Positions 1 to 40,977 of a stretch of DNA of 40,977 bases are shown here, piece after piece. A program made the translations under genes and the position numbers. The notes under the pieces are model-generated. The model was given only the letters and a program-made list of their open reading frames with translations, was not told the origin of the DNA and made no database searches. Positions within the stretch are counted from its first letter, which is position 1; each line of letters begins with the position of its first letter. The DNA is from a virus (taxonomy: Duplodnaviria > Caudoviricetes), in the IMG/VR virus record IMGVR_UViG_3300026262_000001, positions 1 to 40,977 of that record, one strand, 5' to 3'.

Positions 1-3000
1 CCCGATTTCGAGCCTCGATCGAGTTCTGATCAACAAAGAGCCGCAGTCTTTCACGAGCCCCGGCAACCTCTACGGCAACACCGCTGGCGGCACGAGGCTC
101 AACAAGAAAGCATGGCTGCGCTGGTATGACGGCACGCAGACCGCGGCCGATGACATGCTGACGCAGATTTACGGCGCGTATGAGCGGCCCTGGACAGCCG
201 ATCACATCCTCACCGGCGTGCCCTACGCCGTGCTCACTTTCAAGTTTGACCAGGACATTCTGTCGTCGTTCCCGGAAGTGCTGTTCGAGGTGCGCGGCGC
301 GCCCCTGTATGACCCGCGCGAAGACAGCAGCGTGGGTGGTGAGGGCCCGCAGCGGTGGAACGATCCGAGCACCTGGGCATTCACGGAAAACCCGATTGTC
401 ATGGTCTATAACATCCTGCGCGGGCTGACCCTCGCGGATGGTTCCATGTATGGCCTGGGCGTGCCCGAGGATGACCTGCCGCTTGATCGGTGGGCGGCGC
501 AGATGAATGTGTGCGATGAACTCGTGGCCATTCCTGGCATCATGGTGGGTGGCGATACTGAGCAGCGCTATCGGTGCGGCTTGGAGTTCAGCACAGCGCA
601 ACAGCCACTCGATGTGATCGCCGATATCCTCAAATCCTGTGGCGGCCAGATTGCCGAGTGTGGCGGCATTTGGAATGTGTCAGCCGGGCCGGTGCCGTTC
701 CCGCGTGCGCATTTTGCCGATGGCACGATCATCACCTCCTCTGACCGGGATTTGCGCCCGTTCCGGGGTCTTAACGATACCTACAACGCTGCGCATGTCA
801 GCCACCCTTCGCGCGACGCTTTCTGGGAAGCCACGGATGCGCCGCCATACTACCGGCCTGACCTCGAAGCCGAGGACGATGGACGCCGACTGGTTGCCGA
901 TCTCGCGCTGCCGTCCGTGACCTACCCCTACCAAGCGCAGCGGCTGGCAATCGAGATGGTCTCTGATAACCGCAGGATGATCAGCCACACGCTGACCCTG
1001 CCGCCCGCGGCTATTAGCCTGCTGCCGCTCGATACCATCACCTGGACGAGCGCCAAAAACGGCTACCAGGCAAAACTCTTCGAGATCGCATCCAAGACGA
1101 TCGACCCCAAGACGCTTTGCGTGAGCGTCAATCTGCGCGAGCGCGACCCGGCCGATTACCGATACGATTACACAGACCTGACCGAGCCCTCCACGCCTGG
1201 CGAGCAGGTCGAGGATGGCGCGCCCGAGGGCAACGCGCCCGAAGAGGGATACACCGAGCCCGGAACCGGCAACCCGCTCACGCCGAGCCGGCCGGGGCAA
1301 TCCCTTGGCGATCTGATCGCACTGCATGATGGCAGCCTCAGCCGCTCCACCGATGGTGCATCGCAGTGGGTCAAGATCCCTGCGCCGTTCTCGGGTGCGC
1401 GTGAAATCTCGGCCCTCGATGCGGCTGGCTATGTCGTGCGCGATACCTCGGGCGGGCTGTGGTTTTCCGGCGATAGCCAATCCTGGGGTGCGGTCGATGT
1501 GCTGCCGGCCACCACCGATGCCGGCCTGCTCAACGGCAACTTCGAGTCCGGCCTGGATAACTGGCAGACGATCAGTGGCACCCCGGCTGCGCTCAGCACG
1601 AGCACGCCCGCGCAGCGCCCTGGTTCGGCGCAGTATCTCGCCGCCGAGGATGCAGAGGTGAGCCAGGTGGTTTCGGTTCCGGCCGGCAAGCATCTGACCC
1701 TGAGCGGGGATGCGCTGGCAGGGCCGGGTGGTGTTGCCCGTATCGGCATTCGTGCCGGCCAGAATGAGAGCGTGCGCCCGTTCAATCAGGTTGCGTTCGA
1801 CGGGGCGAATTTCCGCACCGATAACGGCACCTCTTACCGCTACAAAACTGTCAATAACGCATTCACCATGCCCGATGGCACGCAGGTGCGCATCGAGTGG
1901 TATGCAGAGGCCATGACGAAATACACGGCTGTGAATGGCAGCCCGCCTGGCCTCTACGGCACAAGCCAGGAAGTTCAGGCCCGCCTGCGGTTCTATAATC
2001 AGGCGACGGGCGCCCCGGTGAGCGTGACCGGGGGCTTTTCCATCCGCAACTTCGACTCCGGCGATGGCGCATGGGTGCAGCAAGCGGCGGGTGTGTCCGT
2101 GCTTGCCGGCACGGGTTCTAACCTGCCGATGACCACCTCCTCGGCCGATGGCTACACTTGGATCAATGCCCGCGCGACGGCCGGCACCGACAATGCGTGC
2201 TCTGTGCTGCTCGAAAGCGTGCATGAGTTCCGAATGAAACTCTGGCTCAAAGATATCGAGAGCACCTCCGAAATGGTGCAGTTCATCCCTGACCCGCTGC
2301 CCGAGCACAACACGATCACGAGCCAAAATGACTATGGCGTGAGCACATCCTCTTCGGATTGGCAGGGCCTCAGCGTCTCGGCGCAGACGAATGAAACGCA
2401 GGTTGAAGTCTATGCCCGCGGCACGGGTGCAGCATGGATGGATAACCTGCGCCTGACTTACTCGGACGATGACGGCCAGGCACGCACTCTTGCCCGTGAT
2501 CTGCGCGATCGGCGCCACCTGGCGGCCACCTCTGGCGCGCTGCATGTCATCGCCAACGGCGACGCTACCCTGCTTGCAAGCACGCCGTTCGCGGCTGATC
2601 TGGTGGCGGCTGACGGGCTCACCATCGTGATTGCCTCTGGCACCTCTGTTGCCCTCTCCGAGGACGGGGGCACCACTTGGTCGCAGCACACCGCCACAGC
2701 CTCTGTGGCGCAGGTCACAGCCCGTGAGCGTGTCCTGGCCGTGCTCACCACCGGCGAGCTGGTGGAAGTGGCAACTGGCGGTCTCACAGCGCTCTCTGCG
2801 TTCGGCACCGAGCACCGCCTGGCGCATGATGTTCGCCGCGCCGCCTGGTTCGCAGTCGAGGTGGGTTCGGGCGCGATGCAGGAAAGCACCGACCTGGTGA
2901 CTTGGACGGCTGCGCCCAACATGCCCGCGGGCGGTGTTTCTGGCTATCGCCTGATGCCGGCAGAGATCGGCCGGCAGATTGGTTGGCGCGATGGAAAGCC

Positions 3001-3091
3001 CGATCTGTTCTGGCGCGACCTTTCCGCCACCCAATGGTCGGTCAGTTGGTCACTGCTCGCTGATATCCGCGATCTGACGGAATCCAAGTAA
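1..3091 (+). CDS. Tail tip / host-specificity protein (GpJ-like), C-terminal part; 5' part lies at 40585-40977
   Basis: Frame is open from nt 2 (PISSLDRVLINK...) into the 978-aa ORF. It has tail-tip motifs (GAPLYDPR, WAFTENP, RYRCG) and a C-terminal extension with Asp-box-like repeats (STDGASQW, SEDGGTTW) and a CBM-like segment (LLNGNFESG...WMDNLRL). Confidence 0.85.
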   Translation, partial: PISSLDRVLINKEPQSFTSPGNLYGNTAGGTRLNKKAWLRWYDGTQTAADDMLTQIYGAYERPWTADHILTGVPYAVLTFKFDQDILSSFPEVLFEVRGAPLYDPREDSSVGGEGPQRWNDPSTWAFTENPIVMVYNILRGLTLADGSMYGLGVPEDDLPLDRWAAQMNVCDELVAIPGIMVGGDTEQRYRCGLEFSTAQQPLDVIADILKSCGGQIAECGGIWNVSAGPVPFPRAHFADGTIITSSDRDLRPFRGLNDTYNAAHVSHPSRDAFWEATDAPPYYRPDLEAEDDGRRLVADLALPSVTYPYQAQRLAIEMVSDNRRMISHTLTLPPAAISLLPLDTITWTSAKNGYQAKLFEIASKTIDPKTLCVSVNLRERDPADYRYDYTDLTEPSTPGEQVEDGAPEGNAPEEGYTEPGTGNPLTPSRPGQSLGDLIALHDGSLSRSTDGASQWVKIPAPFSGAREISALDAAGYVVRDTSGGLWFSGDSQSWGAVDVLPATTDAGLLNGNFESGLDNWQTISGTPAALSTSTPAQRPGSAQYLAAEDAEVSQVVSVPAGKHLTLSGDALAGPGGVARIGIRAGQNESVRPFNQVAFDGANFRTDNGTSYRYKTVNNAFTMPDGTQVRIEWYAEAMTKYTAVNGSPPGLYGTSQEVQARLRFYNQATGAPVSVTGGFSIRNFDSGDGAWVQQAAGVSVLAGTGSNLPMTTSSADGYTWINARATAGTDNACSVLLESVHEFRMKLWLKDIESTSEMVQFIPDPLPEHNTITSQNDYGVSTSSSDWQGLSVSAQTNETQVEVYARGTGAAWMDNLRLTYSDDDGQARTLARDLRDRRHLAATSGALHVIANGDATLLASTPFAADLVAADGLTIVIASGTSVALSEDGGTTWSQHTATASVAQVTARERVLAVLTTGELVEVATGGLTALSAFGTEHRLAHDVRRAAWFAVEVGSGAMQESTDLVTWTAAPNMPAGGVSGYRLMPAEIGRQIGWRDGKPDLFWRDLSATQWSVSWSLLADIRDLTESK

Positions 3092-3120
3092 GCGGACATT
3101 ACGCAAACGCCCCATCTCCT
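3091..3120 (+). promoter_or_regulatory. Class II (putative phage-sigma) promoter for lysis cassette
   Basis: AGCG-gacattacgcaaa-CGCCCCATCTCCT; one of 8 copies with identical spacing. Confidence 0.8.
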
Positions 3121-3144
3121 CAGGGTAAAACCAAGGGGTGGGGC

Positions 3145-3600
3145 GTGATCTACCAGGGCAAAAAAAGATATCCGGTTCGGGAGGTTGTTTTGCACACCTC
3201 GGCGACACCCGGCACCTGGTATCGCGGAAAAACCGCTGATCAGATGCGCGACGAAATCCGGCGTTGGCATGTCGATGGGCGCGGCTGGCGCGATATCGGC
3301 TATCACCGGGTCATTGCCCCCGATGGCGAGATTGCGATTGGTCGTTCCCTCTGGGAAATCGGCGCGCATGTAATGGGACGCAACCGCGGCACAATCGGCA
3401 TCTGCCTGGTGCCCGTGCGCACGCACAACGGCATCGGCCAGTTCTCCGATTATTTCACGCCTGACCAGGAAAAAGCCCTGAAAGCCTATCTGCGCGAACT
3501 GGCGGCGCTCACGAAGATCGAGCGCGTGAGCGGGCACAACGAGTTCGCTGCCAAAGAATGCCCTGGTTTCCGGGTTCGCACCGGAGATTGGATTGAATGA
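3145..3600 (+). CDS. Endolysin, N-acetylmuramoyl-L-alanine amidase (T7 lysozyme/Amidase_2-like)
   Basis: VVLHTSAT, GWRDIGYH, GAHVMGRN, IGICL and GHNEFAAKECPGF zinc-amidase motifs. Confidence 0.92.
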   Translation: MIYQGKKRYPVREVVLHTSATPGTWYRGKTADQMRDEIRRWHVDGRGWRDIGYHRVIAPDGEIAIGRSLWEIGAHVMGRNRGTIGICLVPVRTHNGIGQFSDYFTPDQEKALKAYLRELAALTKIERVSGHNEFAAKECPGFRVRTGDWIE

Positions 3601-4022
3601 AAACCGAGGTTGCCAACGCCGTCGCCGAGAACGCCGAGTCCATTTTCCGCGACCCCCTCACTCTCGCGCTGACTGGTCTTGGCATCGGCTTCGCGCCACA
3701 TGAATACATTGGCGGCTTGTTCCTCGCCCTGGCCGGTGCCTCGATCGCCTCGGCGATGAACCGCGAGCAAGACCGGCGCCGCTTTTGGGTGGTGATGCTC
3801 ACCGCCATCTTCATCTCACACCTGGCGGCTATGGCTGCCGAGGCAATCTGGCCCGCGTTGCCGTTCCAAGCGGTCATGGCCCTGGCAGGCTTTGGCTCGC
3901 GCTACCTTGTGAAAATGATGCTGCGCACATTCGGCATCCTCGAAGAGCGCAGCGACAAGATCGCCGATCGCATCGTGGATCGCTTCATTCCCGATCAGGA
4001 CAAGGATGGGGATGCGAAATGA
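3597..4022 (+). CDS. Putative holin
   Basis: Several hydrophobic segments and a charged C-terminus; overlaps the endolysin stop (ATGA). Confidence 0.7.
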   Translation: MKTEVANAVAENAESIFRDPLTLALTGLGIGFAPHEYIGGLFLALAGASIASAMNREQDRRRFWVVMLTAIFISHLAAMAAEAIWPALPFQAVMALAGFGSRYLVKMMLRTFGILEERSDKIADRIVDRFIPDQDKDGDAK

Positions 4023-4420
4023 CCCACACCTTGGCCATCCTCATCATGACGGCCGGCCTGGCAGGGTGCAGCGCATCCGACATTGGCAAGGCAGCCTTGA
4101 GTGCAGCGGTGGGTGGTGGCCCATCGGTCAATGCCAATGCGCAGGTGGGAAAAACAAACAGCCAGACAATCGGCAGCACGCGCACCATCGAGATGAGCGG
4201 GCCTGTGGCGCGCCCTGAAAGCGTGGAAACGCTGACGCAGAACACCGAGCAGGATGCGAGCGAAAACCGGGTCAAGGCAGATAGCGTTGAAATGGTTGTG
4301 GTGAATGAGATTCCCGCACTGCTGATTTGGCTCCTGGTGGGATTGCTGGTGCTCGCAGTGGTGCTTGGCGTGCTTGGATGGATGGCACCGGTTCCAAAGT
4401 GGGTCGAACGCAGGCGCTGA
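4019..4420 (+). CDS. Putative unimolecular spanin (lipoprotein with C-terminal transmembrane segment)
   Basis: Start at ATG 4019 gives MTHTLAILIMTAGLAGC (lipobox LAGC) and a C-terminal TM (LLIWLLVGLLVLAVVLGVLGW); last gene of the lysis cassette. Confidence 0.75.
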   Translation: MTHTLAILIMTAGLAGCSASDIGKAALSAAVGGGPSVNANAQVGKTNSQTIGSTRTIEMSGPVARPESVETLTQNTEQDASENRVKADSVEMVVVNEIPALLIWLLVGLLVLAVVLGVLGWMAPVPKWVERRR

Positions 4421-4483
4421 TTTTTCGATGGGGCGGGTTTGTCCCTATGTCCCTGGAAACAAAACCAGAACATGGCAGGCGAC

Positions 4484-5322
4484 ATGACACCCAATCAGGA
4501 ACGAGCACTTCGCGGAAACTCAATGCTTTTCGGGTGCGATTTTCACCTGAAGACGCACCAAGGCGATGATGAATTCGACAGGGTTGTAGCATTCGGAGAG
4601 ATGGCCAATGAGCTGCGCCCCACCTGCATTGGCATCGGAGGAGATTTGGTTGAGTTCGTCTCTATCATGAAGAGTGTGGTTGAGAGTCCTGCGGGGTTCG
4701 ATCGTAAGTTTCTCGAGCAGGAGAAGCGGCTCTTTCGCATGGCGCTACAAGCCATTCTGAGCCCGAGAGATGTTACTGGCCTGAGCACGGAGTCCATTTT
4801 CTCGAAGGGAACCATGAGGCGCGGCACCGACATTCTCGGTCGCTCGATCCCGAGGAGCTTGTGCGCATCGTGGGGGAGCTGGGCATCACATGGCATGAGC
4901 TGGGCAATGCATTCTGGTATCAAGGAACGGGGTTTGCGCATCTGCAAAAATCAGGCGCCAAGGGCCGTGGGCGGTTTCCACAGGGCGCGGCCATTTCCAC
5001 GATCATCAATCGCCACAGATCATTCGTAGTGGGTGATGAACACAAGAAAGATATTCGGATGTCCCATACCTCTGATGGAGGTGTTATCACCGCGATGAAG
5101 GCGGGCTGCATGGTGTCTCACAAAGAAATCGACACCGCATCAGATGAGTGGGCCGGCGCATTCCTTCTAACCCACATGCAGGACGGAACTTTCTGCATCA
5201 ACGAATACCCCTATGACTACATCATGGAGCGGTGGGGTCGTGGCGGTTACGCTCAGGAGCTGAGGATGCGGCGAGCGCAAGAGGCTCGGGATCTCGATGA
5301 CGCCCGGCACGCGTTTGCTTGA
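4484..5322 (+). pseudogene. Calcineurin-like metallophosphoesterase, frameshifted near 4760-4775
   Basis: CDFH and GGDL motifs lie in one frame; VHFLEGNHE and the C-terminal half lie in the -1 frame ending at 5322. Confidence 0.7.
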
Positions 5323-5399
5323 TGGGAGCCGGTATGTAAGCGATACATACCGATGCATACCTAACATAACATGGATTATCGGCTACGAGTGACCGGCCC

Positions 5400-5618
5400 T
5401 CACTCGTCTTCGAGGCAGGCCACCATCGCGCCCTCGATCATGCGCCCTTCCCAAGAAACATCACCCGCCTGGATCGCCTCGATCAGGCTTGCGGTTGCAG
5501 GCAGAACCTCGGCTACATCTGCCATGTCCCGCAGCGCATCCGGGGAGGTGCCGGCGCAGACGATTTCTTGCTCTTCGGTGATGCCGACATATCCGGCTGT
5601 TGAGTTATCCACAGGCAC
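5400..5618 (-). CDS. Small acidic hypothetical protein
   Basis: 72 aa, GTG start preceded by GGAGG. Confidence 0.6.
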   Translation of the reverse strand: MPVDNSTAGYVGITEEQEIVCAGTSPDALRDMADVAEVLPATASLIEAIQAGDVSWEGRMIEGAMVACLEDE

Positions 5619-5826
5619 AGTGCCTCCTATCCCGTTAAAATATATAGGTTAAAGAAGTTAAGCCGAATCGAAACCGGGATTCTGCGTTACCTCTCAATCA
5701 CCTACCTCACCCCCTCAGGGACTTAAAACCCGTGCTTTGGGGATCAAAAACCCTTGCCGCCAGGGACTTAAAACCCGTGTCGGGGAGTAAAACCCCGTGT
5801 CTGACTGCGGGGAGTAAAAACCCGTG
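5605..5826. other. Plasmid replication origin (oriV): DnaA box, AT-rich tract, five iterons
   Basis: TTATCCACA at 5605-5613; AT-rich 5635-5660; iterons of the form GGGA(c/g/t)..AAA(a/c)CCC(g/t)TG at about 5718, 5740, 5763, 5783 and 5810, directly downstream of repA. Confidence 0.85.
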
Positions 5827-5828
5827 CC

Positions 5829-6686
5829 TCACAGAAGCAGCTTGCGGTAGCGCATGCGTAGCAGCGGATCGCCGTTCGCGCCGCGCTCCTCAACCAGCTC
5901 GTAGGTAGGGATTTTCTCCGCGGCGATGGCCTTGCGTAGAGCCTTCGCAAAATCTGCATACCTCATCTGAGAGCCCGAGCGCCGGTGCAGGTCGCGGAAA
6001 CTGAACGCCCATCCGTCAGAGTTGTCGAGGCCGTTTCCGGCATGGCGCCGTGCCAGTCGATACAAGAACCGGTCGAGCCCCGATGTGAGGTCGAAGTAGA
6101 GCGGCGTGATGCTCAGAACCTCTTTGCGGCTGCCGGTCACTGCACGATAGATCCATGTCGGGATGGTCATCTGAGCGCCGAGCGGCCTGGCGTTGCCCTC
6201 GGCATCCTTGACTTCATCGAGTGTGAAATCCGACACCAGGTTGAAATCTTCGTGCCTATCTTTCCGGTCGTGGCGACGGATTGTCGTTCGGATGCGGGTT
6301 GCCCTCAGGCGGTTCATCGCGGATTTGAACCGCTCATACTCCCGACCCCCTACCCTACCCATACTGTCGCACCACCGGATGCTCTTCATCAAGTCATACG
6401 GCCGAAATGAGATCGTCTGCGCCGGGGTCTCGCCTCTCTCAACCGCAGCATTAAGTTGCGAAATGGCCCAAATCACCAAGTCGAAATCCCAAATCGTGGC
6501 AATGTCGTCGCCCTCTGTCGAAGTGATCACGACCTGTTGCCCGCTCGGCCCCTCCCATTCGATGCGGCGCTGACCGCGCTTGGCTATCGACACCATGGGG
6601 GCTGACATCATCTCCTTGTCATCGCGCAGCGGCACATCACCGACGAGCGCCACGAACAAATCGAGCTGCTCCTTTGCAGTGCTCAC
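5829..6686 (-). CDS. repA: Plasmid replication initiator protein A (RPA family)
   Basis: QLDLF...DDKEMMSAPMVSI, IATIWDFDLVIWAISQL, RLRATRIRT, YFDLTSGLDRFLYRLARRHAG are typical of alphaproteobacterial RPA initiators; adjacent iterons. Confidence 0.9.
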   Translation of the reverse strand: MSTAKEQLDLFVALVGDVPLRDDKEMMSAPMVSIAKRGQRRIEWEGPSGQQVVITSTEGDDIATIWDFDLVIWAISQLNAAVERGETPAQTISFRPYDLMKSIRWCDSMGRVGGREYERFKSAMNRLRATRIRTTIRRHDRKDRHEDFNLVSDFTLDEVKDAEGNARPLGAQMTIPTWIYRAVTGSRKEVLSITPLYFDLTSGLDRFLYRLARRHAGNGLDNSDGWAFSFRDLHRRSGSQMRYADFAKALRKAIAAEKIPTYELVEERGANGDPLLRMRYRKLLL

Positions 6687-6979
6687 TCGCTCGCATCCTG
6701 CGTAGATGCGTGCTTGCGTAGATACGCACGCGCAGCCTCATCGAGAATGTCTTGGTGTGTCCGGCCGCTCTCGAAAGACAGACGGCGTAGGGCTTGGTAG
6801 GTCTCGCCATCGAGCACCAGGCTCAGACGCTTGCTCGGCGCCATCGGCGCGGGTGCCGGCTTCGGTTTTGCTTTCGGTGCCGCCTTCGGCTTTGCGTGAG
6901 TCGAAGCCCCCTGCCCTTTCTGATCGGGAACCTTGGCATCGGGATTGACCAACCCATCCAGGCTGAAACTCTTCGCCAT
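6683..6979 (-). CDS. Small ribbon-helix-helix partition protein (ParG-like)
   Basis: Flexible Pro/Lys-rich N-terminus followed by KRLSLVLDGETYQALRRLSFESGRTHQDILDEAARAYL; translationally coupled to parA and repA. Confidence 0.75.
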   Translation of the reverse strand: MAKSFSLDGLVNPDAKVPDQKGQGASTHAKPKAAPKAKPKPAPAPMAPSKRLSLVLDGETYQALRRLSFESGRTHQDILDEAARAYLRKHASTQDASE

Positions 6980-7590
6980 CACATGACCTCCTGGACATAA
7001 CCCCACAGGCGTTTCATCTCCTCAAGCGCCTTCGGATCTCTTGCTTCAACAACGCTTTCTCCGCTGCCGCCTATCTCAGCATACACCACCCGCGAGTGGA
7101 TATTCACGGGCGCGACCCGCCCATGCTGGGCGAGCGCCCTGGCGACAGCATCTGTGAGGGCTGCCCTCGGGTTGATCATGGTCATCACGAAGGCGATCGA
7201 GGCCCCTGCCCTACTCGCGGCTCCGATCGTTGCGCCGATGGCGTCGAGGTCGTCAGTGCTTGCTCGCGCGGGAATGAGAACGAGATCAGAAGAGCCCATG
7301 ACATCTGACATCCACGCCGGAACTGTGGGAGGGGTGTCTATAACAACCAGGTCAAAATGCCCATTCAGCCGAGCCAGGACGCCGGGGATCTCCCCCGGCT
7401 CCGGGTCGGCGTCGAGCATCGTGGGCTCATCAGCCTGGCGTCGTTCGAGCCATCTCCTGGTGGTGCCTTGCGGGTCGAGGTCGATGAGCAGCACGCGCTG
7501 CCCGTCCTCGGCGGCAACGGCTGCCAGGTTCCTGCTGAGGGCGGTCTTTCCGGCGCCGCCCTTCTGTGCCGCTACAACAAGCGTTTTCAT
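6979..7590 (-). CDS. parA: ParA family partition ATPase (short, type Ib)
   Basis: Deviant Walker A QKGGAGKT, IDLDPQG and VVIDTPP; no N-terminal HTH. Confidence 0.93.
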   Translation of the reverse strand: MKTLVVAAQKGGAGKTALSRNLAAVAAEDGQRVLLIDLDPQGTTRRWLERRQADEPTMLDADPEPGEIPGVLARLNGHFDLVVIDTPPTVPAWMSDVMGSSDLVLIPARASTDDLDAIGATIGAASRAGASIAFVMTMINPRAALTDAVARALAQHGRVAPVNIHSRVVYAEIGGSGESVVEARDPKALEEMKRLWGYVQEVM

Positions 7591-7625
7591 GCCGGCAATC
7601 TCGCCGGTTCCGATCACGCAGTCAA

Positions 7626-7720
7626 GCACGCACTCGCGCACATACGCACGCACCTACGCTCCTACGCAGCTGCGTAGATACGCGCGCACGCAGTTACGCA
7701 CTTGCGCACGCATGCACGCA
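7626..7720. repeat. parS-like centromere: clustered short (T/C)ACGCA repeats upstream of parA
   Basis: gcacgcac...tacgcacgcacctacgctcctacgca...ttacgcacttgcgcacgcatgcacgca; similar repeats at 6690-6735. Confidence 0.65.
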
Positions 7721-7762
7721 GCGCTACCATTTCGAAACCGGCCCGCCAGGAGGAGACCCGCC

Positions 7763-8026
7763 ATGCTGCTCGACCACGAAAACGAGATCCCGCCGTATGT
7801 TCAGGCCCCGAGCCTGAAATCCGCGCCCGCCTGGCTGCGCCGCGCTTCCGTCTTCATGATCGTCGGCCTAATCGACATCGTCCCCTCGCGAGACGCCCGG
7901 GGCGACGGGTTCCGCCCCGCCGCCCTGGTCGATGGTCAGCTCTGGGTCTGGCAGCGCGTTCGCGGCGGGGGCTGGGTGCTCGTCAGCGTCTATCGCTCCG
8001 ACATCGAGCGGGAGATCTACTCTTAA
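7763..8026 (+). CDS. Hypothetical protein
   Basis: AGGAGA RBS before ATG 7763; 87 aa. Confidence 0.65.
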   Translation: MLLDHENEIPPYVQAPSLKSAPAWLRRASVFMIVGLIDIVPSRDARGDGFRPAALVDGQLWVWQRVRGGGWVLVSVYRSDIEREIYS

Positions 8027-8340
8027 TCGAGCGGGACATCTTCGTAGAGGTCGATCCATCCCGAGTCCGCGAGGATGTGAATGAGCGTCCAAACCTCGAC
8101 CCCGTCATGCCGCCAGTCCCACTCTACGCCATCGAGCGTGAATGCGGGCGAATATTCGCGGTGGTCTATGTATCGGTATGACTCGGGGACGATCTCGACA
8201 CTGCCACGCGCCCACGCCCTGACCGAGTTATGCACCCACCTCGGCGTCGGCCCGTCGCGGTCAGGGTCATATCGCGGCAGGTTTTGCCACTGGCTCTCGA
8301 TGACTTGCAGGGGTGCGTTCGGGGTAGGGTGCTTCGTCAT
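8023..8340 (-). CDS. Hypothetical protein
   Basis: GAGGAT RBS, MTKHPTPNAP...; converges on 7763-8026 with a 4-nt overlap. Confidence 0.65.
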   Translation of the reverse strand: MTKHPTPNAPLQVIESQWQNLPRYDPDRDGPTPRWVHNSVRAWARGSVEIVPESYRYIDHREYSPAFTLDGVEWDWRHDGVEVWTLIHILADSGWIDLYEDVPLD

Positions 8341-8354
8341 GTGATCCTCGTCAG

Positions 8355-8387
8355 CGGTGGGGGCTTGCACGAAGAAAGCCCCCACCG
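8355..8387 (-). terminator. Hairpin, probable terminator after 8423-8860
   Basis: cggtgggggctt...aagcccccaccg inverted repeat. Confidence 0.5.
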
Positions 8388-8422
8388 ATGGCGAGGGCTC
8401 TGGATCGGGGAGGGTAGGGGGC

Positions 8423-8860
8423 TTACCAGCCGCAGTCGCCCGTGGTGCTCGAATACGGGCCCTCGAAGCGCCGGGACATGATGCGGTTGTAAGTAGCGAG
8501 AGCCGCGGTCTGAAACTGACCGGGGGTGCGGATGCGGACGCCGCTCTCTTTGACGCCCCATGCGCAGCCAAGAGCCAGTGAAACCTTGCCGCGGTTCCAA
8601 CGCTTGAACTCGTTGTCGGTGTCCGGCAGCCGGTCGAGAACGAGCAACCAGTTTTCGTAGGCGGCATACCAGATCATCTCCTGGGCCTTGACGGCTGCAA
8701 ACTGAGCGCAGGTCAGGCCATCATGCCCTACCCGATCGGGCTTGGGGCACATTGCTGATGCGATTTCGGCCGCGGTGGGGGTCTTGGCTGCGGATGCTGT
8801 GCCGGTTCCGGTGAGTGTGAGGGTGGCGATTACCGCCAGGGCTGTCGTCAAAGTCTTCAT
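8423..8860 (-). CDS. Secreted/periplasmic hypothetical protein
   Basis: AGGAGAA RBS; signal peptide MKTLTTALAVIATLTLTGTGTASA; several Cys. Confidence 0.7.
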   Translation of the reverse strand: MKTLTTALAVIATLTLTGTGTASAAKTPTAAEIASAMCPKPDRVGHDGLTCAQFAAVKAQEMIWYAAYENWLLVLDRLPDTDNEFKRWNRGKVSLALGCAWGVKESGVRIRTPGQFQTAALATYNRIMSRRFEGPYSSTTGDCGW

Positions 8861-8917
8861 GATCTTTTCTCCTTTTGGCGGTCGGGTTAGATTGAGGGCG
8901 GCGGGGTAGGGCGGTGC

Positions 8918-9706
8918 TTACCGCACCATTTCGTTCGAGCGGCGCTTCACCCGCAGCGGGGTTTCGAGTTTCATCTGCGCGCGGGTATCGACTGCGGCGC
9001 AGAACTCATTGGCGTAGCCTTCAAGGCGCTGCGTCAGTTTCGATGTGCCTTTTGCGTGCAGCATCTTCATGTCGCTCAGCAACTCCTGGTTCGGAAAGTT
9101 GCGGATGGCTTCGAGGCGCTTGTGCGAACTCATTTCAAGGGGCTCGCCGTTCTCCCAATCCTTGCCGGTCAGCAGAGAGTAGGCGGCACCGGCATCGTCA
9201 ATCATGTCGGTCAGGTCTTCAAACCGCTCGCGCGAGCCCTCGGGTGTGTCAGCAAGATCACCGGCGCCGTTCTGAGCCGCGATCTGGCACATGACCGAGT
9301 AGGCGTTCAGTTCGCGCGCGCCGCGGTCGAGATCGGCCGGAACCGGCGAGAAGGTCGGATCGATGCGGCCGTGCTGCATGCGCTGGCGCAGGCCGGAACC
9401 GACCACTTCCGCGAATGCGAAAGTGCCGGGCAGTTCGTTGATCTCGCGCTCGGTCTTTGCGATCGCGGCCTGCTGTGTCATCGGCAGGCTGCTGTCATCG
9501 CGGCGCCAATCAGGATCGGTGATCGAGCCCTTGATGGTGGGGCGCTTCGAAATCTCTTCGGCGCGAGCCTTGCGACGCTCAGCGGCAGCGGCGATGCGCT
9601 GTTCCTGGTATGCCTCTGCGATCGGCTGCTTGGCCTTCGCCATGGCACGGGTTGCAGCCTGCATCGACATGCCGAAAGGCGGGTTTTTCACAATCTTTTT
9701 GATCAT
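8918..9706 (-). CDS. Hypothetical protein (262 aa)
   Basis: AGGAAA RBS, helical composition, preceded by a class I promoter. Confidence 0.7.
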   Translation of the reverse strand: MIKKIVKNPPFGMSMQAATRAMAKAKQPIAEAYQEQRIAAAAERRKARAEEISKRPTIKGSITDPDWRRDDSSLPMTQQAAIAKTEREINELPGTFAFAEVVGSGLRQRMQHGRIDPTFSPVPADLDRGARELNAYSVMCQIAAQNGAGDLADTPEGSRERFEDLTDMIDDAGAAYSLLTGKDWENGEPLEMSSHKRLEAIRNFPNQELLSDMKMLHAKGTSKLTQRLEGYANEFCAAVDTRAQMKLETPLRVKRRSNEMVR

Positions 9707-9758
9707 GGGATTTTCCTTTTCAGTGAGGGAGAGAGCACCGCGCCCTTTCCTGATTGGA

Positions 9759-9786
9759 AATTAGGAACAGGCAGACAGCCACAAAA
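9759..9786 (-). promoter_or_regulatory. Class I early promoter TTTTG-N16-CCTAATT
   Basis: Same motif recurs at 10535, 12439 and 15909. Confidence 0.65.
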
Positions 9787-10071
9787 ACGAAAATCCGCTA
9801 TTTTTCACACCACCAGGGCAGGACCGGAAAAACAGGCAGGAAAACCGCGCAGAATGTCCCAAAAATATTTGAGGCCCGGATTGCTCCGAGCCTCTACCGC
9901 GTCTCGTGCGGCTGCCGCTCGTTCCCGGATTCACCCACATCTGCGCCCAATGAAAGCAGATGGCGGGGCACAACATCACGCTGCACATGACAGCTCGGGC
10001 GTTAGTTGCAGGGGAAAGGAAGAAACCCTGCCGACGCCGAGGAGAGTAGCCCCGGCGCCGTTCGCTGTAAC

Positions 10072-10491
10072 TCAGAAGGGCACCTCATCGTCCTGCGCGC
10101 CGGCGCCGTTTCCGGCCGGGGCAGGGGATGCGCCTGCGGGCTTGTCGCCGAGCAGCGTGAGTTCGCCGCGGTAGGGACGCAGCGCAACCTCGGTGGAATA
10201 CCGGTCGTTGCCCTGCTGATCCTGCCACTTGCGGGTCTCGAGCTGGCCCTCGATGTAGACCTTCGAGCCCTTCTTGAGATACTGCTGGGCGATGCCGGCC
10301 AGTTGCTCAGAGAAGATCGACACCGAATGCCACTCGGTGCGCTCTTTGCGCTCGCCGGTGGTCTTGTCTTTCCAGGTCTCGGAAGTGGCGAGGCGCAGAT
10401 TGCACACCTTGCCGCCGTTCTGAAATGTCTTGGTCTCGGGATCGGCGCCGAGGTTGCCGATGAGAATGACTTTATTGACGCTGCCTGCCAT
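10072..10491 (-). CDS. ssb: Single-stranded DNA-binding protein
   Basis: [19 protein letters not shown]...[17 protein letters not shown]...DDEVPF. Confidence 0.97.
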
Positions 10492-10534
10492 GTTGAACTG
10501 CCCTTTCGCGTTCGTGTTTTTGCCTCTGAATGGG

Positions 10535-10563
10535 AATTAGGAACGAAAGACCCCGGCCCAAAA
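10535..10563 (-). promoter_or_regulatory. Class I promoter TTTTG-N17-CCTAATT for ssb, overlapping a hairpin (10545-10580)
   Basis: Reverse complement ttttgggccggggtctttcgttcctaatt; accccggc/gccggggt stem. Confidence 0.65.
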
Positions 10564-10581
10564 CCGAGCCGGGGTTTTTCT

Positions 10582-11232
10582 TCACGCTGCCTGGCGCACG
10601 GCCTCAACGATCTCATCGACATACGGAATGAACCGCTGCACCGCGTCCTCGATCTCGGCGATCATCTCCTCATCGCGGGGCACGCGCCTGATGTGAGTGG
10701 GCATCCCCCGGAAGCCCGCGACATGATCAATCCATTGACGCTCAGACGCCCAAAGGCCGAACTGGCCTTGCACATACTCGTCTTGCGGGATCGCCCCGCC
10801 GAGGTGCAGAGCAATCAGTTTTTCCGGGTTGCGACGCTTGATCTCAACGAGCCCATCAGTGCCCACAAGGCCATCGGGGCTGTATCCGGCAATCACGCGC
10901 CCGCCATCGAGCACCTGCACCATGCCGACTTCGGTGACCTCTTCACGCAGCAGCGAATACTCATCGCGCAGCGTCGCCTCATATTCGGTGCCGTCCTTCA
11001 TGGCCTCGCTCTGAAACGAGGGCAGGGGGCCGCCGAGTAGGATTTCCCCGGCCACTTGGCGCGCGTAGGTCTGGGCGCCGGCACCGAAGCCATGGGGCGG
11101 CTGCACGCCTTTCACGGCCTTGCCTTTCACAAGCAAGCACGCGGCTTCGGATGCGGTCGGGATGCCCGAGCGGGCTTTCAGCCACTCGGGGGTTCCCTGC
11201 TCCAACTCGGCGATAATGCGACGCTCAAGCAT
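10582..11232 (-). CDS. YqaJ / lambda-exonuclease family nuclease
   Basis: QGTPEWLKARSGIPTAS, GYSPDGLV, LVEIK, YVQGQ. Confidence 0.9.
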   Translation of the reverse strand: MLERRIIAELEQGTPEWLKARSGIPTASEAACLLVKGKAVKGVQPPHGFGAGAQTYARQVAGEILLGGPLPSFQSEAMKDGTEYEATLRDEYSLLREEVTEVGMVQVLDGGRVIAGYSPDGLVGTDGLVEIKRRNPEKLIALHLGGAIPQDEYVQGQFGLWASERQWIDHVAGFRGMPTHIRRVPRDEEMIAEIEDAVQRFIPYVDEIVEAVRQAA

Positions 11233-12037
11233 TGCCCGACTCCTTCGCCACCTTGGCCTGATCGCGCGACTTGCGTTCAAGCATTCCGATCAGACGGGCT
11301 GCATCCTTCGCCGGAATTTCTTCGATGCTCTCGGACTTGGCGACGCCGAGGAACTTGGCCTCTTCGGTATCGGTCGAGGCGATGAGCTCGCGCACGCGGG
11401 CCGCGTCTTTCGCCGAGATCGTGTCAGCTGCTGCGGGCTCGGCATGGCGCCGGCTGCCGTCGTCATCGGCGGTCGCGATGCTGAAATATCCGCAGAGCAG
11501 GTAGCGCCTGCCGTAGCTGGTAGTGCTGCCCTTGGCCTGAATGTCTGTCTTGTTGGAGGCCCCTTTCGCACCTGCCCCATCGAGCGGGAAATCATCGTGG
11601 ATCTCGTGGCTATGACCATCGACATGCGAGACGCGCATGAACACTCGCTGATAGCCCCGCTCAGCGCCGGCACCAGACCAAGCGGATACGGAAAAACCAT
11701 GGCGTCGGACAACGGGCATCGCCTGCGTCTCGATATCCGCGAGATCTGCGTAGGTGTATTTTGCGAAGGTGTTTGCCCGGGTGCGAACAACCAGCGGCAC
11801 TTCATTCTGTGCAGCGGTGAGAGCCGCGAAGAATGCACGCTCTGCTTGCCGAGCCCGATCTTCACGGGCGCGATCCTCGATGCGCTCGCGCATCTCCAGC
11901 ATCTTTTCGAGTTTGGAAATGTCGGCCTCTGGGTCTTTCACAACCTTCTCGATCAGCATGATCATCGGATCAGCCGGAAGGTGCGTTTCTTGTTCCGGCA
12001 CGCGCGCGATCTGAGTGCCTGTTTTCTGCTCGGTCAT
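11225..12037 (-). CDS. ERF family ssDNA-annealing protein
   Basis: YTYADLADI, QAKGSTTSYGRRYLLCGYFSIATADDD. Confidence 0.9.
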   Translation of the reverse strand: MTEQKTGTQIARVPEQETHLPADPMIMLIEKVVKDPEADISKLEKMLEMRERIEDRAREDRARQAERAFFAALTAAQNEVPLVVRTRANTFAKYTYADLADIETQAMPVVRRHGFSVSAWSGAGAERGYQRVFMRVSHVDGHSHEIHDDFPLDGAGAKGASNKTDIQAKGSTTSYGRRYLLCGYFSIATADDDGSRRHAEPAAADTISAKDAARVRELIASTDTEEAKFLGVAKSESIEEIPAKDAARLIGMLERKSRDQAKVAKESGNA

Positions 12038-12051
12038 CTCTCTATCCCTGC

Positions 12052-12417
12052 TCAATGGATTGTTGGTTTTGGGGTCGTTTTCTGCTCGTCCTGCCGCTTG
12101 CTCAGCAGCCGCTCTATGGCGACGCGATGGACGAGCATGTGTTCAGTCAGGCCGCGAGCGATGCGCCGCTGTCGGCCGAGCTCGCGGTCGAGATGCCGAA
12201 CCCAAAACCCGAGCCCGATCAGCGCAAAGATGGCGATGGCGAGAGTGAGTTCGGCCATGTCGATCACCGCTTCGAAAGCTGGTTGAAGAAGGACTTCAAG
12301 AGTTCCTTCCGTGCTCGCAGCAAGGCCCGGCGCTGCTTTTGAGTGCGCTTGCTGGCATGCCATGCTTTTCTCTGCTCGGGGGTATGGCTCATGGTTGGCA
12401 TCGACGCCTCCGTTCAT
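12052..12417 (-). CDS. Hypothetical membrane protein (start uncertain: 12417, 12363 or 12258)
   Basis: TM segment LTLAIAIFALIGLGFWV; sits just downstream of the class I promoter at 12439-12467. Confidence 0.5.
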   Translation of the reverse strand: MNGGVDANHEPYPRAEKSMACQQAHSKAAPGLAASTEGTLEVLLQPAFEAVIDMAELTLAIAIFALIGLGFWVRHLDRELGRQRRIARGLTEHMLVHRVAIERLLSKRQDEQKTTPKPTIH

Positions 12418-12438
12418 TTTTTGTTCCGCCTGGGAGGG

Positions 12439-12467
12439 AATTAGGAACGGGTGGCGCGCACCCAAAA
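12439..12467 (-). promoter_or_regulatory. Class I promoter TTTTG-N17-CCTAATT for recombination operon
   Basis: Reverse complement ttttgggtgcgcgccacccgttcctaatt. Confidence 0.65.
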
Positions 12468-12495
12468 CGAGACTCTCAAAATGTTCGAGGCGGGG

Positions 12496-12563
12496 TGTTC
12501 CGGCCGGAACTTTGGTGGGGATAGCGCGCCGGAACCGCACTGTTCCGGCCGGAACTTTGGTGG
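12496..12563. repeat. Two 23-bp direct repeats, each containing the palindrome GTTCCGGCCGGAAC
   Basis: tgttccggccggaactttggtgg at 12496-12518 and 12541-12563. Confidence 0.85.
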
Positions 12564-12892
12564 TCGTTCCCGGCGATCGCGCGACCGGGAAAGCCCACGG
12601 CAGCGCGCCTGGGAGGAGCTCGAGGAGGGGCAGCGCGTGCGCCCTTCCTCGGGAATGAGAGGGGGTCAGGGGGAGAGCGTGGAGCGTCCTCACCATGTCG
12701 GCAGACAGCCCCGTCGGAGACGCCGGGAAGGGGGTTCGGGGGAAACAGCGGCGCGCGTGTTTCTCCTGGGAGCAGGGGGTCCGGGGGAGTGCGGAACGAT
12801 GACCCGGGCGTGGGGGGTATCCAAAGGGGGCGGCGCGAAAGCCACCCATTTGTGTCCCGCGGAAGGCGGCTGCCCGGCGAGGGCCGAACGAT

Positions 12893-12946
12893 ATAACTCA
12901 ACAAAGCCCGGAGGGCGGCCCGCGCCTGCGCGGGTTGTAGAGTTAT
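12893..12946. other. Candidate oriT (inverted repeat upstream of relaxase)
   Basis: ATAACTCAACAA...TTGTAGAGTTAT (11/12 match); AT-rich arms in a GC-rich region, about 85 nt before the relaxase ATG. Confidence 0.5.
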
Positions 12947-13031
12947 TTAGTGAGATCGTTGCCTTTTCCGCAATTCTGGTCGCGAGAACAGCATGCGGGG
13001 CCTAATTCCCTCTCAAAAAGAGGGCAGGACA

Positions 13032-14324
13032 ATGGCGTTCAAAGTAGCGTATCACATGGAGGGCTGGAGGCCGGATCAGCTCATTTATTTTCAGAAGCAC
13101 CATGAGCGGAGCTTCGGAGATCTGGACCACTGCGATCCGTCGAAGAAAAACCAGAACGAGGTCATTCATGGCGGTCCAACTTGGGCCGAGGACTTCATCG
13201 CCGAGGTCGAGATGATGTCCGTTCTCAACATGAAGAACGAGGCGCTCGCCCTCCGCAAGGCTGGCCGCCCAGGCCCGGCGAAGAGGGTCGAGCGTGCTGG
13301 CCCCCAAGATCCCTGGAAGGCATCGCAGAAGCTCGGCGGCGTCCGCTCTGTCGTCGTGAGTGCCGACGAGAAGTTTTTCCGAAAGGCGGGCCTGTCGGAT
13401 GCGGATATTGCCGAACTCGAGGGCGCCGACTTCCGGGACCCGGTGATTTGTCGCAAGTTCAAGGAGCTGGCAGTCTCATATCTCGACTCCGAAATCCCGC
13501 GCGAGCACTGCCTTTTCATGGTGTGGGAAATGGACGAAAAAACTCCCCACCTGCACGCCTACTACGCCTGCTGGAATGAGAAAGAGACGAAGGGCAAAGG
13601 ACGCCAGCGCATGCTCCAGCCCACTGACATGCTCCATTTCAGGAACGCAGAGAAGGCGCAGACTTCGGTCGCGGAATGGTTCAAGCCGCTGGGGCTCGAC
13701 CGCGGCGACAATACCGCGCAAAAGCGCCGGGAGGCGAAGGCTGCGGGCAAGGTTCCGCCGGAGAAGAAGCAGCATGTTCCGCCCTGGCTCTATCGCCGCC
13801 AGCAACGCGCCGAAAATCTCCAAGCCGCCGAGCTCGCGCAGGTCGAGCAGGCGAAGCTCGAAGGAAAGCGCCGGGCGGCGGAGGCATTCGCCGGCAAGGT
13901 TCTGGCGTCCGAAGAAGAGCGGAAGAAGAAGGATGTCGAGGCGGAGAAGCGTCGCCGGAAACAGGATGTCGAAGCGGCTCGCCGTCGCGCAAACCTGGAT
14001 GCGAAGGCATCAGAGCGACGGAAGGAGCTTGCCAGGAAGGCCGAGGCCGATGCCATGAAGCAGGCGGAGGCGGAGATCGCGAAGAAGAGGGCCGAGGTCG
14101 AGAAAGAGCGCGCCGCTGTGGCGAAGGAGCGCGCCGAAGTCGACCGCAAGCGCGAGGGGCTGGTCGAGGTCATGCGGGCCTACTTCCCGCTTGCAGAGAC
14201 CATCCGGGCGGCGGCAAGAAAGGTCGGCTTGGCTGACCACCCACTGATCCAGTCAGCGGGACGAGCCGTCGATAAGATGCGCGATCTCGTCGGGCGTCTT
14301 GGAGGAGAAGATCGGGGGCGTTGA
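13032..14324 (+). CDS. MobV/Pre-family relaxase (plasmid recombination/mobilisation protein)
   Basis: KHHERS...HCDPSKKNQN N-terminal motif, EMDEKTPHLH HUH motif and a long C-terminal coiled coil. Confidence 0.8.
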   Translation: MAFKVAYHMEGWRPDQLIYFQKHHERSFGDLDHCDPSKKNQNEVIHGGPTWAEDFIAEVEMMSVLNMKNEALALRKAGRPGPAKRVERAGPQDPWKASQKLGGVRSVVVSADEKFFRKAGLSDADIAELEGADFRDPVICRKFKELAVSYLDSEIPREHCLFMVWEMDEKTPHLHAYYACWNEKETKGKGRQRMLQPTDMLHFRNAEKAQTSVAEWFKPLGLDRGDNTAQKRREAKAAGKVPPEKKQHVPPWLYRRQQRAENLQAAELAQVEQAKLEGKRRAAEAFAGKVLASEEERKKKDVEAEKRRRKQDVEAARRRANLDAKASERRKELARKAEADAMKQAEAEIAKKRAEVEKERAAVAKERAEVDRKREGLVEVMRAYFPLAETIRAAARKVGLADHPLIQSAGRAVDKMRDLVGRLGGEDRGR

Positions 14325-14327
14325 TCG

Positions 14328-14639
14328 TCAATCCACCAACCGAAACCGGCGCCGGGCAGCCTCGATTTTCAGCCTGCCTGGCGTCTTGGAATAGTCAGGG
14401 GCGGGGGTGATACCCTCGCCCTTTCTCATGGCCTCACGGGCCCTCTCTGCGACGCCGATAGAGGCAAGGAAGGCGCGCTCATCGCGATCGAACGGCATGC
14501 CGATTTCGCCAGTGGCCTTTGCGACGCTCACGAGCATCTTGCCGTATCGGAGCAGCACCGCGCCCTCGAGTTGTCGGACGCGATCGGGGCCGCGATTGAC
14601 GGCGCCGATCAGTTCCATTCTGCGGTGAGCGGAGAGCAT
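14328..14639 (-). CDS. Hypothetical protein
   Basis: 103 aa, coupled (TGATG) to the upstream gene. Confidence 0.6.
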   Translation of the reverse strand: MLSAHRRMELIGAVNRGPDRVRQLEGAVLLRYGKMLVSVAKATGEIGMPFDRDERAFLASIGVAERAREAMRKGEGITPAPDYSKTPGRLKIEAARRRFRLVD

Positions 14640-15217
14640 CAGGCAGCCTCGCGCTGCTGCCGCAGGCGCTCCATTTTCACATGGTTGCTTTCGCCCTCAC
14701 GGGCGCGCACCTCCTTGGTGGCCAGTTGGCGCATGACAATAGACCGGATCACCGCCCCCGTCATCAATGGGTTCTGATAGTCGCCAACATCCACATCTGG
14801 ATCGACTATGGCGAGCAGTTCCTGGTCGTCAGCGAGGAACAGCGGACGCGCCCCATGTGCGCGCTCAACGCAGTTGAGAATGTGTCGCCGATAGACCAAC
14901 GCGCGCACCTCTTGCCGCTCAAAGGACTCATCTTGGGTGGGCCTGATTATGACCGCAGAACCGGCATCAGACATCCACCCCCAACCTTTCCCGGGCGGCA
15001 AGCGGTCAATGCGAACGCCAGTGAGGCTCTTTCCGGTGTAGGTCAATGTCAGTGCATGGGGCACGGAAATCACCTCGCCCGTGAAGTCATCGAGGTAGGG
15101 CAGCAGCGCGCCGAGCGGGGCGCGCATCAGGCGCCCCCATGCCGCATCAAAGGTGCGATCTGTCCGGCGCAGCAGGTCGGAATCCTCGTAGGTGTATTTG
15201 CTCAGGTTCAGCATCAC
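14639..15217 (-). CDS. Hypothetical protein
   Basis: 192 aa in a coupled leftward operon. Confidence 0.65.
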   Translation of the reverse strand: MMLNLSKYTYEDSDLLRRTDRTFDAAWGRLMRAPLGALLPYLDDFTGEVISVPHALTLTYTGKSLTGVRIDRLPPGKGWGWMSDAGSAVIIRPTQDESFERQEVRALVYRRHILNCVERAHGARPLFLADDQELLAIVDPDVDVGDYQNPLMTGAVIRSIVMRQLATKEVRAREGESNHVKMERLRQQREAA

Positions 15218-15408
15218 ACCACCCCCTCGTCGCGGGCATAGACCTCGCCCTCATAGACCGCGAGGCGATCTTCAATCGCGTCAGTCGCCGACTGCGTTTT
15301 TGCCGGCAGCATGCCGTTCAGAATGGCGATCTGTGCGGCCAGTTCCTCGGCCGAAAGGGTCTTGGCCTCTTCGATGAGGGCGCAACGCTCGGTGTCGTTC
15401 ATAGTCAT
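15214..15408 (-). CDS. Hypothetical protein
   Basis: MTMNDTERC..., 64 aa, overlaps the next start. Confidence 0.55.
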   Translation of the reverse strand: MTMNDTERCALIEEAKTLSAEELAAQIAILNGMLPAKTQSATDAIEDRLAVYEGEVYARDEGVV

Positions 15409-15466
15409 CTGTCTGTCTTTCTCTGAATGGGGGAGGTTGCCGGGGCGCGAGGCCCCGGCGCTTGGA

Positions 15467-15835
15467 TCACCAGCGGATGCTCTCTTCGCCGTCATAGGCC
15501 TTGAGCAGAGCTGCTTTGTTGCGGGCCAGATCGCGGTGGTTTTCGATAGCGACATCAATGCTGTCGAAGATCGCATTGAGCAGGTCGCCTTTCCGCATGT
15601 CGCGCAACTCGGTGAGCGTCTTGCTCATGCCATGCCATTCGCCATCGGAGTGACCGATGCGGGCGGTGATCGCCTCGATCTCGTCGCCATCAAACTCGAC
15701 ATCGAACTCAACCGGGAAGCCGTCGCCGATGTGATCGTCAAGTTCGGCCACATCCTCGGGGGAAGCGGTGAGGATCTGGTCGCGCAGGTCGCGGGCGGCA
15801 TCGGCGATGATCGTCGTTTCTTTCTTGGTGAGCAT
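15467..15835 (-). CDS. Hypothetical acidic protein
   Basis: AGGAAAGAG RBS, MLTKKETTII...; first gene after the class I promoter. Confidence 0.65.
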   Translation of the reverse strand: MLTKKETTIIADAARDLRDQILTASPEDVAELDDHIGDGFPVEFDVEFDGDEIEAITARIGHSDGEWHGMSKTLTELRDMRKGDLLNAIFDSIDVAIENHRDLARNKAALLKAYDGEESIRW

Positions 15836-15908
15836 GGTTCTCTTTCCTGTTTTCACTGCCTCGGGAGCGGGTGAGGCGTTGCTGTTTTGTTCTCCGCTCC
15901 TGGACTGA

Positions 15909-15937
15909 AATTAGGCACGCTCTGATCGGCCCCAAAA
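15909..15937 (-). promoter_or_regulatory. Class I promoter TTTTG-N17-CCTAATT
   Basis: Reverse complement ttttggggccgatcagagcgtgcctaatt; divergent from the class II promoter at 15982. Confidence 0.65.
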
Positions 15938-15981
15938 GAAAAACAGAGAAAAAGTGCGCCACCCGCTATTTTTCTTCGATC

Positions 15982-16011
15982 AGCGGGTGCCGGGCATTCG
16001 CCCCATCTCCT
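15982..16011 (+). promoter_or_regulatory. Class II promoter for helicase (probably leaderless mRNA)
   Basis: AGCG-ggtgccgggcatt-CGCCCCATCTCCT, then cggcATG. Confidence 0.75.
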
Positions 16012-16015
16012 CGGC

Positions 16016-17494
16016 ATGTTCGAGGTTCCACTCAGAGACTATCAGACCAAGGTCATTTTGCGCCTCTATGAGCTGCTTAGGGCAGGCCGGCGCCGCATCC
16101 TAATTCAGATGCCGCCTGGCAGCGGAAAGACCATCACCGCCGCCCGTGCAGTCGCTGACGCACTCCCCAAGGATCGCCGTGTCCTGTTCCTCGCCCACCG
16201 GCGAGAACTCATCACACAACCGCGGGATACCTTCGCGAAATTCGGCATGACTGGTGGGATCGTCAAAGCAGGGTTCGACTTCGAGCCTGAGCACCCGCTT
16301 CAGATCGCCTCCGTCCAGACGCTCATCAATCGCCTGGCTCAGATCCACGCGCCGGACATCATCATCGTCGACGAGGCACACCATGCGACTGCCGGCACAT
16401 GGGATCGTATTCTGGCAGCATTTCCCGATGCGATCGTAATCGGCCTATCGGGCACGCCTGAGCGTGCCGATGGAACCGGCCTTGATGATACATTCGAGGA
16501 GATGATCGACGGCCCATCGATCCCGTGGCTCATCGAGAGCGGGTTCCTTGTCGATTGCGATGTCTACGGGGCCGCAGACCGCATCCAGATCCCGCGCCCG
16601 AAGAACGGCGCCGAATACGACTACAAGAAGGTGCTGAGGGCCCTCGAGCGCAAGGGCAGAGACGGCGACCCCCTGGTGCAGTGGCGCAAGCATCACCGCC
16701 CTGGACGACGCGGTGTCGGGTTCGGCCCAAGCATCGAATACTGCAATGATCAGGCCGATAGGTTCCGTGCGGCAGGGTATCGGGCGTTCTCACTCACAAG
16801 CGAGACCGACGACGAGGAGCGCGACGCGATCCTGGCCGGATTCGAGAATGGCACCACGGACTTTGTCTGGAACTGCGGCGTGATCGGGGAGGGGACGGAC
16901 ATCCCCGACCTCGAGATCCTCATCGACTGCATGAAGACGAAGAGCCTGGTCGCCTATCTCCAGCGCGTCTTCCGCATCCTGCGCCCAGCCAAGGGCAAGG
17001 AGGTCGGCATCTATATCGACCTCGTCGGCAATGCCGCCGAGCATGGACACCCATGCATTGCCCGACAGTTCTCTCTCCAGGGCGAGAAGGGGCGGAAGAA
17101 GCTTTCGGAGACGACAGAGGACGGCGAGCACCTCTCGACCCGGCAATGCAACGGATGCTTCCAGCACTTCCGGACACCGGCGCAGGTCTGCCCGTATTGC
17201 GACTTCGACAACGGCATCGACCGCCGCGTCTCCCGTGAGCGCGCTGCCGAGATCAGGAAGCTAAAGAAGGATGAACTTGCTGCCGCGAAGAAGGCCGCCA
17301 CCGCCGCCCGCCTCCAAGAAGAGAGGGACTGCAACAGCCTGGATGAGCTGATCGCACTCGGCCACAGGCGTGGCTACAACCCGAACTGGGCATACACCCG
17401 CTGGAAGAAGTCCGGAAAAGGCAAGAAGGCCATGGCGGCCGCGGCGCGCGACGCGGTGCAGATGAAGTTCGGCGCCGACGGGTGGCCGACATGA
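16016..17494 (+). CDS. SF2 DEAD/DEAH-box helicase with C-terminal zinc finger
   Basis: MPPGSGKT, VDEAHH, GLSGTPER, YLQRVFRILRP, CNGC...CPYC. Confidence 0.93.
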   Translation: MFEVPLRDYQTKVILRLYELLRAGRRRILIQMPPGSGKTITAARAVADALPKDRRVLFLAHRRELITQPRDTFAKFGMTGGIVKAGFDFEPEHPLQIASVQTLINRLAQIHAPDIIIVDEAHHATAGTWDRILAAFPDAIVIGLSGTPERADGTGLDDTFEEMIDGPSIPWLIESGFLVDCDVYGAADRIQIPRPKNGAEYDYKKVLRALERKGRDGDPLVQWRKHHRPGRRGVGFGPSIEYCNDQADRFRAAGYRAFSLTSETDDEERDAILAGFENGTTDFVWNCGVIGEGTDIPDLEILIDCMKTKSLVAYLQRVFRILRPAKGKEVGIYIDLVGNAAEHGHPCIARQFSLQGEKGRKKLSETTEDGEHLSTRQCNGCFQHFRTPAQVCPYCDFDNGIDRRVSRERAAEIRKLKKDELAAAKKAATAARLQEERDCNSLDELIALGHRRGYNPNWAYTRWKKSGKGKKAMAAAARDAVQMKFGADGWPT

Positions 17495-17883
17495 CCAAGG
17501 CGCGAAAGACAGACAAGTCAGAATCCGAGGTGATGGACGAGGTTGCGGATGCTTGGTCGGAAAACTTCGCCCCTGGCGTTCTCTGGCGCCAGAACGCCGG
17601 CCAGGGTCTCACCCTGTCCGGGACCAGAATTCCTCTCGGCCCGACCGGCATCTCTGACTATGTCGGCTTCCTGCCAGGCGGGTGGATCGTGTTCGTTGAG
17701 GTCAAGAAACGCACCGGCAAACTTCGCGCCTCTCAGGTCAAGTGGCGGAAGATGGTCACCGCCGCTGGATGCATCTTCGTCGTCGCCCGCTCAGGGCCCG
17801 AACTCGTTCGGGGCATACATGCCGAGTGTGCCGCACGCGGCATCACCCCACCAGGTCGTCGAGTCCCAGCCCCCGCGCCTTGA
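17491..17883 (+). CDS. VRR-NUC domain nuclease
   Basis: GISDYVG...VFVEVKKRTGKLRASQ PD-(D/E)XK pattern. Confidence 0.85.
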   Translation: MTKARKTDKSESEVMDEVADAWSENFAPGVLWRQNAGQGLTLSGTRIPLGPTGISDYVGFLPGGWIVFVEVKKRTGKLRASQVKWRKMVTAAGCIFVVARSGPELVRGIHAECAARGITPPGRRVPAPAP

Positions 17884-18670
17884 GTGCAGATGCCATGCGC
17901 ACAATCGCGGCAGCATGGATCTGACGAGCTCGCTCTCGTGTCATGCCCATCTCGTCGGCAATGGACTGAAATGACCGGAGCTCCCGCCTATCATTGGCCT
18001 CACCCCAGTGGCGCTCACGGACGATATGTCTTGCACGATCGTCGCCTTTGCATGCCTCCTCGATGATCTCTTCAATGATCGCGGGCAGGCGAGACTGGTC
18101 GACCTGGTCGACTGCGTGGGGGTCGCGAGCCTCCATCTGGATAGCGCCGAACTCGCCCCCTTCATCTTCTGACACGGGAGCAGAGAGGCTAAAGCCCTGG
18201 TAGCAAGAAAGCGCTTCGGCAGCATGATCTCGCTCAATGCAAAGCATCCACGCGGCGATCGTGATGCCGAGCTCGACACTGCGACCATCCTTCGTGACCG
18301 CTCCAACAATCCCGCGCACCCGGCGATGGATGTCACGCTCCTTGTTCGACTTCTTCATCGAGAGCTGCGTATCGGCTCCGAGAGTTGCCGCCTCCAGATG
18401 CCGCCTGACAGACTCCTTGTAGTATGCGCCGAACGGCACTCCATCCTCAGGACGGAACCGGGCCGCACATTTCACGAGGCAGACCCTCGCCTCCTGCCAG
18501 AGCATCTCAAGGTCGAGAACCTTCGCCTGCCGGCGGACATTTGCAATCGCCATGAGGATCGGCGTCCTGACCGAGTTCTCCAACAGCTCGAACGCGATCT
18601 CGTCGCGATCCTCAATCCACGCCTTCACCCAGGCTGCTTGGTCCTCACCTCTCCGGAATTGTTCGCTCAT
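17843..18670 (-). CDS. Phage-encoded sigma70-family RNA polymerase sigma factor, RpoH/sigma32-like
   Basis: Region 2 (EMLWQEARVCLVKCAARFRPEDGVPFGAY), region 3.2 SLSAPV and region 4.2 HTH (SFQSIADEMGMTRERARQI); 275 aa, no region 1.1. Confidence 0.85.
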   Translation of the reverse strand: MSEQFRRGEDQAAWVKAWIEDRDEIAFELLENSVRTPILMAIANVRRQAKVLDLEMLWQEARVCLVKCAARFRPEDGVPFGAYYKESVRRHLEAATLGADTQLSMKKSNKERDIHRRVRGIVGAVTKDGRSVELGITIAAWMLCIERDHAAEALSCYQGFSLSAPVSEDEGGEFGAIQMEARDPHAVDQVDQSRLPAIIEEIIEEACKGDDRARHIVRERHWGEANDRRELRSFQSIADEMGMTRERARQIHAAAIVRMASALKARGLGLDDLVG

Positions 18671-18850
18671 GTCGGGCCTGCCCTGTTCGTTTTTTGTTCT
18701 TCACAGGAGGTAGGTCCCAGGGGAGCTTGGCGGAAATGTCGGGAGGTTCGGGCACCTTCGAGTTCAACAAAAAACTCTGGTGCAGGTCACGGGCCGGACT
18801 CGACCCGGTTACCCGGTGCAGCTACGGTGCCGCAAAAACGAGAGGATAGA

Positions 18851-19588
18851 ATGGACTTCAGAAAAACGCTGCAAGCTGAACTCGACAAGCTTGTCGATAG
18901 CTACAAAGTGTGTGGAATTGTCGATCAAGCAGGCACGGTTTATCCACTCGGAGCAGATACGAAAGTTCTCAGCACGATTTTCGAACTCGTAAGCCGACCG
19001 GCCGTTTATGCGGCTGCGAAGACTATGGGCTATGAGGTCGTCGAGCCCACTGTGCAGAACCACTATCCCGATTTCACCCTACACAAGGGTTTGGGCGAGA
19101 ATGGAAAAATCGCCCTCGACGTCAAGACGACCTACCGACTGCGGGACGATGCCAAGTTCAACTACACCCTTGGCGGTTATACCAGTTTCATGCGCGGCAC
19201 GGGTCGGAAGAACATCGTGTTCCCCTTCGACGAGTATTCCGAGCACTGGGTGATCGGGTTCATCTACAATCGGGTAGCTGAAAAGAAGGCCGGTGCCGAA
19301 CATAGCTACTCAATTAGCGATCTTCTGGATATTCCACTTCCCTTCGAAAACGTCGATGTATTCGTTCAGGAGAAATGGCGCATCTCGAGTGATCGTGCCG
19401 GTAGTGGAAACACGACCAATATCGGCAGCATCAACGGCACCCTCGAAGACTTCGAAGAGGGCCGAGGCCCATTCGAATCAGAAGAGGAATTTCTCGAATA
19501 CTGGAGGTCCTACGGACGGACAAAAAGCGATCGCACCGATTTCTCAAACATTGACGGCTTCCGCCGCCTCAAACAGGGGCAGAACTGA
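18851..19588 (+). CDS. Type II restriction endonuclease, EcoRV family (predicted GATATC)
   Basis: DTKVLSTIFEL, QNHYPDFTL, IALDVKTTY, TLGGYTSF, KNIVFPF and recognition loop AGSGNTTNIGS; 245 aa from ATG 18851 (GAGGA RBS). Confidence 0.93.
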   Translation: MDFRKTLQAELDKLVDSYKVCGIVDQAGTVYPLGADTKVLSTIFELVSRPAVYAAAKTMGYEVVEPTVQNHYPDFTLHKGLGENGKIALDVKTTYRLRDDAKFNYTLGGYTSFMRGTGRKNIVFPFDEYSEHWVIGFIYNRVAEKKAGAEHSYSISDLLDIPLPFENVDVFVQEKWRISSDRAGSGNTTNIGSINGTLEDFEEGRGPFESEEEFLEYWRSYGRTKSDRTDFSNIDGFRRLKQGQN

Positions 19589-20479
19589 CGGCTTCGCCGC
19601 TTCCTCCTCGACCACCGGCGCCGCAGCTCTCGGGGACAAGATTACCACCTCGGTCATCTCGTTCCTGAGGCTCTCGGTCGGCCCGACATGGTAGAAGTGA
19701 GACATCGTGCGCTGGGCATGATCCGCGAACCAACGGTCGACATACTCATTCCGGCGATACTTGTTCTCCAGCCAGTTCGACATCGCAAAATCGGCTGGAG
19801 ACGAGATCAGCATCTCGGCGAGGTCGTCGGAATCCTGATCCGTGAAACCGTTGTAGTAATCAGTGTGCCGTCCGACGTAGGGCGGATCAGCATAGATCAT
19901 GTCGCCGGCCTGAGCCTGACCAACGGTTTCCTTCCAGTCCTGGGCAACAAATTTCCAGTCCTTTCCGGCCATAGCTGTCGATGCCCATTCGACCTGATTC
20001 ACAATCTTTGTGACAAGTGCTGGACGGAAGCGTTCCGGCTTCCGGCAGAACGGGACATTGAAGCCGCCCTTCCTATTGAACCGCATCATGCCATTAAAGC
20101 AGGACCGGCTCAGGAAAACGAAGTCGAAGGGGTTGCCCTCGGCATTAAATCGATCGCGGATGAAGTAGTAGTGCTGCTCGCCTTGATCAAGCAGTGCTGA
20201 ACCCTCGCGGACGAGATACTCGCGCATCGTGTGGCCATTTATAGTGCCGTTCTGGATGCCACGGTAAAGTTCGATCATGTGCTCGTTGTTGTCGGCCAGC
20301 AGAGCCCGCTGAGGAGCGATGTTCAGCGCCACCACCCCGGAGCCCAGGAAAGGCTCGATCCAACGTCCAGAGCCTTCCCACACGATCGAGCGCGCGATCA
20401 GCGGCACGACCTTAGTCTTGATGCCTTGTGTCTTGATCGGAGGCGCCTTTGGTCGAATGGTTCGGGGAAGGAAGGTCAA
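19544..20479 (-). CDS. N6-adenine DNA methyltransferase, Dam/M.EcoRV family
   Basis: PPIKTQGIKTK, WIEPFLGSGVV, FNGMMRFN...FNVPF and DPPY; TTG start after AGGAG. Confidence 0.93.
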   Translation of the reverse strand: MTFLPRTIRPKAPPIKTQGIKTKVVPLIARSIVWEGSGRWIEPFLGSGVVALNIAPQRALLADNNEHMIELYRGIQNGTINGHTMREYLVREGSALLDQGEQHYYFIRDRFNAEGNPFDFVFLSRSCFNGMMRFNRKGGFNVPFCRKPERFRPALVTKIVNQVEWASTAMAGKDWKFVAQDWKETVGQAQAGDMIYADPPYVGRHTDYYNGFTDQDSDDLAEMLISSPADFAMSNWLENKYRRNEYVDRWFADHAQRTMSHFYHVGPTESLRNEMTEVVILSPRAAAPVVEEEAAKPSVLPLFEAAEAVNV

Positions 20480-20554
20480 AGGATTCTCCTGATGGGTTAG
20501 TCTCCACCAATAGCAGACCAGCCGCATCGAACAACTAAATAAGGGGTTGTCTGC

Positions 20555-21379
20555 CTACTTCATCAACTCCAACAGCTCCCCCGTATCCGGCACCTGCAAT
20601 GGGGGCAACGGCACGGCCTGCTCGCTGAAGATTTCCATCTCGTCGTCGTCCGGGTCCGGTATCCAGCCACCTACGACAACCTCGGCGCCCCTTATGGTGA
20701 CCTGTTCATAGCCGTCGCGCCGCGCCAGGTTGCAGACGGTGTGCTTCACCGGACCAGGGCGGAGAGCCTTCGCCGCAGCCTCGAGTTCCTGAAGCCCCTC
20801 ATGGAGCGCGGTGAAGATCCTCCGCCGCTTTTCGAGGACGCTTTCGACGCCGCGCTCATCGAGTCTGCCGGTGATTTTCAGAACGCTGACCAGGCCGCCG
20901 CGCGCGAGACCCAGCTTCTTCGACGTCTTCCATGTTCCGCGGCTCGAGGGGAACAGCCACTCCAGCTTCTCGGCGATTGAATTGACCTGAGCCTCGATCG
21001 GAAGGAAGTCTCGCTCGAGAACTTCCAAGACTTCCGGCAGCCCCCGGGTGAGCTCGCGGATGACGACCATGTTCTGGCTGGTGATCTCGCGACGCTTCAC
21101 GTCCTGCTTGATCTTCGCGACGGTCGACTTGTCCGAGATCTCGACCGCGCAGCAGTTTCCACACAGGGCGAGACTACCATCAGGTAGGACAGCGAAGAAC
21201 CCGTAGACATGGCGCTGCCGGTTCCGGCAGAAGGCGCACCTAACCTCGGTGTCGGCGCGATAGCCGATGGGCTCCAAACGAAGCGGCCTCACGCCTGCCG
21301 GCACCTCGAAGACGACACCCGGATGCTTCTCCGGATCGGTGATGAGAAAGTCGTTCTCGGCGAAGGGTTGCTTGCTCAC
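20555..21379 (-). CDS. Hypothetical protein with putative zinc-binding N-terminus
   Basis: CAFC...H...CGNCC; 274 aa. Confidence 0.7.
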   Translation of the reverse strand: MSKQPFAENDFLITDPEKHPGVVFEVPAGVRPLRLEPIGYRADTEVRCAFCRNRQRHVYGFFAVLPDGSLALCGNCCAVEISDKSTVAKIKQDVKRREITSQNMVVIRELTRGLPEVLEVLERDFLPIEAQVNSIAEKLEWLFPSSRGTWKTSKKLGLARGGLVSVLKITGRLDERGVESVLEKRRRIFTALHEGLQELEAAAKALRPGPVKHTVCNLARRDGYEQVTIRGAEVVVGGWIPDPDDDEMEIFSEQAVPLPPLQVPDTGELLELMK

Positions 21380-21510
21380 TTTGGTTACCTAAGGTTATGA
21401 TTGACGACCCAAATTTGGCCCTCCCAGTCCTTATATACCCGATTCGTTCTCTTGTGGAAAGCCTGTTAGACGACACAAGATATGGTTCTGCGGTGCGGCG
21501 TAGGGTCGGC

Positions 21511-21536
21511 AAAAAAAAGCCCCGGCCGAAGCCGGG
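21511..21536 (-). terminator. Rho-independent terminator after the DUF3987 gene
   Basis: cccggc-ttcg-gccggg followed by gc and T8 on the minus strand. Confidence 0.75.
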
Positions 21537-21597
21537 TCAGTTGCCGCTGTCGCGGGTAGGTAGGTGCCCGATTTTACCCTCGGCGCCGGGGTGTCTC

Positions 21598-23328
21598 TCA
21601 ACGCTTGACCTTGGCTTGCAGGTCGCGCATCGCGGCTGCGCCCTGTTGGATGCGAGCCTTGGTGGCCTCGCGCTCCTGACGCTCGATCTCGGCGCGTTCA
21701 GCGAAGATCTGATGCACCCGCTTATTCACCCGCCATTTCATCTTGGCGAAGTCAGTGCGGGCACCGCGCTTGCCGTCCGGGGTGATCCAAGCCATCAGTT
21801 CGAGTTTCTGGCAGGCCGCTTCGATTGCGCGAAAGTCGTCCTTGATTGAGGAGAAGGCGCGGCGAATGTCGAAGGTGCTGATGCGCTCTTTGCCATGGGC
21901 GAGGATGTGACCGGCGATCCACTTGGCATGGCCAGTGGCCTCATCCCCCTGCATGACCTCGTTGTAGATGCGGGCAGCCTCGGGCAGGAAATACTCGGTG
22001 AGCAGGCGATAGACGGCTTCGGCGGTCTTGCCGCTCACCGGCTGTTTCTGCGGCCGAAAATCGTTCTGCACGGCCTCGATCATGTGGAATACGAGGCAGA
22101 GGCGCGAGAAGATGCCAGGCCACTTGTTGAGATGGTCAGACAGACCCTTCACCAGCATCGGGCTGTCGTTCAGGGCACGGCTCAGGCACTCGATGCGCTC
22201 ACGCACCTCGGCAGCTTCGGGCGACATGCTCACCACGCCGTCAATCTCGCCGTTTTCCGCCTGCAACTCGTTGAGAGCGATGGAACGGATGAGTTTCAGA
22301 TAGCCCTCAACCGCCTTGGGATCGGCGCGACGATCGCAGCCCGGCCGGATTTCAGCCTTCACGAACAGGAAGCGGGCAAGGAAGCCGTCAGCCTTGGTGT
22401 TCGAGAAATCCTTGCGCAGGATGTCATCCTGAATGCCACCCACGATGGACACGGCGAAGCTATCAACTCGAAGCGGGCCGTCTTCGTCGCTCTTGCGATC
22501 GACGCTTTCGCTTCCGCCATTGTAGGCCGTGAGATACTTAGCCCGATCGCGCGAACCCGAGCCGCCCGAATAAAGGTCGAACGAGCCGATCCATTCGGTG
22601 AGTTCATCGCGCACCTGCACGATGCCTGCCGGGTTCTCGGAACAAACCTCCATCACCTTTTCAATGGTGGTGTCTTTCACAACCATGCGCGGGCGCGCAG
22701 GCTTTTCCGGAGCCTCGGGCATCTCGGGGAACATGTCGCGGTTGCCGCCCTCTTTCATGAGGGCCTGACACGCCTTGCGCCAGCCCTTCATTTCTTCATT
22801 GTATTGGGCTTTTTCGCGGCGATACTCTTTCATCTCCTCTTCGCCGAGTTCCGCCCAATCCTTTTCGAGCCGATCAAGGGGCAGGGTGCCGGCGTTCAGT
22901 GCGGAAGTCTTTTTCGCACCGGAGGAGCCCGAGATAGCGCCCCACAGGATCGGCTTTTCGCGCCAGTTGAGGTCATGGAGTTTGGGTTGGATGACCCACC
23001 CCTCGCGGATTGCAGTGGCGGCCGACACGAGGCAGCCCAACGCGATCGGGCCGGCGTTGATACCCATGATCTCGGACACCTCGCGGGCGTAGTTGTAGAT
23101 TGCCGGGGGCAGCATGTCGGCGGTGAGTTCCTGACGACCCGTCAGCGAGGTGTCGCCGAATAGGTCAATGGGCTCAATGACCGGGCGCTTGGGTGCCACA
23201 TCCTGGGCTGCCTCGGCCTCGGTCTCATACTCAGGTGCCTGCTCCGGCTCCTCTCCCGACACGATCGCGCCGAGCGCATCCATCGCGCTGTTCAGGTCGA
23301 AATCGTGCTGATCGTTCATCTTGGTCAT
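21598..23328 (-). CDS. DUF3987/YfjI-family P-loop protein (replication helicase-like)
   Basis: GSSGAKKTS Walker A, VRDELTEW Walker B, SIVGGIQ, DGFLARF. Confidence 0.85.
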   Translation of the reverse strand: MTKMNDQHDFDLNSAMDALGAIVSGEEPEQAPEYETEAEAAQDVAPKRPVIEPIDLFGDTSLTGRQELTADMLPPAIYNYAREVSEIMGINAGPIALGCLVSAATAIREGWVIQPKLHDLNWREKPILWGAISGSSGAKKTSALNAGTLPLDRLEKDWAELGEEEMKEYRREKAQYNEEMKGWRKACQALMKEGGNRDMFPEMPEAPEKPARPRMVVKDTTIEKVMEVCSENPAGIVQVRDELTEWIGSFDLYSGGSGSRDRAKYLTAYNGGSESVDRKSDEDGPLRVDSFAVSIVGGIQDDILRKDFSNTKADGFLARFLFVKAEIRPGCDRRADPKAVEGYLKLIRSIALNELQAENGEIDGVVSMSPEAAEVRERIECLSRALNDSPMLVKGLSDHLNKWPGIFSRLCLVFHMIEAVQNDFRPQKQPVSGKTAEAVYRLLTEYFLPEAARIYNEVMQGDEATGHAKWIAGHILAHGKERISTFDIRRAFSSIKDDFRAIEAACQKLELMAWITPDGKRGARTDFAKMKWRVNKRVHQIFAERAEIERQEREATKARIQQGAAAMRDLQAKVKR

Positions 23329-23390
23329 GGCCTACCTACCTTCGTGTTTTTGGTCTTGACAAGCGGGCTGTTTTCAGACTCGCAAGTCGG

Positions 23391-23419
23391 AGGTAGGAAG
23401 GAGATGGGGCGTTCCAAAA
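23391..23419 (-). promoter_or_regulatory. Class I promoter TTTTG-N17-CCTACCT with a class II -10 box inside its spacer
   Basis: Reverse complement TTTTG-gAACGCCCCATCTCCTt-CCTACCT. Confidence 0.6.
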
Positions 23420-23423
23420 ATGA

Positions 23424-23800
23424 AAAATCACAGAAACCGCAGTGACCCCCCTGCTTTTTATGTGAAAAGTTGCCAAGTGCCTGTTTTTCAATGCTAAAAA
23501 AGTTTGCCTGAGGGGTCAAACCGGGGAAATCGGCCTATCTGGAACTCTGATCCTGAACCGGAAAAGTCGTTCCTTTTCAGTGTTTTGATACATTTTCACA
23601 CAAAACGCCCTTGCGCGGGCGAGGCGTTAAGTAAGTAAAGAGCCCCCCTATCCCCTCTCTCCTCATGTTCTCCACTCCTCATCCCCTACACACGCAAGTG
23701 CGGTTTCTGTGATTTTCGTGCATACCATTGTTTTATATGATTGTTTTCCGTCCATCTCGTGCGATATGCCTCTTTCAGCCACTGCGGTTTGTGTGAAAAT
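23424..23800. repeat. AT-rich non-coding region with five related ~18-bp repeats (putative lytic origin)
   Basis: AAAATCACAGAAACCGCA (23424-41) and its exact reverse complement (23699-716); variants at 23452-68, 23592-608 and 23783-800. Confidence 0.65.
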
Positions 23801-23862
23801 CGCCTTGGCGTGCCTCTGCACCCCTGATGAGGAGGCGAAAACCACAACCAAGAGCCCCGCGC

Positions 23863-24204
23863 ATGCCGTTCGACCTCGCCGCCAAGACCCTGAAACGCCG
23901 ATACGAAGAGGGCCGGTGGCAGCCGGATGCCGCGGGTGATCTGACTTTCGCCGTGGAACTCGGGCCCGAGGGGCATTTGCACACGATCCTACCAGGCGCG
24001 CCTGGATACACGATCGGCGTGGCTGCGCTCGATAATCACACGCAGCTCTCGGTCTGCGTCGCCACAGCGGTGTATGAAGCCCGCCAAGCCATGGGCCTGA
24101 CCGATGCCGAGATAGCGACGCTCAACAACCTGCCGGAAGCGGCATTCGATGATGCGACCGAGGCCGCAGGCGTGCTATGTTCGGGGTATGAAGCACCTCG
24201 ATAG
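23863..24204 (+). CDS. Hypothetical protein
   Basis: MPFDLAAKTLK..., 113 aa. Confidence 0.55.
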   Translation: MPFDLAAKTLKRRYEEGRWQPDAAGDLTFAVELGPEGHLHTILPGAPGYTIGVAALDNHTQLSVCVATAVYEARQAMGLTDAEIATLNNLPEAAFDDATEAAGVLCSGYEAPR

Positions 24205-24409
24205 ATACCGCGGCCGACTTCCCGCCAGTGAGCGCCTAAGCCGCGACGAGGCGAACGCCCGGCCGTCGTTCCGTGAGCAGCTGCACGCCGCCCGCCCTGA
24301 CCTGCCTGTTTTTCAGGGTAGGCCATGGTGGCAGCGTGCGCTCATTCGGCTGGTCTGGCGCGTCCGGCCAGATTGGCTGCCACGGCGCGAGCGTGAAGCC
24401 CGGCGCTGA
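24188..24409 (+). CDS. Hypothetical basic protein
   Basis: MKHLDRYRGR..., overlaps the previous stop. Confidence 0.45.
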   Translation: MKHLDRYRGRLPASERLSRDEANARPSFREQLHAARPDLPVFQGRPWWQRALIRLVWRVRPDWLPRREREARR

Positions 24410-24417
24410 TCCGTGGC

Positions 24418-24494
24418 ATTTACAGACAAATCTCAAAATTGTCTGTAAATCGGAGCCGGCTCCGATTTTGGGCGCGCCTGGTCTGTCTCTATCT
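24418..24494 (+). promoter_or_regulatory. Two operator-like palindromes followed by a class I-like promoter
   Basis: ATTTACAGACAA-N9-TTGTCTGTAAAT; AAATCGGAGCCGGCTCCGATTT; TTTTG-N17-TCTATCT. Confidence 0.6.
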
Positions 24495-24523
24495 CCTTGG
24501 AAAGACAGACAGGGAGATAGGTC

Positions 24524-24865
24524 ATGTATGAAGTCGGAAAGAGATACCTAATCACCACGGATGGATGGTTCATCGCTCCTGATGGGGAGCAGTATCGAGC
24601 GGTATTCGGAACTCTGAAGGCCGTCCATTCGAGCGAAACCGCACTTGGCGTCAAGACAAATTCGCGGTCGACCAACTGGTATGTGGAGATCGGCGGCATG
24701 ATGATTGCCGGATGCCAGATCCACTATGTCGCGCGAACGGATCGTTACAGTGATCTGGAACCGACGGTTGGCATTGAGCACGACGGGAAGATGAAAGCCG
24801 TGCGCGGCTCCATGCCGTTGATCTTCGATGCAGACGAAGACTGCGATGTGGACGACGCAGCATGA
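24524..24865 (+). CDS. Phage hypothetical protein
   Basis: GGGAG RBS; YLITTDGWFIAPDGEQYRAVFG...IAGCQIHY. Confidence 0.75.
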   Translation: MYEVGKRYLITTDGWFIAPDGEQYRAVFGTLKAVHSSETALGVKTNSRSTNWYVEIGGMMIAGCQIHYVARTDRYSDLEPTVGIEHDGKMKAVRGSMPLIFDADEDCDVDDAA

Positions 24866-24963
24866 CCCCGGAAAATGTGAAGCTGCTGATCGAGACGGGC
24901 GGTCTGCTCGGATTTCTCGCCTTCGTGGCGTTCCTGGTTTGGCTGGCAGCTCGTGATGACTGA
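24862..24963 (+). CDS. Small membrane peptide (33 aa, absent from ORF track)
   Basis: MTPENVKLLIETGGLLGFLAFVAFLVWLAARDD; overlaps both neighbours. Confidence 0.55.
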   Translation: MTPENVKLLIETGGLLGFLAFVAFLVWLAARDD

Positions 24964-25234
24964 CCCCACCACAGCCCTCACCATCGCCACCCTGTTCGGC
25001 CTCTGCGCCTACACGGCCGGCCATCTCGCAATCGACACTGCCCGGCTGGCCACACGCCTGGTTGTCCGGGCGCGTCGCTGGCGTCGCTCTGAACCTGATC
25101 CGGAAAGCGTGCGCCGCATGGCTGACCGCATCCGGGCGCAGGTCGAGTGGGACGCAAACCGCCCGCCGGTGACGCTCGATGAGTGGCGCGATGCCGAGGC
25201 TGAAAAGCGGATCTCATGGGGGAGGGCGCGGTGA
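24956..25234 (+). CDS. Hypothetical membrane-anchored protein
   Basis: N-terminal hydrophobic segment; coupled operon. Confidence 0.55.
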   Translation: MTDPTTALTIATLFGLCAYTAGHLAIDTARLATRLVVRARRWRRSEPDPESVRRMADRIRAQVEWDANRPPVTLDEWRDAEAEKRISWGRAR

Positions 25235-25596
25235 TCGAAGTCTGGCACAAGGGCCACCCGGGCCTCGCCCTCGTCGATGGCGAGCTGGTCTTCGTTTCCG
25301 ACGATGTTCTCCGCGAGGTCTATGACTTGGTTCTCGACATGAGCGACCGAGAGGCGTCGAAGGCCGGCGAGATCGACTGGGCCGGGCTGGAGCGTCGTCT
25401 CTTCTCTCGACTGCTTGCCCGTGGTGCCCGGGCGCGACATGCTGCCCGGACAGAGCGACTGATGAACGATCCCGAGGTTCAGGGCGTGCTGGATGAGGTT
25501 TTCGGACGTGAGGCGATGTCACACAATACGGGCACCGCGCGACATCGGATGTCGCAGGATACGGGCACAGCGCGACATTGGGGGCAAGACACATGA
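25231..25596 (+). CDS. Hypothetical protein
   Basis: GGAGG RBS, GTGA overlap; C-terminal 11-aa duplication. Confidence 0.55.
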   Translation: MIEVWHKGHPGLALVDGELVFVSDDVLREVYDLVLDMSDREASKAGEIDWAGLERRLFSRLLARGARARHAARTERLMNDPEVQGVLDEVFGREAMSHNTGTARHRMSQDTGTARHWGQDT

Positions 25597-25811
25597 CTGA
25601 CCGCACATATCCTCGACCAGCTGTCGATCTCGATGCGCTGTTGGATGCTCTGCACGAGGCGGGCGCGGACGCTGGCACGATCGGAACCGGCAACCCCGAT
25701 CTGGTCGGCCTCTCGATTGACGGAGCAACGGAAGCGGAGCTCGACGCGATCTGGGAGCGGGCCATGCTCGCTCTGCTCGCACGCATCGACCAGGAAGACA
25801 GACTCCTCTGA
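25593..25811 (+). CDS. Hypothetical protein
   Basis: ATGA overlap with the previous gene. Confidence 0.55.
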   Translation: MTDRTYPRPAVDLDALLDALHEAGADAGTIGTGNPDLVGLSIDGATEAELDAIWERAMLALLARIDQEDRLL

Positions 25812-26155
25812 TGCACCTCATCGACTTCATCACTCGCGCCGCGACCATCGGCCAACGCTCTGACTGGTTCGGCACCTGTGTGTGTATCTCATCCGTCGCG
25901 TTCGATGCCCTCATTCGTCAGCACCCCGATTTGGAGGTGTGGCATCGCGCGGGACCCAATCCGGGCTTTGATGATCGCACCACGCGCCTGCGTGAGCCCC
26001 ATGTAGAGATCTGGGCCAGGTCTGGCGGAAGCCCCGAGCAGGCTGCGGTCAGCGTCCATGGTATTCAGATCTGGGGCGGGGCATTGCCCCGATCGAATCA
26101 CGAGCGTCTGACATTCCATGTGGCTCTCAATGCGCCGAGTAGCGAAACCGCCTGA
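25811..26155 (+). CDS. Hypothetical protein
   Basis: TGATG overlap; 114 aa. Confidence 0.55.
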   Translation: MHLIDFITRAATIGQRSDWFGTCVCISSVAFDALIRQHPDLEVWHRAGPNPGFDDRTTRLREPHVEIWARSGGSPEQAAVSVHGIQIWGGALPRSNHERLTFHVALNAPSSETA

Positions 26156-26170
26156 GACGCCCCATCTCCT
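26141..26170 (+). promoter_or_regulatory. Class II promoter upstream of the tRNA-like RNA
   Basis: AGCG-aaaccgcctgaga-CGCCCCATCTCCT. Confidence 0.75.
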
Positions 26171-26199
26171 GCGCAGGCTGAGCCTACGGGGTCTTCGTT

Positions 26200-26318
26200 A
26201 TGAGGGCCGGCACCACTGCCTGGCATAGCCAGGGGAAGGCGGTAGGAGAGCAGAGGGCGGCACAGCAAGCCCTCTCCATCTCCGAAGCGGGTTCAAGTCC
26301 CGCCAGTGGCTTGCTCAT
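26200..26318 (+). ncRNA. tRNA-like structured RNA without a canonical anticodon arm
   Basis: T arm GCGGG-TTCAAGT-CCCGC (26287-303); CCACTG/CAGTGG closing stem; D-arm-like TAGCC-AGGGGAA-GGC; long AGAGGGC/GCCCTCT hairpin. Confidence 0.55.
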
Positions 26319-26319
26319 C

Positions 26320-26349
26320 AGCGATCACCCACCAAACGCCCCATCTCCT
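26320..26349 (+). promoter_or_regulatory. Class II promoter for HNH/terminase (probably leaderless mRNA)
   Basis: AGCG-atcacccaccaaa-CGCCCCATCTCCT, then cggcATG. Confidence 0.8.
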
Positions 26350-26353
26350 CGGC

Positions 26354-26746
26354 ATGAGCGAGACAGGCAAATCCTCAGGTCAGTGGAGAGACCGTCGCGG
26401 TAGCGCGTCCAGCCGGGGCTACGGCTCCCGGTGGCGGAAGCTGCGTGAGCGGGTCAAGCGCCGCGACAAGGGCCTGTGTCAGCCGTGCGAGAGGGTAGGG
26501 CGCGTGCGGCAGTATCATGCCGTCGACCACATCGTGAACAAAGCACGCGCAGACGCGCAGGAGCGGATCATCTCGGTCGATGGCACGCGCATGCATGTCG
26601 ATGACCTGAGAAATCTCCAGTGCATCTGCAAGCCGTGCCACGCCAAGAAGACCTCTGAAGAAGGCCGCAGCAGCCGCAGGAAGCCGCAGTTCGACAAGGA
26701 CGGATGGCTGATCGAGGAGCCCGAAAATCGGGGTTCTCACCAATGA
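26354..26746 (+). CDS. HNH endonuclease (HK97 gp74-like terminase cofactor)
   Basis: RGYGSRW, LCQPC, VDHI, NLQCICKPCHAKKT; upstream of terS. Confidence 0.9.
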   Translation: MSETGKSSGQWRDRRGSASSRGYGSRWRKLRERVKRRDKGLCQPCERVGRVRQYHAVDHIVNKARADAQERIISVDGTRMHVDDLRNLQCICKPCHAKKTSEEGRSSRRKPQFDKDGWLIEEPENRGSHQ

Positions 26747-26764
26747 CCCGGAAAATTCGAAAAT

Positions 26765-26850
26765 CCGAGACCCGGGGGGTGGTCGAAACTCTGGGCCGCC
26801 CGATTAGGGACCGGCGGGGGGGAGGTGACTTTTCTCAATGTCAAAATTGG
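26765..26850. other. Probable cos packaging region
   Basis: G-rich CCCGGGGGGTGGTCGAAA...GACCGGCGGGGGG between HNH and terS, the usual position in HK97-like phages; cut site not determined. Confidence 0.5.
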
Positions 26851-26866
26851 AAGGAAAAAAGCTCCA

Positions 26867-27337
26867 ATGAGTAAAGGGCGAAAGCGCATTCCAGAGCATC
26901 TGAAGGTCGTCCGCGGCACCGATCGGGCTGACCGCCGGAATGACGACGCCCCGACGCCTGCTCGGGCCCGTCCGCCGATGCCAGAGACGCTCTCCACCAC
27001 TGCCCAGGAGAACTGGCCGCGCTTTTGCGACCTTCTGGATGGCATGGGTGTCCTCACCGTGGCCGACGAGCTGGCGCTTGAGCAATGTGTCGAGGCCTAT
27101 GCCGATTGGCGCCAGGCGATGGAGATCATCGCCGCTGAAGGCACACACTACGAGACCACCTCTCAATCGGGCGGAACGATGATCCGGGCGCACCCCGCAG
27201 TGGCGATGCGCTCTGACGCGGCGCGCCGGTTCCAGTCTCTCATGTCGGAGTTCGGATTGACGCCTGCCTCGCGCTCGAAGGTCAGCGCCCAGGGTGGAGA
27301 GGGAGAGGTCGATGACCCGGCATCCAAGTATTTCTGA
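26867..27337 (+). CDS. terS: Terminase small subunit (P27 family)
   Basis: GRKRIPEHLKVVRG, HPAVAM, EFGLTPASRSKV. Confidence 0.92.
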   Translation: MSKGRKRIPEHLKVVRGTDRADRRNDDAPTPARARPPMPETLSTTAQENWPRFCDLLDGMGVLTVADELALEQCVEAYADWRQAMEIIAAEGTHYETTSQSGGTMIRAHPAVAMRSDAARRFQSLMSEFGLTPASRSKVSAQGGEGEVDDPASKYF

Positions 27338-29120
27338 GGATGACTGCCCGGTTCGCCTCTATGCTGAGGCCGTCGTTTCCGGTGAGGAAATCGCCGGGCC
27401 CCATGTCCGCGCCGCCTGCCAGAGGCACCTCGATGACCTGGAGAACGGACACGAGCGGGGGCTCTGGTTCGATTACGAAGCCTGTCAGCGCGTTCTGTCT
27501 TTCTTTCCAGATGTGCTGCGCCTGAATGGTGGCCAGTTCGAAGGCATCCCGTTCGACCTGCATCCCTCTCAGGCATTCATTGTCGGGTCCCTGTTCGGGT
27601 GGAAGATAGCGAGCGGTGCGCGCCGCTTCCGCACCTCATACATCGAGATGGGCAAGGGTAACGGCAAGTCTCCTCTGGCTGGCGGTATCGGTCTCTACAT
27701 GATGACGGCAGACCACGAACCAGGCGCCGAGATCTACGCAGCTGCGACGAAGACTGAGCAGGCTCGCATCCTGTTCAAGGATGCTGTGAAGATGGTTCAG
27801 CAATCGCCGGCTTTGTCTGCGCGTCTCGAGCTGTCGGGAAACAACCCCGTCCATACGATCAGCCGCCTGAAAGACGGCTCGTTCTTCAAGCCGATCTCGA
27901 AGGAAAGCGGCAAGACTGGCTCGGGGCCGCGTCCTCATTGCGGTCTGATCGACGAGCTGCACGAGCATCCGAACCGCGACATCACCGAGATGATCGAGCG
28001 GGGCTTCAAGTTTCGACAGAACCCGCTTCTGTTCCAAATCACCAACTCCGGCTCCGACCGGAACAGCTATTGCTTCGAGCAGCACGAGCTGGCGGTGAAG
28101 GCTGCGCATCGCTCACATGAGCCGGCTGAACTCGCATCCCTTGATCGCCTCTTCTCCTATGTCTGCGCCCTCGATGAGGGAGACGATCCCCTGGCTGTGG
28201 ATTTCGATGAGGATGGCAAGCCGATCCATCCTGTCGATGTATGGAAGAAAGCCAACCCGCTCCTGGGGACGATCCTGACGGAGGAATACCTGGCAGGTGT
28301 CGCGGCTGATGCTCGCACTGCCAAGGGCAAGGCCAACGGCATCAAGCGACTTCATTTCTGCCAGTGGACAGACGCTGAGTCCGCGTGGCTCGACCGGACA
28401 ATCTGGGAAGCTGCGGAAGACTCCTCGCTCACTGAGGAGGAGTTCTACGATCTCGATGTTGAGGCCGTTGTGGGTCTCGATCTCGGCGCAAAGCAAGACC
28501 TCACCGGCTTGGCAAAGGTCTTTCCAGACGGAAAGACGGAGGATGGCAAGCCGAAGTTCGCTTTGATTGTGACGGGATACACACCGGCCGACACGCTGCG
28601 TGAGAGAGCGAAACGGGACAGCGCCAGATATGTGGAGTGGGTCGATGAGGGATATCTCAACACCACACCAGGGAAGGTCACGCAGTATGAATGGGTGGTC
28701 AAAGATCTGGTCGACTTCCAGGAGAAGATCGCGATCCGGGCCATCGCCTATGACAAGTGGATGTTCTCGAAGTTCGAGGATGCCCTCGATGAGTTCCAGG
28801 TCGAGTTCAACACTGTAGAGCATCCCCAAGGCCCGAAGCGTCGCAAAGACACCCCGCTTTGCATGAACGACAGCGTGGAGATGTTCGAGGAGTTGCTTCT
28901 CGAGAAGCGCCTCAGGATCGCTGTCAATCCCGCTCTCCGATCTGCGATTTCCTCGGCCGTGGTGGTCGAGACAGCCACCGGCCAGCGGTTCCTGGACAAG
29001 AAGAAATCAACTGCCCGGATCGACCTTGCAGTCGCCGCAGTCATGGCGGTCGGCGCGGCAAGCGAAGCGCATCTGAACGCCCCATCTTCCAAGGGAACAC
29101 CAAGGGCCCGTCTTGCATGA
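27312..29120 (+). CDS. terL: Terminase large subunit
   Basis: GKGNGKS Walker A, IDELHEH Walker B, GLDLG, RIDLAVA. Confidence 0.95.
   Translation: MTRHPSISEDDCPVRLYAEAVVSGEEIAGPHVRAACQRHLDDLENGHERGLWFDYEACQRVLSFFPDVLRLNGGQFEGIPFDLHPSQAFIVGSLFGWKIASGARRFRTSYIEMGKGNGKSPLAGGIGLYMMTADHEPGAEIYAAATKTEQARILFKDAVKMVQQSPALSARLELSGNNPVHTISRLKDGSFFKPISKESGKTGSGPRPHCGLIDELHEHPNRDITEMIERGFKFRQNPLLFQITNSGSDRNSYCFEQHELAVKAAHRSHEPAELASLDRLFSYVCALDEGDDPLAVDFDEDGKPIHPVDVWKKANPLLGTILTEEYLAGVAADARTAKGKANGIKRLHFCQWTDAESAWLDRTIWEAAEDSSLTEEEFYDLDVEAVVGLDLGAKQDLTGLAKVFPDGKTEDGKPKFALIVTGYTPADTLRERAKRDSARYVEWVDEGYLNTTPGKVTQYEWVVKDLVDFQEKIAIRAIAYDKWMFSKFEDALDEFQVEFNTVEHPQGPKRRKDTPLCMNDSVEMFEELLLEKRLRIAVNPALRSAISSAVVVETATGQRFLDKKKSTARIDLAVAAVMAVGAASEAHLNAPSSKGTPRARLA
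29061..29090 (+). promoter_or_regulatory. Class II promoter embedded in terL 3' end, for portal
   Basis: AGCG-aagcgcatctgaa-CGCCCCATCTTCC. Confidence 0.7.
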
Positions 29121-30433
29121 GCATTATCAGCAATATCCGCATGTCCGCCGCCAGGCTCATCGCACCATCGAACTCGACAGCGAATTCGAGTGAAATCCGG
29201 CGTGGAGCTGGGATGTTCAGCACCTTCGTTCGAGGTGAGGGCGGGAATATCTCTGAGAGTTCTGCGCTCAGCATCTCGGCGGTATATGCCTGCACGCAAA
29301 TTGTCTCGGGTGCGATCGCATCGCTTCCGATGCACATCTACAAGCGCGAAACGGACGGCGACAAAATCCGCGACTACAATCATGACCTGTGGTGGGTTTT
29401 GAATGAAGAGTTTTCGCCGCGTTGGACAGCCGCTGCCGGGTGGCAGTTCCTGGTTGCTTCGAAGCTTCTGCATGGGAACGCTTACGCAGAAATCGTTCGA
29501 AGCAAATCCGGTCGGGTCAAGGCACTCATTCCAATCCACCCCTCTCGGGTGAGGCCGATTGCGACGGAGGACGGTAGCCGTTTGGTCTATGAGGTTGCGC
29601 CGGATACGACCATCGACAAGCCCTCAGCTGAAGCATCCAAGACCCGGATCATTGACCAGGACGACATGATCCATGTTGCCGGCCTTGGGTTTGATGGGGT
29701 GAAGGGGATTTCTCCGCTCAGTCATTGGCTGAACAACCCGGCTCACATCGCGCGCGAGTCGCAACGCTTCGCTCGTAGCTTCCTGGAGAACAACAGCCGG
29801 CCTGACTTCTACATCAAGTCTGAGCAGAACCTGACCGATGATCAGTTCAACGATCTCAAGGAGATGCTCGAACAGCATCGCAGTCCCGCGAATGCGGGAA
29901 AGGCGATGATCCTCGAGGGTGGAATGGAAGTCTGCCCAATCACGATGCCGCTCAAAGACATGCAGCTTCTTGAGACGCGCAAGTTCCAGGTCGAGGAAAT
30001 CTGCCGCGTCTACGGCGTGCCGCCGTTCATGGTGGGGCATACCGAGAAGACAACGAGCTGGGGTTCGGGTGTCTCCGAGATGGGGCAAGGCTTCGTGCGC
30101 TTTACGCTTCGAGATCACCTCAGCGCCTTCACCGCAGAACTGAACCGGAAAATCTTTCGGCGCTCCATGTTCTGCACCGAGTTTGACACCCGTGAGCTTG
30201 AGCGCGCCAACACCAAAGAACTGTTCGAAGCCCTGCGGATCGCGCTCGGCCGAGCGGGTGAGCAGCCTTTCATGAACATTGGAGAAGTCCGTGAATTCAT
30301 TTCACTTCCGCGCAATGCAGAGCTTCCGAAGGCTATCACTGCCGGATCTGCTCAGTCTGAGCCCAAATCCGAGCCGGCCGTCGAGCCGGGAGATGACACC
30401 CCCGACGACGGAGACCTCGATGCGCAATCGTAA
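29117..30433 (+). CDS. Portal protein (HK97 family)
   Basis: SAVYAC, LLHGNAYAEI, G-SPL, DMQLLETRKF, EICRVYGVPP. Confidence 0.95.
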   Translation: MSIISNIRMSAARLIAPSNSTANSSEIRRGAGMFSTFVRGEGGNISESSALSISAVYACTQIVSGAIASLPMHIYKRETDGDKIRDYNHDLWWVLNEEFSPRWTAAAGWQFLVASKLLHGNAYAEIVRSKSGRVKALIPIHPSRVRPIATEDGSRLVYEVAPDTTIDKPSAEASKTRIIDQDDMIHVAGLGFDGVKGISPLSHWLNNPAHIARESQRFARSFLENNSRPDFYIKSEQNLTDDQFNDLKEMLEQHRSPANAGKAMILEGGMEVCPITMPLKDMQLLETRKFQVEEICRVYGVPPFMVGHTEKTTSWGSGVSEMGQGFVRFTLRDHLSAFTAELNRKIFRRSMFCTEFDTRELERANTKELFEALRIALGRAGEQPFMNIGEVREFISLPRNAELPKAITAGSAQSEPKSEPAVEPGDDTPDDGDLDAQS

Positions 30434-31226
30434 CCCCAACCAGATCAAGCTTCGCCTGGCGAACAAGGACAAAGGCTCCTTCCGTGCGGAGGGCAACGAC
30501 CTTTTCCTGTATGACGCGATCGCCTCGGATGACGAGGAAGCAATGTGGCTCGGTGGCATTTCCCCGAACATGTTCCGGGAAAAGCTCTTCCAGATGGATG
30601 GGCCGGTCCGCATTCGACACAACAGCCCCGGCGGGTCGGTGTTCGGCGCTCAAGCGATGATTGCTGCGATGCATGACTACCCGCACGAGATCACCTCACA
30701 GATCGACAGCCTTTCCGCATCGGCGGCATCCGTCATCGCTGCGAACTCGGATCGCGTTGTGATGATCCCTGGGGCGATGATGATGATCCACAACGCCTGG
30801 ACCATCTCGATGGGAGATCGTCACGACCTTCGTGCCGAGGCTGACCTGCTGGAGCAAATCGATGGCGAGATCGCCGGCGCCTATGCCCGAAAAGCCGGGA
30901 ACAAGACCGACTGGGCTGCCGAGATGAACAAGGAGTCTTGGTATGGGGCTGCCGCTGCCCTTGCGAAGGGCCTGTCTGACGAGACCATCGAAGCCTCGCC
31001 GCGTGCCTCTCAGAACCGTTGGGATCTCTCTGCATTCAAGAACACGCCGAAGCCTGCGGAGGAGGTGGCGCCGGTCGTTGATGAGGTTCCCCATGTTGAG
31101 CTGCCGGATGGCGCGACAATCACGGAAGAGCCGAAGATCGAAGAAGCAGATCGCGACGCGGAAATTCAGGCCCGCGAGATGGAGAGCCGCAAGCGGCGCG
31201 TGGCTCTGATCGAAAAAGGCATCTGA
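30420..31226 (+). CDS. Head maturation protease, ClpP-like
   Basis: NSPGGSV, SASAAS, MMIHNAW. Confidence 0.92.
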   Translation: MRNRNPNQIKLRLANKDKGSFRAEGNDLFLYDAIASDDEEAMWLGGISPNMFREKLFQMDGPVRIRHNSPGGSVFGAQAMIAAMHDYPHEITSQIDSLSASAASVIAANSDRVVMIPGAMMMIHNAWTISMGDRHDLRAEADLLEQIDGEIAGAYARKAGNKTDWAAEMNKESWYGAAAALAKGLSDETIEASPRASQNRWDLSAFKNTPKPAEEVAPVVDEVPHVELPDGATITEEPKIEEADRDAEIQAREMESRKRRVALIEKGI

Positions 31227-31231
31227 TCGCA

Positions 31232-31261
31232 AGCGAAGTATAGGGAAACGCCCCATCTCCT
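31232..31261 (+). promoter_or_regulatory. Class II promoter for major capsid gene
   Basis: AGCG-aagtatagggaaa-CGCCCCATCTCCT. Confidence 0.8.
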
Positions 31262-31323
31262 CGAAAGAACAAAACACGAACGCGGCCCGCGAAGGGCGAT
31301 CATCGAGCAGGAGTTGAAGAACG

Positions 31324-32541
31324 ATGAAATCCATTCAGGCACTTCGCGAGAAGCGTGCTGCGAAAGGCGCAGAACTCAAGGCTCTCGTCGAGAAAGACGG
31401 TGAGTTCACCGATGCTGATCAGTTCACCTACGAAGCCGGCATGGCAGAGGTCGATCGCATCGATGCTGAGATCGAGCGCATCCAGGCGGTCAATGCCCGC
31501 CTTGCAGACGACACTCGCAGCGTCGAGAACCATATCGAAGCTGCGAAGCGCGTTGAGCGTGACACCGGCAAGTCCACCTCGGTCTACCAGAAGTGGCTGC
31601 GCGGCGGCGACAAGGCCCTGAACAGCGCTGACTGGGAAGAGGTTCGCGCGGCCCTTTCGACCGGCACCGACACCGAAGGTGGCTTCACGGTCGACTCTGA
31701 TGTCACCAAGTCCGTCATTGACGCCATGAAGGCTTACGGCGGGATGCGCAATCTCGCGACCGTTCTTCAGACCGAAGGTGGCAACGCGCTGTCGTTCCCC
31801 AAGTCTGACGGCACCAACGAGATCGGCGAGATCGTCCCCGAGAACGCTGCCGCCACTGACGAGGATGTTTCGTTCGCGTCCGTCGGCCTTCCGGTCTTCA
31901 AGTATTCCTCGAAGGTTGTGACTGTTCCCTGGGAGCTCCTCCAGGACAGCTCGATTGATGTCGAGGGCTTTGTCCGCGGCCGCCTCGTGACCCGCCTTGG
32001 TCGGATCACCAACCGCCACTTCGTCATCGGCAACGGCAACGGCCAGCCGACTGGCGTTCAGGTTGGCGCGACTGTTGGTGTCACCGGCGCTGCCGGAACC
32101 GCCACGACCATCGACTACGATATGCTCGTGGATCTCCAGCACTCCGTCGATCCGGCCTACCGGAACGGCAAAGACGGCTGGCTGATGAACGACAAGACCC
32201 TCGCTGTCGTGCGGAAGATCAAGGACGCCAACGGCCGCCCGATCTTCGTTCCCGGCTATGAGACCGGCCCCGCCGGTGGCGCTCCGGACACCCTCCTGGG
32301 CCGTCCGATCTACATCAACCAGGACATGCCGGACCTGGGCGCGTCGAAGAAGGCAATCCTCTACGGCGACTTCTCCGGCTACTACATCCGCGATGTCATG
32401 GGCGTCACGATGTTCCGCTTCGACGACAGCGCCTACGCCAAGCGCGGTCAGGTCGGCTTCCTTGCCTGGCTCCGCTCCGGCGGAAACCTGATCGACGGAA
32501 ACGCGATCCGGGCTCTGAAGCAAGGCACTGCCCCGGCCTAA
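31324..32541 (+). CDS. Major capsid protein (HK97 fold)
   Basis: Coiled-coil delta domain, EGGFTV, ELLQDS, KDANGRP, LLGRP, GDFS. Confidence 0.96.
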   Translation: MKSIQALREKRAAKGAELKALVEKDGEFTDADQFTYEAGMAEVDRIDAEIERIQAVNARLADDTRSVENHIEAAKRVERDTGKSTSVYQKWLRGGDKALNSADWEEVRAALSTGTDTEGGFTVDSDVTKSVIDAMKAYGGMRNLATVLQTEGGNALSFPKSDGTNEIGEIVPENAAATDEDVSFASVGLPVFKYSSKVVTVPWELLQDSSIDVEGFVRGRLVTRLGRITNRHFVIGNGNGQPTGVQVGATVGVTGAAGTATTIDYDMLVDLQHSVDPAYRNGKDGWLMNDKTLAVVRKIKDANGRPIFVPGYETGPAGGAPDTLLGRPIYINQDMPDLGASKKAILYGDFSGYYIRDVMGVTMFRFDDSAYAKRGQVGFLAWLRSGGNLIDGNAIRALKQGTAPA

Positions 32542-32553
32542 GATGACCGAGAC

Positions 32554-32583
32554 GGGGGCGCCGCGAGGCGCCCCTTCTTCTTT
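32554..32583 (+). terminator. Terminator after capsid gene
   Basis: GGGGCGCC-gcga-GGCGCCCC followed by ttcttcttt. Confidence 0.75.
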
Positions 32584-32603
32584 CAGCGATCTGAGGTGAG
32601 CGC

Positions 32604-33161
32604 ATGGCGCGCAGATTTTTCACTCCCTCTGTCGCGCCGACGCAGCCAATCGTCTCACTCGATGACATGAAGCTCCATCTCCGGCGTGACGATGATGACG
32701 ACAACGCCGCCATCATGGACGCAGAGGCAGCGGCTGTGCGTCACATCGAGAGCCTTGTAAATCGCCTTATGCCGGCGCGGCCGGCTGTGCTCCGCCTTGC
32801 ATGTCTTCCATATGGCCGTAGTGCGGTGGAGCTTCCTGGCGGTGATGTGCAATCCCTCGATGGCATCACCATCAACGGCGTAGAGTTCGCTCCCGACGCA
32901 TTCATCGTTCTTGGGGGCGGTCCGGCGAAACTGATCCCTTCCATCGACTGGCCTGCTGTTTCTGATCCGGACCAATACCCCGTCGAGATCCGATACACCG
33001 TCGGATATTCGGAGGTGCCCGCCGACTTGAAGGCGGCGGTGAAGCTGCTTGCCGCTCATTTCTATGAGAACCGGGAGGCCGTAGTTCTGGGGGCTGCCGC
33101 CTCTACGCTTCCATTCGCAGTTGATGCCCTGGTTGCGCAGCACAGGATCAAGGCGAGATGA
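32604..33161 (+). CDS. Head-tail connector (gp6-like)
   Basis: VSLDDMKLHLR...VPADLKAAVKLLAAHFYENRE. Confidence 0.9.
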   Translation: MARRFFTPSVAPTQPIVSLDDMKLHLRRDDDDDNAAIMDAEAAAVRHIESLVNRLMPARPAVLRLACLPYGRSAVELPGGDVQSLDGITINGVEFAPDAFIVLGGGPAKLIPSIDWPAVSDPDQYPVEIRYTVGYSEVPADLKAAVKLLAAHFYENREAVVLGAAASTLPFAVDALVAQHRIKAR

Positions 33162-33493
33162 GCGCAGGAAAATATGACCAGCGCATCCGACTCGAGCGTG
33201 CCATCCGTGTCGACGACGGTTTCACCTCGGCAGGTGCAGCCACTTGGCAGCCAATCGCGACCGTCTGGGCGGAGGCCGTTCCGGTGCGCGACGGAGAGAA
33301 GATCGCAGCTGGCCAGGTAATCGCGACGAGCATGTATCGCTTCAAGGTCCGGCATTCCTCGAAGGTTGCCGACCTCGGCCCGGCCGATCGCATTGTATTC
33401 AAGGGGCGCGTATATGACATCGCAGGCATCAAGCCTGGCCCTGATCGCAATCGAGAAGTCGAAATCACCGCGGTCGCGGAGGTGTCGGCATGA
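33158..33493 (+). CDS. Head closure protein
   Basis: AGKYDQRI...ATVWA...DRIVFKGRVYDI. Confidence 0.9.
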   Translation: MSAGKYDQRIRLERAIRVDDGFTSAGAATWQPIATVWAEAVPVRDGEKIAAGQVIATSMYRFKVRHSSKVADLGPADRIVFKGRVYDIAGIKPGPDRNREVEITAVAEVSA

Positions 33494-34047
33494 GCTACAA
33501 GAACCACCGGCAGCACGGAATGAAGTTCCGGATCGAGGGCTTCCAGGAAATTGACAAGGCCCTCGGCGATCTGAGCCTCACGCACGCCAAGCAGGCGACG
33601 CGACGCGCCATGAAGAAGTCGCTTCAGCCTGTTGCCGATCGCGCCAAGGAACTCGCCCCCGAAGACGACGGGCAGCTCAAAGATGCGATTGCGGTATCGA
33701 CTCGACTGACCGCGCGGCAGCGGCGCCACAACCGGAAGAACCCGGGCCAGGTGAACATGTTTGTCGGCCCCGGTGAGGGCGCGCCACATGGCACGCTCCA
33801 AGAGCATGGCACTGAGCACCACGCACCGCAGCCGTTTCTTACGCCTGCTTGGGAGCAGCTCAAGCATGCCGTCCTGGAGAAGCTCAAGATCGAGATGTGG
33901 GAAGCAATCAAGCGCCGGCACCGACTGAATGCGAACAAGGCTGCTCGCGAAGCGAAGAAGGCTGAGATCGCGAAGAACGGCGCGCCGGCAGGAAGCTACT
34001 TCGATAAAGGCGGTCGTCTTCGCGATGCCGAGGGGAGGTTCATCTGA
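33490..34047 (+). CDS. HK97 gp10-family tail completion protein
   Basis: APEDDGQLKDAI, EHGTEHHAPQPFLTPAW. Confidence 0.88.
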   Translation: MSYKNHRQHGMKFRIEGFQEIDKALGDLSLTHAKQATRRAMKKSLQPVADRAKELAPEDDGQLKDAIAVSTRLTARQRRHNRKNPGQVNMFVGPGEGAPHGTLQEHGTEHHAPQPFLTPAWEQLKHAVLEKLKIEMWEAIKRRHRLNANKAAREAKKAEIAKNGAPAGSYFDKGGRLRDAEGRFI

Positions 34048-34412
34048 TGATGGAGCAAGAACTTCGCGCCCTGATCGGGACGGCGACCACGGCCCCCGTG
34101 GATTGGGGTGCCCGGCCGCAGGGTGCGCCGTATCCGGGGGTTGTGCTGAACTCCATGTCGCGCGTGCCCGGGCAGGCCTACACAGGCCCTGACGGTGTGT
34201 CGTCGTCGCGTATCCAGATCGATGTTTATGCGAAGACCTACGGCGAGGCGAAGATGATAGCCCGCGCTATCGAAGCCGCAATTGACGGCCACCGGAATGG
34301 TGCCATCCTGCGCATCTCGCTCGAGAACGAAACAGACATGCGAGATCCCGGCGACGAGGCAAATCGCCCCTTCCGAGTGAAGCAGGATTTTCGCGTGCAT
34401 TGGCGGACCTGA
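34047..34412 (+). CDS. Tail terminator (DUF3168-like)
   Basis: RIQIDVYAKTY motif and position. Confidence 0.8.
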   Translation: MMEQELRALIGTATTAPVDWGARPQGAPYPGVVLNSMSRVPGQAYTGPDGVSSSRIQIDVYAKTYGEAKMIARAIEAAIDGHRNGAILRISLENETDMRDPGDEANRPFRVKQDFRVHWRT

Positions 34413-34416
34413 CGCA

Positions 34417-34446
34417 AGCGAACATTCCGAAAACGCCCCATCTCCT
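34417..34446 (+). promoter_or_regulatory. Class II promoter for major tail gene
   Basis: AGCG-aacattccgaaaa-CGCCCCATCTCCT. Confidence 0.8.
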
Positions 34447-34478
34447 CATCAATAGAAAACACCAGCCGAGGATGAGGG

Positions 34479-34898
34479 ATGGTAGACGAAGTTGATATTG
34501 GCCACGGCTCCAGGGTCGAGCTCGGCGTTGAAGACGGAATGGGCGCAGTGACCTGGACCGAGGTTACGCCGCTCTATGATTTCCAGCCTCCGGCTCCGAC
34601 CTATGACGAAATCGACACTACGCATTTCGGCAGCCCGAACCGGACGAAGGAATTCAAGCCGTCCCTGAAGGACAACGGCGAGTCCTCCCTGACTTTTGCC
34701 TACATGCCCGGTTCTGCTCTCGATCTCGCCATGACTGCGTCTGAAGGCAAAACCCGTCAGCTTCGCTTCACACTGAATGGCGCCGATCCGGAAGTCTATG
34801 CGGTCTTTCTGAAGCAGCATCAGCGCAACATTCCGATGGACGACAAGATGGTCTCCGTGGCGTCCTTCCGCGTCTCGGCAAAGATCGAGGCAGTGTAA
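34479..34898 (+). CDS. Major tail tube protein
   Basis: DEIDTTHFGSPNRTKEFKPSLKDNGE; position. Confidence 0.88.
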   Translation: MVDEVDIGHGSRVELGVEDGMGAVTWTEVTPLYDFQPPAPTYDEIDTTHFGSPNRTKEFKPSLKDNGESSLTFAYMPGSALDLAMTASEGKTRQLRFTLNGADPEVYAVFLKQHQRNIPMDDKMVSVASFRVSAKIEAV

Positions 34899-35236
34899 TG
34901 GCGAACAAGATCAAGGGCGAAATCTCAGTCAAGCACGAGGGCAAAGACTACACTCTCAAGATCGACATGAATGTCATCGCCGAGATCGAAGACGAGCTCG
35001 ACGAGGGATGGGGCATTTTCGAGGGCCGCATGGCGGCCGGCACGGCTCGCGTGAAGCACATGCGCACCGTTCTGTTTCACTCGATGCGGGAGAACCATCC
35101 GGAAGCGACAGTCAAACTCGCTGGCGACATCCTTTCCGAGGACGCCGAGGTGTTCGGTCGTCTTCTCTCGGCTGCCTATCCTGATGCGCCTGCTGATGGG
35201 GAAACCCCCGAGGGAAACGCGCCAGCGGCGGCGTAA
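34898..35236 (+). CDS. Tail assembly chaperone (gpG-like)
   Basis: Between tail tube and tape measure; ends in the slippery G GGA AAC. Confidence 0.85.
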   Translation: MANKIKGEISVKHEGKDYTLKIDMNVIAEIEDELDEGWGIFEGRMAAGTARVKHMRTVLFHSMRENHPEATVKLAGDILSEDAEVFGRLLSAAYPDAPADGETPEGNAPAAA

Positions 35237-35559
35237 GCCGCCGCTTCGATCTTCAGGAGCTCCTGATCCAAGCAAAGTCGGTTGGCATCTCAGAGGAAGA
35301 GTTCTGGAGTATGTCGCCGCGCCAATACTGGATCGCGATGGAGGCGAAGGGGCGGGAGCGGAAACATGAGCGCCAGGAGAGAGATCGCCACGCTTGGATG
35401 ACCGCGAAACTCCACCGGGCCGAGAAGATCCCGAAGCTTGAGGATCTGATCTCCGACCGGCCCCGCAAGACCATCGAGCAATCGATGGAGGAACTGAGAA
35501 CGAGAACGGCACACCTGCCGACGATGACCTGGGAAGAGTTCAAGAGGAGCCGCACATGA
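35212..35559 (+). CDS. Tail assembly chaperone -1 frameshift extension (gpT-like)
   Basis: -1 frame open from GGGAAAC (35212-18): KRASGG...GISEEEFWSMSPRQY...; hairpin at 35224-35245. Confidence 0.85.
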   Translation, partial: GKRASGGVSRRFDLQELLIQAKSVGISEEEFWSMSPRQYWIAMEAKGRERKHERQERDRHAWMTAKLHRAEKIPKLEDLISDRPRKTIEQSMEELRTRTAHLPTMTWEEFKRSRT

Positions 35560-37712
35560 TTATCGGATCGCTCTTCGCGAAGCTCTCCATCAACACCGCG
35601 CAATTCGACCAGGGCCTAAAGAACGCCCGGATGTCGATGAAGCGCATGGCGATGGACATGCAGGTCGCTTCGGCGGTAACCGCCAGTGCAGGTGTAGCTC
35701 TCGGCGCCATGGGGATGGCTTCGATCTCGGCGGCAAAGGAAGTTTCGCGCCTGTCGCAAGTCGCAAACTCCACGCCGCGCGATCTCCAAAGATGGAGCGC
35801 CGCGACGAAATCCGTCGGCATCGACCAGGAAAAACTCGCTGACATCCTGAAGGATGTGAACGACCGCGTGGGTGATTTTCTCTCCACTGGCGGTGGCCCG
35901 ATGAAGGATTTCTTCGAGCAGATCGGGCCGAAGGTCGGCGTGACTGCTGAGCACTTCAAGAACTTGTCCGGGCCCGAAGCGCTCCAGCTCTATGTTTCGA
36001 GCCTGGAGAAAGCCGGTGCTTCTCAACAGCAGATGACCTTCTTCATGGAGGCGATGGCTTCGGACTCCACGCTCCTCCTGCCACTGCTGCGCGACAACGC
36101 TGCCGCGCTGAACGAGATCGGTGATGCCGCTGAGAAGTCCGGCGCCATCATGGATGACAAGACGATCGCGAACTTGGCTCAAGCCGGGAAAGCCGTCGGC
36201 GGCATGACCCAGGCATTTGTGGGCATGCGGAACGAGATCGCGGGCGCTTTGGCTCCTGCGATCACCGACATGGCGAACGGTATGAGGAAGGCGATGCAGG
36301 AGGGCGGCCTTCTTCGCAGCCTCCTCCTTGCGATCTCCAATAACGCCGGCCGCATCGCATCCTACATGACCGGCGCGGCAATCGCGTTCGGCGCTTATGC
36401 TTCAGCTGTCACGGTCGCAACAATCGCCACCATGGGGTTCAAGCGTGCCCTCACGCGAACCGGCATCGGCGCCCTTGTCGTCGGTCTGGGCGAATTGGTT
36501 TACTGGACCACGGCTGTTCAGAAGAAGACCGAGGACACCGGAAAAACATTCATGCTCTTCAAGGAGCTGGCGAAGGCAGGGGTGAACTCTGCCGTCGAAT
36601 GGGTTGTCTGGGGTGGCGAGCAGATCAAGGGTTCGTTCCGCGGTGCTGCCGCCGCGATCGTCCAGATCTTCAAGGAGATCCCGAACGCGATCAAAAGCGT
36701 GATGGTGGCGGGAGCCAACATGGCGATCTGGGCCGTCGAAAAGATGATCAACGGCGTCGGCGCCCTGGTGAACAAGTTCTTTGATGGGGTGAATGGGCTG
36801 ATCGAGAAGCTGCCTCGGCGCCTGGGCGGCGGTGGGAGAATGTCCCTCACGCTTGTTCCTGAGCTTTCGATCCCTCGGATCAATGCGGAAACGAAGAAGG
36901 TCAAGGACTCGCTTCTCGACATCTACGGAGCGGCGGTCGACGAGTTCAACGGCTCCCAAGGTTCGCTGCCGGCTCCGAAGATCTTCGATGTCGATAGCGT
37001 TCGCGATGTCTGGGCGAAGATCAAAGGGATCGTCGGGAAAGACAGCGCTGAAGCTGGCGAGGCCGTCGATGAGCTGAACCGGAAAATCGGAGGTTTGGGC
37101 TCGCCCCGGATCGAGGATGCTGGGAAAGAGGCTGGCAAAGCTATCGACGAGATCGACCACGCCGCGGAGCGTGCGAAGAACTCTGTCGGCATGCTGCGGG
37201 ACAGTATGGCTTCGGCCTTCGCCGGCGTCCTGACTGGTGCGAACAGCGCACGGGATGCTGTTTCGCGTCTGCTCTCGAGCTTGGCCGACACAGCCGCCAA
37301 CAGCGCATTCCAGAACCTCTTCAACGGGCTGCTCGGAAGCGGCACCGCAGCCGGCGGTGGAGCTAACTGGTTCGGCAAGGCGGCGGGCTGGCTCTTCGGT
37401 GGCATTCCTCAGTTCGCCAATGGCGGTGTCGCCCCTGGCGGCCTGGCGATGGTCGGCGAACGCGGGGCCGAGCTCGTCAATCTGCCGGGCGGGTCGCGGG
37501 TGTTCGACGCGCAGACCACGAAGGACATGCTGAGCGGAGGCGGCACGATCGTCCTCGAGATCCGCCGTTCTGAAGATGCCGATGTCCGGGTGCTTGAGGC
37601 TGCCGGAAACCAAGCGGTGCGGATCGTGGAGGGTGGCCTCCAGGAGTTCTCTGATCATGTTCTGCCTGCTCGCCAGGCGCAAATCTCCAACGATTGGCGG
37701 GTGAGGGGCTGA
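35556..37712 (+). CDS. Tail tape measure protein
   Basis: 718 aa, Ala/Gly-rich helical; C-terminal FANGG...MVGERGAELV. Confidence 0.93.
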   Translation: MIIGSLFAKLSINTAQFDQGLKNARMSMKRMAMDMQVASAVTASAGVALGAMGMASISAAKEVSRLSQVANSTPRDLQRWSAATKSVGIDQEKLADILKDVNDRVGDFLSTGGGPMKDFFEQIGPKVGVTAEHFKNLSGPEALQLYVSSLEKAGASQQQMTFFMEAMASDSTLLLPLLRDNAAALNEIGDAAEKSGAIMDDKTIANLAQAGKAVGGMTQAFVGMRNEIAGALAPAITDMANGMRKAMQEGGLLRSLLLAISNNAGRIASYMTGAAIAFGAYASAVTVATIATMGFKRALTRTGIGALVVGLGELVYWTTAVQKKTEDTGKTFMLFKELAKAGVNSAVEWVVWGGEQIKGSFRGAAAAIVQIFKEIPNAIKSVMVAGANMAIWAVEKMINGVGALVNKFFDGVNGLIEKLPRRLGGGGRMSLTLVPELSIPRINAETKKVKDSLLDIYGAAVDEFNGSQGSLPAPKIFDVDSVRDVWAKIKGIVGKDSAEAGEAVDELNRKIGGLGSPRIEDAGKEAGKAIDEIDHAAERAKNSVGMLRDSMASAFAGVLTGANSARDAVSRLLSSLADTAANSAFQNLFNGLLGSGTAAGGGANWFGKAAGWLFGGIPQFANGGVAPGGLAMVGERGAELVNLPGGSRVFDAQTTKDMLSGGGTIVLEIRRSEDADVRVLEAAGNQAVRIVEGGLQEFSDHVLPARQAQISNDWRVRG

Positions 37713-38359
37713 TGCTGTCATTTCCACTGACCAACGAGCAGTTCGCAAACAAGCTCAAGTTCGTCGCACAGGTTTTCGATCTCAGCGAAAACAGGCAGGT
37801 GTCCGAGCAAGGCAACGGAGAAATCCTGATTTCCGATCTCGGCCCTCGTCTTTGGCACGGCTCGATCACCGTCCGGACGGATGAGCATGACGAGCAGGTG
37901 CAGGTGCATGCACTCGCACAATCTCTTCGGCAAGGAGTCGGCACATTCCACATCGGAGACCGGATGCGTCGCTTCCCGTCTGCCGACCCGGATGGATCGC
38001 TTCTCGGCGGCGCGGCTGTAACGCTGTCGGCACCGACTCCTGGATCGAGCACCATGACACTGTCGGGGCTGCCCGATGGCTACAAACTTACGCCTGGGGA
38101 TTACCTGAGCTTCGACTACGGAGAAGGTCGTCGAGCCCTCCATCAAGTCGTCATCGGTGGGCAGGTGGGTCCGGAAAGCACCATCTCCTTGTCAGTAGTC
38201 CCGGCTATCCGGCCGGGATCGCAAGACGGAGCTGCTGTGAACCTGGTGGACGCGACATGCAAAGCGATCATGGTTCCTGGCTCTTTCAAGGCGGGCACAA
38301 TCGGCCTGGGTGGGATCACCAAGGGGTTCTCGTTCAACTTCCGTCAGAGCCTGCGGTGA
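37712..38359 (+). CDS. Distal tail protein (putative)
   Basis: Follows the tape measure gene; GDYLSF, VVPAIRPG; beta-rich. Confidence 0.7.
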   Translation: MLSFPLTNEQFANKLKFVAQVFDLSENRQVSEQGNGEILISDLGPRLWHGSITVRTDEHDEQVQVHALAQSLRQGVGTFHIGDRMRRFPSADPDGSLLGGAAVTLSAPTPGSSTMTLSGLPDGYKLTPGDYLSFDYGEGRRALHQVVIGGQVGPESTISLSVVPAIRPGSQDGAAVNLVDATCKAIMVPGSFKAGTIGLGGITKGFSFNFRQSLR

Positions 38360-38366
38360 GGTTTCG

Positions 38367-38984
38367 ATGCTGCTGACTCATGAGATGGAAAAAGCCACCC
38401 ACGCGCCGGTCGTAGTGCCTCGGTGGCTTTACTCAATCCGAGCGAAAAACCGAACCACGGGCGCCATGGAGCGCGCGAACTTCTGGACGGGGGAAGATGA
38501 AGCGCAGTTCACCATCAATGGTGAGGTGCGGACATATGCGGGTGCAGGCTCTGTCATCACCATGTCGTCTCCTACCCATGAGATCGGCGGCAAGATCAAC
38601 ATGCAGAGCGTAACGCTCACACGGCTTGCGCCAGAAGTTGAGGCGGCGATCTCTAACTACGATCTCCGGCTGGCGCCGGTCGAAATTCATCTCGCGCTCT
38701 TCGACCCGGAAACGGGTGCGCTGATTGGAGTTTCTCGCTCCTTAGCGGGCAAGGTCGACGAGCCCCAGGTCAAAGACGGCCCGAGCGGGGAGGGAAGCTC
38801 CCTAACACTGAAGTTGGCACCCTCTGCGCGCGCCGGAACCAAGACCTTGGCAGCGAAGAAATCCCCCGCCTCGCAAGCCCTGCGCATGGCGACGGATAAG
38901 GGGCGCGAATACGCGGATATCTCGGGCGCCGTTGAGGTGTCCTGGGGCGGCGAAGACTCCAACGGCTATTTTGTGACGAGGTAA
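38367..38984 (+). CDS. Minor tail / baseplate hub protein (putative)
   Basis: FWTG...INGEVRTYAGAG...VSWG pattern of alphaproteobacterial siphophage tail genes. Confidence 0.7.
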   Translation: MLLTHEMEKATHAPVVVPRWLYSIRAKNRTTGAMERANFWTGEDEAQFTINGEVRTYAGAGSVITMSSPTHEIGGKINMQSVTLTRLAPEVEAAISNYDLRLAPVEIHLALFDPETGALIGVSRSLAGKVDEPQVKDGPSGEGSSLTLKLAPSARAGTKTLAAKKSPASQALRMATDKGREYADISGAVEVSWGGEDSNGYFVTR

Positions 38985-38988
38985 GGCA

Positions 38989-39816
38989 ATGGAATATTAC
39001 CCGATTTTGCCGTGTGGCTCTGGGGGCGGCTTTTCCGGCCCATACATCGAGGGCACTGGCGGCATTATCAGCGAGCACATGGACACCTCCGGGCAAAAAT
39101 GGCGGGTTCATGAGGCGCTGGATACTGAGACCTTTTCTATCGCCGATCTGGGTGGCGAACTCGGCGAACTCGATGTGGTTTGGGTTGCAGGCGGCGGCGG
39201 CGGCGGAACGGGCGGTGGGGGCGGCGGTGCGGGCGGTGTTCTGCGCGCTACTATCCTGGTTGAGGCAGGCGACCACACTCTTGTTGTTGGCGCTGGTGGC
39301 GCAGCCGGCAGTGGCACGGACGGAGCCCGCAACGGCTATCAGGGTGGCAACAGCACTGCATTTGGCGTCACTGCCATCGGCGGCGGCGGCGGCCGTGGCG
39401 CCACAACCTACAACTACACGAGGAAAAACGGCGGGTCGGGTGGCGGCCAGTTTCAAAACAATGATGGCCCCGGTTCGGGTGTTGCCTACCAGGGGCACAA
39501 GGGTGGTTTTGGCACACCAGGAACCGGCTGGGGGGAGTCTGGCGGCGGGGGCGGCGCCGGCGGGCCAGGTGGGGATTACAGGTCATCCGATGAAAGTTCG
39601 GATGGCGGGCTCGGCGTTCTTATCGAGGATTTTTTCGCAGAACCCCGGTGGTTGGCGAGCGGGGGTGCAACCGGAAGCGATGGTGTCGCACCTCCTGGTG
39701 GGGGTGGGTCATCGAGCACGCAGGGGGATGGTGCAGTGAATACAGGCGGTGGCGGGGCATCGACAATCGGCAACGGCGGTTCGGGGCTCATCGCAATCAG
39801 ATACAGGATCGAGTGA
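38989..39816 (+). CDS. Glycine-rich tail fibre-like protein
   Basis: VAGGGGGG...GGGGAGG, NTGGGG...GGSGLIAIRY. Confidence 0.7.
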   Translation: MEYYPILPCGSGGGFSGPYIEGTGGIISEHMDTSGQKWRVHEALDTETFSIADLGGELGELDVVWVAGGGGGGTGGGGGGAGGVLRATILVEAGDHTLVVGAGGAAGSGTDGARNGYQGGNSTAFGVTAIGGGGGRGATTYNYTRKNGGSGGGQFQNNDGPGSGVAYQGHKGGFGTPGTGWGESGGGGGAGGPGGDYRSSDESSDGGLGVLIEDFFAEPRWLASGGATGSDGVAPPGGGGSSSTQGDGAVNTGGGGASTIGNGGSGLIAIRYRIE

Positions 39817-39817
39817 C

Positions 39818-40147
39818 ATGGCACACGCAGCACTGATTGACGAAAACGGCGTGGTGCTCTGCGTCATCCGCATTCCTGATGAACAGGAAAACCGGGTGCA
39901 GGAATACTGCGCCGAGGATCTGAAACTCGGGGGGCGGTGGCTCCTGGTCAGTTACAATGACCGCATCCGGCGCCGCTTTCCGGCTGCGGGCATGCTCTAT
40001 GTCGAGCACCTGGACATGTTCGCACACCCGCAGCCTTTCCCATCCTGGGGGCTTGATGGCAAAGCGGATTGGCAGCCTCCTAAGCCGCGCCCATCCGAAA
40101 AGCACGGATGGGACGAAGACAACCAAGAGTGGGTGCTGCCGGCATAA
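39818..40147 (+). CDS. Partner of the glycine-rich protein (tail fibre assembly-like)
   Basis: MAHAALIDENGVVLCVI...SYN...PQPFPSW...WDEDNQEW. Confidence 0.7.
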   Translation: MAHAALIDENGVVLCVIRIPDEQENRVQEYCAEDLKLGGRWLLVSYNDRIRRRFPAAGMLYVEHLDMFAHPQPFPSWGLDGKADWQPPKPRPSEKHGWDEDNQEWVLPA

Positions 40148-40176
40148 GCGGCACCCACCCAAACGCCCCATCTCCT
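40147..40176 (+). promoter_or_regulatory. Class II promoter for tail-tip genes (probably leaderless mRNA)
   Basis: AGCG-gcacccacccaaa-CGCCCCATCTCCT, then cagcATG. Confidence 0.8.
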
Positions 40177-40180
40177 CAGC

Positions 40181-40588
40181 ATGACAAGGCTGACGGATTG
40201 GCGCTCGCGCCTGCACACTTACATCGCTGAGAACGCGTCACGGGCCTTTCAGCCCGGCGTTTTCGATTGCTCTCTGTTCAGCGCGGGTGCGGTCGATGCC
40301 ATGACCGGCACCGATCCGGCTGCCGCCTATCGCGGCAACTACACCACGATCGAAGAGGGGCAGGCCCTGCTGCAAGCCGATGGCTACGCAGACCAAATCG
40401 CATTTCTCGAAGCCCAATATCTCGGCCACCCCTCGGTGCTCGATGCCGGCGTGGGCGACCTCGCCGTGGTTTCAGTCGGCAGCGAAACCGGAATCGGCGT
40501 GGTGATCGGCGATCGCGTCGCCGTCGTCACCGAAAAGGGCCTTGGCCACATCCCCCTGCGCTACGCCGAAAGGGCTTTCATCGTATGA
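40181..40588 (+). CDS. Tail-associated NlpC/P60-like protein (DUF6950-like)
   Basis: RLTDWRSRL...FDCSLF...AMTGTDPAAAYRG...GDLAV. Confidence 0.8.
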   Translation: MTRLTDWRSRLHTYIAENASRAFQPGVFDCSLFSAGAVDAMTGTDPAAAYRGNYTTIEEGQALLQADGYADQIAFLEAQYLGHPSVLDAGVGDLAVVSVGSETGIGVVIGDRVAVVTEKGLGHIPLRYAERAFIV

Positions 40589-40977
40589 AAAAACTGCGCT
40601 CCCTTCTGCTCGCGTCTGTGTTCGGTGTGCTGGTTGCAACCCCGGCTGCGGCCGATCCGGTCACGGCTGCCGTCACTGCGGTTTCTGGGTTCCTGGCATC
40701 GGGCACGATCGCCGCGACCATCGCCAACTTTGCCATTCGAGCTGCGGCATCCTGGGGCCTGTCAGCCCTGGCTAACTCCCTGTCACCGCGCCAGGGGCAG
40801 CAGCAGCAGCCGGGCATCCGCACAACCGCGACAACGGCAGGCGGCACGCAAAGCCAAACCATCATCTTCGGCCGCTACGCGACGGGCGGAAACGCCGTGT
40901 GCCCGCCCATGACGCACGGCCTTAAAGGTGAGGACACAATCGATTACCTCACCTATGTCATTGACCTGGCGGATTAC
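40585..40977 (+). CDS. Tail tip protein, N-terminal part (continues at window start)
   Basis: ATG overlaps the previous stop; frame is open to the end (...IIFGRYATGG...YLTYVIDLADY). Confidence 0.8.
   Translation, partial: MKKLRSLLLASVFGVLVATPAAADPVTAAVTAVSGFLASGTIAATIANFAIRAAASWGLSALANSLSPRQGQQQQPGIRTTATTAGGTQSQTIIFGRYATGGNAVCPPMTHGLKGEDTIDYLTYVIDLADY

What the first reader, a model, noticed from the sequence alone, without database searches (positions are those of the whole stretch)
3091..40176. Phage-encoded RpoH-like sigma factor with its own promoter regulon (AGCG-N13-CGCCCCATCT, 8 copies)
Seen: eight sites with invariant AGCG, exactly 13 variable nt, then CGCCCCATCT(CCT), starting at 3091, 15982, 26141, 26320, 29061, 31232, 34417 and 40147. 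All are on the sense strand ahead of the lysis, helicase, tRNA-like RNA, HNH/terminase, portal, capsid, tail tube and tail-tip units. The genome also encodes a 275-aa sigma70-family protein (17843-18670). Established: sigma32 promoters read CTTGAA-N13/15-CCCCATNT. Inference: the -10 box and spacing are kept while CTTG is replaced by AGCG, so the phage appears to carry a heat-shock-type sigma with rewritten -35 specificity as a private lytic/late switch. That would replace the Q-type antitermination used by lambdoid HK97-like phages. It could also serve as an orthogonal sigma/promoter pair.
Basis: partly seen in the sequence, partly recalled or inferred. Interest (0 to 1): 0.92.

Follow-up and report, generated by a model that had tools for sequence, protein, structure and literature searches.

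The report
Phage heat-shock-type sigma and late promoters
A 41-kb uncultured phage carries eight matching promoter-shaped signals before its helicase, head, tail and lysis genes, plus a distant relative of the bacterial heat-shock sigma factor that likely reads them; three related phages carry their own versions of both, a natural set of probably matched sigma-promoter pairs that nobody has yet tested.

Summary
The motif is real: 8 exact copies against 0.01 by chance, all at gene starts. It has sigma-32 promoter geometry. The base 8 nt after the -10 box is a purine in 8 of 8 sites and the A of an in-frame ATG in 3. The sigma gene (minus strand) encodes a complete, RpoH-related sigma-70 protein of a phage-borne family that fails RpoH membership. 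Three relatives with this sigma (27-31% identity) have the same-geometry motif at equivalent genes, two of them on an unrelated lambda-like head module. In host genomes the motif is almost confined to the prophage, and seven sigma-less phages lack it. Correction: the -35 'CG' is family-wide, while the upstream half of the -10 box differs per phage, and the -35-reading helix is nearly canonical. Added: a second class (TTTTGG-N15-YCCTANNT, 8 copies) precedes early genes, including the sigma gene, and resembles host RpoH promoters, suggesting a two-step cascade. No transcription was measured. Phage sigma/late-promoter pairs are known (7-11, SPO1), and this scan found such pairs before on other DNA. 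This family is a new variant.

The parts
17843..18670 (-). RpoH-related sigma-70-family protein, 275 aa (P0001), regions 2, 3 and 4 present
3091..3117 (+). class L promoter-like site before the lysis amidase; predicted +1 at 3125 (G)
15982..16008 (+). class L site before the SF2 helicase; predicted +1 at 16016 = A of its ATG (leaderless)
26141..26167 (+). class L site before a structured non-coding stretch; predicted +1 at 26175
26320..26346 (+). class L site before HNH/terminase; predicted +1 at 26354 = A of an in-frame ATG (leaderless)
29061..29087 (+). class L site in the 3' end of TerL, before portal (in-frame ATG at 29117); predicted +1 at 29095
31232..31258 (+). class L site before the major capsid gene; predicted +1 at 31266
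34417..34443 (+). class L site before the major tail gene; predicted +1 at 34451
40147..40173 (+). class L site before the DUF6950 tail-tip gene; predicted +1 at 40181 = A of its ATG (leaderless)
18708..18736 (-). class E promoter-like site before the sigma gene itself; predicted +1 at 18700
23391..23419 (-). class E site before the DUF3987 primase/helicase-like gene; its spacer holds the ninth CGCCCCATCT
15909..15937 (-). class E site before the leftward small-gene cluster, back to back with the helicase class L site
12439..12467 (-). class E site before the leftward Erf/exonuclease unit
10535..10563 (-). class E site before ssb
9759..9787 (-). class E site before the leftward unit that ends in parA and repA
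4422..4450 (+). class E site after the lysis genes
24466..24494 (+). class E site before the rightward small genes that precede the late region
12979..13007 (+). hybrid site (class L-type -35, class E-type -10) before the Mob_Pre-like gene 13032-14324
   Evidence: equivalents in G001 and G002
26175..26312 (+). structured non-coding stretch with acceptor-like and T-arm-like stems; not a called tRNA
16016..17883 (+). helicase and VRR-NUC genes, converging on and overlapping the 3' end of the sigma gene by 41 nt

Best explanation
The eight sites are likely middle/late promoters read by host core RNA polymerase carrying the phage's own RpoH-related sigma factor, which would be switched on from a second, early promoter class probably read by a host sigma. 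Predicted order: (1) a host holoenzyme, most likely RpoH1-type, starts at eight class E sites (TTTTGG-N15-YCCTANNT) and makes the recombination, partition and replication proteins and the phage sigma; (2) the phage sigma joins host core and recognises SGCGR at -34..-30 and CGCCCCATCT at -17..-8, starting 8 nt after the last T, at an ATG in three cases; (3) helicase, packaging, head, tail and lysis units fire from separate promoters instead of from one antiterminated late transcript. Phage-to-phage specificity likely lies in -17..-12, read by regions 2.4/3.0. Shown: sites, geometry, gene context, sigma fold and family, co-occurrence. Inferred: transcription, which sigma reads which class, timing.
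For: 8 exact copies against 0.01. Purine at predicted +1 in 8 of 8 window sites and 22 of 22 sites in three relatives; in-frame ATG at that base in 3 of 8, 4 of 11, 1 of 6 and 0 of 5. Spacing equals that of dnaK/clpB promoter-like sites in three Rhodobacterales genomes and of the E. coli dnaKp1 scaffold (PMC10216364, passages; my count). Exact-word statistic 8/9/6/5 in the four sigma phages, at most 2 in 7 of 7 complete sigma-less phages and 79 of 79 TerL loci. Variants sit in the prophage: 11 of 12 hits in G615 and 6 of 6 in G002. G002 and G004 have lambda-like heads unrelated to the window's HK97-like head, yet the sites precede terminase, portal region, protease and tail tube. Of 350 window ORFs, only the Mob-like gene, the helicase and the sigma are true genes that hit all three relatives. 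AF2 model pLDDT 88 with top Foldseek hit E. coli sigma-32, 8hkc; family profile best PDB hit 8hkc, E 4e-39. Host RpoH1/2 need TTG at -35 (PMC3441632, abstract, passages and section 7), and no class L site has it.
Against: No transcript or binding data. Only four phage/sigma pairs, one (G004) a 23-kb fragment whose loose-match statistic (5) barely exceeds shuffles (max 4) and equals two controls. The region 4.2 helix is near-canonical in P0001 and G001, and quite different in G004, although the -35 box is the same, so protein and -35 box do not co-vary. P0001 has E-S at the H107/W108 melting dyad and M at the core-binding D77 position, which could mean weak activity. Both phage classes have G at -31 where host sites have A, and the Mob-gene site is a hybrid, so the split of labour between sigmas is not clean. 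The class E pattern was found after the fact, and its strict form is absent from the three host chromosomes outside the G002 prophage.
Confidence: 0.74

Rival explanations
1. The phage sigma reads the TTG-type class E sites (or both classes), and class L needs an extra phage factor that replaces or remodels -35 recognition.
For: The near-canonical 4.2 helix suits a TTG box; both classes share G-31 and the same spacing; there is a hybrid site before the Mob-like gene; strict class E sites are confined to the prophage in hosts.
Against: The sigma gene itself lies behind a class E site, so something else must start it. Class E is similar between the window and G002, whose sigmas are 31% identical, while the class L -10 differs at 4 of 10 positions. 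No other regulator is shared by the four phages.
Confidence: 0.12
2. Host RpoH (RpoH2-type -10 CCTATCT) reads the -10 box and a phage activator binds the AGCG element; the phage sigma does something else, such as reprogramming host genes.
For: The -10 box resembles host clpB-type and S. meliloti RpoH2 boxes (PMC4843759 passage). Related alphaproteobacterial phages carry annotated NusG-like or Mor activators.
Against: The -10 region changes from phage to phage (CGCCCC, GGCCAC, GGACCG, AGCGTC), which a conserved host sigma would not be expected to follow. No activator is shared. The window motif has 0 hits in three Rhodobacterales genomes.
Confidence: 0.07
3. The sites are not promoters but binding or processing sites, for example for the shared Mob_Pre-like protein or for RNA processing.
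For: The Mob-like gene is shared by all four phages.
Against: One orientation only, always at gene starts, fixed 15-nt spacer, purine or ATG at +8 in 30 of 30 sites. The Mob-like protein is 47-55% conserved while the motif varies, and its homologues occur in 40 of 401 genomes searched.
Confidence: 0.03

Closest known systems
Salmonella phage 7-11 sigma gp47 and phiEco32 gp36 (PMC8948821, abstract seen)
   Same: Phage sigma-70-family factor plus host core reads a private bipartite promoter (eight in 7-11) before late genes; early promoters are read by a host sigma; related phages have dissimilar consensus at equivalent positions.
   Different: Those are larger lytic podoviruses of enterobacteria (recalled). 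Here the sigma is RpoH-related, the genomes are about 40 kb with integrated or plasmid-like lifestyles, several transcripts are predicted leaderless, and no cultured phage in the collection searched encodes a family member.
Bacterial RpoH: E. coli sigma-32 (8HKC, PMC10216364) and alphaproteobacterial RpoH1/RpoH2 (PMC3441632, PMC4843759)
   Same: Best HMM, PDB-sequence and fold matches; same promoter geometry and ATNT core; region 4.2 R-E-R-x-R nearly kept.
   Different: 50 bits against a cut-off of 315; RpoH box degenerate; HW/WW dyad lost in P0001; -35 lacks TTG; separate clade, 100/100.
SPO1 gp28/gp34 and T4 gp55 sigma cascades (PMC9429907, passages seen)
   Same: A phage sigma controls middle/late genes as part of a cascade.
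   Different: Large lytic myoviruses; not RpoH-related (recalled). A two-step cascade with two RpoH-geometry promoter classes is only inferred here.
Late control in related temperate alphaproteobacterial phages (annotated NusG-like gene before HNH/terminase in vB_MseS-P1; Mor regulator in Aussie)
   Same: Similar genome size and shared tail-tip or head genes.
   Different: No sigma hit and no repeated motif of this geometry.

Membership tests
Sigma-70 family | Region 2 (core binding, -10 melting) | tested here: met
   Pfam r2 E 6e-4 (under cut-off); aligns without gaps to RpoH 77-131; helices in the AF2 model, pLDDT over 90 there
Sigma-70 family | Region 4 helix-turn-helix | tested here: met
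   Pfam r4 E 4.5e-6, over cut-off; T-R-E-R-A-R-Q helix
Sigma-70 family | Overall fold matches solved sigmas along the whole length | tested here: met
   Foldseek top hit 8hkc_E, E 6e-7, 263 columns; TM 0.41, low as expected when domains are placed differently
Sigma-70 family | Binds core RNA polymerase and directs initiation | not testable with these tools
   Needs biochemistry; no complex prediction was run
RpoH (sigma-32) subfamily | NCBIfam RpoH cut-off | tested here: not met
   PRK07500 50 bits against 315; TIGR02392 35.7 against 323
RpoH (sigma-32) subfamily | RpoH box (PMC4843759 names it as characteristic) | tested here: not met
   Host RpoH1 has Q-K-K-L-F-F-N-L-R; P0001 has E-R-D-I-H-R-R-V-R at that place
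RpoH (sigma-32) subfamily | Nests within RpoH1 or RpoH2 in a tree | tested here: inconclusive
   Family is its own clade beside RpoH when rooted on RpoD/RpoS-like rows; AU does not reject grouping with RpoH1 (p 0.058) or RpoH2 (p 0.17)
RpoH (sigma-32) subfamily | Cognate promoter with TTG at -35 | tested here: not met
   0 of 8 class L sites have it
RpoH (sigma-32) subfamily | Sigma-32 promoter geometry (15-nt spacer after the -36..-31 hexamer, ANNT core, 7 nt to +1) | tested here: met
   Same as host dnaK/clpB sites
Phage-encoded late sigma with private promoters (7-11/SPO1 type) | Repeated non-host consensus before virion genes, co-occurring with the sigma gene | tested here: met
   4 of 4 sigma phages with late genes, 0 of 7 complete controls; confined to prophage in hosts
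Phage-encoded late sigma with private promoters (7-11/SPO1 type) | Sigma-dependent transcription from those sites | not testable with these tools
tRNA (26175-26312) | Cloverleaf called by ARAGORN or Rfam | tested here: not met

The most novel reading that the evidence does not exclude
These Rhodobacterales phages run a heat-shock-wired lytic switch: host RpoH reads the early class E promoters, so protein-damage stress rather than repressor cleavage turns on a phage-borne RpoH offshoot, which then fires a private late regulon whose extended -10 code has diverged so that each phage's sigma ignores both the host and its cousins.
Probability: 0.3. Interest if true: 0.82.

Novelty: new variant of a known kind. 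Interest (0 to 1): 0.64.

Why it matters
If right, it adds a way for small temperate phages of Rhodobacterales to time late genes: a borrowed heat-shock-type sigma with many separate promoters instead of antitermination. It also gives four natural sigma/promoter pairs that share geometry but differ at 2-5 of 10 bases in the extended -10 region, which makes the region 2.4/3.0 recognition code directly testable and offers candidate orthogonal expression parts for Alphaproteobacteria. One pair sits in a prophage of a named cultured strain (Sulfitobacter dubius G21609-S1), so the test is practical.

Tried and rejected
Word-index protein search found only P0001 itself; relatives needed the full phmmer scan. 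The exact motif scan of viral contigs listed 119 stretches, almost all single hits that I treat as chance (my estimate, not computed); those with further support were records of this same phage. tblastn of P0001 and P0151 against 50,697 phage records gave only weak hits, 32% identity or less, annotated as RpoD/RpoH where annotated; plasmids gave none for P0004. Genome samples gave few family members: 2 of 401, 1 of 113, 2 of 401, 1 of 151 (overlapping sets); seven weaker hits behaved as host RpoH-like rows. G003 has the sigma in a remnant without virion genes and 0 motif hits, which is uninformative. The 'ninth site' as a class L promoter was rejected: no AGCG, not kept in the homologous G002 leader, and it lies in a class E spacer. 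tRNA identity was not supported. The sigma-70 consensus scan found no excess. The first 74-row tree did not finish its careful search and pulled FliA into the family by long branches; it was replaced by the 33-row tree. No residue-to-base code could be read from four pairs. No RNA holder was listed for the late region, which is no evidence either way. No complex prediction was run: sigma with core is a textbook pair and a pass would not have moved the odds.
Full report
Observation. The pattern AGCG-N13-CGCCCCATCT occurs 8 times in the window, all on the + strand at the stated starts; 100 dinucleotide shuffles give mean 0.01. Aligning the sites extends the consensus to AGCG-R-N9-AAA-CGCCCCATCT-CCT, and a weight-matrix scan shows a gap between the eighth site (score 29.7) and the next (12.4). 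The window is a whole virus record rated 100% complete, with HK97-like head genes, a siphovirus tail, RepA and ParA; no integrase or CI-like repressor was hit among the 68 ORFs scanned with PHROGs and the 44 scanned with Pfam. The sigma ORF is on the minus strand.

The sites behave like promoters. The base 8 nt after the last T of the -10 box is a purine in 8 of 8 sites and is the A of an in-frame ATG in 3 (helicase 16016, HNH 26354, DUF6950 40181); the chance of 3 or more ATGs at one fixed offset is 3e-4, or 6e-3 over 20 offsets. Leaderless AUG transcripts are documented in S. meliloti (PMC3616915, passages). This places CCCCATCT at -15..-8 and AGCG at -34..-31. The same spacing is seen in the E. 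coli dnaKp1 scaffold printed in PMC10216364 (passages; my count) and in promoter-like sites before dnaK and clpB in three Rhodobacterales genomes: 5 of the 6 dnaK/clpB upstream regions were picked by the script, with TTG at -35 or -34, a 15-nt spacer, a -10 octamer and G at +1. No class L site has the TTG that R. sphaeroides RpoHI and RpoHII require (PMC3441632, abstract, passages and section 7).

The protein. P0001 has Pfam regions 2 and 4. Its best NCBIfam match is alphaproteobacterial sigma-32 (E 2e-13) at 50 bits against a cut-off of 315. phmmer over 1.84 billion representatives gave a set of 227-275-aa relatives at 24-35% identity with a shared C-terminal RGLxLxDL tail; of ten looked up, four clusters are named from Rhodobacterales sources. 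The family profile's best PDB match is E. coli RpoH (E 4e-39, RpoS 8e-33), and an AF2 model (pLDDT 88, pTM 0.55) has 8hkc as top Foldseek hit. In a 33-row tree the 11 family rows form a clade (100/100) beside 13 RpoH rows when rooted on 9 RpoD/RpoS-like rows; with three groups this depends on the root, and AU tests reject neither an RpoH1 nor an RpoH2 origin (9 further family rows and the long-branch rows were left out). The RpoH box is degenerate, the H107/W108 dyad is E-S in P0001, and the 4.2 helix is almost that of host RpoH1/RpoD. It works like an RpoH but is not a member.

Relatives. Four loci with the sigma were found; three have late genes. G001 (a provirus, the same DNA as the G615 prophage) has 11 sites, nine of them with exact GG-CCACATCT, before the Mob-like gene, helicase, a non-coding slot, HNH, TerS, portal, protease, tail tube, two tail genes and the lysis region, 4 leaderless. 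G002 (Sulfitobacter dubius prophage) has 6 sites with GG-ACCGATAT and G004 has 5 with AG-CGTCATAT. All have CG at -32/-31, the 15-nt spacer and a purine at +1 (22 of 22). Each late word scores 0 in the other phages, except one G001-type hit in G004; the words differ at 2-5 of 10 positions. G002 and G004 carry lambda-like terminase, portal and capsid, so the motif follows the sigma module, not the head genes. Of 350 window ORFs, the only true genes hitting all three relatives are the Mob_Pre-like gene, the helicase and the sigma.

Controls. The highest count of an exact CG-N13-(10-mer ending ATNT) word is 8, 9, 6 and 5 in the sigma phages, at most 2 in 7 of 7 complete alphaproteobacterial-type phages without a sigma hit, and at most 2 in 79 of 79 TerL loci (L130, the same phage, left out; these loci are fragments, so absence of the sigma is not shown for them; Shpa has one word 4 times at spacer 12). 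A looser one-mismatch version separates three of the four (11, 11, 9 against shuffle maxima 4-6) but not G004 (5), and two controls also reach 5. In host genomes the G001 variant has 11 of 12 hits inside the G615 prophage and the G002 variant 6 of 6 inside its prophage; the window motif has none in those three genomes.

A second class. Reading the sigma-gene leaders showed a shared element, TT(T/G)-N18-NNCTANNT-N7-R. This pattern, set after seeing those leaders and the primase leaders, finds 8 sites in the window (doublet shuffles mean 1.1, max 3), 10 in G002, 6 in G001 (shuffle max 7, so not significant there), 3 in G004 (max 3) and 0-3 in the seven controls. Six of the window's eight played no part in setting it, and each lies before a start codon of an early or accessory unit. 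The window consensus is TTTTGG-N15-YCCTANNT. Its -10 matches host dnaK-type boxes and the S. meliloti RpoH1 consensus CTTGAA-N15-16-CCTATAT quoted in PMC4843759 (passage), and most sites have TTG at -34. Against a plain host regulon, the strict form occurs only in the G002 prophage among three hosts and shares G-31 with class L.

Mechanism. Most likely a host sigma reads class E and makes the phage sigma, which with host core reads class L (0.74 for the class L step; about 0.6 that class E is host-read, RpoH1 more likely than RpoD; my estimates). In host coordinates the class L -35 keeps G-33 and C-32 of the dnaK-type TTGCA, loses the two Ts and fixes G-31; this may be why a near-canonical helix suffices (inference; sigma-70 R584/E585 contacts are recalled, not tested). 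Loss of the aromatic melting dyad may explain the unusually strict consensus (inference from recalled work on alternative sigmas). The helicase/VRR-NUC unit converges on the sigma gene in all four phages, which could give negative feedback (speculation).

What is known. Phage sigmas with private late promoters are established: 7-11 gp47 with eight bipartite promoters (PMC8948821, abstract), SPO1 gp28/gp34 and T4 gp55 (PMC9429907, passages); siphovirus P-SS2 carries two sigmas (PMC2784084, passages). A survey of 103 alphaproteobacterial phages mentions a sigma once, in a cluster with T4-type genes (PMC10783043, passages). Seven searches aimed at prior description (listings only, except for the papers named and PMC5135824 passages) returned no paper on this family; the library lacks most subscription papers, and I read no supplements, where promoter tables or annotations could bear on this. 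Earlier notes of this scan describe similar sigma/promoter pairs in other phages and none on this sequence.

Verdict. Real feature; new variant of a known kind. Interest 0.64.

Noticed in passing
window 18851-19588 (+) and 19544-20479 (-): EcoRV-like endonuclease and D12 adenine methyltransferase directly upstream of the sigma gene. G002 also has a methyltransferase and a convergent ORF beside its sigma, and its late -10 box contains GATATC; its methyltransferase is of another PHROG family, so a link is doubtful.
   Followed up: partly
window 13032-14324 (+): Mob_Pre relaxase-like gene conserved in all four sigma phages, each time upstream of the helicase and, in three, behind a promoter-like site of the family geometry; role in a phage unknown.
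   Followed up: partly
window 5829-7653 (-): RepA (PF10134) and ParA with no integrase hit suggest a plasmid-like prophage state, whereas G001 and G002 are integrated; no CI-like repressor was hit in the ORFs scanned.
   Followed up: no
window 26175-26312 (+): Structured non-coding stretch with acceptor-like and T-arm-like stems between two class L sites; G001 has the same double-promoter layout with a different hairpin.
   Followed up: partly
window 4439-5322 (+): A class E site leads into ORF 4439-5029, and the overlapping ORF 4861-5322 matches only the C-terminal part of a metallophosphoesterase family, so the gene may be split or frameshifted.
   Followed up: no
window 21513-21595 (-): Weak Rfam SorX match (E 0.61, far under the gathering score), probably just a terminator hairpin after the DUF3987 gene.
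   Followed up: no
L234:12485-13273 (G003): The sigma survives intact in a Salipiger prophage remnant that lacks virion genes and late promoters.
   Followed up: no
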